Below, piece after piece: positions 1 through 59,498 of a stretch of DNA of 59,498 bases; position 1 is the first letter of the stretch; each line of letters starts with the position of its first letter. The translations under genes and the position numbers were made by a program. Source of the stretch: a virus (taxonomy: Duplodnaviria; Caudoviricetes); IMG/VR virus record IMGVR_UViG_3300027734_000078, positions 1 to 59,498 of that record, one strand, 5' to 3'. The notes beneath the pieces were generated by a model, which was not told the origin of the DNA, searched no databases, and saw only the letters and a program-made list of their open reading frames with translations.

Positions 1-288
1 TGCTTCATCTTTATAAGCTAAATCACCTACTTTAACTACAAACAAAACTACAGTTGAATGTTCTTCTATAGTTCTAGTTGAATCTGCTTTTACAATACCA
101 CCTTGATAAGTTTCTGAAGCATCAGGAATTGCACAAAGTATTTTGTATCCTTTAGGCTCAGGTAATTGTAAACCCCGTTCTTCAATTGGTATATCTTCTA
201 CTTCTACTTCAGTAACCGTTGGAATATTAATTGGTCGACCACTAGCATCAACTAAATTTTTATTCATAGTGAGTATTTGTTCACTCAT
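1..288 (-). CDS. GroES/Cpn10-like co-chaperonin, runs off the window edge
   Basis: Not in the ORF track. My translation is MSEQILTMNKNLVDASGRPINIP...LPEPKGYKILCAIPDASETYQGGIVKADST...VLFVVKVGDLAYKDEA, with GroES-like P.G.KIL, GGI and V.KVG motifs. ATG overlaps the upstream stop. Confidence 0.75.
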   Translation of the reverse strand, partial: MSEQILTMNKNLVDASGRPINIPTVTEVEVEDIPIEERGLQLPEPKGYKILCAIPDASETYQGGIVKADSTRTIEEHSTVVLFVVKVGDLAYKDEA

Positions 289-475
289 CAGAATTCTCCA
301 TTTTATTTACGATATCGGCAATAAGGCCTTGTATAGTATCGCAAGCTCTTATATATCCTACTGCAGATTGATAATGTGCATAATCTTTAGCAGAACCGTC
401 AGCAATGGAACTTAATATATCTTTGCGTTTCTCAGCTATCTTGTTGATTAATAGCTCTAACGTTGGGTCTATCAT
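281..475 (-). CDS. hypothetical protein, head module
   Basis: 64-aa ORF tightly packed between portal and GroES-like gene. Confidence 0.7.
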   Translation of the reverse strand: MIDPTLELLINKIAEKRKDILSSIADGSAKDYAHYQSAVGYIRACDTIQGLIADIVNKMENSDE

Positions 476-478
476 TTA

Positions 479-2938
479 CTACTCCTTTGGTTGTTGTTGA
501 TCCTTTTTATTATTTGATAATTGCATATCTTGTTGTTTGTGAACTGCTTGCATACCTAACTCAACTCCGCGAGCTTGTTGATCTGCTTGTAGTTTTTCTT
601 TATCAAATGTTGTTTTTGCTCCAATTTTTACTCCCTCAATACGCTCTTGAGAATCCATTTTAGCTTTATCAAGTTGTAATCTAGCTTTATCTATTTCAAT
701 ATCGGCCATTGTTTTTTGGGCTTTAATTTGAATTTCTTGTGCTTTAAGTTGAAGTTCTTGTTGTTGCATTTGAATAAGCGGATCTTGTGCTTGCTGTTGT
801 GCGGTTTGTTGTTGAGTTTCTGCAGTATTTTTTTGCAATAACTGTTGTGCTGCTTGTGAAGCAAGTCTAGATATTTGTACTTCTTCTTCCTTAGGAATTT
901 CATCTTCAGGATTAGGTAAAGGTATACCTAGCTGGTCTTCAATTTGTTTTCTATATTCAAACGCAATATGTTCATTAATATGAGCCATTGCAGCAGCTTG
1001 TATTACTTGAGCTTGAGGATTTTGACCTATAAGTTGTGCAATCTTAGGATCTTGCATAGCTGCCATGTGCACTTTAATATGTGCTTCATGATCTTGGTAT
1101 AGAAACGCTTTAACAGGTGTGCCATTAATAAGAGCCATATTTTCAGTTACAGGATCTTTAGGTTTCTTATCTTCTGCAGCTGGAATAAGTTTACCAATGT
1201 TCTTAACACCTAATACTTCTAACATTTGCTTATTAAGCTCAGCTAAGTCATAAATCTGTGGATTAGCTTGCGCCATTTGCATAACTGCTTGATATTGTAC
1301 AACTTTTTGAGACATTGTTGCAGCATTTGGATCAGATACCGGTATAACATCTACATTATCATAATCTGCTTGTTTAGCACGTCTATCACCTACATCTGGA
1401 TCATATGAATATTCTTTTGGGGTGTAATCACGAATAATGCCTTTAAGTAACTTAAACTCTTGTTTCATCGCATAGTAGATACGCGCTTGAATAGCTGATG
1501 TTACTTTTAATGTACGTTCAAGAATTGCTAATGTAGTTCCAACAGGAGCATTAGCTGACATATCAGAAACTTTTAAACCTTCTGCATTAGCAAATGCACG
1601 GCCTTCTTCAATAATTTGATTCATCAACATATTAAGAACTTGTGAAGGTTCTTTATAAGGCAACGGTAAAATGTTATCTCGGATAGCACCTGATGGTACA
1701 TCTACGTCTCTCCATTCCCCTGGAGCTATAGGAGTATCATCACCTTTGATACGAAGTCCTCGTGACTTCATACCACCTGGTAAGTTTGATAGAGTACCTG
1801 CGTCTACAAGTTGACGTAAGATCATAGTACCTGATTTTGCAAAAGCACCTATCAAATGAATTAAACCAAAGCAGTAAAAGCCAAAACCTGGAATGTAACC
1901 ATAATGAACAAAGTGTTGACGTTTAGCTTTTAACTTATCATCTGGATTCCAATTACGACGAATAGCTAAAATAGTGCTTGTACCTTTTTCAATAGTTACT
2001 ACATAAGGTAATGCAATGCCATCTTCAGAATCACCATTTTCTAAATCTAAATTAACATGTATCTCAAGAATTTTAAATCTATCATCTTCTGAAGGATTAA
2101 ACCCTAGTTTTTCTGCAATTTTTTTCTCTGCTTCATCAATATCTAAGAACGGTTCACCTAAATCTACATCACGATAAAAACCAGCTACCTGTAATTTTTT
2201 TAATTCATTAGGCGTTTTACGCATAACATGGGTTACACGTTCTGCAGTTTCTAGATTAGACGCACCGTAAGGCACTACTATATCTTCTGCAGGAACATAC
2301 ATCGCTACTTGACGTTCTAACGATGGATCAAAATAAACTTTCTTAAACGCATTACCCGCTAGTCCTAGTCCCCATAACATTCTTTCATGCTCAGGTCTAT
2401 ATTCTGGCATTGTGTCTGTTAACTGATAGTTCATGTCTTCTCGAACTCGATGTGCTGCTTCTTCTTTTTCTGGGGTTTGTTTACCTACTATAATTGTTTT
2501 AACAGGACCTGCAGCTGGAAATGTTTCCATCATAGTCTCTGCTTGAAATTTGACTAACGCTTCTGTCATGAGTGGGTGAAATACGTTACATGCACCTGGC
2601 CATGGTTCAGTTCTATCTTCTACTTTAAGACCTAATAATTCTAATCCATCAACATATGTAGTTAGCCAATCTTTTCTTGAATTAATATCAGCATCATATT
2701 CACCAATTAAATCTCCTGATAATTCGGTAAGCTCACCTTCATCCATGTCTTCTGCTAAGTTATTATTAAACTCATCATCTTTTTCTTTACCAGGAATAAT
2801 AGTAATCTCCATGCTGCCATCATCTAGTGTTACTGAGTCTGGGTTTTCAATTTGAATTTCCATAGCGGGTTGTTGAGCTGCTAACTCTTCAATTCCTTGA
2901 GGCGCTTGACTTATACTTTTATCTACATTAATTGCCAT
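479..2938 (-). CDS. portal protein
   Basis: 819 aa, directly downstream of TerL. Portal-like motifs (EPWPGAC..HP, GNAFKKVYFD, YGYIPGFGFYCFGL) and Q-rich coiled-coil C-terminus. Confidence 0.88.
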   Translation of the reverse strand: MAINVDKSISQAPQGIEELAAQQPAMEIQIENPDSVTLDDGSMEITIIPGKEKDDEFNNNLAEDMDEGELTELSGDLIGEYDADINSRKDWLTTYVDGLELLGLKVEDRTEPWPGACNVFHPLMTEALVKFQAETMMETFPAAGPVKTIIVGKQTPEKEEAAHRVREDMNYQLTDTMPEYRPEHERMLWGLGLAGNAFKKVYFDPSLERQVAMYVPAEDIVVPYGASNLETAERVTHVMRKTPNELKKLQVAGFYRDVDLGEPFLDIDEAEKKIAEKLGFNPSEDDRFKILEIHVNLDLENGDSEDGIALPYVVTIEKGTSTILAIRRNWNPDDKLKAKRQHFVHYGYIPGFGFYCFGLIHLIGAFAKSGTMILRQLVDAGTLSNLPGGMKSRGLRIKGDDTPIAPGEWRDVDVPSGAIRDNILPLPYKEPSQVLNMLMNQIIEEGRAFANAEGLKVSDMSANAPVGTTLAILERTLKVTSAIQARIYYAMKQEFKLLKGIIRDYTPKEYSYDPDVGDRRAKQADYDNVDVIPVSDPNAATMSQKVVQYQAVMQMAQANPQIYDLAELNKQMLEVLGVKNIGKLIPAAEDKKPKDPVTENMALINGTPVKAFLYQDHEAHIKVHMAAMQDPKIAQLIGQNPQAQVIQAAAMAHINEHIAFEYRKQIEDQLGIPLPNPEDEIPKEEEVQISRLASQAAQQLLQKNTAETQQQTAQQQAQDPLIQMQQQELQLKAQEIQIKAQKTMADIEIDKARLQLDKAKMDSQERIEGVKIGAKTTFDKEKLQADQQARGVELGMQAVHKQQDMQLSNNKKDQQQPKE

Positions 2939-2947
2939 AATTTATCC

Positions 2948-4489
2948 TTAAACTAAATACAACTTGTTCCTAGAACTTCTAAATCCTGGTATATCTTCAG
3001 CTTCATCGTTTGGTAGTCTTATGAACCCACCTTGTCTAAAGCGCATGAGTGCCATAGTGGTACTATCTACTTGGTCATCGTTGGCACCTGACGGAAAGTC
3101 ATTACACTCCTCAACAAGTTCATGAGCCCAACGTTTATCTGGAGCCCACACTATACCAGATCTGAAGAGATCTGCCACGGAGTTAACGCGGCTAATCTTA
3201 TCTTGACCTTTGCCCGGTGTAAATTCCCCTAGCGGAACACCCATCCTTCTCATCTCTTGATAGAGAGCGGCTCCGTTAGATTTCTTTTCTACTATGAATG
3301 CATCTGGTTCCCAATCCTTGTACTCACGAAGTACTAACTCCTTTAACTCCGGGAACTCTAATCTTTCTTTAATTGCATTTAATAGTATTATATTATAATT
3401 ATTGGTCTCTTCGTTAAAAAAGACTCCCCACGTAGTTAACGAATTATAATCGGCTCTATTGTTAGCTTCTTGTGCAGCATCCAAAGACATGATTGTAAAC
3501 TCGCAACGGGGTGGATCTTCTTTTTCCCATATATTCCACCACTCACGTTTAATGAGGGCACCTTCTTCTGACACTGGGTTCTGTAAGTATTGAGCATTCC
3601 AGTATCGTACATCTAGTGCTGCTTTCTTTGCCTGTAATTCTTCAAGTGGCCAAAACTCAGGCCAAAGACTTTCTTCTTCGCCCGCTTTGTTTTCAATAAT
3701 CGCTGGAAATTCAACGACTTCCCAATCGTCAACTCCTTCAGTCTTTATCATTTGGTTAACTATTTGGCCGGTCAAGTCTAGCTTAGACCACCTAGTCATT
3801 ACAACAATAATCGCGCCGCCCGGCATAAGACGTTGTATTGGGCCAGACTGAAACCACTCCCAAGCAGGCAGAAAAACATCCGGTCGTCCCAACTTGGCAT
3901 CTTGCTCCGAGTGTGGATCGTCAATGATAAATAAATCAGCCCCGCGACCAGCGAGGGCACCACCAACACCAATAGCAAAATACTCTCCATTATGATTTGT
4001 TCCCCATCTACTTGCTGACTTACTATCTGCTTGTAGCTCTACATCAGGAAAAATATCACTATAAGCATCAGAACTGACAAGGTTACGAACACGTCGACCA
4101 AAGTTAACTGCAAGGTCAGCAGTATGAGATGCCATAATAATCTTCTTGTGTGGGTACTTACCCAAAAACCAAGCTGGTGCCAAATATGAGATGAGCTCGG
4201 ACTTTCCGTGTCGCGGAGCAATGTTAACAATAACGCGTTTCTTTTTCCCGTTAGCAATGTCTTCAAAGATTTGAGCCAGGCGCTTATGATGTGCACCAAC
4301 CATGTAACCAGGATAGACATGTTTTACAAACTCCAAAAATTTATTCTGTCTTAAATCTAATGCTCTTGTTTTTTCTAACTCTTCTAACTCTGCAAGTAAT
4401 TGTATCTGTTCATTTCTTGGAAGCAGGCTTATATTAGCTAGAGCTTTTTGTACATCAGCTTCTGTAAAGCCCGAAATATCCAATGCCAT
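2948..4489 (-). CDS. terL: terminase large subunit
   Basis: Walker A APRHGKS, Walker B LFIIDDP, coupling motif MTRW, nuclease SLDAA and C-terminal DDQVDS. Confidence 0.95.
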   Translation of the reverse strand: MALDISGFTEADVQKALANISLLPRNEQIQLLAELEELEKTRALDLRQNKFLEFVKHVYPGYMVGAHHKRLAQIFEDIANGKKKRVIVNIAPRHGKSELISYLAPAWFLGKYPHKKIIMASHTADLAVNFGRRVRNLVSSDAYSDIFPDVELQADSKSASRWGTNHNGEYFAIGVGGALAGRGADLFIIDDPHSEQDAKLGRPDVFLPAWEWFQSGPIQRLMPGGAIIVVMTRWSKLDLTGQIVNQMIKTEGVDDWEVVEFPAIIENKAGEEESLWPEFWPLEELQAKKAALDVRYWNAQYLQNPVSEEGALIKREWWNIWEKEDPPRCEFTIMSLDAAQEANNRADYNSLTTWGVFFNEETNNYNIILLNAIKERLEFPELKELVLREYKDWEPDAFIVEKKSNGAALYQEMRRMGVPLGEFTPGKGQDKISRVNSVADLFRSGIVWAPDKRWAHELVEECNDFPSGANDDQVDSTTMALMRFRQGGFIRLPNDEAEDIPGFRSSRNKLYLV

Positions 4490-4490
4490 A

Positions 4491-5075
4491 CTATTCTTTT
4501 TCTGGAGTTACATCTACAGCATCTATAATTTCAAACGATGTGTCAACAGCAGAAGTAGTTCCTAATATTTTGTAAAGCTTTGATTTAATTTGAGTTTCTA
4601 AGTCTTCAGGGCTTAAGTTTCTAACTGTAATTTCTGTTTTCTCTGAGAACAAACCTACATCAGATATTTTACCTAGTAATTCTAGAGCTTTTAATCTATG
4701 TCTTGGGTCTGATAATCCTGCATCTTCTAGGAGTTTATTTGTAACAAACCGTCTCAACTGGACGGCTTCTTGTACAACTTGATGATCATAGTCCGAGAGC
4801 ATCGTAAATAAGTGTTGAACCGTAGCTGGAGTATTTAATGCTTTGTTTGTTGCGGCATTTAATGTGTTTGGAGCTTCAGGATCAGTAAAACGTTTGAATA
4901 AATCAGCAGCTTCTTGCTTTTCAATAGTAGAAATAGGTATATCTGCACCTGCTTCTAGTAAAATCTTAGCAGTATTAGCAACAACTTTTACTTTTTTATC
5001 TAAAGTCGTAGGTTCTTCGGCCTCAAAGTCATCAGGCAGGGGTTTGTTTGGGTCTGGTATGATTGTTATTGCCAT
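4491..5075 (-). CDS. putative terminase small subunit
   Basis: Immediately upstream of terL with RLKALELLGKI motif typical of TerS. I chose the MAITIIPD start downstream of a promoter. Confidence 0.55.
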   Translation of the reverse strand: MAITIIPDPNKPLPDDFEAEEPTTLDKKVKVVANTAKILLEAGADIPISTIEKQEAADLFKRFTDPEAPNTLNAATNKALNTPATVQHLFTMLSDYDHQVVQEAVQLRRFVTNKLLEDAGLSDPRHRLKALELLGKISDVGLFSEKTEITVRNLSPEDLETQIKSKLYKILGTTSAVDTSFEIIDAVDVTPEKE

Positions 5076-5124
5076 AAAATGTCGCTGTTTACACCTTAGA
5101 AATTTATTTGCAGCTATTGAGGGC

Positions 5125-5153
5125 AATATATAGTAAATTGTTATATTAATCAA
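5125..5153 (-). promoter_or_regulatory. sigma70-like promoter for the packaging/head operon
   Basis: TTGATT-17 nt-TATATT on the minus strand. Confidence 0.5.
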
Positions 5154-5176
5154 GTACTTTTTTGATACAATGAGTT

Positions 5177-5521
5177 ATGAAAACCACGCTGACTAAGAAG
5201 AATTTAGAGATACTCTATAACATGGCATGCCAGATGGCTCCTTTCAACACCCTTCCTATGCCTAAGTCACACAAAGTTAAGTTTAAAGTTATTAAAAATC
5301 CTAACATCTATGGTTGTTTTGATGAGCATGAAATGGAAATTCAAATAAGTTCTAATGCATGTGGGCACTTCACTACTATATTCCAAACTCTTCTGCATGA
5401 AATGGTACATCTAGCTCTCTATGTTCGTGGTGATGATGACTTCCATGAGCATGGCCCTAAGTTCCTTCGTATTAAAAACGTCTACTCCGAGTTATACAAC
5501 TTCGATCCTAAAGCTATTTAG
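5177..5521 (+). CDS. SprT-like zinc metalloprotease
   Basis: TLLHEMVH (HExxH) followed by HGPKF. Extended -10 TGaTACAAT at 5163-5171 lies just before the ATG. Confidence 0.75.
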   Translation: MKTTLTKKNLEILYNMACQMAPFNTLPMPKSHKVKFKVIKNPNIYGCFDEHEMEIQISSNACGHFTTIFQTLLHEMVHLALYVRGDDDFHEHGPKFLRIKNVYSELYNFDPKAI

Positions 5522-6042
5522 ATTTTATTTCCTTTTTTTAGGTTTTCTGCTGCTGTTACTATTTGTAGATTAGATGGTGTATGCAGTCCTGATACTATTT
5601 CGCCTTGTAGTGGGTAGATATGATCCACATGCCATTTAATTCCTGTATCAATTGTTCTTTGTATAGCTTCAGTATATATTTGTCTTATTTTATTTATGTC
5701 TTCTTTAGTAATCCATTTAGGAGTACGTTGCAATTTACTTGCTCTATACTTAACTCTTTTAGCAGCTCTTTTTCCAGCATTCTCAGGTTTATTCCAATAT
5801 TTTCTAGTTGCTCGTCTTATAGATTCTTTTATTTCCTCTACAGTTCTAGTTGATTTTGGTCTGCCTCGTTTGCCATGCTTTTGAGTTTTCTTACGGGCTT
5901 CGTTTTTTCTTTGCCTGCGACATTCAACACAATCTTGGCTACCTACATACCTAGTATTACCATGACCATATTTACAGGGTAACCCCTCATATCGTGGTTT
6001 GCCTTCTGCTTTAGCTCTAAGTCTAGGGGTATCGTATTTCAT
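5518..6042 (-). CDS. HNH endonuclease
   Basis: WHVDHIYPLQG...SGLHTPSNLQIVTAAENLKK and N-terminal CxxGH/CxxC. Start taken at MKYDTPR. Confidence 0.85.
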   Translation of the reverse strand: MKYDTPRLRAKAEGKPRYEGLPCKYGHGNTRYVGSQDCVECRRQRKNEARKKTQKHGKRGRPKSTRTVEEIKESIRRATRKYWNKPENAGKRAAKRVKYRASKLQRTPKWITKEDINKIRQIYTEAIQRTIDTGIKWHVDHIYPLQGEIVSGLHTPSNLQIVTAAENLKKGNKI

Positions 6043-6049
6043 ATTTTGT

Positions 6050-6078
6050 ATAGTATCATAATGTGGGGGGTAGGGCAA
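6050..6078 (-). promoter_or_regulatory. sigma70-like promoter of the HNH gene, probably leaderless
   Basis: TTGCCC-17 nt-TACTAT with extended TG, and ATG 7 nt downstream. Confidence 0.45.
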
Positions 6079-6255
6079 GGTTTTAAAAATTTGCAAAATA
6101 TTTTTTGCTTTTTGAGTTTTCAAAAGTAAGGGGGGTGTTTCCTTTTTTCAATTTTATAAAACTACCATATCATTTGTGTAGTTCCCAGTGAATACAGACG
6201 GGGACAAGGTTCATCAAATAATGGGGTCATAGGGGGGGACTAGGGGACAAAAAGC

Positions 6256-6284
6256 TGGACTTTGTCTAGTTTCTATGCTATAAT
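6256..6284 (+). promoter_or_regulatory. early sigma70 promoter P1
   Basis: TGGACT-17 nt-TATAAT with extended -10 (ATGCTATAAT), same spacer style as 7894 and 10969. Confidence 0.7.
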
Positions 6285-6327
6285 TCTTCACATGAACTGA
6301 AAAATTTATATGTCTTTTCTTTTCATT

Positions 6328-6359
6328 GGGACTTCTGCGTAATTTTACGCACTTGTCTT
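6328..6359 (+). repeat. 32-nt hairpin element, copy 1
   Basis: GGGACT TC TGCGTA ATTT TACGCA CT TGTCTT. Confidence 0.7.
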
Positions 6360-6396
6360 ATTTAATTAAACTTTAAAAACGAAAGCGAGAATTATT

Positions 6397-7080
6397 ATGT
6401 CAAAGAAACCTAGCCTTAAAAAAGCAGTAGCAGAAGTTAAGAAAGCAGTATTTTGTATGAGTGCAGATGATACGCTATCACTTGAACAGGGCGTTATTCA
6501 ACCCTTTGAACAGGTTGTAGCTAATCATAAGAACAGCGAGGAATTAAAGCATTTAATAGCCGAGAACCTAGCGTCAATTCTAGGAACTACACCGAGCTAT
6601 GAATTATGGAACGCTTGTCACGATAACACCGAGAAAGCCGTTATAACTTCAATGAAAATTGAAGAGGCTACATTCAAAAATATTTGGGCTAGTATCGTTA
6701 AGTTATTGGGTATCATGTATGACCTAGAAAAGCCTAAAGCGAAAAGTGTAGAGGCTATCAAAAAGGCAACGCAGAGAGAGAAAGCAAAATCAATGACGGG
6801 ACTTGATGGAAAAGATTATCTAGTTTCCGAAGTAGATGACGCTAACCTTGAAAAACTTTTTGGACTTCGTGGAAAAGCAGAACTTGTGAATAGAGAACTA
6901 GCTAACGAAAAAGAAAGCGAGAAATTGCAAAAACTAGCGAGAACAGCTAACGCAAATAATTTTCTAGCTAGAATGAAAACTCTAGTAAAAGAAAAATATG
7001 ACTTCGCTATGTATTTGGATACTAACCTAGCAACCTTTGAAATAGAATTTGAGGATAGTAAACATAATCCTGCGAAGTAA
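6397..7080 (+). CDS. hypothetical protein, first early gene (monocistronic)
   Basis: 227-aa ORF with its own promoter and terminator. Confidence 0.8.
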   Translation: MSKKPSLKKAVAEVKKAVFCMSADDTLSLEQGVIQPFEQVVANHKNSEELKHLIAENLASILGTTPSYELWNACHDNTEKAVITSMKIEEATFKNIWASIVKLLGIMYDLEKPKAKSVEAIKKATQREKAKSMTGLDGKDYLVSEVDDANLEKLFGLRGKAELVNRELANEKESEKLQKLARTANANNFLARMKTLVKEKYDFAMYLDTNLATFEIEFEDSKHNPAK

Positions 7081-7104
7081 ACGAAGTTAAAAAAGTAATA
7101 TTAA

Positions 7105-7138
7105 GGGATAACGATTAACTTCGTTATCCCTTTTTTTT
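7105..7138 (+). terminator. intrinsic terminator
   Basis: GGGATAACGA-TTAACT-TCGTTATCCC followed by T8. Confidence 0.9.
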
Positions 7139-7199
7139 CGTCAAAATTTTGGGGACACAATCCCCACGATGACCGTGACAATAAAGAGTAGGTGAGGGG

Positions 7200-7860
7200 G
7201 ACTTATATAACGAAGTTAACTTTGTGGCTACATCTTTTGGCAAGTTGTATTATAACACGCATAAGTTGTATTATAACAAGGTCTGTTTTATTACTTAATA
7301 ATCAAGGACTTACAGACTTGACTTTGTTGGGGTAGTGTTTTATTACTGTAAAATCAATGACTTACGCAAGTGATTAAAAAAAGGCAAGTGCTTGTATTAT
7401 ATATATATTTTATATTATAACATTATAACACGACTTTTGAAAAAGGCTTCAGCCAGAAAAAAGTTTTACTAATTTAACTTCGTGGCATAGCCGATTTTAT
7501 AAATTTCCCTGCCCTTTCTCCCAGCCCACGCAATGCTGTTTAGCGTGTTATAATGTATTATTACTTATAAATCAATGACTTAGCCTGTTATAGATGATTG
7601 GACTTTGTCAATACTTCTGTTTAAGTGTTTTATAATCAAAGACTTATCGTGTTATAAATGAATGGACTTTGTCAATAACAAAGTTAACAAAGCTAATGAA
7701 ATCAAGCACTTGGTATTATAACACGCACCTTGATTTTTCAGAGACAAACCCCTACAAACTATAGGGACAAAATTTGGTGGTGACCGTTCGTTCGTCTAGT
7801 CGGTGAGCCTTAAATTTTTAACCTTCCCTTGAAACCAATCCACGAAGTTAACCAAGTTAA
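7200..7860. repeat. non-coding region of interleaved repeats (IHF-consensus, TTATAACA, CGAAGTTAA)
   Basis: AATCAAnnnnTTR at 7300, 7352, 7570, 7634, 7700. ATTATAACAC-like repeats in both orientations. No ORF. Confidence 0.8.
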
Positions 7861-7893
7861 TTAAATCCCCCCCTATATATAAAGACATCTACC

Positions 7894-7922
7894 TTGACAA
7901 TGTCAACTAGCTATGCTATAAT
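7894..7922 (+). promoter_or_regulatory. consensus sigma70 early promoter P2
   Basis: TTGACA-17 nt-TATAAT with extended -10. The -35 lies within the palindrome TTGACAATGTCAA. Confidence 0.9.
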
Positions 7923-7973
7923 AATATTCATGCGTGGGGTATTCCGCATATAAGAAATGACTTATTTAACTTC

Positions 7974-8005
7974 GTGACATCTGCGTAATTTTACGCAATT
8001 GTCAC
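7974..8005 (+). repeat. 32-nt hairpin element, copy 2
   Basis: GTGACA TC TGCGTA ATTT TACGCA AT TGTCAC. Confidence 0.85.
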
Positions 8006-8026
8006 TTTTTGGAAAGAGAGAGCATT

Positions 8027-8149
8027 ATGACTAGTATTTATGATTGGTGGGTTATTAACAGAAGTTTTGATGGTGGTTATACTTTGACTAACTTAGCCCT
8101 GTATCAATTAATGGCTTATGATTTATGTTTAAAAGGAGAGCAATCATGA
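8027..8149 (+). CDS. small hypothetical protein (40 aa)
   Basis: MTSIYDWWVINRSFDGG...KGEQS. Purine-rich RBS, and the stop overlaps the next ATG. Confidence 0.6.
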   Translation: MTSIYDWWVINRSFDGGYTLTNLALYQLMAYDLCLKGEQS

Positions 8150-8325
8150 ACGGATATATTGCGTTGTATTTAGGTGAGAAGTATGAGATACAAGCTGACG
8201 ATGTTTGGTCAGCTAAACAGAAAGCTTTGAAAGATTTACAAGTATCTAAAAAGAAAGCATGGCAAGTATCTATTCATTTAGCCGAAGTGAATGGTGCTGA
8301 TTATAAACATACGGCTGACTTTTAA
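8146..8325 (+). CDS. hypothetical protein
   Basis: AGGAG RBS, start MNGYIALY. Confidence 0.7.
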   Translation: MNGYIALYLGEKYEIQADDVWSAKQKALKDLQVSKKKAWQVSIHLAEVNGADYKHTADF

Positions 8326-8335
8326 GGAGAACGAA

Positions 8336-8434
8336 ATGATTAGTATTTATGATTGGTATATAATGGGAGTCTGCGTATTTTTAGTAGTCGCTTATGTGGT
8401 ATTAATTTATTTAGATAGGGGAGATAAAAAATGA
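8336..8434 (+). CDS. small membrane protein (32 aa)
   Basis: MISIYDWYIMGVCVFLVVAYVVLIYLDRGDKK with TAAGGAG RBS and ATGA coupling to the next gene. Confidence 0.6.
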   Translation: MISIYDWYIMGVCVFLVVAYVVLIYLDRGDKK

Positions 8435-8577
8435 GTGATATTACTTATATCTTTTTGCAAATGTTATTGTTGTTGGCTTATGGTTGCTATGTTGCCTATC
8501 GTGTAGGTTATAAAAAAGGGCAAGATAGTGTATGGAAAAAAGTGAATGTATTTAAAACATGGAAGGAAGTCAAATGA
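8431..8577 (+). CDS. small membrane protein (48 aa)
   Basis: MSDITYIFLQMLLLLAYGCYVAYRVGYKKG..., GGAG RBS, ATGA coupling. Confidence 0.6.
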   Translation: MSDITYIFLQMLLLLAYGCYVAYRVGYKKGQDSVWKKVNVFKTWKEVK

Positions 8578-8753
8578 AAACGAAACCGATATTTAAAACA
8601 CAAGCATCACCAAGCTATAAAGGTTATGACAGGGAAATTTACATGTCAGAATATACACCTATAAACAAAGAGCATTACAGACGATTGAGAACTTGTGCAG
8701 TTGTGTCTGTAGGTATCAATATCTTTTTACTACTTGTCATGGTTATAAGATGA
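8574..8753 (+). CDS. hypothetical protein with C-terminal TM helix
   Basis: ORF track, ATGA-coupled start MKTKPIF. Confidence 0.65.
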   Translation: MKTKPIFKTQASPSYKGYDREIYMSEYTPINKEHYRRLRTCAVVSVGINIFLLLVMVIR

Positions 8754-9082
8754 ACATAGACCAAGTAAAAGAATATGTGACCACGCAGTTAAAGTCGTAT
8801 AGGGTTAAAGATATCCTAGATAACTTTAGTGACAAAGAGTGGTTGAGTATGTATAAACAGATAGCACCGACCAAGCCACACGAAGTGCAACGCAGACTTA
8901 TTGACTATGCAGTTATGGAGTTAGATAAGTTTAGGTATGTCTTATATAAAGAAAGGCACTATGAAGATTTACTCATAGACAAAGCCTGTCTTGAGTGTTT
9001 GAAGTGTGAAGATGTATCCTGTGCCGAGAGGAAGTATTATGTCAGACGACCCGATAGAAAAGGAGAAAACAATGAGCAATAA
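8750..9082 (+). CDS. hypothetical protein, Cys-rich C-terminus
   Basis: ATGA-coupled start MNIDQVKEY, contains CLECLKCEDVSC. Confidence 0.65.
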   Translation: MNIDQVKEYVTTQLKSYRVKDILDNFSDKEWLSMYKQIAPTKPHEVQRRLIDYAVMELDKFRYVLYKERHYEDLLIDKACLECLKCEDVSCAERKYYVRRPDRKGENNEQ

Positions 9083-9317
9083 AATCACAATAGTATTAAG
9101 TATCAACTCTGATACTGTGTCTCGGTTTTTGTTTGATGACTACATAAACGCTTGTGCTGACGCAAATTTGATGATAAGGTATGAGCCGTATACATCAGAT
9201 ATGTATGCAGAACTCAATGACAAAGCACTAGAAATTGAGAAAAAACAAGCACTTACAGAACTTGAAAATGAAATCTTAAACAATGTAGCCTGTGTCAATG
9301 GCTCTTGCGAAGACTAA
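9072..9317 (+). CDS. hypothetical protein
   Basis: AGGAG RBS before MSNKITI, ends CVNGSCED. Confidence 0.65.
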   Translation: MSNKITIVLSINSDTVSRFLFDDYINACADANLMIRYEPYTSDMYAELNDKALEIEKKQALTELENEILNNVACVNGSCED

Positions 9318-9428
9318 TATAAAGGAGAACTCTATGAAACAATCCATCTATACCTTTTTAATAAAGGCACACTAGTCTACTTCTAGACTAAATTTAAACT
9401 CGTATAAACAAATATAAAGGAGGTCAGT

Positions 9429-9815
9429 ATGATTGACCAAGCTTTGCTTTGTCTCGCCACGACCATATACATGGAGTCTGCTCATGAGCCACATCAGGCA
9501 CAAGTAGCAGTAGGCTATGTGTTAATGAGGCGAGCCGACTTTGAAAAAAAGAATGTGTGCCTTGAAATGAAACGACCATATCAGTTTAGTTGGTATGGGT
9601 TAGTGCAACCACCTTCGGTAATAAGACAGGAATATTTTGATATTGCTTACAAGGTATTACATCGCCTTGAAGTTGATTATAGTTATGGTGCAACAAACTT
9701 CCATGACACTACCATAAAGAAACCAAAGTCATGGACAAGATTAGAACCTGTAGTTAAATGGTCTAATCTTATTTTTTATAAACAAAAAGGAGAGAGATAT
9801 GCAAGTGCAAATTGA
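9429..9815 (+). CDS. SleB/Hydrolase_2 family cell wall hydrolase
   Basis: CLATTIYMES, AVGYVLMRR, YQFSW, GATNFH and LIFY motifs. AGGAGG RBS. Confidence 0.85.
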   Translation: MIDQALLCLATTIYMESAHEPHQAQVAVGYVLMRRADFEKKNVCLEMKRPYQFSWYGLVQPPSVIRQEYFDIAYKVLHRLEVDYSYGATNFHDTTIKKPKSWTRLEPVVKWSNLIFYKQKGERYASAN

Positions 9816-10074
9816 ACTAAACGCAGACCAAATAGAACAGATATTGTGTGAAGGTTTGAAACAAGCTTACGAAGTTAACTTAACTTTTCCCGATGAACCC
9901 GACTATGAAAAGCTACACCAAGCGTTTCAAGTATTACTTCCATACTTTATAGGGGAAGAAAACTATTTGCAGTTTGTAGTTAAAGCTAAAAAGAGTGCTG
10001 ATAAAGTATTAGAGCATGACAAGAAGTTAAAGAAGTATGGTAAAGCTTTAGCTGACGCATACGGGGGGCTATGA
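9799..10074 (+). CDS. hypothetical protein
   Basis: 91-aa ORF with AGGAG RBS. Confidence 0.7.
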   Translation: MQVQIELNADQIEQILCEGLKQAYEVNLTFPDEPDYEKLHQAFQVLLPYFIGEENYLQFVVKAKKSADKVLEHDKKLKKYGKALADAYGGL

Positions 10075-10178
10075 TGTCTAAACTAGATGTTGTATGCCTA
10101 GCCATAATTATAATTACAATACTATGGTTTATTGGGGGAGTTATTGAATGTCTATACCATTTACTTATGCTGTTGTAG
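10074..10178 (+). CDS. small hydrophobic protein (34 aa)
   Basis: MSKLDVVCLAIIIITILWFIGGVIECLYHLLMLL, coupled to the upstream stop. Confidence 0.5.
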   Translation: MSKLDVVCLAIIIITILWFIGGVIECLYHLLMLL

Positions 10179-10327
10179 ATGATGACGGAGAAATCTTACG
10201 CAAGTATAGATGGAGTGCTAAAGAGGCGAAGTGGCATAAAGAACAAGGGAGTAATGTCATTAAGCTAGAAGTCATTAAAGAAGTAGAGGTAGATGTTATG
10301 TCTTTAGTAGGAGAGTGTTTATTCTAA
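10148..10327 (+). CDS. hypothetical protein (59 aa)
   Basis: MSIPFTYAVVDDDGEILRKYRW...GECLF with GGAG RBS. Below the ORF-track cutoff. Confidence 0.65.
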   Translation: MSIPFTYAVVDDDGEILRKYRWSAKEAKWHKEQGSNVIKLEVIKEVEVDVMSLVGECLF

Positions 10328-10539
10328 TGTATACCAAGCTAGATGATTGGCGTCATGCCAACAAAGTTAACGAAGTTTTATTAAAAGAACCTACTGCTAC
10401 CAAAAAACATATTAGTAGTGTGTTAGGACTTTGCGATGCACGATTAAACTATTTGCATAGTCAAGGACTTATTAACATACAACATACTTATAGGAGAACT
10501 TATGAACAAAGAACAAAGACGAGCCATACGCAAGTTTGA
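10327..10539 (+). CDS. small putative HTH protein
   Basis: TAATG coupling. PTATKKHISSVLGLCDARLNYL resembles a winged HTH. Confidence 0.5.
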   Translation: MYTKLDDWRHANKVNEVLLKEPTATKKHISSVLGLCDARLNYLHSQGLINIQHTYRRTYEQRTKTSHTQV

Positions 10540-10768
10540 AACATGGCAGTTGAGAAAGTTTGCGTCAAACGCAAAAAAGGGTTATCACTTTTTCCAACCC
10601 GATAGCGTGCCGAAACCTACACCCCGTTCTGCTTACGAAGCTTGGCGTGGGGTATATACAAATGGGGACAGTGACCGTAGACAAGAGAAGTATATGACAT
10701 GGACAATCTATGCGTTTGCGTTTGCGTATGTTGCGTTTTTAATTTGGAGAGAATATGTATTTATGTAA
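10502..10768 (+). CDS. hypothetical protein with C-terminal TM helix
   Basis: AGGAG RBS, hydrophobic C-terminus. Confidence 0.65.
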   Translation: MNKEQRRAIRKFETWQLRKFASNAKKGYHFFQPDSVPKPTPRSAYEAWRGVYTNGDSDRRQEKYMTWTIYAFAFAYVAFLIWREYVFM

Positions 10769-10949
10769 ATGTGGGAACGAGATAGCTGATGAACGCATAG
10801 CCATAGGTTATCATGTGTGTCTTAAGTGTGGAGAGAAGAACGCACTTAATTATAAACATACGATTGTGCCTATGCCGAAGTCAAACTATATTGTTGTAAC
10901 TGATTTAGAACTACTAAAAGGGCTTAATTCTTCACACAAAAGTAAGTAA
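10755..10949 (+). CDS. DksA/TraR-like C4 zinc-finger protein
   Basis: CKCGNEIADERIAIGYHVCLKC. Confidence 0.65.
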   Translation: MYLCKCGNEIADERIAIGYHVCLKCGEKNALNYKHTIVPMPKSNYIVVTDLELLKGLNSSHKSK

Positions 10950-10968
10950 TTTTTTTGAGACTTTTGAC

Positions 10969-10997
10969 TTGACATTGTCAAGTAGGTATGCTATAAT
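10969..10997 (+). promoter_or_regulatory. consensus sigma70 early promoter P3
   Basis: TTGACA-17 nt-TATAAT with extended -10. The -35 lies within the palindrome TTGACATTGTCAA. Confidence 0.9.
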
Positions 10998-11038
10998 AAT
11001 ATTTGTAAGAGTAGTAAAAGTAGTATGTATTTTAACCT

Positions 11039-11070
11039 GTGACAATTGCGTAAATTTACGCACATGTCAC
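11039..11070 (+). repeat. 32-nt hairpin element, copy 3
   Basis: GTGACA AT TGCGTA AATT TACGCA CA TGTCAC. Confidence 0.85.
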
Positions 11071-11090
11071 TTTTTTTATGGAGAGCAATC

Positions 11091-11261
11091 ATGAAACAGG
11101 ATATAAAAAGCGAGCAGTATCAAGCCAAGTTATTAGGTGAACTATTCAAATCATATGGGTTAAATCATGTAACCCCTATCCCTTCCGAAACAAATTACAA
11201 ACTAGCAGTATATCTAATGAAAACCAAAGGAGAGAAAAATGCAAAACATCTTTCCAAATAA
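11091..11261 (+). CDS. hypothetical protein
   Basis: GGAG RBS before MKQDIKSE. Confidence 0.6.
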   Translation: MKQDIKSEQYQAKLLGELFKSYGLNHVTPIPSETNYKLAVYLMKTKGEKNAKHLSK

Positions 11262-11670
11262 ACAAGAAAAAGAAACACTACTGACGCAGTTAAATCTGCT
11301 AGGTGCAAAGCATGTGTATGTAGAGTTTAGAGGTGGAGGTGATGAAGGGCAAATAGAAGGTGTCTTTTATAGAGATAGGAATGATGATGTTCACGACATA
11401 CCTAGTGACATGATTGCTTGGACACAAATTGCCTATGGTGATAAGCCCCTTGAAACAAAACAGATGTCGTTATATGAAGCCCTTGAAGACTTATGTAGTC
11501 GTGCATTAGATGGCACAGGGTTGGATTGGTATAACAACGAAGGTGGTCAAGGTGAGTTTACGATTGACTTTACTGAAAGCCCTCCAAAGATAAGCTTGAA
11601 TGTCGGTATCAATCATATGTCAACAGATGATTATACCTACGACATGGACGATGAGGAGGACGAAATATAA
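11239..11670 (+). CDS. acidic protein, DUF6878-like
   Basis: V.F.GGGDEGQIE and DWYNNEGGQG motifs, family recalled from memory. Confidence 0.55.
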   Translation: MQNIFPNKQEKETLLTQLNLLGAKHVYVEFRGGGDEGQIEGVFYRDRNDDVHDIPSDMIAWTQIAYGDKPLETKQMSLYEALEDLCSRALDGTGLDWYNNEGGQGEFTIDFTESPPKISLNVGINHMSTDDYTYDMDDEEDEI

Positions 11671-12011
11671 TGAATACTCATTACCATTCTAAAACATCTG
11701 TAAAGAAGTGGGGAGGTGTTGAGGCAGACTATCAACCTATCCATGATTGGTTTGATGCAACCAAAGAATGTTTTGCTGATGCAAGACACAGGGCAATTCG
11801 TCATCACTCACAGGGTATCTTTGAATGTGAAAGACAATTCGGGTTATTCATTGTGAATAGTGATGGTCGTGAAGTGCCTACAAGACTTATCGGGGAACAA
11901 CATGTTAAAGAAGATTGTGGTGGGTGGATACCTAGCATGCAAGATTGGCTTATTAACATGAAGTTTGTTAGTTGGATGAACAGAGGTTATGACATGAAAG
12001 AAGGAGAATAG
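11670..12011 (+). CDS. His-rich protein, DUF6915-like
   Basis: H..SVKKWGG, IHDWFD.TK, RHRAIRHH and EQHVKEDCG motifs. Confidence 0.6.
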   Translation: MNTHYHSKTSVKKWGGVEADYQPIHDWFDATKECFADARHRAIRHHSQGIFECERQFGLFIVNSDGREVPTRLIGEQHVKEDCGGWIPSMQDWLINMKFVSWMNRGYDMKEGE

Positions 12012-12012
12012 C

Positions 12013-12882
12013 ATGGGCTTTCATATAAACACTAGCAATATGCCTGTTATCAAAACCTTTGAACAGGCAAAGAAAGAGTATCAAAGTAGAACTGCTGTGC
12101 GTGGTCAGCCACATTCCATGCGTAGATTGGGTGGTAGGTATGAGAAAGAGAAATGGCTTAAGCAAGAAATGTTAGAAGGTGTTGAAGTCTATATCGCAGG
12201 CTACTATGACACAGAGTTAGTTAGATATTACCCTACGCATATGGAGTTTAGTTTAGGTGGGTATCCATCGTTAAGCACAAAGTTATTTATACAAGGGCTA
12301 ACATATACTATTTCGTTTTGGAAATATTATGCCGATGACTATGTGCCTAAACCCTTTAGCCACGAAGCTAACAAAGATATAGAGTCACGAGTAACACTAT
12401 ACGGAATCAGAGATGAAGCCGATAGACATATTGATAAAGATAGTTGGTATAAGGTGTATTACGATAAAAGGTTTGATGATAATAATAATTACCTTACACC
12501 TAAAAAGTTTAAGGTAGATAGAAAACGTATGAAAGAAATAACTCGTGAGTATCAACCCTTTCTTAAGTATGCAGATAGTATGAGTAAGTTGAATAATGAT
12601 TATATAACTGATGAAGCTACTCAAAAGTATATCAATACACAAACGATGAATAATAAAAACTCACTTGCTAATATTATTTTAAATAGTGCGTTAGATGAAA
12701 GTCAATGGTGGTATGCGTATTATGCGTTGGCTCGTCAGACATATAGTTCTGTATTTAATCCTAGCAATCGTGAATGGGAAGGTAAGATAACCATTCGTGG
12801 TATGAAAAATTATTTATACAACGAGTTAAAGAAAAATAGTCCACAAGTTTTAGTAGAAGTAAAACCCGAGACAAATGCGTAA
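12013..12882 (+). CDS. hypothetical protein
   Basis: 289-aa ORF with AGGAG RBS. Confidence 0.75.
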   Translation: MGFHINTSNMPVIKTFEQAKKEYQSRTAVRGQPHSMRRLGGRYEKEKWLKQEMLEGVEVYIAGYYDTELVRYYPTHMEFSLGGYPSLSTKLFIQGLTYTISFWKYYADDYVPKPFSHEANKDIESRVTLYGIRDEADRHIDKDSWYKVYYDKRFDDNNNYLTPKKFKVDRKRMKEITREYQPFLKYADSMSKLNNDYITDEATQKYINTQTMNNKNSLANIILNSALDESQWWYAYYALARQTYSSVFNPSNREWEGKITIRGMKNYLYNELKKNSPQVLVEVKPETNA

Positions 12883-12899
12883 TTCCACGCAAATGTCTT
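12868..12899 (+). repeat. 32-nt hairpin element, copy 4
   Basis: GAGACA AA TGCGTA ATTC CACGCA AA TGTCTT. Confidence 0.75.
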
Positions 12900-12920
12900 T
12901 AACCTTAAGGAGAAAGCAAG

Positions 12921-13967
12921 ATGCAACAAGAAATCAGTTTGAAACAAGCAGAAGAGTTGATTGCAACAGTCGGTCGTGATGTTACAGTTCATCTCAAAGG
13001 TCAGCCAGGCATTGGCAAGTCATCTATATTGAAATCATTAGCTAAACGATTTCCCGACCACACACCTGTGTATATAGATTGTGCTGACTTAGATTTGGGC
13101 GACCTAGCTATGCCTGCCATGAACCATGAGAGCAAGACTACTACATTCTATCCGAATGAACGCTTTGCTATTCATGACAACAAGCCTGTCATCATCATGC
13201 TAGATGAGATAACAAAGGCAAGCGAACCTGTTAAGAATATGTTATTGCCTGTCATGCTAGAGAGAAGGTTAGGTGCAGTTAAGTTTCACCCCGACTCTAT
13301 TGTATATTCAACAGGTAATCTTACAACAGATGGTGTAGGTGACACGATGAAGGCTCATGCCAAGAACAGATTGACGGCAGTCATTGTGCGTAACCCTAAT
13401 GATGATGAGTGGATTAATTGGGCTATTGATAACAACATAGCACCCGAAGTTGTAGCGTGGGTTAAACAATTTCCTCATGCCCTAGCATCATATACAGATG
13501 ACTCACAGAAAGAGAACATGTATATCTACAATCCTAGAAAACAGCAAGAGGCATTTGTATCGCCTCGTTCGTTAGAGAAAGCATCATTCATTGTTAAGAA
13601 CAGAGCAACACTAGGTGAAGATACTACCTTGACTGCACTTGCAGGCACATTGGGCGAGTCAGCGGCTAGGGATATGTCTGCTTACTTTAGTTTAGCTGAT
13701 GGACTACCGACCAAAGAAAGTATCTATCAAGAACCCGACAAGGCTCAGTTGCCTAACGACCCTGCGGCTCGAGTAATTCTAGTGATGAGAGAACTTATGA
13801 CAATCACAGACAAACATATGGATGCGTGGGTAACTTATCTTCAACGCTTACCAATGGAGATACAAGCATTGTTTGCAGTCAACATGATGGCATCATCACG
13901 CAAACAGATTGCGGCTACCAACAAGTCGTTCATTGATTGGGCAGTTAAGAATAACCAATACTTCTAG
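12921..13967 (+). CDS. MoxR-like AAA+ ATPase
   Basis: Walker A GQPGIGKS, Walker B IIMLDEITKA, sensor TGN and SPRS. Confidence 0.88.
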   Translation: MQQEISLKQAEELIATVGRDVTVHLKGQPGIGKSSILKSLAKRFPDHTPVYIDCADLDLGDLAMPAMNHESKTTTFYPNERFAIHDNKPVIIMLDEITKASEPVKNMLLPVMLERRLGAVKFHPDSIVYSTGNLTTDGVGDTMKAHAKNRLTAVIVRNPNDDEWINWAIDNNIAPEVVAWVKQFPHALASYTDDSQKENMYIYNPRKQQEAFVSPRSLEKASFIVKNRATLGEDTTLTALAGTLGESAARDMSAYFSLADGLPTKESIYQEPDKAQLPNDPAARVILVMRELMTITDKHMDAWVTYLQRLPMEIQALFAVNMMASSRKQIAATNKSFIDWAVKNNQYF

Positions 13968-13975
13968 GAGGATAT

Positions 13976-14098
13976 ATGACGGACGAATTTTTAGATTGGC
14001 TTAATCAATGCCCTAACCAATGGTTAAGGCTTGAAGATACAGAAGGCACTGTTACATATATGTTTTATAAGGAGAATAGTGATGGCACTAACGAGTGA
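13976..14098 (+). CDS. small hypothetical protein (40 aa)
   Basis: MTDEFLDWLNQCPNQW... with AGGAGG RBS. Confidence 0.6.
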   Translation: MTDEFLDWLNQCPNQWLRLEDTEGTVTYMFYKENSDGTNE

Positions 14099-15233
14099 GC
14101 AAAGAGTCACGAAGTCCCACATAGCTATAATGCGTAGCAAACAGTTCTGTATGTTTGCAGGTGTGTTATCGGTGGGCAAGGTAAACTTTACGGAAGACTT
14201 ACCGACTGCGGCAACCAATGGTCGTGATGTCATGTATAACCCAAAGTTTATTGATACATTGAATGACAAAGAACTAAACTATGTTGTGTTGCATGAAGCG
14301 TTGCACAAGGTGTATCAACATATGCACCTATGGAAAAAGCTATGGAAAGAAAATCCCATGCTTGCAAACATGGCGGCTGACTATGTTGTGAACTATGCAA
14401 TACATGAAGCTGATGCTGATAGTGAGATTGCCAAACGACCCGACTCAGCGTTGTTTGATATGGCTTACAAGGGCATGACTACTAAACAAATCTTTGACAT
14501 GCTTAAGAAAGATAGTAACTTTGTTAAGCAACAAGCAGGTCATGATACACATGATTGGGAAGGTGCTGAAGCTTTATCTGATGATGAAGTTAAAGAGACT
14601 GCCAAGCAGATAGACCAAGCATTACGACAAGGTGAAATTATTCGTGGCAAGATGCAAGGCAATAAGAACAGAGCAGTCAACGAAATACTTGAACCTAAAG
14701 TAAATTGGCGTGAGCAATTGCGTGAGTTCGTCAATTCTACTTGTAAGAACAAAGATAGAACATCATGGAAACGACCACACAAGCGTTTCATTGGGCATGA
14801 CATATATATGCCTAGCATGATAGGTGAGTCTATAGGTCAAGTTGTAGTCGGTATAGATACATCGGGTTCTATTGGTCAGAAAGAACTCAATGAGTTTTTA
14901 TCAGAAGTTGTAGCTATATGTGATGATGTATCCCCATCAAGTATAGAGTTATTGTATTGGGATACTGCAGTTGCAGGGCATGAGACATACAATCAAGGTG
15001 ACTACAAAGCCTTGGTTCAATCTACCAAACCTGCAGGTGGGGGTGGCACTCATGTTGGTTGCGTCAATCAGTATGTTAAAGATAAACGCATACAACCCGA
15101 GGCTATCATTATATTAACAGATGGATATGTAGAAGATGATTGGGGTGGCAATTGGGAATACCCTACACTATGGGCAGTCACAGCACGCCACAACACATCA
15201 CCACATGGTAAGACCATTCATATTGATGAGTAA
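14082..15233 (+). CDS. metallopeptidase-VWA protein (DUF2201-like)
   Basis: TAATNG, LHEALH (HExxH), MIDAS IDTSGSI, GGGGT and ILTDG. Confidence 0.88.
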   Translation: MALTSEQRVTKSHIAIMRSKQFCMFAGVLSVGKVNFTEDLPTAATNGRDVMYNPKFIDTLNDKELNYVVLHEALHKVYQHMHLWKKLWKENPMLANMAADYVVNYAIHEADADSEIAKRPDSALFDMAYKGMTTKQIFDMLKKDSNFVKQQAGHDTHDWEGAEALSDDEVKETAKQIDQALRQGEIIRGKMQGNKNRAVNEILEPKVNWREQLREFVNSTCKNKDRTSWKRPHKRFIGHDIYMPSMIGESIGQVVVGIDTSGSIGQKELNEFLSEVVAICDDVSPSSIELLYWDTAVAGHETYNQGDYKALVQSTKPAGGGGTHVGCVNQYVKDKRIQPEAIIILTDGYVEDDWGGNWEYPTLWAVTARHNTSPHGKTIHIDE

Positions 15234-15241
15234 TATAACCC

Positions 15242-15273
15242 GAGACATTGTATCAAAAATGATACTTTGTCTC
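15242..15273 (+). repeat. 32-nt hairpin element, copy 5 (inner stem replaced, pairing kept)
   Basis: GAGACA TT GTATCA AAAA TGATAC TT TGTCTC. Confidence 0.75.
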
Positions 15274-15293
15274 TTTTTTCAAGGAGAGAAAAA

Positions 15294-15821
15294 GTGGCAA
15301 TATATTTAAAACAAGAAGTAATGCAGTATACAAAGTCTATAACTATGGAAATAGATTTTAATTTGTTTAGTGATAGGCAGATTAAAAACATAGTAAGACA
15401 AGTTCGTAATGGGAGTGTATCACAAGGTAGGACAATGCCTTCAGCAGTAGCTAGGTGGTTAATTAAAAAGTATCCAATCCCTCACTTCAGTTTTAGCAGA
15501 TGGTATTCTTCATGGAAAAATATTCCAGACGGTCATACATTCTTTAAAACGCTTAAAAATGTAGCATCAATAGCTAAAATTAGTGCGGATTCTTATGACA
15601 TGCGTCACATAGAAACAGATATTGTTAACGCCAACAATCAAACAACATCTACTGAAATGAGAATGTATACCTACGATACAGAAACGGTAAAAGTTTTAAA
15701 GAAAGCTATGCAAATAGATAATGTTATAGAGGGGGAACTGAAAGAGTTTTTAGAAAAGCTACAAAATAAAACTCTTGGTTTGGTTGCTGTTGAATTTCAA
15801 GAATTTGCAGATAGTTATTAA
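15294..15821 (+). CDS. hypothetical protein, paralog A
   Basis: GTG start after AAGGAG, similar to the next ORF. Confidence 0.7.
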   Translation: MAIYLKQEVMQYTKSITMEIDFNLFSDRQIKNIVRQVRNGSVSQGRTMPSAVARWLIKKYPIPHFSFSRWYSSWKNIPDGHTFFKTLKNVASIAKISADSYDMRHIETDIVNANNQTTSTEMRMYTYDTETVKVLKKAMQIDNVIEGELKEFLEKLQNKTLGLVAVEFQEFADSY

Positions 15822-15831
15822 GGAGAAAATT

Positions 15832-16434
15832 ATGTTAAGTAATATTGATATACACAGTAATTTATCAATGGTGGCAAAAAATATAATAGTTAACATTGAT
15901 ACAGAAAACCTTACCAGAAATCAACTAAAGAGAGTAGCTAATCAAGTAGCAAATGGTTATGCAACAAGTGGTAACGCCACAACATCATATATAACTAGAA
16001 GTATATTGCGTGAATATGCTATTCCACATTTTATTGTAGGTAATGAAAGCAATAGTCATATGTCGTGGAAAAGTATAACACCCGACCATCCAATATTTGA
16101 TGAGTTAGCAGGAGCAGTTGCAATTACTAAATTAGTCACTCCCCATCATGAACATCATCAAAGAACTTTGGCAGATGATATAAGAAAATGGGAGCGAATA
16201 TTGGCAGAACGACCAACAACAGGACATGTTGACTTATATAACATTGACCATTTGGTAAGAGACAAACTGCATGCTATTGGTAGAGTTAAAATAGATAAAG
16301 ACCACAAAGTTCACGAAGTTTTAAAAGCCCTACCTGATATGAAAGAGTTTCCTATTGTGCTTGGTCGAGAAGAGTATTCGTATGCTTTACCCTATGAAGA
16401 ACAGGATAAAGATGAGGATGAATACTATGCCTAA
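15832..16434 (+). CDS. hypothetical protein, paralog B
   Basis: TAAGGAG RBS, shares Y.IPHF and SWK.I...H..F..L with the previous ORF. Confidence 0.7.
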   Translation: MLSNIDIHSNLSMVAKNIIVNIDTENLTRNQLKRVANQVANGYATSGNATTSYITRSILREYAIPHFIVGNESNSHMSWKSITPDHPIFDELAGAVAITKLVTPHHEHHQRTLADDIRKWERILAERPTTGHVDLYNIDHLVRDKLHAIGRVKIDKDHKVHEVLKALPDMKEFPIVLGREEYSYALPYEEQDKDEDEYYA

Positions 16435-16681
16435 ACCTAAAAGCGTAACTATATTATCTTGTAAGTTTAGCACTGTTATATCAGTGCGTGACCACAATAA
16501 TGAAGAGTATCGCATGGATTATTGGGCTTTGCATAATGTATTGATGGAGTTAGTAGATACCGATTGGTTTAAAGATAAGAAAGTGAAATGGAAATACAAG
16601 CGTTTGAATTATGAGGAGACATACAAGCACTTATTGTATCACCCTGCAATACATAAACTTATTAACATAGAGGAGAACTAA
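16427..16681 (+). CDS. hypothetical protein
   Basis: ORF track, exact start uncertain. Confidence 0.6.
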   Translation: MPKPKSVTILSCKFSTVISVRDHNNEEYRMDYWALHNVLMELVDTDWFKDKKVKWKYKRLNYEETYKHLLYHPAIHKLINIEEN

Positions 16682-16682
16682 A

Positions 16683-17528
16683 ATGAGTAACATTAGTATA
16701 GCAAGCAGTGCAGTTTTAATTGACTTAAACATATCAATATGGACAGCTAGGAAACTAGATAAGAATGTGTCTAAAGAAATTGATATAAACAAAAACACAA
16801 CCATCAAGGCGGGTAACTATAACAAACATATCCTTGCAGGTTCAGACCAACTAGATGCTATCACAAAGTTAGCTAATGAAATTCGTGATTGGCATGGTAG
16901 ACAAACACTACCTTGGTCAGATACAGGCACAAGGTTATTACCTATGACAAACTTCTTTGACTATAAACAACAGCTAGGGGTATATGAGGCTGAGTTTAAA
17001 TCTCGTATCAATACGTTTATACAACAATACCCAAACATCATTCAGAGTATGGTATATAAACTAGGTAATCTGTTTGATAGGTCAGAGTATCCCGATGCAG
17101 ACAAGATTGAGTCTAAGTTCAATTTGAGATATACTATTATGCCTGTGCCAGAAACAAAGGACTTCCGTGTTGACATCGCAGATGACATACGAGAAGAGAT
17201 GCAAAAGGAATATCAGAAAGCCTATGAAGGTCGTGTCGAAACTGCTATGAGTGATGCGTGGTCTAGGTTGCATAACACCTTAGAACATATGGTAGATAGA
17301 TTAAGTGGTGATGATAAAAAGATATTTAGGAATAGTTTAGTAGATAATGCATTAGAGTTGACAAATCTATTAACAAGGCTTAATGTAACAAAAGACCCTA
17401 AATTAGAGCAAGCAAGACAAGCGTTAGAACAATCTCTAGTAGGTGTAACAGCAGATGATTTAAGAGAAAGTCAAGGGGCTCGACAAGAAATCTTATCGAG
17501 AGTAAATGAAATTATGGAGAGCATATGA
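16683..17528 (+). CDS. DUF3150-like protein associated with AAA/VWA
   Basis: L.IS.WTARKLDK, TLPW...G.RLLP, LG.LF....YP and DFR motifs. Confidence 0.6.
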   Translation: MSNISIASSAVLIDLNISIWTARKLDKNVSKEIDINKNTTIKAGNYNKHILAGSDQLDAITKLANEIRDWHGRQTLPWSDTGTRLLPMTNFFDYKQQLGVYEAEFKSRINTFIQQYPNIIQSMVYKLGNLFDRSEYPDADKIESKFNLRYTIMPVPETKDFRVDIADDIREEMQKEYQKAYEGRVETAMSDAWSRLHNTLEHMVDRLSGDDKKIFRNSLVDNALELTNLLTRLNVTKDPKLEQARQALEQSLVGVTADDLRESQGARQEILSRVNEIMESI

Positions 17529-17833
17529 AAATATTTCATGCAATAGATGAACAATCATCAGTGGTATCTAAAGAGGATAAGGAAAAGATGGCTATACTTA
17601 AACTCGTAGACGTAGGTAAGTATGTAAAGAATGTAGGTATTAGAGATGGTCAATTTTATGTGATTGCAGAAAACAATACAGATGAAATCTATCTAGAGTA
17701 TAAAGCCGCTATGTCTAACATAGACTCTGCCTTTAAACAAAAAATTGATTTTAGAGTGATAGGTCAGAAGACAGCTGAGTTTCACGATAAGAAAGCAGCT
17801 GTTGTGCAAAGACTTATGGAAATCCCAAAATGA
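17525..17833 (+). CDS. hypothetical protein
   Basis: ATGA-coupled ORF. Confidence 0.7.
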   Translation: MKIFHAIDEQSSVVSKEDKEKMAILKLVDVGKYVKNVGIRDGQFYVIAENNTDEIYLEYKAAMSNIDSAFKQKIDFRVIGQKTAEFHDKKAAVVQRLMEIPK

Positions 17834-18126
17834 AACAACCCGTAAAAGAAAAATGGGTTAAGCAACAAGTAGTTAAGATGCTAAAGGCTCGGGGAGTATA
17901 TTATTTTTTCCCCGTTGCTGGTGCATACACAAGTATAGGTGTGCCTGACATTGTTGCGTGTATCAGAGGTAGATTTGTAGGTATTGAATGTAAGGCAGGA
18001 ACTAATCGACCTACAGAATTACAACTACGAAACCTTGAAGCTATACGCGACAATGAAGGGGTAGCTTTAGTTGTAAATGAAAATGATTTAGAAGCATTAG
18101 AACAAAGATTGGAAACATTAACATGA
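17830..18126 (+). CDS. VRR-NUC domain nuclease
   Basis: GVPDIVAC...FVGIECKAG...PTELQ. Confidence 0.88.
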   Translation: MKQPVKEKWVKQQVVKMLKARGVYYFFPVAGAYTSIGVPDIVACIRGRFVGIECKAGTNRPTELQLRNLEAIRDNEGVALVVNENDLEALEQRLETLT

Positions 18127-18542
18127 CAAGATTAAAAACAATTTTAAATAAATACAAGGAGACAAGAATGGCATACAGAACAGGGAAACCTAAAATTAGA
18201 TTGCAAGAAACTTATGCTGATTTTTCTGATGAACAAATGGCTGATATGATGAAAAGAATGAGTCAAGGTCAAGGTGCAGGTCAACCTGCTATCACTGCTG
18301 ACATGGTAAATCACCCACCACACTACACTCAAGGAGGAATGGAGACCATAGATATTATGGAGGCTAAGTCAACCCCCGAAGAGTTTAAAGGACATCTTAA
18401 ATTAACGGCATTAAAGTATTTAACTAGAGCAGGGCATAAAGAAAGTGAATTACAAGATGCTAAGAAGACACAATGGTATGTCAATAGATGGGTTAAAACT
18501 TTAGAAAAAGAAACAGTTAACATTAAAGTTATAGATGAATAA
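18123..18542 (+). CDS. DUF3310 (SaV-like) protein
   Basis: DMVNHPPHYT.GG.ETID...KYL.RAG.K...QD..K..WY. Confidence 0.85.
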   Translation: MTRLKTILNKYKETRMAYRTGKPKIRLQETYADFSDEQMADMMKRMSQGQGAGQPAITADMVNHPPHYTQGGMETIDIMEAKSTPEEFKGHLKLTALKYLTRAGHKESELQDAKKTQWYVNRWVKTLEKETVNIKVIDE

Positions 18543-18691
18543 TGTGGGTATTTAATCTTGCATTAATATCAGGAGTTATGGTAGGCTTAGAACTTAAATT
18601 TCTAGAGAAGAATGCTCCATATACTTTTTCTTTAGTAATAGACCTATTCATAATTCGATTGATATTACAAAAGCTTAAATATGTCAGATGA
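18542..18691 (+). CDS. small hydrophobic protein (49 aa)
   Basis: MWVFNLALISGVMVGLEL...VIDLFIIRL, TAATG coupling. Confidence 0.55.
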   Translation: MWVFNLALISGVMVGLELKFLEKNAPYTFSLVIDLFIIRLILQKLKYVR

Positions 18692-18884
18692 TGCAGATAA
18701 AACGCAAGATAGATTAGAAAAAGAAGATGCTATTCGCCGCAAGGAAATGGATAGCATGAAATATATAAAAGCAACGGGTCACTGTTTAAATTGTGGCACA
18801 AAGCTTAAAGACTTAAGACGTTGGTGTGATAAAGATTGTGCTGACGACTGGGAATACAACGTCAATAGACGCAACCAAACGTGA
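18681..18884 (+). CDS. zinc-finger protein
   Basis: MSDDAD... TGHCLNCG...RRWCDKDC. Confidence 0.7.
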   Translation: MSDDADKTQDRLEKEDAIRRKEMDSMKYIKATGHCLNCGTKLKDLRRWCDKDCADDWEYNVNRRNQT

Positions 18885-18912
18885 CATTTGCGTAAAAATA
18901 CGCAATAGTCAC
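18881..18912 (+). repeat. 32-nt hairpin element, copy 6
   Basis: GTGACA TT TGCGTA AAAA TACGCA AT AGTCAC. Confidence 0.8.
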
Positions 18913-18928
18913 CCACAAGGAGAGAGGT

Positions 18929-19123
18929 ATGGCTACAAAATCAACTAACCCTACTACTAGGGAAACATCTGCCACTACATTCGATAGAGGCGAAAGAAAT
19001 TTAATCGTTACCATTCATCATGGTGTTATCAAAATTAGACCTAAAGGATTAAAGTCAGAGGAAGTTATTAACATTGCTGCTATCTATGAGCATGCAGTTA
19101 AAGCCCGCGTTAGGGGTAAGTAA
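18929..19123 (+). CDS. hypothetical protein
   Basis: Strong RBS, coupled to the polymerase gene. Confidence 0.7.
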   Translation: MATKSTNPTTRETSATTFDRGERNLIVTIHHGVIKIRPKGLKSEEVINIAAIYEHAVKARVRGK

Positions 19124-20949
19124 TGCCTAACTTAATTACGCTTGACTTTGAAACATACTATGATAAAGAGTATGGCTTAAAGAAATACACTACCGAAGAA
19201 TACATCAGAGATGAAAAGTTTGAAGTCATAGGTGTAGCTGTTAAGGATAAGGGTGTAACTAAATGGTTTACAGGAACACATGCTGAGACCAAAGCTTTCC
19301 TAGACTCATACAACATGCATGAACACTTTGTGTTAGGACATAACATGAGGTTTGATGCGTCTATACTGTCGTGGATATTTGATATACACCCATTAGGTTT
19401 ATTTGATACCATGAGTATGGCTCAAATTTTACATGGGTTAACTGAGTCTGTATCTTTAGCGAATCTCTCTAAGTTATATGAGTTAGGTGAGAAGGGAACA
19501 GAAGTCCTTGACGCTTTAGGTAAACGCCGATTAGATTTCACACACAATGACTTAGCCAAATATGGTGGTTATTGTATCAATGACGTAGAACTAACCTACG
19601 AACTATTCACAGAATTAAAAGACAGGTTTACTTCCCCCGAAATGAAACTTATTGATTTAACTATCCGTATGTTTACAGAACCTAAACTAGAACTTAACAA
19701 GGGATTGTTGGTGAGACATCTTGCTGAGGTTAGAGCCAAGAAAGAAGAACTACTTAATTCAGTAACGGTAGATAAGGATACGCTTATGAGCAATCCTAAG
19801 TTTGCTGCCATTTTAGAAACCATGAAAATTAAAGTGCCCATGAAAGAAAGCCCTGCTACAGGTAAACAAACATATGCGTTAGCTAAAACAGATGAAGGGT
19901 TTAAAGCTTTACTAGAACATGAAGACCCTTATGTCCAAGCCTTAGCTGCGGCTCGTATAGGAAACAAATCTACCATTGAAGAAACAAGAACAGAAACCTT
20001 TATCAACATAGCTAACAGAGGAAAACTTCCTGTTCCGTTAAAGTATGCAGGTGCAGTTGTGTCTCATCGATGGAGTGGGGTTGATGGTATTAATCTTCAA
20101 AACTTACCACGGTCATCACCTCTTCGCCGAGCAATTTGTCCCCCAAAAGGTTTTAAAATTGTTGCGTCTGACTTGAGCAATATTGAATTGCGTCTTGCGT
20201 ATTGGTTCGCTCAATCACATGGAAAGATACAGCAGATTAAAGATGGTATTGATTTGTATACACAATCAGCAGCAGACATTACAGGAACACCCTATAACGA
20301 AGTTAACAAAGACCTACGATATATATTTAAAGTAGTAAATTTATCGGGTATCTATGGTGTAGGGGCTAATAAGATGCACTCTATATTAAAACAAGGCGGT
20401 GTAGACAAAGACTTAAACGAAGTTAAAAACATCGTGTATGCGTATCGCAAATCAAACCCCGAACTTGTTGAGGCGTGGCAAGACGCAGGAACTATGTTAG
20501 AAAGTGTAAGAGCAGGGCAACACTATACAATGGGTAATGGTGGGATTATATCGGCTGTCCCAAAAGAAGGCATGATGAAACCTAATGGCATGATGTTAGG
20601 ATTACCTAATCTTCGTAAATTAAAGACAGATATGGGCGAATCGTGGGCATATGATAAGTTAATGGGAAGAACTTTAATCCCCGAATATATTCACCCGTCT
20701 AAAACATTTCAACGCTGCATACAAGCGTTGGCTCGTGATATAATAGCAGAACAGTTAATACAAGTATCTAAAAGGTATACTGTTGTTATGACTGTGCATG
20801 ATGAGTTAGTAATGTTATGTAAAGATACAGAGGTAGACGATTGTGTAGCCTACGTTAAAAAATGTATGACTACTGCGCCCTCTTGGTGTAGCGACTTACC
20901 ACTCGGTTGTGAGGTAGGTGTAGGTGATAACTATATGGATGCTAAGTAA
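19123..20949 (+). CDS. polA: family A DNA polymerase with 3'-5' exonuclease
   Basis: ExoI LDFET, HNMRFD, NLQNLP, motif A SDLSNIELR, motif B R...KVVNLSGIYG, motif C VHDE. Confidence 0.95.
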   Translation: MPNLITLDFETYYDKEYGLKKYTTEEYIRDEKFEVIGVAVKDKGVTKWFTGTHAETKAFLDSYNMHEHFVLGHNMRFDASILSWIFDIHPLGLFDTMSMAQILHGLTESVSLANLSKLYELGEKGTEVLDALGKRRLDFTHNDLAKYGGYCINDVELTYELFTELKDRFTSPEMKLIDLTIRMFTEPKLELNKGLLVRHLAEVRAKKEELLNSVTVDKDTLMSNPKFAAILETMKIKVPMKESPATGKQTYALAKTDEGFKALLEHEDPYVQALAAARIGNKSTIEETRTETFINIANRGKLPVPLKYAGAVVSHRWSGVDGINLQNLPRSSPLRRAICPPKGFKIVASDLSNIELRLAYWFAQSHGKIQQIKDGIDLYTQSAADITGTPYNEVNKDLRYIFKVVNLSGIYGVGANKMHSILKQGGVDKDLNEVKNIVYAYRKSNPELVEAWQDAGTMLESVRAGQHYTMGNGGIISAVPKEGMMKPNGMMLGLPNLRKLKTDMGESWAYDKLMGRTLIPEYIHPSKTFQRCIQALARDIIAEQLIQVSKRYTVVMTVHDELVMLCKDTEVDDCVAYVKKCMTTAPSWCSDLPLGCEVGVGDNYMDAK

Positions 20950-21452
20950 TGAACTACTATGAAATAGGCACTAAGTCTACTATAGCTAAAGAACTATATG
21001 ACTATGCCTTCAATCCTCAGCCGTGGTTTCCACACTACAATTTTAATGTTAAACCTATACCACCAGATATAGTAGCACAAGATAAATTTTTTAGGTGGCT
21101 ACACGCAAGGTATGAGTTTATTGTAGGAATACTAAGATTAGACCCTTACACTTGTTATGATTGGCATACAGATACAAGACGAGGTGTAGGTATCAATATG
21201 TTATTGACTCCGTTCGATAGAAGTGTTTGTGCTTTTGCTCCTAACAAAGAGGGCGCAGTATTTGAAATAGAAGAATTAAAATATAAGCCTACAACATACT
21301 ATATATTTAATACGCAAGTGCCACATACAGTATATAACTTTGAAACAACTCGGTATCTTATGAGTGTGGAATTTGCTAAAGATAAAAGCCAATTAACCTT
21401 TGAAGACTTACTAAATGATATAAGGACACAGTATGAAAAAGACCGCACGTAA
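20949..21452 (+). CDS. putative cupin / 2OG-Fe(II) oxygenase-like protein
   Basis: WHTD (HxD) and distal FNTQVPHTV His, with double-stranded beta-helix spacing. Confidence 0.55.
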   Translation: MNYYEIGTKSTIAKELYDYAFNPQPWFPHYNFNVKPIPPDIVAQDKFFRWLHARYEFIVGILRLDPYTCYDWHTDTRRGVGINMLLTPFDRSVCAFAPNKEGAVFEIEELKYKPTTYYIFNTQVPHTVYNFETTRYLMSVEFAKDKSQLTFEDLLNDIRTQYEKDRT

Positions 21453-21756
21453 TGATATAACAGGCGATTGGTTACAATCTAAACCAAACAGCGAACAGTT
21501 TGAAAAGAATTGGGATTTGATATTTGGTAAAAAGAAACCTATAGCCGCATTTATACCTGAAGAAAAAGAAACAGTGTTTACAATAACTATACCGGAATTA
21601 CAAAACTATATATGGGATGAAGCAATGGGAGATCTGCGTCCAAGAAATACTGAAGAACAAGAGGCATTAAAAGAACAGATTTTAGCAGAGTATGAACTTA
21701 ATAAATCAACAGGCGAAGTCCAAAAGGTAGATAATGGCGACACAACAAATACATAA
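21433..21756 (+). CDS. hypothetical protein
   Basis: ARNDITGD...F..NWDLIF, a common small phage motif. Confidence 0.7.
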   Translation: MKKTARNDITGDWLQSKPNSEQFEKNWDLIFGKKKPIAAFIPEEKETVFTITIPELQNYIWDEAMGDLRPRNTEEQEALKEQILAEYELNKSTGEVQKVDNGDTTNT

Positions 21757-21916
21757 GAGCAGACGACATGCTGACCCGTTTAAAACACGAACAGGCAAAG
21801 ATAAACTTAAAGCGTTATCTATAAAAAAGTTATATGAGTTATTAGATAAAGCCGCAGAGGGTAAAAATAAAGCAAAGATAACAAAAGAAATTGCTAGGAG
21901 AACTCCAATTGGCTGA
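21734..21916 (+). CDS. small basic hypothetical protein
   Basis: 60-aa ORF with AAGG RBS. Confidence 0.6.
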   Translation: MATQQIHKSRRHADPFKTRTGKDKLKALSIKKLYELLDKAAEGKNKAKITKEIARRTPIG

Positions 21917-22583
21917 GTTAAAAACGTGGTCTTACTCAAGTGCTACAACATTCGAGAAATGTCCTAAGCAATACTATCATCTGTATGTAGCAAAAGATAT
22001 TAAGCAAGACCCAAACGTAGAGCATTTTCTTTACGGTAACGAAGTTCACAAAGCTGCAGAATTATATGTGAGTAAAGCAACCCCACTGCCAGAGAAGTTT
22101 GATATGTTTAAGCCAACGCTTGATAGGTTAATATCAATCCCAGGAGATAAATATTGTGAATATAAGTTAGGTTTAACCAAAGATTTGCAACCCTGTGACT
22201 TCTTTGCTAAAGATGTTTGGTGGAGGGGTGTTATTGATTTATTAATTATTAACCCCGAAACTAAGTTAGCTACCTTAATTGATTATAAAACAGGTAAGTC
22301 AAGTCAGTATGCAGATACGAGACAGCTATCTTTGTTTAGTGTAGCTATTTTCAAACACTTCCCAGACATGTTAAAAATTAAGTCTGGATTGGTTTTCTTA
22401 GTAAGTAAAGAGATATTAAAAGAAGATTATACAAGTGATAAAGTAGAGGACATGTTTGCAGAATGGAGTAAAATAGTATTACGTATAAACGGGGCTTACG
22501 AGTCAGGGGTATTTAACGCTGTCCCTAACTTTGCATGTAAGAAGTTTTGTCCTGTTCAATCATGTTCACATTGGGGAAAATAA
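21909..22583 (+). CDS. PD-(D/E)XK (RecB/Cas4-like) exonuclease
   Basis: SYS...FEKCP, G..VH, RGVIDL, IDYKTGK, Q and C-terminal CxxCP...C. TTG start after GGAG. Confidence 0.88.
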   Translation: MAELKTWSYSSATTFEKCPKQYYHLYVAKDIKQDPNVEHFLYGNEVHKAAELYVSKATPLPEKFDMFKPTLDRLISIPGDKYCEYKLGLTKDLQPCDFFAKDVWWRGVIDLLIINPETKLATLIDYKTGKSSQYADTRQLSLFSVAIFKHFPDMLKIKSGLVFLVSKEILKEDYTSDKVEDMFAEWSKIVLRINGAYESGVFNAVPNFACKKFCPVQSCSHWGK

Positions 22584-22855
22584 TGGCAAGAGATTATCAA
22601 AAAGAAAACATATATAAAGCACAACCAGAGCAAATAAAATTAAGGGTTGCTCGCAATAAAGCTAGACGACAAGCTATTAAAGATGGTAGAGTATCAAAGG
22701 GTGATGGTAAAGAGATAGACCATGTTATCCCTCTTAGTAAAGGTGGAAGTAATACTAAAGCAAATACTAGAATTAGAACTAAAAGTCAGAACAGTTCTTT
22801 TAGTCGCAATAGCGATAATTCAGTTAAAAAAAATACACCTTTAAAAAAGAAATAG
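22583..22855 (+). CDS. small HNH endonuclease
   Basis: KGDGKEIDHVIPLSKGGSN...N.R.....N. Confidence 0.85.
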   Translation: MARDYQKENIYKAQPEQIKLRVARNKARRQAIKDGRVSKGDGKEIDHVIPLSKGGSNTKANTRIRTKSQNSSFSRNSDNSVKKNTPLKKK

Positions 22856-22860
22856 ATTTT

Positions 22861-22989
22861 TCGCAAGACGTGAGTGCGATATAACCACGTCAGTTAACAG
22901 TAAGAATTTCGACATGCTCGCTTTCATCTTATGTGTTAACATGTAGGGCTAGACGCGTCATTACCTCTCTCGATGGCGTGTCTATTTTT
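22861..22989 (+). ncRNA. candidate structured RNA (pseudoknot plus two hairpins, last one terminator-like)
   Basis: TCGCA/TGCGA crossed by GACGTG/CACGTC. GTTAACA-GTAAGA pairs with TCTTAT-TGTTAAC. 12-bp TAGACGCGTCAT/ATGGCGTGTCTA stem with G-U pairs, then T5. Confidence 0.5.
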
Positions 22990-23006
22990 ATCACTAGGAG
23001 ATTGCA

Positions 23007-24566
23007 TTGGAAGTATACAAAGACAAGGCGTTGATAGTTAATACAAAACGTCCACAACTTATTTTAGATAAGATACCTAAAAGTAAAATTATAAAAGAAC
23101 ATGATAATGGTGTAAGCCAAGTCATAGTTAATTGGGGTTTAGATGAAGTTATAACCCTGTCAGACATGAAAGTTAAAAATCCACCTTCTCCTATATCACG
23201 TGACTACAGCTGGCCTGGTATTCACAAACCATTTGACCATCAAAGAACAACAGCTCAGTTTCTTTCTGCACATAGACGTGCGTATTGCCTATCAGAAGCA
23301 GGAACAGGTAAAACATCTGCAGTAATATGGGCGGCTGATTATTTAATGAACCAAGGCAAAATAAAAAGAATGTTAGTGGTATGCCCACTATCAATTATGC
23401 AAGCAGCATGGCAGGCAGACTTTTTTAAAACTGCTATGCATAGGTCTGTAGGAATTGCTCATGGCTCTGCAGAAAAACGTAAAAAAGTATTTGATGAAAA
23501 AACAGATGTAGTTATCATCAACTATGATGGTATAGAAATTGTAGAGAAAGAAATCTTATCTGGCGGTTTTGATTTAATAGTAGTTGATGAAGCTAACTAT
23601 ATCAAGACTGTCACGACACGTCGCTGGAAGTCAATTAATCGTGTGGTAACACCTAACACATGGTTATGGCTTATGACAGGAACACCCGCTGCTCAATCAC
23701 CGGCTGACGCATATGGACTGGCTAGACTTGTGAACCCCGCATCCGTCCCAAAATACGCAGGAACATTTAAGGATATGGTAATGCAGAAAGTCAGTCAGTT
23801 CACCTGGGTGCCTAGATTTAATGCACAGGACATAGTATTTAAAACACTACAACCTGCCATTCGTTATACCAAAGAAGAATGTCTTGACTTACCCGATGTT
23901 TTATATACAACTCGGGAAGTTCCACTTACCCCCCAACAAGATAAGTATTATAAGAAATTAAAAAAAGATATGTATATGGAAACATCAGGTGAAGAAATTA
24001 CCGTTGTTAATGCAGCGGTAATGCTCACCAAACTTCTACAAGTAAGTGCAGGCTCCATCTATTCAGATACAAGAGGTATTATAGAGTTTGATGTATCTAA
24101 TCGCATGACGGCTTTAAAAGAAATTATAGAAGAAGCTAGTCACAAAGTTATTGTATTCTGCCCTTTCCGTCACAGCATAGAAAAGATAATGGCGGAACTA
24201 CACAAAGATAAAATTACTTGTGATTGTATACATGGAGATGTGTCTATGAATAAACGCACAGAAATATTTAAAAGTTTTCAAGAAAGTAAAAACCCTCAAG
24301 TATTAGTAATTCAACCTCAAGCTGCATCACATGGAGTTACCCTCCACGCAGCTAACGTAGTTGTATTTTGGTCACCTGTGATGTCTGTAGAAACCTACAT
24401 ACAATGTTGTGCTCGTATGGATAGAGCAGGACAAAAAAATAAAATGACTGTTGTGCATTTACAAGGTAGCCCTGTTGAATCAAAAATATATAGAATGTTG
24501 CAAGGTAAAATAGATAACCATATTAAATTAGTAGACCTTTATAAAGAGGAGTTTAGCGATGCGTAA
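23007..24566 (+). CDS. SNF2-family helicase
   Basis: EAGTGKT, VCPLSI, VVDEA, MTGTP, HGVTLHAA and QCCARMDRAGQ. Confidence 0.92.
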   Translation: MEVYKDKALIVNTKRPQLILDKIPKSKIIKEHDNGVSQVIVNWGLDEVITLSDMKVKNPPSPISRDYSWPGIHKPFDHQRTTAQFLSAHRRAYCLSEAGTGKTSAVIWAADYLMNQGKIKRMLVVCPLSIMQAAWQADFFKTAMHRSVGIAHGSAEKRKKVFDEKTDVVIINYDGIEIVEKEILSGGFDLIVVDEANYIKTVTTRRWKSINRVVTPNTWLWLMTGTPAAQSPADAYGLARLVNPASVPKYAGTFKDMVMQKVSQFTWVPRFNAQDIVFKTLQPAIRYTKEECLDLPDVLYTTREVPLTPQQDKYYKKLKKDMYMETSGEEITVVNAAVMLTKLLQVSAGSIYSDTRGIIEFDVSNRMTALKEIIEEASHKVIVFCPFRHSIEKIMAELHKDKITCDCIHGDVSMNKRTEIFKSFQESKNPQVLVIQPQAASHGVTLHAANVVVFWSPVMSVETYIQCCARMDRAGQKNKMTVVHLQGSPVESKIYRMLQGKIDNHIKLVDLYKEEFSDA

Positions 24567-24963
24567 ACCCCTTACAGAAGAACAAAAGAAAAGAAATCAA
24601 GAAAAACAAAACGAATATAGAGTAAATAATCCTGAATGGTATATGCATAATAAAGCTAGACGACGAGCGATAGATAGACAAATTGAGTTTAATCTTGAAG
24701 TAAAAGATATAGTTATGCCTATTAATTGCCCTGTATTTAAAAAATACAAATTAAAAAAAGAATATAGTGAAAAATCGGGACCTAAACCTTGGTCTCCATC
24801 ACTTGATCGAATAGATAATTCAAAGGGTTACATTAAAGGTAACGTGCAAGTGATAAGCAATAAAGCTAACACAATGAAAGGTAATGCTACACCCGAAGAA
24901 CTATTACAATTTGCTTATTGGGTAATACTTACTTATGGACATTTAATTGATAAAGATAGTTGA
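24559..24963 (+). CDS. HNH-like (His-Me finger) endonuclease
   Basis: CPV...SPSLDRIDNSKGYIKGNVQVIS.KAN..K. Confidence 0.75.
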   Translation: MRKPLTEEQKKRNQEKQNEYRVNNPEWYMHNKARRRAIDRQIEFNLEVKDIVMPINCPVFKKYKLKKEYSEKSGPKPWSPSLDRIDNSKGYIKGNVQVISNKANTMKGNATPEELLQFAYWVILTYGHLIDKDS

Positions 24964-24987
24964 CAAAGTAAATTGTTGTGCTATACT
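24960..24987 (+). promoter_or_regulatory. sigma70-like promoter P4
   Basis: TTGACA-16 nt-TATACT with extended TG. Confidence 0.6.
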
Positions 24988-25016
24988 GTTATTCTTAATA
25001 TTTGAAAGGAGAGTAT

Positions 25017-25424
25017 ATGGAATTAGATGACAACAAGATAGAAAAGCTTATGCAAGCATCAGTTAATATGCGTGATAAGATTGAAACTTTGGAAAAAGAA
25101 ATTACTGATATCAAAGTGCAGAAAGATAAAATTGATTTAGCTCTTAATGAGGCGTGTAGAACTTTAAATGTAACAAGTTTAAAAACTAAAGTAGGAACGT
25201 TATCAAGAACTTTACGCACCCGATATTGGACAAGTGATTGGTCTAGCATGTATGACTTTATATTAGACAACAAAATGCCTGAATTCTTTGAGAAAAGATT
25301 AGTGCAGTCGGCAGTAAAAGAATATCTAGAACTTAATCCCGACAAAGCACCGCCCGGATTACAAGCAACAAGTGAATACACAGTAAGAATAACTAAAAGT
25401 AGAGAAAATAAGGAGAATGTATGA
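25017..25424 (+). CDS. conserved phage replication-region protein
   Basis: AGGAG RBS. Coiled coil followed by T..GT, DW, F.KR and PPGL. Confidence 0.75.
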   Translation: MELDDNKIEKLMQASVNMRDKIETLEKEITDIKVQKDKIDLALNEACRTLNVTSLKTKVGTLSRTLRTRYWTSDWSSMYDFILDNKMPEFFEKRLVQSAVKEYLELNPDKAPPGLQATSEYTVRITKSRENKENV

Positions 25425-26344
25425 ATACCGATTTAGATGTATTTGGTAGCACCGCAGTAGCAGCACATACCCGTCGTGATGATGGTTTTACAGCCAATAT
25501 CACAGGTAGTTCAATGACAGCCAAACGTATTTCTATACGAGGCGGTAAATTTAGATTGATGGTTAATGGTAAAGAAATTGAGAAGTCTAATCAAGACGCA
25601 CTTGATATAGTTATTGTTAATGCATCACCTCATGTGCATCGTATGTATTTTGCTAAAGAGTTTAGACAAGGTGAGAAAATGCCACCACCAGCCTGCTGGT
25701 CTTCAGACAGCTCAAAACCTGATGATACTGTTTCTGAGAAACAAGCAGATACATGCCTAGCATGTCCTCAAAATATTAAAGGTTCTGGTCCATCTGGCAC
25801 TAAAGCTTGTCGTTTTAGTAGACGTATTGCAGTTGTTCGTGCTGATGATTTAAATGGTGATATATATCAAATGACTTTACCTGCGCAATCTATATTTGGT
25901 AATGGCACTAAAGACCGCAAGCCTTTACATGAATACACAGACTACGTTCGTGCTAATGGTCAAAACTTAATGTCTGTTATATCAAGAGTTTCTTTTGATG
26001 AAGACTCATCAAGCACAAAGATTGGCTTTAAACCAATCAGAGTATTAAATGATGAAGAGTATGCCATATGTTCTACAAAATCAACTTCTGATGAAGCTAA
26101 ACGTGCTATTACATTATCAGTAAGCGTCAACAAAGAAGAAGATGGTGAAGAGTTTGAACAGAAAAAACAACAGCCGATTGCTAGACCTGTTGACCCTGTA
26201 ATACCTAAAGTAGAAGATGATATTCCAGAACCTACTGTTCGTGCTATAGAAAAACCTACTCCAGCACCTGCTCCAAAACCAGCAACACCAAAAATTGATC
26301 AAGGTGATGTTAGTTTAGATGATTTAGTATCTGATTGGACATAG
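25421..26344 (+). CDS. putative single-stranded DNA-binding/annealing protein
   Basis: RISIRGGKF, P.CWS.D, C..CPQN..GS, ACR and acidic tail ending LDDLVSDWT. Confidence 0.6.
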   Translation: MNTDLDVFGSTAVAAHTRRDDGFTANITGSSMTAKRISIRGGKFRLMVNGKEIEKSNQDALDIVIVNASPHVHRMYFAKEFRQGEKMPPPACWSSDSSKPDDTVSEKQADTCLACPQNIKGSGPSGTKACRFSRRIAVVRADDLNGDIYQMTLPAQSIFGNGTKDRKPLHEYTDYVRANGQNLMSVISRVSFDEDSSSTKIGFKPIRVLNDEEYAICSTKSTSDEAKRAITLSVSVNKEEDGEEFEQKKQQPIARPVDPVIPKVEDDIPEPTVRAIEKPTPAPAPKPATPKIDQGDVSLDDLVSDWT

Positions 26345-26345
26345 C

Positions 26346-26576
26346 ATGCGTGGATATTCACAGAGTATAGTAGAGGCTAATTTAAAAGCTAAAGAAACAA
26401 CAGGGACTCTTTTAGGTGCTATTTGTATAGCACTTAAATACCCTGCAAGTCAAGTAGCTAAAGAGCTTAACGTTTCTCGTCAAACGGTGTATGATTGGTT
26501 TTCAGGTAAAGCAAGACCCTCTAAGCGAGTTGACTTAAAAATCAAGCACTTAGTAATACGCTTAAAGCAAAACTAA
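26346..26576 (+). CDS. Cro/XRE-like HTH protein
   Basis: SQVAKELNVSRQTVYDWFSG. Confidence 0.85.
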   Translation: MRGYSQSIVEANLKAKETTGTLLGAICIALKYPASQVAKELNVSRQTVYDWFSGKARPSKRVDLKIKHLVIRLKQN

Positions 26577-26586
26577 ATAACCTGCA

Positions 26587-26671
26587 ATGCAAGTAGGTGG
26601 TTAAGCCCCTCCCGTTTAACCAGTCATCAATACGGCACCGCTATCTGCCGTTTGCATACGGTAGCACCTAT
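26587..26671 (+). ncRNA. candidate structured RNA upstream of primase-helicase
   Basis: GTAGGTG/CACCTAT, GGTTAAGC/GTTTAACC, ACGGCA/TGCCGT, loop GCTATC pairing with GGTAGC, and ATGCAA/TTGCAT. Confidence 0.45.
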
Positions 26672-26700
26672 TCAGTAGCAAAACTTATTTCGAGAGAAAC

Positions 26701-29547
26701 ATGCAAACAAAAGAATTTTTACAACACGTTTGGTCTGACCAAGGATACTATTGCATAGTAGGTAAAGACCAACAAAACATAGTCACTCCTAAATTCATAG
26801 ACACCATAGATGATGCAATAAAAGTAATTGATAGATTTTTAGAAGATAAGCAAGATGTTTATTTTGCATGCTCTACATGGACAGAAAATACAGAACGTAA
26901 AAAACATAATGCTAAAGAACAAAAAATATTATGGCTTGATATAGATTGTGGCTTTGACGCTAAAAAACGTAAATGGAAAGATTACGAAACTAAAGACGAA
27001 GCTTTAATAGCGCTACGCAAATTTACAAATACTACGGAGTTGCCAGAGCCTACGATTGTTGATTCAGGTAATGGTATTCACTGCTATTGGTCTCTAACAG
27101 AACCTATAGATAAAGCTATATGGTTACCTGTAGCTGAAGGGTTTAAATTCTTATGTGCTAAACATGGACTCAAAGCTGATGGCGCTTGCACCGCTGATGT
27201 GGCTCGTATACTTAGAGTGCCTAATACAAAAAACTTTAAAAACTTTGAAAAGCCTTCTGATGTAGTAATACTTAATGAAGGTAAAGCTACACCCTTTGAT
27301 GAGTTAGCAAGACTTATCCCTATACATGTGTCAGATAAACCTAAAGCTAAACGACCTTTAGATGAAGCAACAAAAGCCATATTAGGAAATAACTCTTCTA
27401 AATTTATGAAGATTATTGAACGCTGCCGTAAAGATGATGGCTGCGCACAATTAGTTCATATCATGACTAAACAAGCTACTGTAGAAGAACCGCTATGGAG
27501 GTCTGGTTTATCTATTGCAGCATACTGTGAAGATTCAGAAGCCGCCATCCATAATATTTCTAAACATCACCCCGACTATGAATATGCTAAAACAGAAACT
27601 AAAGCTAACGGCATTCCAGGACCTCATACATGTAAACAATTTGAAGGCTTACGTCCTGAAGGTTGCGATGGTTGTAAACACAAAGGTAAGATTACTTCTC
27701 CTATAGAATTAGGTAGGGTTATTCTTCGTTCCAAAGGTGCTGATAATGTTATTCAAGCTAAGTCAGAAGAACTTGGAGAGATAGTAACATATCAAATTCC
27801 TGATTATCCTTTCCCATATTTTAGAGGAAAGAATGGTGGCATATACAAAACGCTTGCGGGGGAAGAAGAGGAAGCCATTTTAATTTATGACTATGACTTT
27901 TACCTTGTAGAAATATTACACGATCATGCCTCAGGTTTTTGTGCATGGTTTAAGATGCACTTACCATTTGATGGAGTGCAAGAATTTATAGCACCGGTAA
28001 CTCAATTACTAACTAGAGATACAGCAAGTAAAGTTCTTAACTCAACAGGTATATTTAAAAATGGTAAACGACTAGACCATGTTATTGATTACATTATTGC
28101 TGTATTAGAAGCACATCAAAAACAAAAGAAAGCTACTACCATGTATAGACAATATGGTTGGAATGCTACCTTTAATAAAATAGTAATTGGTAATCGTGAG
28201 ATTAGTGCTTTTGGTATTAAATATGTTCCTGTGTCAGAAGATTTAAAAGACGTTAATGCTACCTTGCAGAAAAAAGGTTCTTTTGATGAATGGAAAAAAG
28301 CTATATCAGTATATGAAAGACCAGGCATGGAGTTGAGAGCATTTGGTTTCTTCTGTGCGTTTGGTTCTTTGCTTATGCCTTTTTTTAAAACTAGAGAAAA
28401 ATCAGCAGTAATTAATTTATATAATCCTGGCACAGGTCAAGGTAAATCTACAGTATTGCAGGCTATGACTAGTGTGTATGGTAACCCAGAGATGAATGCA
28501 AATCTTATTCAAGTTTGGGGAGATACAGGTAATGCAGTTATTAATCGTATGGGGTATATGAATAACTTACCTGCCGCCGTAGATGAATTTACTAAAGTAA
28601 CTCCTGACCAATTACACGACTTTTTAAAGTTTATGTCAATGGGTCGAGGTAAAAATAGATTAAGTAGTGCCGGAGTTAATAAAGAAAGACAAAACGACAC
28701 TATCTTTAATTTAATATGTGTAGTCTCAAGTAATACAGATTTTAGGACAGTCATGTTTTCAAAAAATGCTAAAGCTTCAGGTGAAATGGCTAGGTTCTTA
28801 CAGTTACGTATTGAAAAAGATGACTCTTTAACTAAAGAACAAGCAGATAATTACTTTGGTAGATTGTTTGATAATTATGGACATGCTGGAGAAGTATATG
28901 CTCAATGGATTATATCTAATTTAGATACCGTTAAGACTGCCCTATCAGACACTCAAAAGAATATAGACAAAGCTTGGAACATTACAGGAGAAGACCGGAA
29001 ATATTCAGCTACATTAGCTGCTGTATTTTTAGGGGCTAAAATAGCTAAGGCATTAGGCATACATAATATAGATATAGAGCCTGTCCAAAAAGCTATATAT
29101 GCAGAGTTAGAAAAATCAAAGATTGATTTAAAGGCTCGTGATTTTGATGCTATGGAAACTTTAACTGAGTTTTTACATGAAAACTTAAAAAACACTTTAG
29201 TTATTAATAGTAAAACCGATGCTCGTTCTGGATTATTAGAGGCCCCTTTACTTAAACCAATGTATGAATTAAGAGTAAGAATTGAACCAGATGTCAACAC
29301 AATTTACATTCCAGTAGGTATAATGCGCACATACTTAGAGACTAAGGGCAATGTAACTATGGAAGATTTTGTAGCTAAACTTAGAGATAACAAAATTTTA
29401 AAACCTAAATCAGGTGAACTTAAAGTTATTCAAAAAGGTTTAGAGGTTAGCGGTTCAGGAAGAAGATGCATATGGATTGATAACTCTACGTTTGACGACA
29501 TAAAAACTAATAACTTACCATTGGATATACCACGAAGTGTTAACTAA
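26701..29547 (+). CDS. primase-helicase (RepB-like AEP primase plus DUF927 helicase)
   Basis: WLDIDC, VDSGNGIHCYW, DVARILRVP.T.N.K, Cys cluster, P-loop GTGQGKST and VDE. Confidence 0.9.
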   Translation: MQTKEFLQHVWSDQGYYCIVGKDQQNIVTPKFIDTIDDAIKVIDRFLEDKQDVYFACSTWTENTERKKHNAKEQKILWLDIDCGFDAKKRKWKDYETKDEALIALRKFTNTTELPEPTIVDSGNGIHCYWSLTEPIDKAIWLPVAEGFKFLCAKHGLKADGACTADVARILRVPNTKNFKNFEKPSDVVILNEGKATPFDELARLIPIHVSDKPKAKRPLDEATKAILGNNSSKFMKIIERCRKDDGCAQLVHIMTKQATVEEPLWRSGLSIAAYCEDSEAAIHNISKHHPDYEYAKTETKANGIPGPHTCKQFEGLRPEGCDGCKHKGKITSPIELGRVILRSKGADNVIQAKSEELGEIVTYQIPDYPFPYFRGKNGGIYKTLAGEEEEAILIYDYDFYLVEILHDHASGFCAWFKMHLPFDGVQEFIAPVTQLLTRDTASKVLNSTGIFKNGKRLDHVIDYIIAVLEAHQKQKKATTMYRQYGWNATFNKIVIGNREISAFGIKYVPVSEDLKDVNATLQKKGSFDEWKKAISVYERPGMELRAFGFFCAFGSLLMPFFKTREKSAVINLYNPGTGQGKSTVLQAMTSVYGNPEMNANLIQVWGDTGNAVINRMGYMNNLPAAVDEFTKVTPDQLHDFLKFMSMGRGKNRLSSAGVNKERQNDTIFNLICVVSSNTDFRTVMFSKNAKASGEMARFLQLRIEKDDSLTKEQADNYFGRLFDNYGHAGEVYAQWIISNLDTVKTALSDTQKNIDKAWNITGEDRKYSATLAAVFLGAKIAKALGIHNIDIEPVQKAIYAELEKSKIDLKARDFDAMETLTEFLHENLKNTLVINSKTDARSGLLEAPLLKPMYELRVRIEPDVNTIYIPVGIMRTYLETKGNVTMEDFVAKLRDNKILKPKSGELKVIQKGLEVSGSGRRCIWIDNSTFDDIKTNNLPLDIPRSVN

Positions 29548-29731
29548 CGGAACAGATTACCAAATACTTTGGTCTGAATTTAAACCAGGCTCATCTATCT
29601 TTTTACCTGCAATTGATACTGATGCAGCGGTAGCTGCTATTACAAAAGAAAGTGAACGACTAGAGTTTGAGTTTGTTCACAAAGTAGTCATTGAGGATAA
29701 TGTAAAAGGTATTCGAGTTTGGCGTTTATAA
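29537..29731 (+). CDS. small conserved protein following the primase
   Basis: W..F..GSSIFLP...GIRVWR. Confidence 0.7.
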   Translation: MLTNGTDYQILWSEFKPGSSIFLPAIDTDAAVAAITKESERLEFEFVHKVVIEDNVKGIRVWRL

Positions 29732-32700
29732 CCCAGATTCAAACCTGATTTTTTGAATATATTTAACGTCTCGATCTTCAAATTTAGATATATGATCAAG
29801 CATGTTCATTTCTTCTTGTCTAAAATATCTAATTTTTTGTTGTTTTTCGTCAGGAGACATGTTTTTATTTTCTAAAACTCTTGTTTCAGCCGCTCTTAAT
29901 TGACCTAAATATTTACCAATATCATCAAGTAAACCTTTTCTTGCAATAAGACCTTTGTTGTTATCTTTGTTTATATATTCTAAAGTTTCTTCAGGGCCTC
30001 TAAATTTTTCTTTATATTTATAAGTATTATAAACTTCACTTTGAATATCTCTTAATTCATAGTAATCATTTTTAGCACGATTTCCAAACTCTTTAGAATA
30101 GAATGCAGACGTGCCAGGAATAGCATTAATCAAATCTTGTGTAGAGTTAGAAGGTAATACATCTCCTCTTATATCTGCCATTAAATTGTTTGTACCTAGA
30201 CGTATTAAACCTGCGCTATAACCAAAATACCCATCAAGTAAATGATCTATTTTCATAGGGGAAGATCCTGAAAGGCTACCTAGTACTTTAGCCAATTCAG
30301 ATGTTCTAGCAGTGTATTGCATTTCATCTTCTCTACCACCAACACCTGTTCCCGCAATAGGTCTTCCAGTAAAATAGTCATAGTTCATAGAGGCTTCAAC
30401 AAGGGGTTTAAAAGCTTGAGGCATAACTGATGGAGAAGCAATAGCGTTTATTATTCCAACTTTTATAGCTTTACCTGCTTTAGTTCCATCTTCATCTTGT
30501 TTATATAACGTATGATATAGATGTTCTGGAATAATTTTTGTAAATAAAGTAGCCAAGTCTGAACGAAGAGGAATACTTAAACCACCCATGCCTGGAAATA
30601 TAAATCTTCTATCTCTAACAGAAGGATCTAGTTTTTCATAATCGTCATCATCTGAAACTAAAGCACTATATATTAAACTTAAAAGCATAGTTTTCATCAT
30701 AGTATTTCTAAGCACTCTATAAGCTTCTGCTCGTTGAGAAGGAGCAATACCACGTCCTGAAGCAACTTTCATCATTACGTTTAGTGATTGTAGATAAGCA
30801 CCAAAGAACGGAATAACTTGACGTCCTACAGATACCAACTTATTAGAACCTGTTCTTCTAAAGTTAATTACTTCAAAAGCACGTTCAATAGCAAGTGCTT
30901 TATCGCCTGTTTCTTTTAGTGTTTGATTATAGATAGCTTGACGAATAACATTATCAGAAGCCATAGAAAATTTTTGTAACGGGTTTCTAATTATACGATC
31001 AAACAATCCTGGTTTTTTTAATCCCGCTGCAATTTCAGCATCTGATCTACTTATATCAGCTGTGTAATCTCTAATACCTACAGCACCAACGCTTTTTAGT
31101 TGTGCCCTAGTTGCACTAGTTTTTGTAGCCGTTCTATATATTTCTTTTGCTACTTCAATAGGAATCATAAATGGATTCTCTACTCCTGAAGTGATCAGAG
31201 CACTATAAGTATCTTGGAATACTTGAGATATAGAAAACAACGGATACAATACAATGTTTTCACGTAATACGTTTGCTATCTTTGCAAGCAGGGGAAACGC
31301 AGGTAATGCTACAGTCTCCATACCTGTAAATGCTTTTACAAATAATGGGTCTTCAAAACGATACTTAACGATGCCACCGTTTTGCCATATACCAATAGTA
31401 TTACTTGTAGGGCTCTTAGCACCTGGAGGTAGTTTAGTTACTTCATCTTCTAAATATTGATCTGCTGCCGCAACTAAATTTTGTGCAGCTTTGTTATTAA
31501 TACCTTTTCTAATAACATAAGTCATCCAGCGTTCCATGTTATCAAACACATTATTAACAGGCTGATTACTGCCTTTAAATCTAGGATCAGTTTTAGCTCT
31601 ATCTAATAAACCACGAGTGTATTCTTTAGGACCTTCTTTTTGTTCAATCTGCTCAACACGGTAGAACGGAACATAGTCCATTACATCTAATAACCCTTGC
31701 GCTTGTTCTGCAGAATAAAGACCTGAATCTACACCAAACTTTAATACTTTAGCTCTAATACTATTCCATTGATCAACAATACCATTTAATCCTGGATAAG
31801 CATCAAATAGTTTAAGAGCATTGTTAATCTCTTTTGTAGTCATATGAATATGTTTATATTCTTTTTCCCATTTAGCTTTAGCTTCTTTGTCTTTACCAGC
31901 TAGCATCATATCTAGAACATCTTCTTTTAACTCTTTATTCTTTTCTTTTAAGCTATTTAAGCGTTTACCAATCAACGCTGCATGAGCATACTTCTCCATA
32001 GTTTCATAAGGAATACCTGCCTTATCAGCAAGGGCCTTAATATTAAGCATCATCTTCTTCCAACTTGTGTTAGATTTTGATACAACATATTTATGCAAAC
32101 TAGGATCGTATTTAATATCACCTTCTTCTAAAAACTGATGAGCAGGTGCTTCACTATGTAACGCTTGTGATGTGCTAATGGAATGTAATACTTTTTTAGT
32201 TTCTGCCCATTCAGCGTTTTCTTCTAACCCACGACGTATAGCATTACTTAAACCTGCATCGGATGAAAAAAAGTTAGTTTCGGCAGTGTCAAGGAAATGC
32301 TGCCATCCTTTAAACCTATCTCTAACAAATTGTTTAGGATCGTCTTTAAACTCTTTGAATGCTGATGCCTCTTCAACCTTTTCAGTTTTAAGGTTTGTAT
32401 TTTTAAAGTATGCTGCAGCTTTTTGATTATTGTCTTTAGCAAACATTCTATCTTGAGGCGTGAAGTCAGGTATGGTAGCGTTACCCACTTGACGTGTGCC
32501 TGTAAATAAGTCGGGTGTTAATCCTACGACATCACTTAATAAAGTATTAGATACATCACCTAAGTTTAGAAGTTGTTTAACGAAGTTAAGGAAGTCTGTC
32601 CATAGTGAATTAACAGGAGGGGCATCCGGAACAACACTACGTTCACTTGCTAAGAATTTTTGGAAGGCTTCAGTATTGTATGCGTTAGCAATAAACTCAT

Positions 32701-35700
32701 CCATATCTTTAAAGGCTTCACCAAAGTTTAGATCCTGTTGCATAGCAGCAACTTCAGCTACGTCAAATATATCTACTAATTTATTACCTAGTGGTGTGCG
32801 TCCAACAGGTCTACCATTTTTCATGGTTACATGTTTTTTTAATTCAAAGGCCGTGGCACTATGTGTCGCTTCGTGAAATATTGTATCTACACCTGCATCA
32901 GGGCTAATAGTAGTTTTGTTTTGGAAAGGCTCAAACAAACCATATTCACCTTTCTTCATACCCATAACTTTATATGTGCCTTTAGTTACATTAGGCAGTT
33001 TAGATATAACATCTAGTAATATCTTTTGAACAGGGTTTAGCTTATCTAAATGCTGTTGTCTAATAATAGTAAGGGCTTGACCTAATGTTTTAGCAGGCCT
33101 AGTTGTATTAACTATAGCTTTACCTTCAGGAGTGCCTTCTAAAGTTGATTGTAAAGAGTCAATGGTAGATTTAACTTGTGTTGCATTAAAAGCAACAATT
33201 TCACTTAACTTGCCGTCTTTATATTGAACAATACCATCGTATCCTTGTTTTTGAGCTCGAGTCATTACTTCTTTAGATATATATCCTTTTTCTTCATAAG
33301 CTTTCTCAACAATATCACTAGCTTTTTCTTCAGTTACACCTAATTGAGTAAGTGCTTGAATCATAGGATCTGTTTTACCCATTTCAGTATTAATAACTAA
33401 TGGGTTTTTAAGATTGGTTATAACAGGAAGAACATTTCCACCTTCGGCTTCCGCATATCTACTAGCAAAAGCAGGATCAGGAGTTAGGTAAATTCCCGCA
33501 CCTAACGAACCATCTTTACTTGATTTTAAATTTTTTACATCTTTAGTAGTACCATGATAAAGTTTTAAAGGAGCTCCTGTGTCATCAACTAATTTAGAGC
33601 CTTCAAACCACTGAGTTAATTCAGGTGAAACAGCTCGACTATATAATTTTTTCTCTTGTTTTAAACCTGTGAAGTCATCAATGAAGGCATCAATCATACT
33701 ATTGTATGATTCTTTATCAGAAGCAAATTGTGATTTTTTATTCTTACCTAATTTTTTAGGTTCATATCTAAAGAGTTCATTTTGAAGTTTATTAAACGCT
33801 TCTACTTCTTGAGGTGTAGGTGGACGGTTTAGAATCTTATCAATTACAGACTCCATACGTTGATCTATAATATATTGTTTACCCTCTGCAATTTTTTGTT
33901 TACGTTGTTTATCATTTAAGATAGGGTCGCGTAACTCATCAATAAGATATTGTGGAGGTGGGTTTTTTAAGTTAGTTAGATTGGAAGCTAATAGCTGCCC
34001 TTGTTTAACTAAAGGGTAGGTAGGAGGTATAGATTTAAGAAGTTCCGCTTCTTGTTTAGAACGTTCAATATTACGTCCTTCTCTCACAGTTTTTAAAAAC
34101 TCTGTTCGTGCTCTATCTCTAATAATAGGATCTGGATCGGAAAGCCTATCTGTAAATGAAGTAGGTGTTAGGTTGTCTTCAGGTTTAACGTATTCTTTAC
34201 GCTTAACTTCTAACGAACCTTCTTGAGGAACTTGCTGTTGAAACTTTTGTTCTTTATCAGCAATATCATAATACGCACCTAAAACTTCTCCGCTCTTAAG
34301 AGTCTCTTGAGCTTCTGGAGCTTTAGGTTCTTTTAATGTAACAGGCTGTTGTGTCTCTCGTCCAACAGGTTGTCCAACATTATCCCCAGTAGCGTCCACT
34401 CCTCCAACGTCACTTGACTCAACTCCTTCGGGGGTTGCTCGTACTCGTTTGGATTCATCAAGTGCTGGAAGGCTAGTTCTATCTGCTTCGGACTTAATTT
34501 TAGGTTGTCTAGTGACATCAATTTTTTCCTTAGGAATCGGTTTTGGTTGTTTTAATTCTATCACAGGAGGCAAAGATTGGATAAAAGTATTCGCTACATC
34601 TTCATTTACTTTATCAGGATTTGCTTCAATAACTTGATTTAATAAGTCCCGATTTTCCTGTGCAGATATATCTTTACCAATAAGAGCTTTATAACCATTG
34701 CTAGATTTTTTAAACCCTAACGAAGTTAACGTAGCACTATTAAGAACGCTTGATGGTTCATCATCGGCTAAATCTTGCTCTTCCTCTTCTTTGACTTTAA
34801 CTTTTGGTTTAGCTTGTTTAGCTTTAATAGCATCAGCTTGAGTTTTTATTTCGTCAAATGTAGCATCCATAACATCTTTACGATTAGGTTTAGCTACTTC
34901 AGTATCTGCTATATCATCACTAAGTATTTTTTCTTTAGCTTTGTTAACTTCCTTAACTTGACTTGTTATTTGTTTAGCTTCTTTATAAGATTGATATCCA
35001 TGCGAAACACCACCAAGACCAGTACCTACAGCTAATGCACCCCAACCAGCTTCAAAGTATTCATTTTTAGCTTGATCGTCATCTAAAGATAAACCTGCTT
35101 GATAACGTTCTGCTGCTTGTTCTAATACTTCAGTAGGCACTTCTGAAAGACCTTTAATTGCACCTTCACCCGCTGCCTTAGCTACATATCTACCCGTGCC
35201 TCGTTCTGCAATTTCTTTTGTTATTTCTTTTATTGCAGCTTTAGTTCCTACTTTACCCATACCTAAAGTAAGTCTATCTACTGCATAGCCTAAAGGTGCT
35301 GTAATAGCTGCCCATTTTTTAGCTTCTGTTGGATTTAAGTCTTGAGGCGCAGTTTTTTCTAATGCTTGACGTTCCATGAAATGACCGTATTGTTGAACAC
35401 CATACGTTCCAATACCAACTAAAGCTCCTACAATTGGTGCAGCTAATGGCGCCGCTGGACCAGTGACTGCTGCAGTTCCTGCAGATGCAGCAAATCCTGT
35501 TAATAATGGTATAACCATTTCAGGACCTGATTTTAAAATTTGTTCTACGACAAATGAAGGCACTTGCATGCCTGCTGGGATAAGACCTTTTTCTTCAGCT
35601 ATACGCTGTATGTCTGCAGCAGATAATGTTTGAACAGCAGGAGCAACTTGACCTTTAGTTTTTATATCTTGCATCTTAGCTGCAGCTGCTGTCATGTCTT

Positions 35701-35959
35701 TATTATCAACAGCACTACCTAATTCAATACCACGTTTAGCGCCACCTAAAGATTCAAAGCCTTCTGTTAAAGCTTGTTTAGCACGAGTTAACATGCCTAC
35801 GTCTTCAGGTTTAGCTGAAACAGTAGGAGTTAATCCTAATTCTTCAGGGGTAAATTCTTTTTTGGTTGCTGCTGTAGGAGATAGACCTAATTCTTCAGAT
35901 GTATATTCCTGTGGTGTACTAGAGATACCTAGTTCTTCAGGTGTAAATTCTCTTGCCAT
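29726..35959 (-). CDS. large polyvalent / internal virion protein (ADP-ribosyltransferase, zincin peptidase, LPD38-like C-terminus)
   Basis: WF.GSK.VD..G.P..LYHGT...GIYLTPD...GYDG...EIVAF...QVKS. FHEATH followed by DEFIA. INF.R.G, IPFF.A, P..E...NYD.FTGRPI and SP.KIDHLL.GYFG. Confidence 0.85.
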   Translation of the reverse strand: MAREFTPEELGISSTPQEYTSEELGLSPTAATKKEFTPEELGLTPTVSAKPEDVGMLTRAKQALTEGFESLGGAKRGIELGSAVDNKDMTAAAAKMQDIKTKGQVAPAVQTLSAADIQRIAEEKGLIPAGMQVPSFVVEQILKSGPEMVIPLLTGFAASAGTAAVTGPAAPLAAPIVGALVGIGTYGVQQYGHFMERQALEKTAPQDLNPTEAKKWAAITAPLGYAVDRLTLGMGKVGTKAAIKEITKEIAERGTGRYVAKAAGEGAIKGLSEVPTEVLEQAAERYQAGLSLDDDQAKNEYFEAGWGALAVGTGLGGVSHGYQSYKEAKQITSQVKEVNKAKEKILSDDIADTEVAKPNRKDVMDATFDEIKTQADAIKAKQAKPKVKVKEEEEQDLADDEPSSVLNSATLTSLGFKKSSNGYKALIGKDISAQENRDLLNQVIEANPDKVNEDVANTFIQSLPPVIELKQPKPIPKEKIDVTRQPKIKSEADRTSLPALDESKRVRATPEGVESSDVGGVDATGDNVGQPVGRETQQPVTLKEPKAPEAQETLKSGEVLGAYYDIADKEQKFQQQVPQEGSLEVKRKEYVKPEDNLTPTSFTDRLSDPDPIIRDRARTEFLKTVREGRNIERSKQEAELLKSIPPTYPLVKQGQLLASNLTNLKNPPPQYLIDELRDPILNDKQRKQKIAEGKQYIIDQRMESVIDKILNRPPTPQEVEAFNKLQNELFRYEPKKLGKNKKSQFASDKESYNSMIDAFIDDFTGLKQEKKLYSRAVSPELTQWFEGSKLVDDTGAPLKLYHGTTKDVKNLKSSKDGSLGAGIYLTPDPAFASRYAEAEGGNVLPVITNLKNPLVINTEMGKTDPMIQALTQLGVTEEKASDIVEKAYEEKGYISKEVMTRAQKQGYDGIVQYKDGKLSEIVAFNATQVKSTIDSLQSTLEGTPEGKAIVNTTRPAKTLGQALTIIRQQHLDKLNPVQKILLDVISKLPNVTKGTYKVMGMKKGEYGLFEPFQNKTTISPDAGVDTIFHEATHSATAFELKKHVTMKNGRPVGRTPLGNKLVDIFDVAEVAAMQQDLNFGEAFKDMDEFIANAYNTEAFQKFLASERSVVPDAPPVNSLWTDFLNFVKQLLNLGDVSNTLLSDVVGLTPDLFTGTRQVGNATIPDFTPQDRMFAKDNNQKAAAYFKNTNLKTEKVEEASAFKEFKDDPKQFVRDRFKGWQHFLDTAETNFFSSDAGLSNAIRRGLEENAEWAETKKVLHSISTSQALHSEAPAHQFLEEGDIKYDPSLHKYVVSKSNTSWKKMMLNIKALADKAGIPYETMEKYAHAALIGKRLNSLKEKNKELKEDVLDMMLAGKDKEAKAKWEKEYKHIHMTTKEINNALKLFDAYPGLNGIVDQWNSIRAKVLKFGVDSGLYSAEQAQGLLDVMDYVPFYRVEQIEQKEGPKEYTRGLLDRAKTDPRFKGSNQPVNNVFDNMERWMTYVIRKGINNKAAQNLVAAADQYLEDEVTKLPPGAKSPTSNTIGIWQNGGIVKYRFEDPLFVKAFTGMETVALPAFPLLAKIANVLRENIVLYPLFSISQVFQDTYSALITSGVENPFMIPIEVAKEIYRTATKTSATRAQLKSVGAVGIRDYTADISRSDAEIAAGLKKPGLFDRIIRNPLQKFSMASDNVIRQAIYNQTLKETGDKALAIERAFEVINFRRTGSNKLVSVGRQVIPFFGAYLQSLNVMMKVASGRGIAPSQRAEAYRVLRNTMMKTMLLSLIYSALVSDDDDYEKLDPSVRDRRFIFPGMGGLSIPLRSDLATLFTKIIPEHLYHTLYKQDEDGTKAGKAIKVGIINAIASPSVMPQAFKPLVEASMNYDYFTGRPIAGTGVGGREDEMQYTARTSELAKVLGSLSGSSPMKIDHLLDGYFGYSAGLIRLGTNNLMADIRGDVLPSNSTQDLINAIPGTSAFYSKEFGNRAKNDYYELRDIQSEVYNTYKYKEKFRGPEETLEYINKDNNKGLIARKGLLDDIGKYLGQLRAAETRVLENKNMSPDEKQQKIRYFRQEEMNMLDHISKFEDRDVKYIQKIRFESGL

Positions 35960-35960
35960 A

Positions 35961-37709
35961 TTAAGTTATTTTTTCGTAGTTCCCATTAGGAAGTTGTTTA
36001 AATGTACCTTTACCAGGAACAGTAACTGTACCATCAGGATTAGCTACAGGTTTAGTTATTCCACCAGGGGCTTGTGCTACAGCAGGTGAAGCACCATAAG
36101 CCATTTCTACCCCACCCATAAGAGTTTGTAGTTCTTGTTCTATATATTGTTTTCTAACTAACTCATATTTAGCTTTATCTTCACTAAAATGTGAAGTAAA
36201 TGCAGCATCAGGATAATCTTTATCAAACCTTTTTTGTGCATTATCTACAGCTTTGTCATAAATTTCATAGCCTTTACCTGATTTACTTGCTTTTTCTTTA
36301 AGGTTAGCAATTCGGATAGAGGTTTCAAGCTCAGCATTCTTCATCTCAATGTTAGCGTTAAGTGTTTTGTAATCATTAACATTTTTAACATATCCTTGAG
36401 CATCACCACGTTTTTGAGCATACTCTGCATCTTTAAGTTTGTTTTGAGCTTCACGTTTAGTTTTTTCAAGTTCTCTAAGATCCTTAAGCGCTTCTGTTCC
36501 TGCTTTAAGTCCTGCAGGTGCTGCTCTTGATAAGCCTTTTAATAAAGATCCTGGAGTAGAACTTAAGGCGTCTGACATAGCAAACAACATATTAGCATTT
36601 GCCATACGTTTAGCAGAATCTGTTTCTGTTTCATTAGCAGCAGCAATATCTTTCATACGGGTCTTATAATAATCAGGGTCTAAACCTAATTCTGTTTCAG
36701 CAGCTCTTTGATCTTTAAAATAATCTCCTGCTGTAGGAACGTTTCTTGTAGGTACTAACGCTGCAGCTGCATCTTTATAATAGAACGGATCATATAATTC
36801 AGGATCTGTTTTAACACTTTTACCGTAAGCATAATGTTTAACTTTTCCACCTTGAGCAAAGTTTAATTGACCTTGAACACCTACTTTATCAGGAGAAATA
36901 GTTAAACCTAATCTAGCATTATCCTTACGAATTTGTTCAAATAAGGCTTCATGAGCATCTGTATTGTATCCTGCACCATAACGTGTACCATCATCAGTAA
37001 TGTAACTACCACGAATACTTCTTAAGCCCATACGATTATCTGGACCAGGAGCTACATCGGCACCTACAGAAGTTCTACCTGTATTTCTATCTACACTTAA
37101 AGCTCTAGCATCAGGCGTATATCTAGCATTATATTCATTACCTTGATCAGTCATGTAACGACCACGAAGTTCACTAAGTCTTGGCACAGTGGCACCTTGT
37201 GAATTAATAATACCAGCGTATTCAGCACCTACAGAACCACGTTGATTACCTAAGTCAGCACCTAAGCCATATTGAGCTGCAATAATTTGTTTTTCTTCGT
37301 TAGTAAGTGTATCAAAACGACTGCGTGTTGTAAGGTCAACATCGCCACCATTATCAAACGCTACGATACCACCACTAGCAAAGTTTTGTTCTTGATACAT
37401 ATCACCTGTATCTAATGAAGCAACTCCGCTATCATCCATAGGTTGATTGTTTTGTGCAAAATTCATAGCTGCTGGTAAGCCTTGTGGTTGTGAGGCTGCA
37501 ATAGTTTTATCTGCGACACTTTGTGGACCTTGTGCCATAGCTTCTTTAGCTTTTAATGCAGCTAATTCTTTATCTTTTACAACACGTTGTTGTAACTCAA
37601 ATAAAGCAGATGCTGCCGGTATATTAGCCGCTGCAGCTAACTCAGGATTTTTAACATAGTCTATTAGTTTTTGTTGTGGAATATAGCTTAAATTTTTACC
37701 AATGCTCAT
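35961..37709 (-). CDS. putative internal virion / ejection protein
   Basis: 582 aa, A/G/Q-rich, lies in the ejection-protein cluster. Confidence 0.6.
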   Translation of the reverse strand: MSIGKNLSYIPQQKLIDYVKNPELAAAANIPAASALFELQQRVVKDKELAALKAKEAMAQGPQSVADKTIAASQPQGLPAAMNFAQNNQPMDDSGVASLDTGDMYQEQNFASGGIVAFDNGGDVDLTTRSRFDTLTNEEKQIIAAQYGLGADLGNQRGSVGAEYAGIINSQGATVPRLSELRGRYMTDQGNEYNARYTPDARALSVDRNTGRTSVGADVAPGPDNRMGLRSIRGSYITDDGTRYGAGYNTDAHEALFEQIRKDNARLGLTISPDKVGVQGQLNFAQGGKVKHYAYGKSVKTDPELYDPFYYKDAAAALVPTRNVPTAGDYFKDQRAAETELGLDPDYYKTRMKDIAAANETETDSAKRMANANMLFAMSDALSSTPGSLLKGLSRAAPAGLKAGTEALKDLRELEKTKREAQNKLKDAEYAQKRGDAQGYVKNVNDYKTLNANIEMKNAELETSIRIANLKEKASKSGKGYEIYDKAVDNAQKRFDKDYPDAAFTSHFSEDKAKYELVRKQYIEQELQTLMGGVEMAYGASPAVAQAPGGITKPVANPDGTVTVPGKGTFKQLPNGNYEKIT

Positions 37710-37718
37710 ATTATTGTC

Positions 37719-38843
37719 CTATGTTGTTTTACCTAATACATTATATAAACCTAGTCCTGCTAAACCTAAGCTGGCTACTTGTGATGCTGTAGATGGTTGC
37801 GGTGTATAAGCCACTTGTGTAGAACCAAGTGCACCTGCATTACCACGTAGAATATTACTTAAGTATTCAAGTTGTGATTTAGGATAGTTTTGTGCAGTCA
37901 AGAAGTTTTGATAAGCAACGTCAAGACCTTGTTGATTTTGTTGTTGTTGTTGAGCACCTGTAGCACCTTGAGCTTGAAGTCTAGCCAAGTCAGTTGTTTG
38001 TTGTTGAGCACCAAGTTGACCAAGAGCTTGTGAACCTTGTAGGCCAGCTTGTAAACCAGCAGTTCCTAATTGACCAAGGAGTCCTGCTTGTTGGCCATAG
38101 GCTGCTTGATTAAGTTGTTGAGCTTGTAATGACCTAGCTTGATCTTGATTAAATTGTTGCTGTGCATTCATGTATGCATCTTGTTGACCTTTAGTTCTTA
38201 AGTCAGCTATGTTTTGATTAGCGCCTCTTTCTTGTTCAGCTTGTAATAAAGTATTTCTAGCGCCACCAAACGTACCGCGACCTATAGCTCCTAGAGCGCC
38301 GGCTGATTTAGCTAAGTCTCTTTGTTTTTCAGCTTCTCGTACACCAATATCAGTTACATTAGAAGCATAGGGAGACATATAAGAAGCTGCAGCTGGGGCT
38401 CCAAATGTACCTGTTCCTACGCTCATAGGAGTATAACCCATAGCGCCTGTTAACCCTGCAAGTCCTGTACCTAGACCTAAAGTAGTACCTGCTCCTAGTC
38501 CCGCTGATGCTGGAGCAAATTGTCCTGGTGTAGCCATACCAAGTGTTTCTTTTTGTACAGCCTCTTGACCTGGAGTAAACCCTGCAACTCTAGCCCCTGT
38601 ATATGGAGTATAAGGTTGAACACCTGTTACATTACCAGAAGCATCTGTTGAATAAACATTCTGAGCAGTCGACTTCATTAACTGTTCATAGTAGGGCTTA
38701 GCGTATTCAGGTAAATTAGTAGAATATGAAGTAGAAGTCTGAGAACCACCACCGCCTCCGCCAGATGATCCGCCACCGCCTACATTAAGCGTAAAGAAAC
38801 TTATTAAGCTTTCTACCCAGTTAAACAGATTTAATAATTTCAT
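37719..38843 (-). CDS. putative DNA ejection (pilot) protein
   Basis: G/A/Q-rich, with GGGG..TSTS, YMSPY..NV and G.FGGAR motifs typical of podovirus internal proteins. Confidence 0.65.
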   Translation of the reverse strand: MKLLNLFNWVESLISFFTLNVGGGGSSGGGGGGSQTSTSYSTNLPEYAKPYYEQLMKSTAQNVYSTDASGNVTGVQPYTPYTGARVAGFTPGQEAVQKETLGMATPGQFAPASAGLGAGTTLGLGTGLAGLTGAMGYTPMSVGTGTFGAPAAASYMSPYASNVTDIGVREAEKQRDLAKSAGALGAIGRGTFGGARNTLLQAEQERGANQNIADLRTKGQQDAYMNAQQQFNQDQARSLQAQQLNQAAYGQQAGLLGQLGTAGLQAGLQGSQALGQLGAQQQTTDLARLQAQGATGAQQQQQNQQGLDVAYQNFLTAQNYPKSQLEYLSNILRGNAGALGSTQVAYTPQPSTASQVASLGLAGLGLYNVLGKTT

Positions 38844-39253
38844 AAAGTTTTCTCCACTACGTGTGATACCACATTAAGTCCTAATTTCATTTTAAATAAT
38901 CTTGCTTGTGCATCTTGAGCGTACGCTCTAATCTTCGTAATTCCATTACTTACACACCACTCTTCATATTGACTTACTGTATTTTTATCAAATAATCCTT
39001 TACCCCCCATAGTGGTAGTGTGTGCTACACGATGATTAGGATAAGTAATAACTTCTACTGTAAACGCTCCAACAATATTGTTGTCTTCTAATACAACAAA
39101 TAATACTTGAAATTCTTTAACTAACAACACTTTTAGATGTTCTACATCATAATCAGCATAGTCATAATTAATAATTGCAGTATTAAGTAAACCTCGTACT
39201 ACAGACCACACTGCATGTATGTGTCCAGGTGCTACTATTTGTACTGATTTCAT
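38840..39253 (-). CDS. GNAT-fold-like virion assembly protein
   Basis: Position and pattern (LFVV...IVGA.T.E...YPN.RV...GG). Confidence 0.5.
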   Translation of the reverse strand: MKSVQIVAPGHIHAVWSVVRGLLNTAIINYDYADYDVEHLKVLLVKEFQVLFVVLEDNNIVGAFTVEVITYPNHRVAHTTTMGGKGLFDKNTVSQYEEWCVSNGITKIRAYAQDAQARLFKMKLGLNVVSHVVEKTL

Positions 39254-40959
39254 GCCATTAAATATTTATTAGGGTTTATTTGTTTACCTTGTTTAGGATT
39301 ACCTGTTCTTGCTTTTCGTACTTTTTGCATCATTGCATATAATCTTTTTGATCCTGCTTTAGATGAACCGTTACCTAAATGAGATACAACATCTGCAGGC
39401 ACTACAAATTCACCATCAGCTAAACGTGCTGGTTGTTTTCCCTCTATTGTAGCAGGTATTGAGTCAGACATACCATCACCAGCGCCATCTAAATAACCGC
39501 CTTTTGCGCGGCCTTGTACTTTCATGGTATCTAATGAAGATCCTTTGTTACGTGCATCGAACGCAAATTGATCATATATTTCTCTGCCGGAAAGACCCTT
39601 ACCATCCAAAGGCGTCATTTTATACATTATAGATCTAAGTGTATTAGCATCTATATTATTGATACCCCTATCAGGTAAAGAACTAACCCCAGTATTTACA
39701 TTAAGTGTAGGAAGATTATTTAAATTCATGCCAACATCGCCACCTTCTGCATAACCATAAGTTTGTGCTTGAGTTTGCGATTGTTGCCTTGCCAAATTAT
39801 TAAGACGTCCAATACCATAATCATCTTTTGGTGTTTGTTGGGCTATAGTGCCATCAGGATTACCATATATACTAGAACCTGCAGTAGCCTCAATAGGACC
39901 ACCTATTGCATAAGAATTAATTGCACCACCATCGGCATAACCAGGAGGAGCTAGTTTTAATGGTCCTGGGCCACTTAAGTTTAATGTTCTGTATGGGTTA
40001 AATGCAGAAGAGTTAACATAACCATAGGTAGGTCTACCCATAGAATCTACACCAGTTTGTTCATAGGTTTGTTTTTCTTGTGCAGCTAAAGGTTCATCAT
40101 AAAAATCTTTAGGTTCAACTCCTGCTAATGCAGCTCCACCTATAGGCATATATAATTGAGAGGCTTTACCACCAGCGGCAGAAAAACTGTCTGCTAAACT
40201 AGGGTTATATAAAGCTGATTTAGATGTATCAGCTAAAGATAATGGTATATTAGGAGATGTACCTATAGTAGTTGCTGCTGATGGAGTCATACCAGATAAT
40301 AAATTAGTGCCTGGTTGATTATATAAAGGCCCTAAACTAATACCTTGACCTCCAGTTGTTCCTACTCCACTACCTAATACTTGAGTTTTTGGAAAAGAGG
40401 ACGCTAAATTATTTGCATTGGCTTCTAATGCTTGAGTTGTTAATTGATTACTTACAGGTTGAATTGAACTGCCTACAGTATTAATACCTTGTTTACCTAT
40501 TAAATCTGCATTTAATCCCGCAGTAGATTTACCTGCTCCCATTATGCCACTCATACCACCCATTTTAGAATAAACGTCACTTAAACCAAACCCACCATAA
40601 GCACCTAAACCGGCCATTAAACCTTGACCTAAATTACCTGTTAATGCTGCGGTAGCTCCGCCTACTAAAAGCCCTGTACCTAAAGCAGAACCCATAAATG
40701 AACCTGATTCAAACAGTCCTGAAGCAAAACCTCCAGGGCCTAAGGCAAAACCAGCTGCCACAGGAAGTATTGCTTTAAATACTTTGCCTAAACTAAACGC
40801 TTCTGGCATACCAGTATGAGGATTAATAGATAAAGATGCACCATGTTGCTTAGCTAATGCTTGCAAACCCGCAACTTCTTCTTGATTCATATGGACGATT
40901 AAATCGTCACCATATCTACCTAGGGAAGCTATACCTTGAGCTGTGTGATGTGCTGTCAT
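39250..40959 (-). CDS. putative internal virion protein
   Basis: GRYGD..IVHM...INPHTGMPEAF N-terminus and G.GDGMSDSIPA...ARLADGEFVVPADVV C-terminus. Confidence 0.65.
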   Translation of the reverse strand: MTAHHTAQGIASLGRYGDDLIVHMNQEEVAGLQALAKQHGASLSINPHTGMPEAFSLGKVFKAILPVAAGFALGPGGFASGLFESGSFMGSALGTGLLVGGATAALTGNLGQGLMAGLGAYGGFGLSDVYSKMGGMSGIMGAGKSTAGLNADLIGKQGINTVGSSIQPVSNQLTTQALEANANNLASSFPKTQVLGSGVGTTGGQGISLGPLYNQPGTNLLSGMTPSAATTIGTSPNIPLSLADTSKSALYNPSLADSFSAAGGKASQLYMPIGGAALAGVEPKDFYDEPLAAQEKQTYEQTGVDSMGRPTYGYVNSSAFNPYRTLNLSGPGPLKLAPPGYADGGAINSYAIGGPIEATAGSSIYGNPDGTIAQQTPKDDYGIGRLNNLARQQSQTQAQTYGYAEGGDVGMNLNNLPTLNVNTGVSSLPDRGINNIDANTLRSIMYKMTPLDGKGLSGREIYDQFAFDARNKGSSLDTMKVQGRAKGGYLDGAGDGMSDSIPATIEGKQPARLADGEFVVPADVVSHLGNGSSKAGSKRLYAMMQKVRKARTGNPKQGKQINPNKYLMA

Positions 40960-41003
40960 ACGAAGTCCTTGAATTTATCTAATAATATCATGTTTCTAAG
41001 CCC

Positions 41004-41366
41004 TTATGCTACTGTAATTGTAGGCGCTATGCCTGTTAATGCTACTGTTCTAGTTGGTACAATGTTGCCATTTAATATTACTGTTGGGGCTACACCCACT
41101 AAGTTAACTGAGTTTGTTAATGGATTAATTGTGTTTGCTAAGACAATCTTTAAGTACCCACCATCATTATAAACCGTACCTATACGTTGACCCACTGCAG
41201 TTGTAGGTAGGGCCAGCAATGTTAACTGATCTATAACTATAGGTGTAGTAGAACCCGTTTGCCTAAAATACGTATTTAACGCTCGTACTAACTGATTAAA
41301 ATATTCAGCATCATAATCCCTAGGCGCTAAGGGCAGTGTTGGCGCTGTAAATAGTTGTAAAGCCAT
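41004..41366 (-). CDS. structural protein with C-terminal beta-repeat units
   Basis: APTLPLAP..YD..YFNQL followed by LVGVAP and LTGIAP repeats. Confidence 0.65.
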   Translation of the reverse strand: MALQLFTAPTLPLAPRDYDAEYFNQLVRALNTYFRQTGSTTPIVIDQLTLLALPTTAVGQRIGTVYNDGGYLKIVLANTINPLTNSVNLVGVAPTVILNGNIVPTRTVALTGIAPTITVA

Positions 41367-41367
41367 G

Positions 41368-43302
41368 TTAGCTTCTTAGTCCATCAGGACGCGCGTCGAC
41401 ACGAGGTAACCCAAGTTGCCATTGAACCCCTACTCCAGTAGATGCTATTTTAAAATTCATTTGCCTGCCACGTGCACGTATAAAGACTTGATTAGTATAT
41501 AAGTCTACTGTAGCTTCTGTAGTCACTGTTTGTGTCGTTGTTTGACCTTCAGCGTTTGTAGTAGAACTTGCAGCACCTGGGAAATTACGTACTCCTACAG
41601 TCATAGTCACTGCGGGTACGAGTGGAGCTCCGGTAACAGAATTAGTTGTGTCTGAAGAATTAAAATTAACATCGGGGATGACACGGCGTATAAGCATATA
41701 TTTTTCACCGTCCTCAATATCAACATCAGCAGATTGAATATAAGCATTAATAGCAACGGGTGCGGCATTTAAAGGTTGACCATTATCGTGACCATTTTCG
41801 TGTTGGTATAAATAACCATTATCTGTAGCAAGAGGGTAACTTACAATACCTGCATCAATCCATGTAGTTCTTTCAATAGCACCAAAGTACCAAATGTTTT
41901 CAATATAGTTGTAGATGACATAACGATCAATTTCAGTAGAATTCGTTGAACAATAGAACCAAACAACTTCGTTAAACTGAGCATTAGAGCCTGCAAAGAA
42001 TATTTCACGTTGCGCTTTATTATAATTATTAAATACAAATTGACGAAGTGTACAAGGTAAGGTATCTACACGTCCTGAGTAAGCATAAAATTTATCGTAG
42101 CCCATCCAGTAAACAATGTTATTTACAGCAACAACAGTATTAGAACCTGCGATAGAAATGCTTTGAGAAACAAGTTGTTGGCTAAATACTTCTGAAGTAC
42201 CTAAATATTGGAGCGATGTAAGTGATGTATCAGTAAATATAAGTACTTCTTGTTTAGTAGAGATTCCAGATACGATGTGTGAACCTGCTTGTAGTCTTAA
42301 GAATCCTGCTGTATTAGTTAAAGTAGGTTGCCACACTTCAGGTTCAGGGCCTATATCAGCATCCACGTTAGACCAGCGAACAAGTAATGGATCAAAGGTA
42401 CCTAGGTAGTTAGGTGCTGAAGCAGTAGCATCATAGTTAGTACAACCTAAAGCAAGCAAGAAACCTTGTGGAGAGAATAGTATTTTAGTCACTTGTTGGG
42501 GTACAGCTACAGCCCCTGTAATACTTGATAATAAAACAGCACGCGTATTAAAAGAACTTGTATAAACCCAATAATAAATATCAGCAGCTTGTATATTAAA
42601 CACTAAGTCATTATTAAATTTATCTTGAAAGATTAAACGAGGTGGATAATAAACAGGTACTGTAGAACCTTGACCCCATCCGTTACGTCCCCAAGCACCA
42701 GCACCCCAGCCATAACCGGCTGTATTATAAGCATACCCTGGATTAATTTGAAACGCGGCAGTAATACTTGTACCACCACCTGAAGCCACTGTAGAAGTTG
42801 CAGCTGAAGCTACTTTAATAGTAAAGGTACTAGCTGATACATAAGTGATTACAAATTCTTTATTTAAATTAGTTGCACTAACACCACCTACAGCTACTGC
42901 ACCAGAGAAAGTAACATAAGCCCCATCAGTTGCACCATGATTTGCAATAGTGACTAAAACGGTAGTAGAGCCGCTGGTTGTGCCAAAGCAGTTATCAGTA
43001 GTAGGAGATGTAAAGGTCTGACGTATAGGCGTAATATCGGTAATTTGAGTACCATTAACTACATACATCTTTAGATTAGTACCAATACCTGTGAGGTCAT
43101 TAGTATCTGTTGTAGACCAATTAAAAATACTACGAGCAACGCCTACATAAGCAGTTTGATTTTGTACAACCCAGCCACCAATCTTTTCAGGGAAGCCTGA
43201 ACGAAAGCGTACTTTATCCATGTCATACCAAGAGCCCTCAGACGCATAATTAGTCTGATCTCTATTAACTCCTGGTTTAAATACTAATTTACTTAATGGC
43301 AT
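41368..43302 (-). CDS. tail nozzle / head-stabilisation protein (P22 gp10 or T7 gp12-like)
   Basis: 644 aa, beta-rich, with KVRFRSG.PEKIGGW, VRWS, FY.YSG.V..LPC and RARGRQ. Confidence 0.7.
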   Translation of the reverse strand: MPLSKLVFKPGVNRDQTNYASEGSWYDMDKVRFRSGFPEKIGGWVVQNQTAYVGVARSIFNWSTTDTNDLTGIGTNLKMYVVNGTQITDITPIRQTFTSPTTDNCFGTTSGSTTVLVTIANHGATDGAYVTFSGAVAVGGVSATNLNKEFVITYVSASTFTIKVASAATSTVASGGGTSITAAFQINPGYAYNTAGYGWGAGAWGRNGWGQGSTVPVYYPPRLIFQDKFNNDLVFNIQAADIYYWVYTSSFNTRAVLLSSITGAVAVPQQVTKILFSPQGFLLALGCTNYDATASAPNYLGTFDPLLVRWSNVDADIGPEPEVWQPTLTNTAGFLRLQAGSHIVSGISTKQEVLIFTDTSLTSLQYLGTSEVFSQQLVSQSISIAGSNTVVAVNNIVYWMGYDKFYAYSGRVDTLPCTLRQFVFNNYNKAQREIFFAGSNAQFNEVVWFYCSTNSTEIDRYVIYNYIENIWYFGAIERTTWIDAGIVSYPLATDNGYLYQHENGHDNGQPLNAAPVAINAYIQSADVDIEDGEKYMLIRRVIPDVNFNSSDTTNSVTGAPLVPAVTMTVGVRNFPGAASSTTNAEGQTTTQTVTTEATVDLYTNQVFIRARGRQMNFKIASTGVGVQWQLGLPRVDARPDGLRS

Positions 43303-43751
43303 TATTTACTTTCAAAGAGTGCACGTTCATCTAATCTACGAGTTTGTAGACCTTTGAGTATTTTACCACCTGCACGGCAGTATTTAATTAATGATTCCAT
43401 AGCTTGTTTTTTATCATTGCGAAGCAACGCTTGACGGAGTGTTGATCGCTGAAATGTACCCAAGCCAAGATTAAAGGCAAAAGATACCAAGCAATCAAAT
43501 TCACATTGTCTAAGAGGCACGTTAGGTAACATCTTAGATATTCCCAGCTCGAAGCGACGTAAGTCGGATTTAAGAAGTCCATCTATTTCAGCTTCCGTAA
43601 AAGTTCTGTTCCAAGAATCAGGCAACAATTTGCCATCCCCGATAAGATGACCCACACCAACAGTCCACAAGTTTGCAGGGCAACGATAGGGACGACTACG
43701 CACACCCTCGTGATGTTTGATAAGAGCGATGCCAGCTTTTGATACATTCAC
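43302..43751 (-). CDS. endolysin, GH24 lysozyme
   Basis: IKHHEG.R..PY.CPA..WTVGVGH, FD.LVSFAFNLG, GL..RR..E. Confidence 0.95.
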   Translation of the reverse strand: MNVSKAGIALIKHHEGVRSRPYRCPANLWTVGVGHLIGDGKLLPDSWNRTFTEAEIDGLLKSDLRRFELGISKMLPNVPLRQCEFDCLVSFAFNLGLGTFQRSTLRQALLRNDKKQAMESLIKYCRAGGKILKGLQTRRLDERALFESK

Positions 43752-44237
43752 TTATTTCTTTTCCCAAGTTCTAGCTCCGAAGTAAAAGCCAATGATAGAA
43801 CCTACAATAGCCATTTCATCAGTAGAGAATATAATATCCATAGCTTCACCACTAAAACCTACAGTCTTAACAGCCCAAATAAAACCGCCAATATCGACAA
43901 ATAAAAGTAATGCTACAAAAGTGAAAGCAACAATAGGGCGGACACTTGCATTGAGAGTTCTAACCCATGGGGCTGCATCGTGTACAAGTTTTGCATCGTG
44001 TTCATAAAGTGCTTGGCGTTCTTGTGTAAATGTTTCTGCATAAGTACCCTCCAAATTAATCGCTGCTATTTTTTCTTGAGATACAAAACCTTTTTCAGCC
44101 ATAAGTAATGATTGTTCATTTTGTAATCTAGCCATCTCACGTTCATGAGACTGATCTCCCTTTTGTTGAAAGAATCCTAATATGCTAGGTAGTCCTGCAG
44201 TTGCAAAACCTAATATGGATGAGAGAATACTAAACAT
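43752..44237 (-). CDS. holin (GTA-type 3TM family)
   Basis: SVRP, TM helices and IIGFYFG.R, adjacent to the lysozyme. Confidence 0.75.
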   Translation of the reverse strand: MFSILSSILGFATAGLPSILGFFQQKGDQSHEREMARLQNEQSLLMAEKGFVSQEKIAAINLEGTYAETFTQERQALYEHDAKLVHDAAPWVRTLNASVRPIVAFTFVALLLFVDIGGFIWAVKTVGFSGEAMDIIFSTDEMAIVGSIIGFYFGARTWEKK

Positions 44238-44509
44238 TATTTAAATCCTTTTGATTTTTCATGTTCTTCTAAAATACGGATACGTACATTAAGTTCACCC
44301 ATCTGAGCTCTTAATTCTTCTTTCAATCTAGCTCTTGCTTCTGCTGAGATTGGGCTGTCAGTGGGTACACCTTGTTCTGTAATTAGATTAGGCATTTTAG
44401 ATTTGATACTGATGAGGTCTGCTTGTATAGACGCCATTGAAGTAAGTAACCAAGCAATAGCCGAGACTATCACTGGGAACAACATGCTCGTTATTTTTTC
44501 CATATTCAT
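44237..44509 (-). CDS. membrane-anchored coiled-coil protein in the lysis cassette
   Basis: N-terminal TM followed by coiled coil. Confidence 0.6.
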   Translation of the reverse strand: MNMEKITSMLFPVIVSAIAWLLTSMASIQADLISIKSKMPNLITEQGVPTDSPISAEARARLKEELRAQMGELNVRIRILEEHEKSKGFK

Positions 44510-44510
44510 T

Positions 44511-44579
44511 TTAACCCCCTAAACAATGTACCCAGCTAAGTAAACAAAGCGTTATTAAAACCCCAACTAGGATCTTCAT
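44511..44579 (-). CDS. possible 22-aa membrane peptide
   Basis: MKILVGVLITLCLLSWVHCLGG, TAATG-coupled and fills the gap. Confidence 0.3.
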   Translation of the reverse strand: MKILVGVLITLCLLSWVHCLGG

Positions 44580-44947
44580 TATTCACCTACGGGTACTTCA
44601 ACCCAAGCTGTCGTTGCTTCATCCCATGTATAACGTTTATCATCTGTAGGCATAGCTACTGGAGCTTCCCACTGTGCTGTTTCATTATTTAATGTCCAGC
44701 TTGCAAAAGGTTGTGGTGGAATAAAAGCGTCTAGTGTAGCGTCATACTTGTATCCTACACCTGCGTAGTTCTTACGGATATTAGCGTTGTATGATGTTTG
44801 AACCCATTTACCACCAAGTAAGTTAGTGCAGAACTCAATGCCTATAGCTTCGTTCTCTACACCGTCTTGATCGGCTGTGTCTTGGTTAGCAACTACAATC
44901 ACTTGTGTTACTAGGTTTTCTGCGTTAAGTTGTGCGAAATGTGCCAT
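44579..44947 (-). CDS. tail fiber-associated protein
   Basis: MAHFA..., WVQTSYN..IRKNYAG.G..YD...DAFIPPQP..SW, following the fiber gene. Confidence 0.75.
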   Translation of the reverse strand: MAHFAQLNAENLVTQVIVVANQDTADQDGVENEAIGIEFCTNLLGGKWVQTSYNANIRKNYAGVGYKYDATLDAFIPPQPFASWTLNNETAQWEAPVAMPTDDKRYTWDEATTAWVEVPVGE

Positions 44948-44959
44948 GTGTTTCTCCTG

Positions 44960-47900
44960 TTAAAATGCGTTACTATTCTTAAATGGGTTAGATGCAAATG
45001 CGGCAAATATATATGTAGCACTTGATTGATTATCAAATCCTGATGTGTTTCTAATTTTAAATCCGTTAGATAAAAAGTCTATATATTGTGCTGAATCTGC
45101 GCCTGTTTCTGCATTAGCAGTATTAGCTTGTAATCTGCCGCCACCTAATCCCATAGGATTATATAAATCTCTTGGTATATCATATATAGCCCATTCACCA
45201 GCAATACTTGAAGATTTAATCATTATATATTTAGGTAAAAATCCTGTGTATACGAATACACCATCAGCACTACCATTACCTGTATAAGAACCAAATGAGC
45301 TAAACCCTGCTATAGGTGTCCAACAATAAGCTATCATACCTTCACCACTTACATTTGTGCTACTACTGCCTAAATATATAAGAGTGGAAGAAGGGTTAGC
45401 CGTAAAATAACTATTTGTGGTTACTGCGGCAGATGTTTCATTTAATGCTAGATATTGTGTTGCAGTTGCACCTGGAAATTTAGTAGCCCAAGCACCTGAA
45501 CCGCCTGATCCTCGTTCTTTAACTATTACAAAAGTAGGTGCTACACCTAAACCATGCCCTACAGTAGCTCCACTTGTTCCATTACCTGTGTAACTTACTA
45601 TGCTAAACCCAGCAGTTGTATTTACAGATACAGTAGATGTAATAGAGCCTGAAGTGTTAGATGATGTTGAGCCTTGACCAGCTTGCCATTGCCAACCTAC
45701 AAAAGTAAGAGCATTAGCATTTACATCACCTTCATCTCCAAGCGTCATACCATTAGAATTAAATGCTGTAACACCTGCAACTGTATCTTCTGCTGCTGTG
45801 TCATTAGACACTAATCTCTTTGAGGTGCCTCTTACAGAATCATAAAGGTTATGTTTTCTTGTTGAACTTCTATTTTTTACCCATACTAAATCAGGTTTAA
45901 ATAATGCTTGGTTTACTATAACTTGTGATGCTGGACCAACACCTGTCCATAGCGTTGCATCCATATACTTATTACCCTGTAATATAGTAGGGGTAGGTAG
46001 GTTATATGTGTTTAGTGCTACAAAGCCTGTAGGTGGTGTGTAAGAGAATGGTCGTTGTCCAAAGTTATAATATTGTGCTTGATCATTTGTTCCATTATAA
46101 GAAGTATTGCCAGCTACTACATCTGTAGATGAAAATGTTCTTGTTGCTACTTGACCAGTTCCGCCAGCAGGGTTTCCTGAATTTAACCATGTGCCATTAT
46201 ATCCAGCATATACTTTTCCATTATCAACATCCAAAGCAAGCATTAAATTTACAGATGTTCCTGTAATTCCTGTTACATTAGTACCTTGAACACCATCATC
46301 TATTGGTGCAACATAGTCACTAAATAAATGACATAGTATTCCATCAAAACCTTCGCCAGTTGTATATTGATAAAGAATTGCACTATTTGTTGGGATAAAT
46401 GTGGCAGAGTCAACAACTCCTAAAGATGAGTTATTACCTGAACCTGCATAAACAGTTGCAGTAGCTTCTATATAATATTTACCTGAAGTTGGTATTGCAA
46501 TAGTAGAAAATGCTGTTCCCCAATTACTAGCACCAGATGTTGGAATAGCGTATAAGTTACCTTCTGTTAATGAAGTTTGGCTAGTATTTAAAGCTAATGG
46601 GTTCAACACAGCATAATTAGCCACAGTCGCACTTGTATTAGTAGGCACATCAGTCATAGCATCATAGGTTGTGCCAGTAGTAATTGAGATGTTGTTAGTA
46701 GTCCAATAGTTTCCGTTGCCTGATGTGTCTTTACCTAGACCTGCATTAGATGAAGTTGTAAGAGCTGAAGTATCAGCAAAGGTTAGGTAGAAACCATTAG
46801 TGCCATACATACCTGTGTATTTAATTGGTTTCCAATTTCCATATGAATCATTGTTACCAAAGTAATAGGGAGCTAAAACTTGACCGTCTATAAAGTTTAC
46901 ATCTGCTAAATATCCATCAAGATAATATCCTGCATAATCACCATACTTGCCTATAGCATTTACTACTGAAGCACTACTGTTCATAAAGGTATTAGCACCT
47001 GTTGAAGAACCTGTTGTAGTTTGTTGATTACCATTAACATAAATATTATATGTTGTGCCATTGTAATTTGTTACAACATGATACCAAGCTGAAGGATCAC
47101 GAAATACTGCGGATGTTACTACTGAAACAGTAGTAAAATTAAACTCTAATTGGTCTGAAGCATTAAAAAACAATCCTGTAGAAATAGTGCCAGCTTGTCT
47201 TGAATACACTAAAGCTTGTTGAGAACCTAATGTTCCTCTTTTTACCCATAAACTTAAAGTCCAACTTGTAGGTGTTGATGCAGGTGTTCTATTTAGATAA
47301 GCAGATGCACTAGCTCTAAATCTTAATGAGTTATTTAGGTTATTTGTTAATGGTGTTAAAGCACCTGATGCTAAAAATGTGTGGATTGTATTACCACCTG
47401 ATGATGTGACTAAACCACCGTTAAATACTTGTGAGCCAGCGTATGAGATAATCACAACTCCGCTACCACCAGAGCCGCCTGTTCCTGATCCTGCACCGCC
47501 TGCACCACCTATACCACCACCACCACCACCTAAATTAGCTGTTCCTGATCCGCCTGATAAAGCTCCTGTTGTGCCAGCAGCTCCATTTCCACCACCACCT
47601 GCACCGCCGCTTCCAGCAGTGCCTGTATAAGCACCAGCTCCACCACCACCAGCATAGGTTACTGAAGAACCAGTTATAGATGAAGCAGAGCCTGCACCAC
47701 CGTTACCACCATTTATTGTTGATGCGTTTGCTCCTACAGCACTTGCACCACCACCACCGCCAGCAGCATAATTAGGTACTCCATTTCCTGTTCCACCATT
47801 ATTACCTTGTCCTGATGTTCCTGTTCCGCCTGTCCCACCATTTGAATTAGCACCAGCACCTGAACCACCATTTTGTCCTGTAGTTGTTCCTGCACCACCA

Positions 47901-49060
47901 CCACCTGTGGATGTCACAGTAGTAATGCCTGTGCCACTTAATACTGAATTAGAACCACTTGTTGCAGCAGCAGCACTTCCTGCTGAAGAACCCGCACCGC
48001 CACCGCCTACTGTGACTACATAAGTAGCGCCTGAATAAAGCGTAGTAGATGAAGTTAATAGTCCACCAGCACCACCCCCTCCTCCTGGGCCGCCGCCAAA
48101 ACCTTGATTACCGCCTCCACCACCAGCTACTACTAAATAACTAGCTGTTACAGGTGTAAGAGGGCTTAATGTGCCTGAAGATGTGAATGTGTGTATTTGG
48201 TTACCACCTGAAGTAGTAAGAGTGCCACCTACGAATTTGGGTGTAGCAGATGTGTAAGATATGATGACTATGCCTGAACCGCCATTACCACCTGTAGTAC
48301 TACTACCATCCCCAGAACCACCACCGCCACCACCTGTGTTAGCTGTTCCATTAACACCTTTTACACTTGGGTTTCCTCCAGCACCACCACCTCCATTACC
48401 TCCAGCCGCACCATTGGTTGTCCATCCAGCTCCGCCTCCACCGCCAGCATAAAATACTGATGAACCTGTAATTGAATTAGATAACCCTACGCCACCAATT
48501 CCGCCTGTAGCACCTCCAGAACCAGAACCTGTAGCATTTGCTCCAACAGCACCAGCACCGCCACCGCCACCACCAGCACCTGCTGTTCCGTTAGTAACCA
48601 TTGAACCACCAGCAAATCCTGCACCATTTCCTGAACCACCAGCTTGACCACTAGATGTTGTTCCACCACCAGCACCGCCACCATTACCATTAGTAGCTAA
48701 ACCATTTCTTCCCACACAAGATGATGAATTAAAACCAGCTCCACCACCACCACCACCACCAGATGAAATAGTAGATAATCCTGTTCCTGAAATAGAAGAT
48801 GTAGAACCATCAAAGCCAACAGCACCTTGAATACCTGAAGCTACACCACCTGCTCCAATAGTAACTGTGTAAGTATTAAGGGTTGATAATGTAAATGTAG
48901 AAGTTTGATAACCACCTGCCCCACCACCGCCTCCATGTGATGCACTACCTGAACCACCACCAGCTACAACAAGATAGGATGCAGATACAGCGTTAGGATT
49001 GGATGATAATGCACCATAAGCTCTGGCTGCTGATACGGCTAGTCTTGATAATAATGACAT
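44960..49060 (-). CDS. tail fiber / receptor-binding protein (two glycine-rich domains, ConA/LamG-like and SPRY-like domains)
   Basis: Two YLVVAGGG...GGSG.VIISY units, then SLRF..., FRDPSAWYHVV, YGTNGFYL, GKYY.E, NFGQRPF.YTPPTGF and PDLVWVK.R. Confidence 0.85.
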   Translation of the reverse strand: MSLLSRLAVSAARAYGALSSNPNAVSASYLVVAGGGSGSASHGGGGGAGGYQTSTFTLSTLNTYTVTIGAGGVASGIQGAVGFDGSTSSISGTGLSTISSGGGGGGGAGFNSSSCVGRNGLATNGNGGGAGGGTTSSGQAGGSGNGAGFAGGSMVTNGTAGAGGGGGGAGAVGANATGSGSGGATGGIGGVGLSNSITGSSVFYAGGGGGAGWTTNGAAGGNGGGGAGGNPSVKGVNGTANTGGGGGGSGDGSSTTGGNGGSGIVIISYTSATPKFVGGTLTTSGGNQIHTFTSSGTLSPLTPVTASYLVVAGGGGGNQGFGGGPGGGGGAGGLLTSSTTLYSGATYVVTVGGGGAGSSAGSAAAATSGSNSVLSGTGITTVTSTGGGGAGTTTGQNGGSGAGANSNGGTGGTGTSGQGNNGGTGNGVPNYAAGGGGGASAVGANASTINGGNGGAGSASSITGSSVTYAGGGGAGAYTGTAGSGGAGGGGNGAAGTTGALSGGSGTANLGGGGGGIGGAGGAGSGTGGSGGSGVVIISYAGSQVFNGGLVTSSGGNTIHTFLASGALTPLTNNLNNSLRFRASASAYLNRTPASTPTSWTLSLWVKRGTLGSQQALVYSRQAGTISTGLFFNASDQLEFNFTTVSVVTSAVFRDPSAWYHVVTNYNGTTYNIYVNGNQQTTTGSSTGANTFMNSSASVVNAIGKYGDYAGYYLDGYLADVNFIDGQVLAPYYFGNNDSYGNWKPIKYTGMYGTNGFYLTFADTSALTTSSNAGLGKDTSGNGNYWTTNNISITTGTTYDAMTDVPTNTSATVANYAVLNPLALNTSQTSLTEGNLYAIPTSGASNWGTAFSTIAIPTSGKYYIEATATVYAGSGNNSSLGVVDSATFIPTNSAILYQYTTGEGFDGILCHLFSDYVAPIDDGVQGTNVTGITGTSVNLMLALDVDNGKVYAGYNGTWLNSGNPAGGTGQVATRTFSSTDVVAGNTSYNGTNDQAQYYNFGQRPFSYTPPTGFVALNTYNLPTPTILQGNKYMDATLWTGVGPASQVIVNQALFKPDLVWVKNRSSTRKHNLYDSVRGTSKRLVSNDTAAEDTVAGVTAFNSNGMTLGDEGDVNANALTFVGWQWQAGQGSTSSNTSGSITSTVSVNTTAGFSIVSYTGNGTSGATVGHGLGVAPTFVIVKERGSGGSGAWATKFPGATATQYLALNETSAAVTTNSYFTANPSSTLIYLGSSSTNVSGEGMIAYCWTPIAGFSSFGSYTGNGSADGVFVYTGFLPKYIMIKSSSIAGEWAIYDIPRDLYNPMGLGGGRLQANTANAETGADSAQYIDFLSNGFKIRNTSGFDNQSSATYIFAAFASNPFKNSNAF

Positions 49061-49070
49061 TTATTAACCT

Positions 49071-50246
49071 TTATGCAAATCGTGTTTGGGCTGCAAATAC
49101 TGTGAATGCTGCTGATCCTGTTTTAACAATGGTATATGAGTAAGCATCTATACCTGAAGCATTACCACTTGTCCATGCTGTGCCACCTTGATATTTAGGC
49201 GTGACAGATACGCTATCAATTGTAAGAGCATTATTGTAGTAAGCTGTAGCACCTTGTGATACTAAAAATACAACCGTAAGTGAATCATTAGTAGACATTA
49301 AAGTATTTAAAGATGTTGTTGCATTACCTCTAATATTGACTGTCCAGTTAGCACTTGCTGATGTTGTGTAATAAAGAACTGATTGAGTGGTTACATCATA
49401 ATTGATTGTACCTGTAGCTGCTGTTGCAGAAATCGTTGATGTTTCAGTAGCATTAATAAATGCGGAAGCTAAAGAAGCTGTTGCACCTGTAAAAGTTTGT
49501 TTTGCAGTAAATGATTGAGCTATGCCTAACCCTGCAACCGTAGCACTTGACGCTGGGAATGTCATTGTTGTTGAATCAGTACCTGCTAAAGTAAGTGAGT
49601 TACTTGCTGTTAATGTTTTACCATCTGCGATAGTAAGTGTCGATGCTGTAGCTGGGGCGGTTAAAGCAACTTTATTAATTGATGTAGCTGTTGCAACGCC
49701 CAATACTGGGGTTACTAAAGTAGGTGTATTTGATAAAACAACTGCTACCGTTCCTGTAGATGATGTAACACCCGTACCACCTGAAGCTACTGGAAGGGCT
49801 GATCCTAATGTTAAAGAGCTAAAATAAGTAGCTGCATCAACCACATTAGTACCATTGTTATAAACTAAAGTTGCTTTACCTGCTGGAACTGAAATGCCTG
49901 TACCTGTTGTATTTTTAACTGTTTTAGCGCCAGTACCTGTATTATTAATAAGATAGAATTTTTCAATCTGGCATCCTGAACCTAGAATTAAGTTACCTAC
50001 ATAGCCTATGCCTGTAGAAGATTCAGTAATATTTAAACGAAGGTTTCTAGCAGCTTGAGTAGTATTAACATCAGTAAGAGTTACAGTAACATCAGCAGCT
50101 GTAGCAAAGTTTACATCAGCAGATCCTGTAATAGCTTCACCCAGTGCGGCGTCGCCCAAATTAGTATTAGTTGTAGTGCCCCAAGTTCCCGACTGTTCGC
50201 CAGTTCCTATGAGTTCTATTTTCAGTGCTGAATAGGTGCTTGCCAT
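49071..50246 (-). CDS. tail protein
   Basis: MASTYS.LKIEL..TGEQSGTWG.TTNTN N-terminus, LPVASGGTG, T/A/S-rich. Confidence 0.75.
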   Translation of the reverse strand: MASTYSALKIELIGTGEQSGTWGTTTNTNLGDAALGEAITGSADVNFATAADVTVTLTDVNTTQAARNLRLNITESSTGIGYVGNLILGSGCQIEKFYLINNTGTGAKTVKNTTGTGISVPAGKATLVYNNGTNVVDAATYFSSLTLGSALPVASGGTGVTSSTGTVAVVLSNTPTLVTPVLGVATATSINKVALTAPATASTLTIADGKTLTASNSLTLAGTDSTTMTFPASSATVAGLGIAQSFTAKQTFTGATASLASAFINATETSTISATAATGTINYDVTTQSVLYYTTSASANWTVNIRGNATTSLNTLMSTNDSLTVVFLVSQGATAYYNNALTIDSVSVTPKYQGGTAWTSGNASGIDAYSYTIVKTGSAAFTVFAAQTRFA

Positions 50247-50292
50247 AATAAATTCCTTTTAGTTTGCTATATTTTACTACAAATTGTTCTTT

Positions 50293-51075
50293 TTATGCTG
50301 CTATTTGCACCCATCCAGGTGTTTGTGCTGTATTTATTACATTCCAATTTGGGTTACTTAATGTAGATGTTCCACCTACTAAGGTAAGCACTGCTGCTGC
50401 TGGAGCTATTACCCTACCTGTAAGTACTGAAGGCGCTACGCCTGTTAAAGTAAGTGTTGCTACGTCAGGGGTTATAACTACACCCGTAAGGGCTTTTGGT
50501 GCGTCACTAGCTATTGTTAAGGTACTTACTGCTGGTGTTATTACAATACTTTGTACTACATCAGGTGCTGCTCCTACAAGACTTAAACTTCCTGTATCAG
50601 GTGTTTTAAATATGTTATTTTGTAGAGCTATTTCAGGTGCTACACCAACTAATGTTAATGTCCCTACGGCAGGGGTTATAATACTACCTGTAAGAGCTGT
50701 AGGTGCTACACCAACTAATGTTAATGTCCCTACGGCAGGGGTTATAATTTTACCTTGTACAACTGAAGGTGCTATGCCCGTAAGTGTTACTGTGCCTACA
50801 GCGGGTGTTACTACATTTCCTGTGACTACAATACTTGGTGCAGATCCTATAATTACAGATTGACCCGTAGGAGTTACTACTTGTCCTGTAACTACACTTG
50901 GAGCACTACCTACTAATGTTAATGTTCCTACAGCAGGAGTTCTAATTACACCTTGTACAACTGAAGGTGCTATGCCCGTAAGCGTAACTGTCCCTACGTC
51001 TGCCTCGATGACAATTCCTTGCCCCCATTCAGCAGAACTCCAGGTACCGCGTCCCCAGCCAGTTGTTACTGCCAC
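50293..51075 (-). CDS. structural protein with ~22-aa tandem repeats
   Basis: About ten TP.VGTLTL.G.AP units. Exact DNA repeats near 50635/50701 and 50752/50950. Confidence 0.8.
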   Translation of the reverse strand: MAVTTGWGRGTWSSAEWGQGIVIEADVGTVTLTGIAPSVVQGVIRTPAVGTLTLVGSAPSVVTGQVVTPTGQSVIIGSAPSIVVTGNVVTPAVGTVTLTGIAPSVVQGKIITPAVGTLTLVGVAPTALTGSIITPAVGTLTLVGVAPEIALQNNIFKTPDTGSLSLVGAAPDVVQSIVITPAVSTLTIASDAPKALTGVVITPDVATLTLTGVAPSVLTGRVIAPAAAVLTLVGGTSTLSNPNWNVINTAQTPGWVQIAA

Positions 51076-51085
51076 GACTAAACTC

Positions 51086-51544
51086 TTAAGTTAGAGTAAA
51101 GATGCCGGTAGCAGCAGGTAAAACTGTCAATGTATTAGGTGATGTTACAGTAAATTGAGCACTAGATAATTGGCAAAAACATAATAACTTACCAGCGCCA
51201 GCGCCAGTTGAATTACGTAGAATCGCGTATCTAATGTTAGTTAATGAAGCACCAGAAGCTGTAAATGCTAAACCTACTGTAGACATTGTAAACTTCATTT
51301 GTTTTGCTGAAGCACCTACTGTCCATTGAGCCGTTGCTGGTACTAAATTTCTACCGCCTGCTACATATCCACCAGTAGCTGAAATCTCAGCAGTAATCTG
51401 AGCATAGGTACTAAGTGTAAAAGTTGAAGCATTACTTGAAGTTCGCGCTAAAACCATTTTAATTACTCCAGCGCCTAGTGTAATGGTTCCGTTACCTATA
51501 TATCGTTTAGCATAATTATATAATTGCCATGCAGTTGCAGCCAT
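51086..51544 (-). CDS. structural protein, paralog of 52971-53426
   Basis: IKMVL...EI...GGYVAGG..L, F.....A..YN-like pattern, GIFTLT C-terminus. Confidence 0.7.
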   Translation of the reverse strand: MAATAWQLYNYAKRYIGNGTITLGAGVIKMVLARTSSNASTFTLSTYAQITAEISATGGYVAGGRNLVPATAQWTVGASAKQMKFTMSTVGLAFTASGASLTNIRYAILRNSTGAGAGKLLCFCQLSSAQFTVTSPNTLTVLPAATGIFTLT

Positions 51545-51545
51545 T

Positions 51546-52970
51546 TTAAATCTCCTTTATGTCGGCGTATGATGCGCCAGTTTCTAAAATATGACGGAGT
51601 AACCCGCCGTAAATGTTTAATTCAATTTCATCCCCTAGCATACGAATCAAATCAATAAATTCTTGTGCTTGAGAAATCATCCACGGGTTACAGTTAAATA
51701 TTTTTCCGCCCACGTTTACGGGTATGTTTAACTGTCCATCATTTTCTATTTGTTCATATGCATGGTGAACTTCATCTTCTAAACAGGAATCGCATCCAAA
51801 GAGATGAAACTGTTTAAAACCTAACATCCTAAACAACGGTATTGCTCTTAAAAGGACTGTCGATCCTCCTGGAACAGGATACCAAGTTCGGTATTGTTTA
51901 GCTAATATGTCATTAAGTAACTCAGTACTTGTGTGCCATATATAGGTTCTATCTTTTGGAAGCCCATCAAACGTAGTAGGATCACATTGAGAAGCAATAA
52001 AATACTTACAATGATCTACCACAGGTTGTGTAAATCGTGCATTAAATGGTCTTGCATCTACCATAACCATAGCAGAAGGCGTAATACCATTATCTAGGCA
52101 CCATTTATAAGCCCCATTAATTGTAATCAGTTTAACACCATCAGCCCGTTTTTGTCTAATAGTTTCTAGGTGTTCATTCAATGACGGTCCACCGCCTACA
52201 ATCATAACTTCTTGGTCATTCGTAGGGTGGGGTTCTATTTGTAAAAAACCTCGTTTAATGTTGTGCTCTACGTTTGCTTTGATAATTTCATCGTCTGTAT
52301 TAAGCACTCCAGCATCAACAATATCAGAACCTTTTAACCAATTACTTACATAAAATAAACAATAACCTTTTTCTTCTTTAGACCAATGAATAACACAATC
52401 TCGGTCTATAAACTTTTTTAACCACCATTCATATGGATGTACACTTAAATGAAGCTTATGCCCCACCAATTTACCCATAACATCATCTTCAGTAGCAATT
52501 TGAAAGAATACATGCTGACAAGCAGCCAAACAATTATCTAATACTTTATCTACATGATGAGGTCTTATATGCTCCATCACATCAGTACAAAACCCATAAG
52601 CTGCTTTAACAGGTAAGGGTTGAGATAAGTCCGCCTCTACAAATCGCATAGCATGCTTCTGTGTTTCTAGCATTGGTCGAATATCTTCGTCTAAACAATT
52701 ATCTGCGAAGTCAACCATCGTGACATCTAAGCCACCAAAAAAAGCTAAATTAAGAGCACCTCGTCCAGTGCCACAACCCAAATCTAATACTGATGCGCCT
52801 TTAGGTGGTCTAGCTTGTTTTAAAAATTCGTGTGCGATGTGTTCACCAGGAGCTACAACTCTATACTCCGGTCTATCCCACATCATTTTATATAAATCTT
52901 TTTCTAGGGGTCTTACATTATTAATATTTACTTGTGGTGCTTCTGAAAATACTGATGAATCTAATGTCAT
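51546..52970 (-). CDS. SAM-dependent methyltransferase fused to a DUF115/MptE-like domain
   Basis: VLDLGCGTG and CTDVMEHI. Second half has IVGGGPSL, ITINGA, GGSTV and LGF...HLFG.DS. Confidence 0.8.
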   Translation of the reverse strand: MTLDSSVFSEAPQVNINNVRPLEKDLYKMMWDRPEYRVVAPGEHIAHEFLKQARPPKGASVLDLGCGTGRGALNLAFFGGLDVTMVDFADNCLDEDIRPMLETQKHAMRFVEADLSQPLPVKAAYGFCTDVMEHIRPHHVDKVLDNCLAACQHVFFQIATEDDVMGKLVGHKLHLSVHPYEWWLKKFIDRDCVIHWSKEEKGYCLFYVSNWLKGSDIVDAGVLNTDDEIIKANVEHNIKRGFLQIEPHPTNDQEVMIVGGGPSLNEHLETIRQKRADGVKLITINGAYKWCLDNGITPSAMVMVDARPFNARFTQPVVDHCKYFIASQCDPTTFDGLPKDRTYIWHTSTELLNDILAKQYRTWYPVPGGSTVLLRAIPLFRMLGFKQFHLFGCDSCLEDEVHHAYEQIENDGQLNIPVNVGGKIFNCNPWMISQAQEFIDLIRMLGDEIELNIYGGLLRHILETGASYADIKEI

Positions 52971-53426
52971 TTAAGAAATCCTTATAATTGCAGCATCCAA
53001 TGTAGATGCCGGGAATGTTACTGTAAACGTTTGCGCGGTAGCGGTTTTAGTGCCACCAAAGTTTAATACTGCTACTGCTTTATTACCTTGAGTACTATTA
53101 TATATCAAAGCACCATCTGCTGAAAAGCTTGCACTAGTCCAACTTGAATTAGCAAAGTTTAACCATGCTGTTGTTTCAGTACTTGTTGATGTTGGGACTT
53201 GAGATATAACTAATGTATTACCACCTGCTGTATAGCCTGTACCTGTAACTTCATTCAGTGTTGTATATACTGTTGTGGCAGCGTCAAGCGTAGCTAGAGT
53301 TGAATAAAGAGCTATTTTAAAAGTATCCGCTGCAGTAGACGCACGAATAACGCCCACACCAAAATTATGTATGCCATCTAAAATTTCAACTTTAAAGCTT
53401 GTTGCTAGTGTTTGTGAGATTGCCAA
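52971..53426 (-). CDS. virion structural protein
   Basis: SFK.E...G.HNF...TFKIALY...NEV.GTGYTAGG..L...GALIYN...AIIRI. Confidence 0.75.
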   Translation of the reverse strand: MAISQTLATSFKVEILDGIHNFGVGVIRASTAADTFKIALYSTLATLDAATTVYTTLNEVTGTGYTAGGNTLVISQVPTSTSTETTAWLNFANSSWTSASFSADGALIYNSTQGNKAVAVLNFGGTKTATAQTFTVTFPASTLDAAIIRIS

Positions 53427-53437
53427 TTTAGTTTCCT

Positions 53438-54073
53438 TTATTGTACTGGGTATCTAACTTGACCTGATCGGTATGAGTCCTGTCTATCTTTGCCATCACC
53501 AAGCTGTTTGAGTAATAGCATCGCTTCATCATAACGAGCTTTATAAGTAGCCATCACGTCTGCTTCACCCTTCATGTAAGTATAAGCCTCTAATAAAGAC
53601 CCATAAAGAAGAACAGAACTAAAATTAGTACCTATCCATGAAGTACCTGCTGTTGTAATTGACTCAGGATAATAGAAGTAATGAAGTTCTGCTGAGTAGT
53701 TAGCGTCAGGTGTAGGGCCTACAATAAACGATGAAGCATTAAATACCGCATAGTATTGTGGTTCACCATAAAAAGCTGAGTCAGTATCAGGAAATGATTG
53801 CCTAATAAAGTTCACGTCTTTGTTTAGAAGATATAAGTATTCGTTGTCTGTGTTAATAACAGCTAAGCTAAATGTAGCTAACCAATCTGTAGGCATCGCT
53901 AAATACTTATTACCCGAACTTAATGAACCTGTTACGTTTTTGCGTAGTGCAGGTAGTTGGACTGTGTTGTAAATACGTTGTTCTGCTTGAGTTATAAACG
54001 TGTTTATATCCGTTGTAGTAAACGTATTTTCTGTGTAGTCCTGTATTTGTGCGACAAGTTCAGTGTACGTCAT
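53438..54073 (-). CDS. head-tail adaptor / tail tubular A-like protein
   Basis: MTY.EL...IQDY.EN, FI.QAE.RI, P.YYA, GPTPD and LLYGSL.EAY.YMK. Confidence 0.7.
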   Translation of the reverse strand: MTYTELVAQIQDYTENTFTTTDINTFITQAEQRIYNTVQLPALRKNVTGSLSSGNKYLAMPTDWLATFSLAVINTDNEYLYLLNKDVNFIRQSFPDTDSAFYGEPQYYAVFNASSFIVGPTPDANYSAELHYFYYPESITTAGTSWIGTNFSSVLLYGSLLEAYTYMKGEADVMATYKARYDEAMLLLKQLGDGKDRQDSYRSGQVRYPVQ

Positions 54074-54076
54074 TTA

Positions 54077-54298
54077 TTACGCCATAGGTCCACGAGCTTT
54101 ACGACCTTTAGTAGCTGCGCCATTACCGCGAGTTTCAAGTTCACCATGTCTATTGATTACATCAGAACCAGGATCTCCTGCACTTACACGTTGTCTAGCA
54201 GTACCTTTATTAAGTTCTTGAGCTTTTAACTTATTAGGGTCTTGTGAAAAATAAATGTCTGCGTTAGGTACATTTATCGGTGTTTTATATTCTGCCAT
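54077..54298 (-). CDS. small basic protein
   Basis: Ends RGNGAATKGRKARGPMA. Confidence 0.7.
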   Translation of the reverse strand: MAEYKTPINVPNADIYFSQDPNKLKAQELNKGTARQRVSAGDPGSDVINRHGELETRGNGAATKGRKARGPMA

Positions 54299-54303
54299 GA
54301 TTA

Positions 54304-54492
54304 TTATCCTCTTTTTTGTGCTGCAATTTTAGCTAAGCCACGACCCATTTTTTTCATGTCAGCATTTAATTTGCCAACAGTATGTTTAATTGGACCGTTT
54401 TGAATTCCTACGTTAGGGCCTGTATCGCCTAAATTTTTACCTTTGGTTTTACCTTGTTTAGTAATACCGTCTGCGCCTGATTTATATGCCAT
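54304..54492 (-). CDS. small basic protein
   Basis: ADGITKQGKTKG motif with AAGGAG RBS. Confidence 0.7.
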   Translation of the reverse strand: MAYKSGADGITKQGKTKGKNLGDTGPNVGIQNGPIKHTVGKLNADMKKMGRGLAKIAAQKRG

Positions 54493-54503
54493 TTTACTTC
54501 TCC

Positions 54504-54932
54504 TTAAGATATTGATATTGTTACATCACCTAGTGCACTTGTTCCTACTAAGTCATTCGGTGTTAGTGCCGCATCAAAATAACTAGCACCGCCTACAGGA
54601 TTATAACCCCATTGTATAACTCTACTACCCATTAAAGGGACACCTGTTTGTGAGGTTGATACGCCTGTTGTTTCATCTGTCTGTAAACCATTTAAACCAG
54701 ATTGGTAATAACCTAAATCAGGTCTTGGGTTACGCACTGCTTGCGGGTCATTAACCGGGTACATACCAAGTTGTAACTGTGGCTGATCCGGTTCCCAACA
54801 TTCATGACACACTAGTATATTAACATTTTTTGTCTTAATAACTAAGCGTTTAAGTTCTTTTAACTTATATCTAAACCCACAACGGTCACATTGTGCTATG
54901 GAGTTCTTGGCGCTGGCGTACTTGGTTGGCAT
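54504..54932 (-). CDS. zinc-finger protein of the head-completion module
   Basis: CDRCGF...VCHECW..DQPQL, DPQA...PRPD. Confidence 0.75.
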   Translation of the reverse strand: MPTKYASAKNSIAQCDRCGFRYKLKELKRLVIKTKNVNILVCHECWEPDQPQLQLGMYPVNDPQAVRNPRPDLGYYQSGLNGLQTDETTGVSTSQTGVPLMGSRVIQWGYNPVGGASYFDAALTPNDLVGTSALGDVTISIS

Positions 54933-54935
54933 TAC

Positions 54936-55886
54936 TTAACCTGTGTAAAACTGTTCACGAGGCACAAATCTAATACTTGCTTTTTCTCTGTCTTCATCAG
55001 CTGCTAATTGGAACGCTGCTTCATAGTCGGCTCTTAACATTGCAATTCTATTAGGATCTACATTAGGTAACTTCATCGCTAAATACGCCGCTAACCCTGC
55101 AACCATGCAAGGAATAAATCTAAACGGAATATCTTCTACGGTGATACCATTACCTGCATCTTGAATACGTCTTAATCTATAATACACAAACTGATAGTTG
55201 TTACTTTGATCTGGTGCTGGCCATACATTCACTGTAGGTAAGTTCTGTACATATACTCTAGTAGCGGTTATGTGAGTCGCAGCAGTTGTGTTGTTAACAC
55301 CACGTATACATCCCGTTAATTGGTAGTATGTTGTAGCACCGCTTGTTGTGGTTGTAAGTCCGCCATATTGAATCGTTTCGTTATCTAGTCTAATAAAGCC
55401 AAACTGCGCTAAACCTACAATAGAAGTTAAGTTAATCGTAGTCGCTGTAGAAGTAACGGCGCCATCTGTATATAAATCAGTAGGGTTCTCTTGACCACTC
55501 TGTCTATTAATCCACACTTGGATAGGACGTCCTGTTGCATTCTTATTAGGTATTGTAATATAGGTTGATTCACTGATACGGTTAATATTAATATCTTGTT
55601 GGTTCTGACCTGTACCGGTTCTAGTGACCATGTCAAGTAGGTCTATCGTATCAGTAGGCAAGGCATACATAATCTGACCTTGGTTTAAATTGATTTGACC
55701 AGGTTCAATGGTCCACATATTAATACCGCGGTTAGCCCACTCAATTGTAAGTAGGTTTAGTGAACGACGTGCAGTGCGTAGATCATACCCAGTACGCAAC
55801 TCTTGTCCGCATCGTTCAAACGCATCTTCAACCAGATTGTTTAAATCTAAATTAAAACTCGTGGACCCTGTGGTTCTATCTACCAT
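54936..55886 (-). CDS. head-completion / adaptor-like protein
   Basis: AFERCG....GYDLRTARRSLNL...EWANRG.N.WT, GRP, WP.PD, PFRF.PC..AGLA and A..EDR. Confidence 0.7.
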   Translation of the reverse strand: MVDRTTGSTSFNLDLNNLVEDAFERCGQELRTGYDLRTARRSLNLLTIEWANRGINMWTIEPGQINLNQGQIMYALPTDTIDLLDMVTRTGTGQNQQDININRISESTYITIPNKNATGRPIQVWINRQSGQENPTDLYTDGAVTSTATTINLTSIVGLAQFGFIRLDNETIQYGGLTTTTSGATTYYQLTGCIRGVNNTTAATHITATRVYVQNLPTVNVWPAPDQSNNYQFVYYRLRRIQDAGNGITVEDIPFRFIPCMVAGLAAYLAMKLPNVDPNRIAMLRADYEAAFQLAADEDREKASIRFVPREQFYTG

Positions 55887-55888
55887 GA

Positions 55889-56137
55889 TTATATTTTTCT
55901 AAAAGGTTTTACTTTTTGTTTAATTGATTTAGGCTGAGCTACAAACTGTTTGCCTTTAGCTTTACCTGCTCTTTTTGCTTTTGTTGTTGCTGCATATTCT
56001 TGTGAGCTTAATGCTTTTATTGCTTTTTCAGGTAAGTATCTTTCACCTGTTTCACTGGACTTTTTACCAGACTTAGTTGTCCACTTTTGTTCACCCCATG
56101 CTTTTAGTGAACGTTGTGGTTTAGCTAATGCACTCAT
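55889..56137 (-). CDS. small basic protein
   Basis: Q.SLK.W..QKW.TKSGK.S..TGERYLP..AI. Confidence 0.75.
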   Translation of the reverse strand: MSALAKPQRSLKAWGEQKWTTKSGKKSSETGERYLPEKAIKALSSQEYAATTKAKRAGKAKGKQFVAQPKSIKQKVKPFRKI

Positions 56138-56406
56138 TTATATCCGCCACCTGAAGCTTTATATCGTTTAGCCATGAGTTGAGCTTTACGTGCTGACCAT
56201 TGACCTGCACCTGTACCTTGCACAGCAGCTGCTTTAATACTATTAAATATTCTTTTACGTAGACTAGGTTTTGTGTAGTTACCTGCTTCGTTTACTTTGC
56301 CACCTTCTTTATACTCTGTAAAGTCCGTGCTATCTTTACGAGCTTTCTTTTTACCTTTAGGCATTTTATCAGGCATTATAGCGCCCATACCACGTGAAGG
56401 TCTCAT
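56134..56406 (-). CDS. small basic protein (DUF5872-like)
   Basis: NYTKP.LRK...GQWSARKAQ..A..YK..GGGY. Confidence 0.7.
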   Translation of the reverse strand: MRPSRGMGAIMPDKMPKGKKKARKDSTDFTEYKEGGKVNEAGNYTKPSLRKRIFNSIKAAAVQGTGAGQWSARKAQLMAKRYKASGGGYK

Positions 56407-56675
56407 GCTCTTGTCTTTCCTCTAACTGCACATCCATCTGCACGAGATGAAGCAGTCATGCCACCTTTTTTATATGTAGGATTTAAGTCAGTAGGTTTAT
56501 CTTTTTTAGAAGGACCTAGTTTTAACTGTATTCCTCTAGCTTTATTTTCTTTTTTAGGTAAAGGCTCCATATCATTTTCGGTAGGCATATTTTTTCTAGG
56601 TTTTTCAAATTCTTTATAGTTTTCACCTAGTTGTTTTTTTAGTAACTCGTCACGAACTTTTTCAAATTCATCCAT
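56403..56675 (-). CDS. small basic protein with KKGG/RADGC tail
   Basis: YKKGGMTASSRADGCAVRGKTRA. Confidence 0.7.
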   Translation of the reverse strand: MDEFEKVRDELLKKQLGENYKEFEKPRKNMPTENDMEPLPKKENKARGIQLKLGPSKKDKPTDLNPTYKKGGMTASSRADGCAVRGKTRA

Positions 56676-56677
56676 GA

Positions 56678-57217
56678 TTAACACATCTTTCCGCGAGTTT
56701 TACCACGTTGAGCACATCCATCTGCACGTTTAGATGCAGTTGATCCGCCTGAAGACATCTTTTTAGTTTTGATCATGCCACCTTTTTTCTTATTGTAACC
56801 AGGTGACATTATGTTTTGAGCCATTTCCATTGCTGTAAAATCTCTAGTTGACATAGGCATATCTTTATTAACTTTAGACATATCAGGACCTGAAGCTATA
56901 ACATCAGCAGTTCTATCAACACTACCCATATCACCTGGAGGTGTTTCAATTTTTTCTTTAGCCGTCTTTTTAGGGGCTTTAAACTTAGGTGCTATTTTTT
57001 CATCACTAAAATCTGTGCGTGATGCAATATTAGGTTTGTCATCGGATGATGCGCTTTCTTTTTTTCTAGAAAAAGCTGCGTTAACTGCAGCTCTATGAGC
57101 TTGAATTTCGTCTTTGGTTTTACCAAAAAATCTAGTTTTACCATCACCCTTCATGGCTTCTTTAATTTCATCTATTGTTTTACCACCAAGTCTTAATTTA
57201 CCATCATCTGCTGCCAT
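56678..57217 (-). CDS. basic low-complexity protein with KKGG/RADGC tail
   Basis: AAGGAG RBS before MAADD, ends MSSGGSTASKRADGCAQRGKTRGKMC. Confidence 0.7.
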   Translation of the reverse strand: MAADDGKLRLGGKTIDEIKEAMKGDGKTRFFGKTKDEIQAHRAAVNAAFSRKKESASSDDKPNIASRTDFSDEKIAPKFKAPKKTAKEKIETPPGDMGSVDRTADVIASGPDMSKVNKDMPMSTRDFTAMEMAQNIMSPGYNKKKGGMIKTKKMSSGGSTASKRADGCAQRGKTRGKMC

Positions 57218-57227
57218 AATATTCTCC

Positions 57228-57755
57228 TTAGCACATCTTAGATTTAGTTTTACCACCACTGCGCATAGCAACCATGGTACCTTTTGTTTTACCTTTAGTA
57301 GCAACACCGTTAGCTTTTGATAACTGAGCTACTTTGCCGCCTAAAGCATAACCACAACCTTTACTCATTTTTTTAGCCATACCGCCTTTTTTAAGCGCTA
57401 ACTTGGTTCCTTTACCGCCCTTATGTTCTTGCATGTCGTGTTGTTTAAATGCTTTTTTGATCATAGCCTTATCTTGAGTTTTGTCCATCTTTGTATCTTC
57501 TTTTGAATCTGATTTAGCCATACCGCCTTTTTTCATGTAGCCCATTTTATTTCTAACCTCCGTTGGTAATTTTGATAATCCAGGATTTTTATTAGTATCT
57601 ATTTCTACTAATTTACCTGATCCGAACTTCTTAGTTTTATCTGCTTTCATAAACTCTTCTCCTACTGATTTTGATATACCAACTTTTTTAGCAAAGGCTG
57701 GGTTGTTAGCTACTGCTGCCATTAAATTATGTTGCTTTTTAGATTTACTCGGCAT
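57228..57755 (-). CDS. basic protein with repeated KKGG motifs
   Basis: MPSKSKKQHNLMAAVA.NP.FAKKVGI, then MKKGG, LKKGG, YALGG and MRSGG. Confidence 0.75.
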   Translation of the reverse strand: MPSKSKKQHNLMAAVANNPAFAKKVGISKSVGEEFMKADKTKKFGSGKLVEIDTNKNPGLSKLPTEVRNKMGYMKKGGMAKSDSKEDTKMDKTQDKAMIKKAFKQHDMQEHKGGKGTKLALKKGGMAKKMSKGCGYALGGKVAQLSKANGVATKGKTKGTMVAMRSGGKTKSKMC

Positions 57756-58002
57756 TTTGATTTATCCATCTCCACCTTACACACTTAGCACAATTACAAT
57801 CTGCAAAGTAGTGACCTGGTTTTTTATATACAACTTGTTCTTTTTGTGTTTCTTTTTCTACTTCTTCCATATTAATTTTATTTTGAACTATACGTTCTTT
57901 AATACTTGTTTCAATTTGTTCACTAAGTATTGCTTTATTTTCTTCAATTTGTTCAGCATCGTGTTTCCTTTTTTTAAATATTCTATCTATAAATGATTTC
58001 AT
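57745..58002 (-). CDS. hypothetical protein
   Basis: AGGAG RBS, H...CNC..C tail. Confidence 0.65.
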   Translation of the reverse strand: MKSFIDRIFKKRKHDAEQIEENKAILSEQIETSIKERIVQNKINMEEVEKETQKEQVVYKKPGHYFADCNCAKCVRWRWINQNAE

Positions 58003-58010
58003 AGTATCTC

Positions 58011-58229
58011 CTACTTAAGCCAATGATTTACAGCCCAACTAACAACGGCTGAAGCTATCCCCGCAATAAATATAAATACTTTCCACCCACCTTTTATTTC
58101 GTTAAGGGCAGACTCAATAGCATCAAGTCTTTTCTTTAACTCGTTCATATCTTCCATAAGGGTGTCTACATCTGTTTGAATGTGTTTAATTTCGATACCG
58201 TGTTCGGCAAGTTCTCGTTCTGTACTCAT
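58011..58229 (-). CDS. coiled-coil protein with C-terminal TM helix
   Basis: Heptad repeat, then KGGWK and a hydrophobic tail. Confidence 0.7.
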   Translation of the reverse strand: MSTERELAEHGIEIKHIQTDVDTLMEDMNELKKRLDAIESALNEIKGGWKVFIFIAGIASAVVSWAVNHWLK

Positions 58230-58489
58230 TAGCATTTCCACCTTTTTAGTGATGCGGCTTTCCTAGTCGGTCTACCTTTTTCATCTTTCATAGGACCAGG
58301 CATACCAGACATCCTAGCACAAAACGATCTCTTACGAGCGCCACCTTGTGGTTGAGGAGCCTTGAGGTTTGACCCAGTAGCTGCGTTATACTTTGCACGA
58401 CCTTTAGCCGTGAGTCCTGCACCTTTTGATACAGGAAGTTTCTCACCACGTCCGATTGCTAAGCTAGGACCTTTTTTCTTACTAGCCAT
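58229..58489 (-). CDS. small basic protein (DUF6321-like)
   Basis: GLTAKGRAKYN..TGSNLKAP...RKRSFCARM.G......SL.RWKC. Confidence 0.7.
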   Translation of the reverse strand: MASKKKGPSLAIGRGEKLPVSKGAGLTAKGRAKYNAATGSNLKAPQPQGGARKRSFCARMSGMPGPMKDEKGRPTRKAASLKRWKC

Positions 58490-58994
58490 AGAATATTTGT
58501 ACTGAATCCACGTTAGACATTTCAGCATACACGCCTGTTTCAGCTCGTACACCTTCACCCGGAATATAAGGAACGTTGGCAAATACATCAGTAGCTGCGG
58601 GTTCGTAAGTCATAAGCCATTTACCTACAACATATATAGCTGCAGTGCTAGAAATAGTACCTGTATTAATATCAACTAAAGTGAATGCATCAGCAGTTGT
58701 TCTAGTAATAGAATATGTACCATCAGTAGCTGAAACACCAGAATTTGATAAGAAGTGAATACCAATAACATCACCGGTAATTAATCCATGAGCTGTTTTT
58801 GTTACTGTTACAGTTGTACCAGATCGTGCATAAGTTACGCCTGATGAAACAGGTGTTGTAGCCGTATCAAATAAAGTTACATACCCCGCAGTAGCTGTGC
58901 CAGTATACGATAACCCTTTAACACGAACAGGATATTTAACTAGATACCCACTAGAATTTAAATGCGCTTGTTTTACATCATATTGCATAGCCAT
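58482..58994 (-). CDS. structural protein
   Basis: MQYDVK, P.RVKG, HGL.TGD insert and IPGEG. AAGGAG RBS. Confidence 0.75.
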   Translation of the reverse strand: MAMQYDVKQAHLNSSGYLVKYPVRVKGLSYTGTATAGYVTLFDTATTPVSSGVTYARSGTTVTVTKTAHGLITGDVIGIHFLSNSGVSATDGTYSITRTTADAFTLVDINTGTISSTAAIYVVGKWLMTYEPAATDVFANVPYIPGEGVRAETGVYAEMSNVDSVQIFYG

Positions 58995-59043
58995 AATTAA
59001 TCTCCTTTGTTTAGTGAGGGGGCTAGATGCCCCCAGTGATTAA

Positions 59044-59498
59044 TTAACTAACAGCTGCAGAGAATGGTGTAACTACAGTGCCAGAGCCAATAAGACCACC
59101 AGCAGTAATAACAAATATACCTGCATCAACATCAGTAAGTTCAACGTATGAACCTATAACGCCGCCTTGTGTAGTGCCATTCATTGTGATTGTGTCAGAA
59201 GCTGGAAGAGTGCCAAACGGAGTGCCTGTAGTACCGGCAACATTTAATGTGCCACTAATTACGTCTGTTGCGTTAGCCACTTGAATTTTATAACTATTAG
59301 ATGTAACTGTTGTTTCAACCAAAAATTTATATACGGCATTTGTACCTGAAGCTGCTGGCAATGTAACTGTGATACCCGCTGCACGACTTAAACCAATAGT
59401 TTGGCCATTATAGTCTGCTTGAGTTACTGTTAATGTTGATGCTGTAACTGTTGAATTAACGCCTGTACCTGTAATAAAACCGGCTGTAGACGTCACTG
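59044..59498 (-). CDS. structural protein (capsid-associated), 5'-truncated
   Basis: T/G/A-rich ORF open to the window edge, with TLPAA.G and C-terminal TPF. Confidence 0.7.
   Translation of the reverse strand, partial: VTSTAGFITGTGVNSTVTASTLTVTQADYNGQTIGLSRAAGITVTLPAASGTNAVYKFLVETTVTSNSYKIQVANATDVISGTLNVAGTTGTPFGTLPASDTITMNGTTQGGVIGSYVELTDVDAGIFVITAGGLIGSGTVVTPFSAAVS

Follow-up and report, generated by a model that had tools for sequence, protein, structure and literature searches.

What could keep the word GATC out of 16 kb of a phage genome that carries it 86 times in all, and what might this tell about the way the genome enters its host? The stretch analysed here, which we call the window, is the whole 59,498-nucleotide record IMGVR_UViG_3300027734_000078 of an uncultured freshwater phage belonging to an abundant clade. 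The genome is two-armed. The + strand arm, at about 5.7-29.7 kb, holds small early genes followed by replication genes, and the - strand late arm encodes terminase, portal and virion proteins and a polyvalent protein. Completeness of the record is estimated at 94%, so a gene could be missing. According to the contig classification, to which collapsed repeats are invisible, neither the record nor its relatives G001-G005 have end repeats, and the contigs of record and relatives break at varied places.

No GATC was found in 5623-21630. The longest GATC-free gap measures 16,009 bp (from 5622 to 21631), and the second longest 3,174 bp. The original prediction, obtained by scanning the letters, had described a GATC-free block at 5626-21630, at least 17 GATC in the first 5.6 kb, about four from 21631 to 29.7 kb and roughly 50 expected in the block from base composition. 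Counting gave zero in the block, 18 in 1-5625, exactly four in the third interval (21631, 24805, 26297 and 27922) and an expectation of 52.3. The suspected scarcity of GGCC, CCGG and GCGC was likewise borne out (0, 1 and 2 occurrences in the block). The early region had been placed at 5.6-21.6 kb, which is right for the GATC block; the early region itself extends to about 29.7 kb. The Markov expectation for GATC in the block is 37.9, and a codon shuffle, in which synonymous codons were permuted within each gene in 1000 rounds, yielded 26.9±4.0 with a minimum of 15, vs 0 observed. GATC density is therefore not ordinary, and as no shuffle fell below 15, the gap is not accounted for by codon use or protein sequence.

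Depletion is wider than GATC and includes GGCC, GTAC, CCGG, GCGC, CGCG, ACGT, TCGA and CCAG/CTGG, at least 11 words being avoided. Against the codon shuffle, 5626-21630 contains 1 GTAC (31.5 expected), no GGCC (13.5), 10 ACGT (30.5), 10 TCGA (30.1), 2 GCGC (12.6), 2 CGCG (12.0) and 1 CCGG (6.7). Control palindromes are at normal levels in the same interval and the same test (CATG 83 vs 72.5, CTAG 61 vs 52.0, AGCT 57 vs 62.8, TGCA 68 vs 61.7), and Markov z-scores agree with the depletion found by codon shuffling. The late arm carries 112 GTAC and 82 GATC; by codon shuffle it is mildly depleted of GTAC (95 vs 132.7), TCGA (13 vs 32.1) and CCGG (17 vs 30.1).

The same 9-13 kb region was compared in 26 genomes, namely the window and 25 IMG/VR loci, a word being called depleted when observed at no more than 0.25 of expectation. 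GTAC was depleted in 25 of the 26 regions, GGCC in 24, GATC in 17 and GCGC in 14; among testable regions, CCGG was depleted in 9 of 9 and CGCG in 8 of 24. The control words were depleted in none of the 26. The avoided set varies by genome: G003 and G005 keep GCGC and CGCG, G005 also largely keeps GATC, and ACGT is kept in G002 and G005. When 30 GATC sites from early genes of G005 were aligned, two proved to be kept in the studied genome, 19 lost with amino acids unchanged and 9 lost with an amino-acid change; for control words, 29-46 were kept. The sites were lost mostly via synonymous changes, and the selection acts on DNA.

To the idea that no selection on sites took place, and that the pattern stems from base composition, from codon usage or from an arm of foreign origin, we give next to no credence. 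The arm does differ from the rest in strand and skew, but a palindrome reads the same on either strand, control palindromes of like composition occur at normal levels, G+C is alike in both arms, codon-preserving shuffles never came near the observed counts, and the losses were synonymous. An origin in composition or codon use is refuted by the shuffles, the synonymous losses and the recurrence in the 26 regions. The data support selection against sites of host restriction enzymes as the cause of the depletion, which is confined to the early region.

The selecting enzyme could also be the phage's own. An early nuclease that destroys host DNA might cut the avoided words, which the phage would then exclude from whatever DNA is present at that time, in parallel to a hypothesis put forward for A1 of T5 (10.1101/866236). 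Several HNH/endonuclease VII-like genes are found in the early arm, and GTAC, avoided in nearly all compared regions, does not occur anywhere in the 65 kb of Pag-Yong1, a distant relative in culture. Such self-immunity is nevertheless very improbable, as the GTAC and GATC sites of the late arm would be destroyed, and the many words avoided differ as a set among close relatives whose nuclease genes are the same.

Limits of the depleted zone were mapped with eight palindromes summed (GATC, GGCC, GTAC, CCGG, GCGC, CGCG, ACGT and TCGA). All eight are absent from the strictest zone, 5726..12524 (6.8 kb), bounded by sites at 5723/5725 and 12525; flanking late DNA has about 12-15 per kb. Site-free lengths are nested: about 7 kb for ACGT and TCGA, about 15.5 kb for GATC, GGCC, CCGG, GCGC and CCAG, and 24 kb for GTAC, whose free stretch of 24.5 kb (5724..30191, between GTAC at 5723 and 30192) coincides with the + strand arm. 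Observed against expected counts for successive thirds of the arm are 2/102.6, 23/101.8 and 48/98.3, and for the late arm 436/516.9. Just past the gene of the family A DNA polymerase (19123..20949, + strand), GATC and CCAG/CTGG return in G000-G003, and CCAG/CTGG also in G005. The distal early arm (21631..29730), with exonuclease, helicase, endonuclease VII and primase genes, is relaxed: ACGT, CCGG and GCGC are back at normal level, with GATC at 4 vs 17.9 and GTAC at 0 vs 22.7 by codon shuffle. Both edges are sharp, at 5725/5726 on the left and 29.73 kb on the right, where words resume within 40 bp of the 3' end of the gene for a 2077-aa polyvalent protein (29726..35959, - strand), the last of the late arm. 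The first are ACGT at 29766, TCGA at 29771 and GATC at 29773 and 29794. No terminator-like site was found at the step near 21.6 kb or at the arm boundary. Polarity alone is also compatible with models without ordered entry.

At the left side, the late arm starts with the large terminase (2948..4489, - strand), where site density is normal. Just outside the site-free zone lies the gene of a conserved SprT-like HExxH protein of 114 aa (5177..5521, + strand), which carries GTAC at 5405, GGCC at 5453, ACGT at 5478, TCGA at 5502 and GATC at 5504. It is followed by an endonuclease VII/HNH-like gene (5518..6123, - strand), an insertion special to the studied genome; in run X4 a variant joins 5514 to 6081. 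About 400 bp of this gene (5726-6123) are inside the site-free zone, which blurs the possible position of an end. Between the SprT-like gene and the first promoter is a conserved non-coding element, 6124..6190 on the + strand, in which TGTTTCC and an A/T tract come after a G-run; G002 and G003 share it, and it may be a terminus or packaging signal. The first sigma-70-type promoter of the early arm, with extended -10, is at 6256..6284 (+ strand, 10/12 matches, TG), and full consensus ones (12/12, TG) are at 7894..7922 and 10969..10997, both + strand. In 5 of 5 genomes, the first 7 kb of the arm hold a cluster of near-consensus sigma-70 promoters on the + strand. The first early ORF (6397..7080, + strand, 227 aa) lies in the hypervariable leading 3 kb and could be assigned to no Pfam or PHROGs family. 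The physical left end proposed originally, near 6.1-6.2 kb, would be consistent with the zone start at 5726, the element and the first promoter. Assembled contigs of 24 public runs are unbroken across 5488-7728, and such contigs neither show nor exclude an end.

The five sites in the SprT-like gene precede the first promoter by only 0.5-0.85 kb and would be hard to tolerate unless the DNA of this region is absent while restriction is active. They weigh against a scheme in which the genome comes in all at one time, only DNA transcribed before counter-measures has to stay intact, and late cuts are tolerated or mended by recombination and end-protection functions of the phage. This scheme would explain why the depleted zone is exactly the transcription arm and why that arm encodes exonuclease and endonuclease VII-type proteins, and it too expects a promoter-proximal gradient. 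We regard it as quite unlikely, because a double-strand break anywhere is normally lethal to an infecting genome, a cut at these sites, conserved in relatives, would expose the early genes to exonucleases, and the scans made revealed neither a ligase nor an end-protection family.

The explanation that we favour, and consider rather probable, is ordered entry, in which the early arm would come first, driven by host RNA polymerase at the leading promoters, and the late arm after restriction is neutralised. Selection has purged words cut by type II enzymes of the host population from the + strand arm, the late arm being spared. The DNA would have a fixed end at roughly 5.7-6.25 kb, past the SprT-like gene and before the first early promoter, and this end would be first into the cell; host RNA polymerase would initiate at the promoter cluster, and the arm would enter slowly or stepwise. 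Early products, perhaps with an injected ADP-ribosyltransferase polyvalent protein, would neutralise restriction before the late arm is exposed. With such an order, the earlier a site enters, the more strongly it would be selected against, and a sharp left edge, a graded interior with a conserved step after the polymerase gene and a sharp return at the boundary would follow.

Host transcription of the arm fits the gene content: the T7-type RNA polymerase family PF00940 is absent from the window, in a search that does recover the enzymes of T7 and N4, and the 2077-aa protein gives no RNA polymerase signal. This very large multidomain protein is encoded with virion genes, as the polyvalent set requires, and matches ART-PolyVal (94.4 bits, cut-off 31.2) and LPD38 (93.5 bits, cut-off 27); as injection together with DNA is predicted for polyvalent proteins (Iyer et al. 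2017, PMC5512222), it may be injected as well. The original impression that no DNA methylase is evident agrees with the absence of PF02086, PF01555 and PF00145 from the window, and PF00145 and PF01555 are absent also from G001-G005. A methyltransferase fold is seen in one protein only (51546-52970), which combines matches to general SAM-methyltransferase models with a fused MptE-like domain. The anti-restriction families Ocr (PF08684) and ArdA were not found in the window. By its charge, a very acidic early protein with DUF6878 (11239..11670, + strand, 143 aa, pI 4.1, net charge -21) is a candidate protector; it has no fold match at E<=0.001.

Entry could be ordered without a dedicated inhibitor. 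The late arm would come in with the replication proteins already made, be copied at once and outrun restriction by its number of copies and by host shut-off. Late sites would then be under weak selection instead of none, as the mild late-arm depletion of GTAC, TCGA and CCGG would suggest; the location of every replication gene in the depleted arm and the failure to find an anti-restriction family point the same way. We find such a race unlikely, since full site density is back within 40 bp of the arm boundary, which is abrupt for a pure race, and T5-like phages are reported to have general protection of later DNA (PMC10644984).

That DNA which a phage uses first avoids restriction sites is a known rule, described for T5, BF23 and the T7-like Murciavirus, to which the studied phage adds a large, clear and extreme case. 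The original prediction cited T7 and T5 as established examples of depletion in first-entering DNA. This holds for T5, where all six EcoRI sites lie outside the terminal repeats; T7 shows no regional pattern of 4-bp palindromes, GATC being scarce across its whole genome. Precedent of the T7 type comes from work on Murciavirus CB5A/CPG1g, reporting restriction only via motifs in the first-injected region (PMC12455610), and not from T7 itself. For T5 and BF23, restriction is described as acting only through sites in first-step-transfer DNA (PMC10644984), and later T5 DNA as carrying sites yet shielded by an unidentified early function (PMC10644984; 10.1101/866236).

With T5, BF23 and Tequintavirus the studied phage shares one segment without restriction sites and sites elsewhere, and in T5 as here small fast-evolving genes stand in that segment behind strong host promoters. 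The T5 segment spans 10.2 of 121.8 kb (about 8%) and shows just a mild shortage of 4-bp palindromes (GATC 26 vs 35.3, GGCC 12 vs 26.1), whereas here it is 16-24 kb of about 60-66 kb, includes replication genes, is absolutely free of several words and has no known terminal repeat or injection stop signal. A tblastn search of all window proteins against T5 gave no homologues at E<=0.001, pre-early A1, A2 and dmp included. T7-like phages enter slowly, linked to transcription, from a fixed end with host promoters, and we infer the same here: T7 has promoters A1-A3 within 750 bp of the end, followed by gene 0.3, and the promoters at 6256, 7894 and 10969 form a similar strong host-type cluster at one, presumably leading, end with all genes pointing inward. 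Unlike T7, a phage RNA polymerase and Ocr are absent and the late genes are on the opposite strand; unlike the single type I motif reported for Murciavirus, about a dozen type II words are involved. N4 (Schitoviridae) resembles the studied phage in rightward early and middle genes, leftward late genes, a giant virion protein gene ending the late arm, and homologues, at 22-25% identity, of the AAA ATPase (12921-13967, + strand) and the DUF2201 metallopeptidase/VWA protein (14031-15233, + strand). It differs in its giant virion RNA polymerase, not found here, and in avoiding GATC, GCGC and CGCG genome-wide, not by arm.

A more far-reaching possibility, which we offer tentatively, is that the whole 24-kb early arm, 40% of the genome, is one long first-transfer segment pulled in by host RNA polymerase, with a conserved checkpoint just past the DNA polymerase gene, the late arm being admitted only after general protection against many type II enzymes. 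If so, the nested site-free lengths would record, over evolution, when DNA enters and when each enzyme is disarmed, and the clade would offer a second, independent route to a protector like that of T5. How later-entering DNA escapes so many unrelated enzymes is a standing question even for T5, and a second, unrelated conserved gene set (DUF6878, DUF6915, the AAA ATPase with DUF2201, DUF3150 and the polyvalent protein) narrows the search. Because the late arm masks it, the signal would be lost or weakened in tests of site avoidance run over whole genomes. Sub-genomic action of restriction enzymes can be read from sequence alone in abundant uncultured freshwater phages, and yields for the clade predictions of the leading end, the extent of entry before protection and the restriction specificities met by each lineage. 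Word sets that differ among close relatives could link uncultured phages to their hosts through restriction repertoires.

The tetranucleotide GATC is present 86 times in the window and not once between 5622 and 21631, which bears out the original prediction, made by eye, of a GATC-free block at 5626-21630; the remaining GATC counts given with it also proved correct on computing. Base composition predicts 52.3 sites in this block, in line with the roughly 50 first estimated, and a Markov model 37.9. Codon usage is not the cause of the deficit: in the codon-preserving check proposed at that time, synonymous codons were permuted within each gene (n=1000), and 26.9±4.0 GATC were expected, with no permutation giving fewer than 15. 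The scarcity of GGCC, CCGG and GCGC, at first a visual impression, was reproduced by counts of 0, 1 and 2 against codon-shuffle means of 13.5, 6.7 and 12.6, and the same measure revealed low numbers of GTAC (1 observed, mean 31.5), CGCG (2, mean 12.0), ACGT (10, mean 30.5) and TCGA (10, mean 30.1). Control words CATG, CTAG, AGCT and TGCA matched the codon-shuffle expectation. When all 4-mers of the block were ranked by the Markov model, palindromes took six of the seven lowest places; in the late arm CATG was the sole palindrome in the lowest twelve, a rank that codon shuffles account for.

The non-palindromic pair CCAG/CTGG was also low against codon shuffles (6 vs 20.5 and 6 vs 28.6), as was GAWTC and, in the first third, CTNAG. 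Palindromes of 6 bp were considered as an avoided class, and their depletion was limited to those with avoided 4-mers inside; GGWCC, CCWGG, GGATG and GCWGC were scarce relative to base composition, none of them individually significant against codon shuffles. The late arm (29731-59498 and 1-5176) carries word biases of its own: GCWGC, CAGCAG and CTGAAG exceed base-composition expectation three- to seven-fold, GASTC is low (17 vs 46.9), and so is TCGA (13 vs 32.1 by codon shuffle). AATT lies 25-30% under codon-shuffle expectation in every region of the window (late arm, 199 vs 265), a genome-wide deficit unrelated to the arm pattern.

The record (59,498 bp, classed linear) has an estimated completeness of 94%, with an estimated 6% missing, and its genes form two arms. 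A possible small terminase assigned to no family (4491-5153), the portal (479-2938) and the large terminase (2948-4489) belong to the - strand arm, which runs on over the ends of the record, via virion proteins, to the gene of a polyvalent protein of 2077 aa (29726-35959, - strand; ART-PolyVal and LPD38 domains) at its far end; this protein had no match at E<=1 among PDB sequences. The + strand arm, spanning approximately 6.2-29.73 kb, opens with many small family-less ORFs, followed in order by DUF6878, DUF6915, an AAA ATPase, a DUF2201 metallopeptidase/VWA protein, DUF3150 and a nucleotide kinase. The family A DNA polymerase (19123-20949, + strand) is followed by an exonuclease, helicase, endonuclease VII and a primase/DUF927 protein. 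The DUF6915 protein (11670-12011) is 95-97% identical in relatives G001, G003 and G004, and is conserved more than the DNA polymerase (80-89%). A 474-aa protein of the late arm (51546-52970, - strand), in which a SAM-methyltransferase fold is fused to an MptE-like domain, gave no homologue when the five relatives G001-G005 were searched and is probably not a DNA methylase. No tRNA genes, sought as a hint of the host, were found in the window.

The left edge of the site-poor zone is sharp: the eight palindromes (the seven words above together with GATC) occur at approximately 15 per kb up to 5725, and the next one lies at 12525. The right edges are nested, with ACGT and TCGA back from about 12.5-17 kb, GCGC, CCGG, GATC and CCAG/CTGG at about 20.9-21.6 kb, and GTAC first returning at 30192. 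Summed over the eight words, observed to expected numbers in successive thirds of the early arm form a gradient of 2/102.6, 23/101.8 and 48/98.3, the late arm having 436/516.9. At the arm boundary sites are back within 40 bp (ACGT at 29766, TCGA at 29771, GATC at 29773 and 29794). GATC returns within or close to the DNA polymerase gene in all four GATC-avoiding genomes, site density recovering directly after the gene, and CCAG/CTGG behave likewise in five of five genomes. Taken with the razor-sharp arm boundary, this recovery suggests a stepped course and not an entirely smooth gradient. No convincing terminator was found at the 21.6-kb step or at the arm boundary.

Megablast found no close DNA relatives among deposited phages. 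Through the DUF2201 protein we recovered 49 IMG/VR loci. Five whole records (G001-G005; three estimated complete) are syntenic with the window, and their core replication proteins are mostly 70-95% identical to those of the window, whereas the leading 3 kb of the early arm is hypervariable. In each of the five, polar depletion is limited to the early arm. We then compared the homologous 9-13 kb region in the window and 25 loci of at least 12 kb (two of these 26, L017 and L018, have identical counts and are not independent), scoring a word as depleted where the observed number was at most a quarter of that expected. GTAC was depleted in 25 of 26 regions, GGCC in 24 of 26, CCGG in all nine testable, GATC in 17 of 26, GCGC in 14 of 26, CGCG in 8 of 24, ACGT in 3 of 26 and TCGA in 1 of 26; CATG, CTAG, AGCT and TGCA were depleted in none of the 26.

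The avoided set varies between close relatives: GCGC and CGCG are retained in G003 and G005, ACGT in G002 and G005, and most GATC in G005 (42 vs about 78). Phage methylases were sought as the cause of GCGC and GATC retention in G003 and G005, and none of families PF00145 and PF01555 was found. Codon alignment shows that, of 30 GATC sites in G005, the window has kept 2 and lost 19 synonymously and 9 non-synonymously, and that, of the GCGC sites in G003, 1 is kept, with 10 synonymous and 11 non-synonymous losses; for control words the numbers kept were 46 (CATG), 38 (TGCA) and 29 (AGCT). These aligned losses are direct evidence that selection acts on the DNA words as such and differs by lineage, as would follow if host restriction repertoires differ. 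Restriction avoidance is shown by the specificity for certain words, the differences between lineages and the synonymous removal of sites, taken together. Separately, near the start of the early arm of G005 (L066-L067), which has few sites elsewhere, a short G+C-rich segment at approximately 500-1300 bp is dense in GGCC, GCGC, CGCG and GATC; it may be a recent acquisition.

The first + strand ORF proper, at the leading end, encodes a conserved SprT-like protein of 114 aa (5177-5521); this gene lies outside the site-poor zone and contains five of the eight words. Beside it, an endonuclease VII/HNH-like gene (5518-6123, - strand) is an insertion missing from the corresponding place in relatives; a population variant in the public run X4 joins 5514 to 6081, and the behaviour of the gene resembles that of an inserted mobile homing endonuclease. 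Positions 6124-6190 hold a non-coding element that is also conserved in G002 and G003, and three near-consensus extended -10 sigma-70 promoters come after it (6256, 7894 and 10969). In all five oriented genomes, promoters of this sigma-70 type are concentrated within the opening 7 kb of the arm. A search that detects the T7-type RNA polymerases of T7 and N4 found none in the window, therefore early transcription must use the host enzyme. A 16-nt palindrome (TGCGTAA, short spacer, TTACGCA, with small variations) occurs in five places (6336-6351, 7982-7997, 11047-11062, 12876-12891 and 18889-18904; 0.11 expected), the first three 50-60 bp downstream of the three promoters; the exact word was not found in the relatives compared, and the palindrome may serve as an operator or form a 5' RNA hairpin. 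The non-coding segment 7135-8000, preceded by a strong terminator-like hairpin (7103-7132), contains direct and inverted repeat families (a 32-nt unit four times, a 22-nt unit three times, and others) and has rearranged joints in contigs of public runs; its role could be that of an origin or of a regulatory array.

Since a single cut at any position would be expected to be lethal, the late arm has to be either missing or shielded for as long as restriction enzymes act. The most economical account of one-arm avoidance would be the one described for T5, BF23 and the T7-like Murciavirus, in which DNA enters in order from a fixed end and proteins that are made early or injected set up protection (PMC10644984; PMC12455610; 10.1101/866236). 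Applied here, a fixed genome end would lie between 5.7 and 6.25 kb and enter first, DNA entry would be ordered, and early or injected proteins would set up the protection. An end at this place fits the sharp left edge, the promoter cluster and the tolerance of sites a mere 0.5-0.85 kb upstream of the first promoter. Public runs matching the window numbered 24, all as Logan contigs (X1, X3, X4 and X5 were mapped, and gave no molecule ends); contigs span 5488-6803, 5485-7273 and 5488-7728, such assembled contigs being silent either way on termini. Higher summed depth at 5208-5608 and 3604-4004, considered as a repeat, was traced to cross-mapping of conserved genes. Literature searches on the cultured relatives and on HTVC023P-type phages turned up nothing about termini.

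Among candidate protectors, the acidic DUF6878 protein was considered as a DNA mimic, a role which its AlphaFold model (pLDDT 78.5) does not support: Foldseek gave no match against the PDB at E<=0.001, the top-ranking structures being kinesins at a TM of about 0.15. The first early ORF matched only unnamed viral clusters in the ESM Atlas, nine of nine small early ORFs had no family in PHROGs, and the SprT-like protein had weak PHROGs matches of unknown function. Polyvalent proteins are a class predicted to be injected together with DNA (PMC5512222), and the ADP-ribosyltransferase polyvalent protein, if injected, could act ahead of any gene expression.

The statement that T5 and T7 deplete their first-entering DNA holds for T5 and EcoRI, as by our computation the first-step-transfer DNA has no EcoRI site and all six sites lie outside the repeats; this DNA is only mildly poor in 4-bp palindromes. 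It does not hold for the 4-bp palindromes of T7, where, as in N4, GATC is avoided genome-wide and the regional pattern is absent. N4 resembles the window in its two-arm layout and also has homologues of the paired AAA ATPase and DUF2201 proteins, but the giant protein of the window, unlike that of N4, carries no polymerase signal. Judged by the terminase, DSL-LC04 and the pelagiphages HTVC027P/HTVC023P (about 50% identity) are the closest phages in culture; HTVC023P and DSL-LC04 were rejected as comparators, their gene layout being different and regional depletion absent. A distant cultured relative, Planktothrix phage Pag-Yong1 (OL906435.1; L088-L091; 69% G+C), has no GTAC in 65,014 bp and has in common with the window the terminase, portal, AAA/DUF2201/DUF3150 set and large polyvalent protein, at 23-47% identity. 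Compared with T5, T7, N4 and Pag-Yong1, the clade of the window stands out in the number of words avoided, in the absoluteness of avoidance and in the fraction of the genome concerned. The window is an unusually extreme case of an already known phenomenon, restriction-site avoidance in early DNA.

Follow-up and report, generated by a model that had tools for sequence, protein, structure and literature searches.

The six hairpins found in this uncultured freshwater phage record are probably the local representatives, in a single genome, of a leader module conserved among relatives and acting as RNA. The window, i.e., the whole stretch of DNA that was analysed, is the full 59.5-kb record (59,498 nucleotides). 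In order, the module comprises a frequent 5′ TTAACC flank, a two-tier hairpin, a 7–9 nt spacer, a AAGGAGAG Shine-Dalgarno (SD) sequence and the start codon, and it stands ahead of the first gene in each separately controlled early or middle gene block. We propose that the hairpin functions in the transcript, as a folded structure, and that its two stems bear a genome-specific sequence that would be read by a phage-encoded factor, the likeliest being the product of the first early gene (gene 1; Table 1). We assign a probability of roughly 45% to this reading, in which the hairpins are RNA operators for a type-specific phage factor, probably the gene-1 protein. The stems change with the fast-evolving first gene in each relative, which suggests a private protein-RNA control code.

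Table 1. Hairpin copies and associated features in the window
Feature	Position	Strand	Folding energy	Description
Promoter P1	6256–6284	+		Sigma-70-type, drives gene 1; TGGACT-17-TATAAT, TG extension, 10/12 matches
Hairpin copy 1	6328–6359	+	−12.7 kcal/mol (z −5.6)	Gene-1 leader
Gene 1	6397–7080	+		Hypervariable first early protein, 227 aa; candidate type-specific hairpin reader
Terminator	7103–7139	+		Strong, intrinsic; 12-bp stem and T run; closes gene-1 transcription unit
Promoter P2	7894–7922	+		TTGACA-17-TATAAT, 12/12 matches, TG extension
Hairpin copy 2 and T5 tract	7974–8010 (hairpin 7974–8005)	+	−17.2 kcal/mol	
Promoter P3	10969–10997	+		12/12 matches, TG extension
Hairpin copy 3 and T7 tract	11039–11077 (hairpin 11039–11070)	+	−15.9 kcal/mol	
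Hairpin copy 4 (site A)	12868–12899	+		Gap ahead of AAA/MoxR-like ATPase gene, start 12921
Hairpin copy 5 (site B) and T6 tract	15242–15279 (hairpin 15242–15273)	+	−16.3 kcal/mol	
Hairpin copy 6	18881–18912	+	−15.5 kcal/mol	

The first-pass annotation had placed six elements at 6328, 7974, 11039, 12868, 15242 and 18881, and a sequence search, folding and a covariance model confirmed them, all on the + strand and as the sole copies in the record. The inner palindrome TGCGTA-N4-TACGCA occurs four times exactly and once with one mismatch in the window; with up to two mismatches there are six matches, including an unrelated one at 20196, and 100 shuffles gave a mean of 1.82, with six reached in none. 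Every 44-nt segment examined formed the two-tier hairpin (−12.4 to −17.2 kcal/mol; z −5.6 to −7.2), a stability reached by none of 200 shuffles. With filters off, the covariance model returned only the six sites below E = 0.5 in the window, a self-match by construction since its input rows included these copies. The uniform geometry described earlier (6-bp outer stem, 2×2 internal loop, 6-bp inner stem, 4-nt loop) holds overall, as does the outer-stem covariation (GTGACA/TGTCAC vs GAGACA/TGTCTC), except that three copies deviate in geometry: copy 1, the weakest, has 5–6 outer pairs (two of them G-U), a 3×3 loop and no AACC flank; copy 4 has an A·C atop the inner stem, leaving 5 bp and a 6-nt loop; and copy 6 has an A·A at the inner end of its outer stem.

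As first annotated, three copies are promoter-proximal and three lie in inter-cistron gaps. The former lie about 35 nt into their leaders, and the distances, previously approximate, measure 43, 51 and 41 nt from −10 hexamer to hairpin and 37, 21, 20, 21, 20 and 16 nt from hairpin end to start codon (copies 1–6). The element very probably links several early and middle gene blocks, again as proposed. Copy 2 with its T5 tract forms a terminator-like leader element ahead of a small-gene operon (start codon 8027), and copy 3, with the top covariance-model score (43 bits), lies in the leader of a long operon (start codon 11091). The stop codon of the ORF upstream of copy 4 falls inside the hairpin, copy 5 is located after a DUF2201 VWA/metallopeptidase gene, and copy 6, whose downstream start codon is at 18929, stands before a 64-aa gene and the DNA polymerase A operon.

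Copies 1 and 2 are transcribed, being covered, inside 5′ leaders, by RNA-library contigs from two studies that are identical to the window. Contigs at 6304–6874 (X1) and 6309–6475 (X2) start 13–18 nt past the predicted P1 start and cross copy 1 uncut, another (X1, 7943–8093) traverses copy 2 without a break, and the final contig of the gene-1 unit stops at 7086, before the terminator. Metatranscriptome contigs show presence only, and not RNA strand or ends, and thus their uncut state is weak evidence against cleavage. Promoter-proximal copies may also be leader attenuators, as hinted by the T run that follows 22 of 42 such copies across the family vs 7 of 58 others. The −35 of P2 lies in a palindrome that is conserved across every hairpin type, is unrelated to the hairpin and stays unchanged when the type changes.

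The layout is preserved in at least 60 related viral contigs, in which a small internal loop separates the outer stem from a 6-bp inner stem capped by a 4-nt loop and the SD follows 7–9 nt downstream, with stem sequences that are entirely different between lineages; in distant relatives, helix length and loop layout differ as well. Genomes carry 3–7 copies, three complete relatives having 5, 7 and 6, all within a single 8–13 kb early region, and the copies are syntenic rather than scattered across relatives with 63–98% ATPase identity. Most of these 60 relatives have a hairpin syntenic with copy 4, as do 39 of 39 among those scored. Spacing to the SD is fixed, its core starting 7–9 nt past the hairpin at 57 of 100 sites, and an SD is found within 30 nt at 83 of 100. 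Covariation in homologues, which the first-pass annotation had set as a check, was found: in 81 copies from 17 genomes, double-change cells numbered 303 vs 99, with covariation at all 12 pairs, and 86.6% of cells were paired vs 53.1% when shuffled and 27–43% with partners slid. RNAalifold recovered the two-tier fold unaided, with compensatory changes at 10 of 10 predicted pairs. The element is almost certainly real and selected for its structure, in line with the earlier view that shape is under selection.

Internal-loop dinucleotides avoid complementarity (18/81 and 24/81 complementary vs 37.4 and 33.5 in within-genome shuffles; both positions complementary in 10/81 vs 23.4; as low as observed in 0/5000 shuffles), a pattern also observed on 101 sites. 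Two-arm deviations within genomes numbered 12 vs 2.0 expected, five of them from copy 15242, and kept the pair in 11 of 12. Because the loops are non-complementary and compensation occurs at the level of single copies, a folded single strand is favoured over a double-stranded DNA palindrome. Apical loops show a sense-strand bias (71 C vs 22 G). The G-U pairs that had been taken to mark the plus strand lost this meaning, as the minus strand folds equally well (summed MFE of −91.6 vs −90.0 for plus over the six window copies) and G·T is not commoner than A·C (33 vs 60 family-wide in 101 unique sites; 12 vs 12 among single-arm deviations within genomes). With its place in transcribed leaders, 7–9 nt before the SD, this is very probably an RNA element as annotated, and we consider it probable that the hairpin also acts as RNA.

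Hairpins are homogeneous in type within genomes: stems at sites A and B of the same genome are 90.6% identical (loops, 41%), and between types, stems compared at one and the same site share 35%, the baseline value. Genomes with about 95% identical flanks carry different stems. The window and one relative (L005) are 94.5% identical over 12.5 kb, and in three of the four hairpins in this block the inner stems are wholly replaced, with sharp edges; at copy 18881, both inner arms are replaced and the AAAA loop and 5′ flank are identical. Such in-place replacement outpaces divergence of the flanks about 20-fold and runs in concert at sites 12 kb from one another. Copy 15242 has a swapped, paired inner stem (GTATCA/TGATAC), as first described, but this stem is foreign to the genome and its independent compensatory origin was rejected, as the exact 32-mer occurs in L005, L006 and L008 of a neighbouring lineage; mosaic ancestry or a site escaping the type switch follows. 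As another relative (L031) has a foreign site A, mixed types exist, and imperfect type matching is therefore tolerated. Copies also undergo gene conversion (L005 15952 agrees with the site-B copy along 49 nt), and within-genome homogeneity may therefore need no trans factor. Window–L005 similarity breaks at 7938, 36 nt ahead of copy 2, and a block of L031 that is 93–100% identical to L011 begins just after hairpin 9044 and ends just before the site-B hairpin. Hypervariable genes adjoin hairpins (12013–12882, 32–42% identical across types; 15267–15821, 24–55%) beside genes that are 84–99% identical.

Gene 1 switches together with the stems. Among genome pairs with ATPase identity ≥0.90, gene-1 identity is 0.60–0.79 with the same site-A type vs 0.18–0.42 with a different type, pairs involving L031 being the exceptions, and gene-1 clades agree with hairpin types. 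Its protein is 43% identical to the L005 orthologue, with flanks 87–96% identical at the nucleotide level, and in a comparison over window positions 2670–21509, no long stretch other than the gene body lacks nucleotide similarity to L005. The family sits directly after hairpin 1 in every lineage reaching the region, and scans of 2.9 million viral contigs for the exact hairpin type and for close gene-1 homologues returned the same two contigs. The protein (pI 6.9) matches no Pfam or PHROG family. Its structure model is all-alpha, with residues 1–17 as a disordered tail rich in Lys, gave no significant fold match (Foldseek E above 0.5; best VIA Z of 8.0, to a generic four-helix bundle) and has no recognisable nucleic-acid-binding fold, helix-turn-helix (HTH) included. 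The sole HTH protein found has a recognition helix that is invariant across four types and is therefore not the type reader. Physical linkage and common descent also tie the gene-1 clades to the hairpin types, with only a few independent switches seen. Other causes often make first early genes hypervariable.

The earlier suggestion of a phage RNA-binding regulator as the hairpins' partner gains support, as genome-specific stems switch with a hypervariable first early gene. We consider the chances about even that a type-specific phage factor reads the element, and name gene 1 as that factor tentatively. Gene 1 carries hairpin 1 in its own leader, has its own terminator and diverges in step with the stems. 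Binding beside the ribosome site would then set translation or mRNA fate of the whole set, gene-1 autoregulation included, and at promoter-proximal copies with a U tract it could toggle leader termination on or off. A protein that reads the hairpin, gene 1 as that protein and the sign of its effect are what we infer here.

Alternatively, the hairpins may be RNA signals of which only the shape matters to host machinery, serving to process, stabilise or insulate messages through RNase III-like or RNase E-linked cleavage, protection of mRNA ends or an SD kept free, with within-genome likeness produced by gene conversion or quasi-palindrome template switching instead of a specific reader. This is how the early RNase III sites of T7 and stabiliser hairpins between cistrons work. 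Such a reading, unlikely in our view, fits the conserved geometry with free sequence, the maintained internal loop, the location between gene blocks adjoining the SD, the one clear conversion event between copies (in L005), the tolerance of mixed types and the structure searches with the gene-1 model, which gave no reader protein. It is strained by the pace and concert of stem replacement, and by copy 18881, where both arms changed and the loop did not, an outcome that one conversion patch donated by another copy of the window would not produce; an imported variant would also hardly win four of five resident sites without selection. The helix has just 12 base pairs and the RNA contigs cross copies 1 and 2 uncut, the latter point being weak. 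The RNase III site as in T7 proposed by the first-pass annotation gained nothing, with only 12 pairs and a type specificity that host RNase III leaves unexplained.

It is quite improbable that the 32-bp palindromes are instead duplex-DNA operators at which a dimeric DNA-binding protein of the phage, be it gene 1 or some other, blocks or times elongation past promoters and between genes, as a palindromic analogue of the stoperators of Cluster A mycobacteriophages. Conservation here is confined to the helices, with variable apical and internal loops, and conserved helices with variable loops are unusual where proteins recognise RNA and commoner where duplex DNA is read. Both strands fold equally without G-U bias, the sites lie within transcribed regions at gene junctions, and stoperators are genome-specific sites that co-vary with a fast-evolving regulator (PMC6550527, PMC9283540, as far as the cited passages go). 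However, the spacer dinucleotides are anti-symmetric (AA/AA, TT/TT) beyond chance, copy-level compensation preserves pairing, loop composition is strand-biased, and helix length and loop layout vary in distant relatives; further, no DNA-binding fold, HTH or otherwise, is seen in the gene-1 model, the single HTH protein does not vary in its recognition helix, and the conserved promoter palindrome does not follow type. We regard as very unlikely that hairpins and conserved flanks are recombination or mobile cassettes, i.e., exchange junctions between co-infecting relatives or, in a variant, small selfish palindromes acting on single-stranded DNA with a secondary regulatory role. Both edges of the L031 block, the break 5′ of copy 2 and the hypervariable genes do fall at hairpins, and the PeSL cassettes of T4-type phages offer a precedent (PMC2839356, PMC4122927, in the parts cited). 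Yet the copies are syntenic and stable in number (5–7), no transposase or HUH gene was found in ORF scans, breakpoints survive at gene junctions anyway, and the fixed SD spacing and kept internal loop suggest that the element functions in the mRNA.

RNA operators as proposed here resemble several known systems in part. The lambdoid nut sites (boxA-boxB), found past early promoters and at a junction of genes, have a phage-specific hairpin behind a linear motif that different phages have in common, and the specificity protein N is the first gene of the early operon, with its own site in the leader. Hairpins downstream of early promoters and a first-placed candidate specificity gene with its own leader site recur here, whereas boxB is a 5-bp stem recognised via its loop and our loops vary while stems are specific. 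There are also six copies here vs two, gene 1 resembles no known family, and the window has no clear downstream terminators to override besides the hairpins' own U tracts. The RNase III processing signals of T7 early mRNA and of Bacillus phage SP82 are likewise repeated internal-loop hairpins between early cistrons that are alike within a genome, but the helix here is much shorter (12 pairs), its stems are genome-specific and switch in concert, and the RNA contigs show no cleavage at the two copies that they span (weak evidence).

PeSL elements, repeated early-region stem-loop and promoter motifs, mark module-swap points (PMC4122927, in the part cited), and block edges coincide with hairpins here too; PeSLs are described there as composite terminator/promoter units, whereas a promoter lies about 40 nt upstream of three of our six copies and is absent from the others, and our copies are syntenic and not confined to hyperplastic regions. 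Cluster A stoperators are many intergenic sites in transcribed regions whose consensus evolves together with a fast-diverging regulator and sets the specificity groups (PMC6550527, PMC9283540, same passages), a likeness to our sites and candidate regulator. They are, however, asymmetric duplex-DNA sites for a monomeric repressor of temperate phages, and here the sites are palindromic hairpins with folded-strand signatures and the ORFs scanned included neither an integrase nor a repressor. [quoted passage not shown] Their function is still unknown, and verification is still needed according to PMC12699233. Host and phage group are unrelated to ours, ESAS arms are 17 bp with a 4–13 bp spacer, and the cited sections of PMC3203893 and PMC12699233 describe no covarying two-tier hairpin for ESAS, and no wholesale type switching or co-varying partner gene, both of which are seen here. 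Aca2 and Aca1, the regulators of anti-CRISPR operons, are HTH proteins that also bind a matching promoter inverted repeat (PMC13551039, in the part cited), whereas our candidate reader is non-HTH and all-alpha, the only HTH protein is type-invariant, and the palindrome at the promoter has no relation to the hairpin and stays the same across types. In the same account, these phage regulators bind 5′ UTR hairpins beside the ribosome site and repress translation, and their RNA motifs also occur between operon genes and upstream of neighbouring operons, forming a small regulon, much as the structured hairpins here lie by the ribosome site and inside operons.

All six hairpins that the first-pass annotation had reported in the early region were recovered on the + strand, with three small corrections to individual copies, and every copy folded into the same two-tier structure (an outer stem, an internal loop, a 6-bp inner stem and a 4-nt loop) at -12.4 to -17.2 kcal/mol (z -5.6 to -7.2). 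The inner palindrome is over-represented in the window, and a covariance model run without filters returned the six and no other site of the record (they were among its training rows). Rfam gave no match at the gathering score across the whole window and, at E <=5, two weak and unrelated matches within 6200-19100, none of them on any hairpin.

The record (59,498 bp, estimated completeness 94%, G+C 35-40%) carries its early and replication genes, including many small ORFs, on the + strand between 6397 and 29547 (see table). No near-identity match to positions 6000-20000 was found among GenBank phages, and GenBank phage proteins offered only remote relatives (closest polymerase 34% identical), the ATPase reaching at most 27% identity, to N4-like phages. 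An ATPase search of 185,579 species genomes for the host gave no match; the RNA libraries that contain window sequence are labelled as lake water. With the ATPase protein as query, we obtained 66 viral loci related at 63-98% identity. On the - strand, the polyvalent protein (29726-35959) holds ADP-ribosyltransferase (ART-PolyVal) and LPD38 domains; among five records compared, two have it at 36-37% identity and the other three gave no match.

Positions of hairpins, genes, signals and RNA-library contigs along the phage record
Feature	Position	Strand
Hairpin copy 1	starts 6328	+
Hairpin copy 2	starts 7974	+
Hairpin copy 3	starts 11039	+
Hairpin copy 4 (site A, before the ATPase gene)	starts 12868	+
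Hairpin copy 5 (site B, after the DUF2201 gene)	starts 15242	+
Hairpin copy 6	starts 18881	+
Gene 1 (hypervariable first early gene, 227 aa)	6397-7080	+
DUF6878 and DUF6915 proteins	early region within 6397-29547	+
MoxR-like AAA ATPase	12921-13967	+
DUF2201 VWA/metallopeptidase protein	14082-15233	+
DNA polymerase A	19123-20949	+
PD-(D/E)XK nuclease, SNF2 helicase, DUF927 primase-helicase	early/replication region within 6397-29547	+
2077-aa polyvalent protein, terminase, portal, virion proteins	remainder of record	-
Consensus sigma-70 promoters with TG extension	6256, 7894, 10969	+
Strong terminator	7103-7132	+
RNA-library contigs, set X1	6304-6874, 7943-8093	
RNA-library contigs, set X2	6309-6475, 6479-6798, 6771-7086	

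We inspected 75 nt 5' of the ATPase start codon in 60 loci, and most carried a hairpin of the same layout, with stems unrelated between lineages (e.g., GCGACA/CGTATA, GTGACA/GTTATA, GAACA/CTTACT, GTTCYG/TGCAC and GTCACA/CTCATA); L037, L038, L042-L045 and L048 had no hairpin at this site. When each locus was searched with its own hairpin, 3-7 copies of that lineage's version were found. From 108 distinct 44-mers, we built a gapless alignment of 81 rows (A1), excluding L049, L056 and L060 with their 22 rows (different layout or off centre) and six near-duplicates (L005:12319, L006:899, L006:9131, L011:5244, L029:4729 and L029:9942), and putting in window copy 15242 by hand. The covariation first noticed among the window's own copies extends to these relatives, with double changes at all 12 pairs of A1. 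Pairing held in 86.6% of 972 cells, compared to 53.1% after shuffling and 27-43% when the partners were slid; as the rows were picked as hairpins, the paired percentage is partly built in, which does not apply to the covariation and the slid controls. RNAalifold, given no structure, predicted the two-tier fold from A1 with compensation at 10 of 10 predicted pairs. The covariance model made 222 hits in 69 loci (E <=0.1, both strands counted), and the three complete relatives have 5, 7 and 6 sites, in each case all within one early region of 8-13 kb. A loose geometric hairpin scan was dropped for its high background (68 hits vs 47-58 in shuffles). In L036 and L041, which are phages of the GTCACA type, a family-like hairpin lies inside the gene-1 coding sequence (L036:2221-2252, L041:3985-4016), and the gene-1 leader has a different small hairpin.

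Covariation alone is not decisive here, because a palindrome that covaries between genomes is also expected from a dimeric DNA-binding protein of changing specificity. G-U pairs had initially been taken as a mark of the plus strand, an argument that fails: the minus strand folds equally well, and with sites defined strand-symmetrically (141 of 331 candidates kept, representing 101 unique sites) we counted 33 G.T against 60 A.C wobble pairs (21 vs 34 without the first outer position), while single-arm deviations within genomes comprised 12 G-U and 12 A-C, with no sense-strand signal. The dinucleotides of the internal loop were complementary at 31 and 24 of the 101 sites, compared to 47.5 and 37.5 in shuffles, and shuffling within genomes gave the same direction (18, 24 and, for both, 10 of 81, where 37.4, 33.5 and 23.4 were expected), with 0 of 5000 shuffles as low as observed. 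Here AA stands opposite AA and TT opposite TT, an anti-symmetry that is without reason in a symmetric duplex site and is needed by a hairpin with an internal loop. Compensation was counted within genomes, as the clustering by type chained several types and its double changes were mostly between-type differences; both arms deviated in 12 cases (2.0 expected under independent arms), with the pair kept in 11 of them. The foreign copy 15242 of the window accounts for five of these 12 cases; setting it aside leaves seven, six of them with the pair kept. On the sense strand, the apical loops hold 71 C vs 22 G (background C share 0.45; unique loops 37 vs 16), which is moderate evidence as the flanks are also C-leaning (473 vs 386). 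Together, these four tests speak for a folded single strand with sense polarity, without distinguishing RNA from single-stranded DNA.

The hairpin types (i.e., each lineage's own stem sequence) are nearly uniform within genomes and diverge completely from one type to another. Comparing site A with site B inside each of 16 genomes gave 90.6% identity for stems and 41% for loops. Site-A stems of genomes that differ in type (259 pairs) reach 35%, no more than unrelated sites do (36%); their internal-loop letters agree at 57% (baseline 31%). The near-identical neighbour lineage L005, with an 18.6-kb locus covering window positions 2670-21509, is 94.5% identical to the window over 12.5 kb (9059-21509) and 96% identical on the terminase side, and its inner stems at 11039, 12868 and 18881 are wholly different (TGCGTA vs GTATCA); copy 15242 is the same in both. 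The switches have sharp edges: at 12868, identity continues through the outer stem and the AA. At 18881, both arms differ and the AAAA loop and 5' flank are identical; a single conversion patch from another window copy would import its loop (ATTT or AATT), so that this site, at least, must have changed one arm at a time or through correction templated by the hairpin. L005 does show conversion from copy to copy, as its polymerase-site copy equals its site-B copy over 49 nt.

Exchange also involves larger blocks. The locus L031 carries a block (9091-12690) that is 93-100% identical to L011, holds the L031 site A and has its edges at two neighbouring hairpin junctions, and the other four or five hairpin copies of L031 are of its own type. 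An insertion of ~400 nt after the ATPase gene interrupts this block. One break in similarity between the window and L005 lies 36 nt before copy 2. Two further hypervariable genes of unassigned function abut the hairpins at sites A and B (12013-12882 at 32-42% and 15267-15821 at 24-55% identity, vs five records), with neighbours at 84-99% identity; both lie inside the 94.5% L005 block and so do not follow the switch between the window and L005.

Gene 1 does follow it. Its body (6450-7075) is the only long stretch within window positions 2670-21509 that has no nucleotide similarity to L005, and the two gene-1 proteins are 43% identical. The smaller differences are some small-ORF indels and a window-only HNH/endonuclease VII-like gene (5518-6123, - strand; PHROG 1035 and 26577). 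The latter, with flanks 96% and 87% identical to L005 and a junction of only ~100 nt in L005, looks like a mobile homing-endonuclease insertion. Searching with a gene-1 profile found a member directly 3' of hairpin 1 in every lineage reaching that far, including very distant ones, and the gene-1 clades match the hairpin types (the window, L074 and L075 at 85-96% identity; L009, L011 and L068 at 59-63%; L036 and L041 at 81%; L023, L027 and L029 at 79%). For pairs with ATPase identity of at least 0.90, gene-1 identity was 0.60-0.79 where the site-A type was the same and 0.18-0.42 where it differed, and all three exceptions to the match between gene 1 and site A involve L031. Gene 1 correlated more strongly with the site-A arms (0.62) than the ATPase did (0.42); the comparison with type uses site A only because leader-hairpin picks are unreliable at several loci. 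Across 2.9 million viral contigs, an exact scan for the window-type hairpin and a scan for close gene-1 homologues arrived at the same two contigs, which are also the closest relatives overall.

The gene-1 protein has no Pfam, PHROG or named relative; its 68 homologues in public data include none that is credibly named (one cluster is labelled histidine kinase by its source), and a protein Atlas search returned viral hypothetical clusters only. The AlphaFold model (44 sequences, mean pLDDT 81) is all-alpha apart from a short beta hairpin, which lies between a four-helix bundle (19-115), preceded by a disordered Lys-rich tail (1-17), and long C-terminal helices. Foldseek found nothing at E <=0.001 for this model, and the top score of a wide structural search (Z 8.0) fell on generic helical bundles, uninformative by the tool's own grading, a null that indicates neither a new fold nor a lack of nucleic-acid binding. 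An HU-like hit (a 95-aa "DNA-binding protein" chain, PDB profile E=0.042) was rejected, as the model is all-alpha and has no beta arms, and family members matched no Pfam DNA-binding family. It is thus by position, universality and co-variation that gene 1 becomes a candidate reader of the hairpins. The only recognisable DNA-binding protein, an HTH_3 Cro/CI-type protein (26346-26576), was rejected as the type reader because its recognition helix is identical across four hairpin types; it more likely reads the type-invariant promoter palindrome than the hairpin.

That palindrome (13-15 bp, TTGACA-n-TGTCAA, C/G flanked) encloses the -35 of early promoters (7893-7907 and 10968-10982), is kept in phages of all hairpin types and is independent of the hairpin stems; this conservation led us to reject it as a DNA twin of the hairpin. 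Directly 5' of the gene-1 promoter, positions 6200-6255 hold runs of GGGG(A/T) words (GGGGAC, GGGGTC, GGGGGGGAC), which are kept at the same place in L005, L009, L011, L025, L027 and L029, i.e., in different hairpin types.

How are the hairpins linked to the message? Of 100 unique sites with flanks long enough to score, 57 have an SD core (AAGGAGAG-type) beginning 7-9 nt 3' of the hairpin and 83 have one no further than 30 nt away. About half of the copies, of different types, share a 5' TTAACC flank, which in intercistronic copies often provides the stop codon of the upstream gene. Forty-two copies are promoter-proximal, and most of them begin 33-45 nt 3' of a sigma-70-like -10 hexamer; in the window, three of the six copies have a promoter 41-51 nt before them and three have none. 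A T run directly follows the hairpin at 29 of 100 sites family-wide (22 of 42 promoter-proximal vs 7 of 58 other sites; odds ratio 8, P=1.6e-5), and in the window T5-T7 stands directly after the stem of copies 2, 3 and 5. Any regulation could be of either sign: where a U tract follows a promoter-proximal copy, attenuation or antitermination in the leader is suggested, and the spacing of 7-9 nt to the SD is suggestive of an occluded ribosome site, as shown for Aca2. A -10-like TAACAT after the hairpin was rejected by inspection as a middle promoter, as transcription from it would begin within the SD or beyond it.

Contigs identical to the window were found in two lake-water RNA libraries from two studies (see table). 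They start 13-18 nt after the promoter-predicted starts and end just before the terminator at 7103; hairpins 1 and 2 are spanned unbroken, with one contig reading through copy 2 and the T5 after its stem. Such contigs carry no strand, ends or level, and DNA contamination is possible in such libraries; what they establish is that sequence with the outline of the predicted transcripts occurs in RNA libraries, nothing more. Hairpins 3-6 and positions 7102-7635 are without cover, from which we draw no conclusion. Gene 1 (6304-7086) is the most continuously covered stretch in the two libraries (contig depths 3-8), which fits a strongly expressed first early gene, contig depth being a poor measure. 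Between the gene-1 terminator and promoter P2 (7894-7922) lie 760 nt (7133-7893) without a convincing ORF and dense in direct repeats (ATTATAACACG four times, a ~32-nt unit ending AATCAATGACTTA four times, and TGGACTTTGTCAATA two to three times), which may represent either an iteron-bearing origin or a series of promoter-like units.

Overall, a genome-specific reader best explains how the copies stay alike while changing fast, in concert and in step with one gene. We tentatively propose, with a probability of roughly 0.3, that gene 1 founds a new family of phage RNA-binding regulators without a fold match, that it would read the base pairs flanking the A.A/U.U internal loop, and that protein and hairpin would diversify jointly into specificity types. 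Against a genome-specific reader, it is the helices and not the loops that carry the specificity, genomes of mixed type are viable and independent switches are few. Gene conversion, moreover, is demonstrably active, and an RNA signal recognised by shape only, with its copies homogenised by conversion, is a serious rival.

A duplex-DNA operator, for which palindromes covarying between genomes would be expected as well, is weakened, as the internal-loop and compensation tests speak against it. That the hairpins serve as recombination cassettes agrees with the breakpoints, but the SD spacing and the stable synteny do not fit.

If the proposed pairing of gene 1 and hairpin is true, co-infecting close relatives would be deaf to each other's early-gene controller, in an RNA-level counterpart of heteroimmunity that offers a natural library of orthogonal protein-hairpin pairs. 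Start-linked hairpins and inverted repeats recur in phage early regions (SAS/ESAS, PeSLs) and have, to our knowledge, no established reader. The present family is an unusually clean handle on this question, with dozens of natural stem swaps in flanks that are 95% identical and one co-changing candidate gene. A real pairing would add a new family to the few sequence-specific hairpin readers, explain the concerted evolution of dispersed phage regulatory repeats and provide orthogonal translational or attenuation switches for synthetic biology; if it is not real, the hairpins would still be a well-defined case of very fast, concerted and pairing-preserving turnover of regulatory RNA.

Among known systems, an RNase III signal of the T7 type has been suggested for these hairpins. 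The internal loop is present and maintained, but the hairpin offers only 12 pairs, or 14 stacked positions; RNase III minimal substrates shorter than two helical turns are known, so hairpin length alone does not exclude such a signal. An N4-type hairpin promoter was rejected, as the window ORFs that were scanned include no phage RNA polymerase and the early genes have consensus sigma-70 promoters. The lambdoid nut/N system, which evolves in comparable specificity groups, shares a transcribed hairpin 3' of early promoters (copies 1 and 2 lie in RNA contigs), but boxB has a 5-bp stem and its specificity in the loop, whereas the loops here vary within genomes; gene 1 had no Pfam, PHROG or PDB-profile match to N-family proteins. 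Stoperators likewise evolve in specificity groups (PMC6550527 and PMC9283540).

The start-associated SD motif with an upstream inverted repeat of Cluster K mycobacteriophages (SAS/ESAS), carried by a subset of genes, is alike in architecture only: the 13-bp SAS consensus (PMC3203893) and the 17-bp ESAS arms are unlike the window motif, and the phages are unrelated. Its function is described as still untested in PMC3203893 and PMC12699233. Aca1 and Aca2 are alike in logic, in that a regulator encoded by the phage acts on hairpins in 5' UTRs and between genes, with Aca2 occluding the ribosome site (PMC13551039); however, Aca-type regulators are HTH proteins matching their motif, with the same inverted repeat in promoter DNA, whereas gene 1 is not HTH and the promoter palindrome here is unlike the hairpin stems. 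In PeSLs, a stem-loop terminator is joined to an early promoter, whereas the window has its promoters 41-51 nt upstream of three copies and none at the other three; the likeness, though in a small sample, is that edges of swapped modules lie at hairpins (the L031 block and the window-L005 break), in line with the breakpoint association reported in PMC4122927 and PMC2839356. No prior description of this hairpin element was found in the open-access literature. New here are that the two-tier geometry is maintained, that nearly identical genomes switch type in concert, and that one candidate reader, belonging to a protein family not described before, co-varies with the hairpins.
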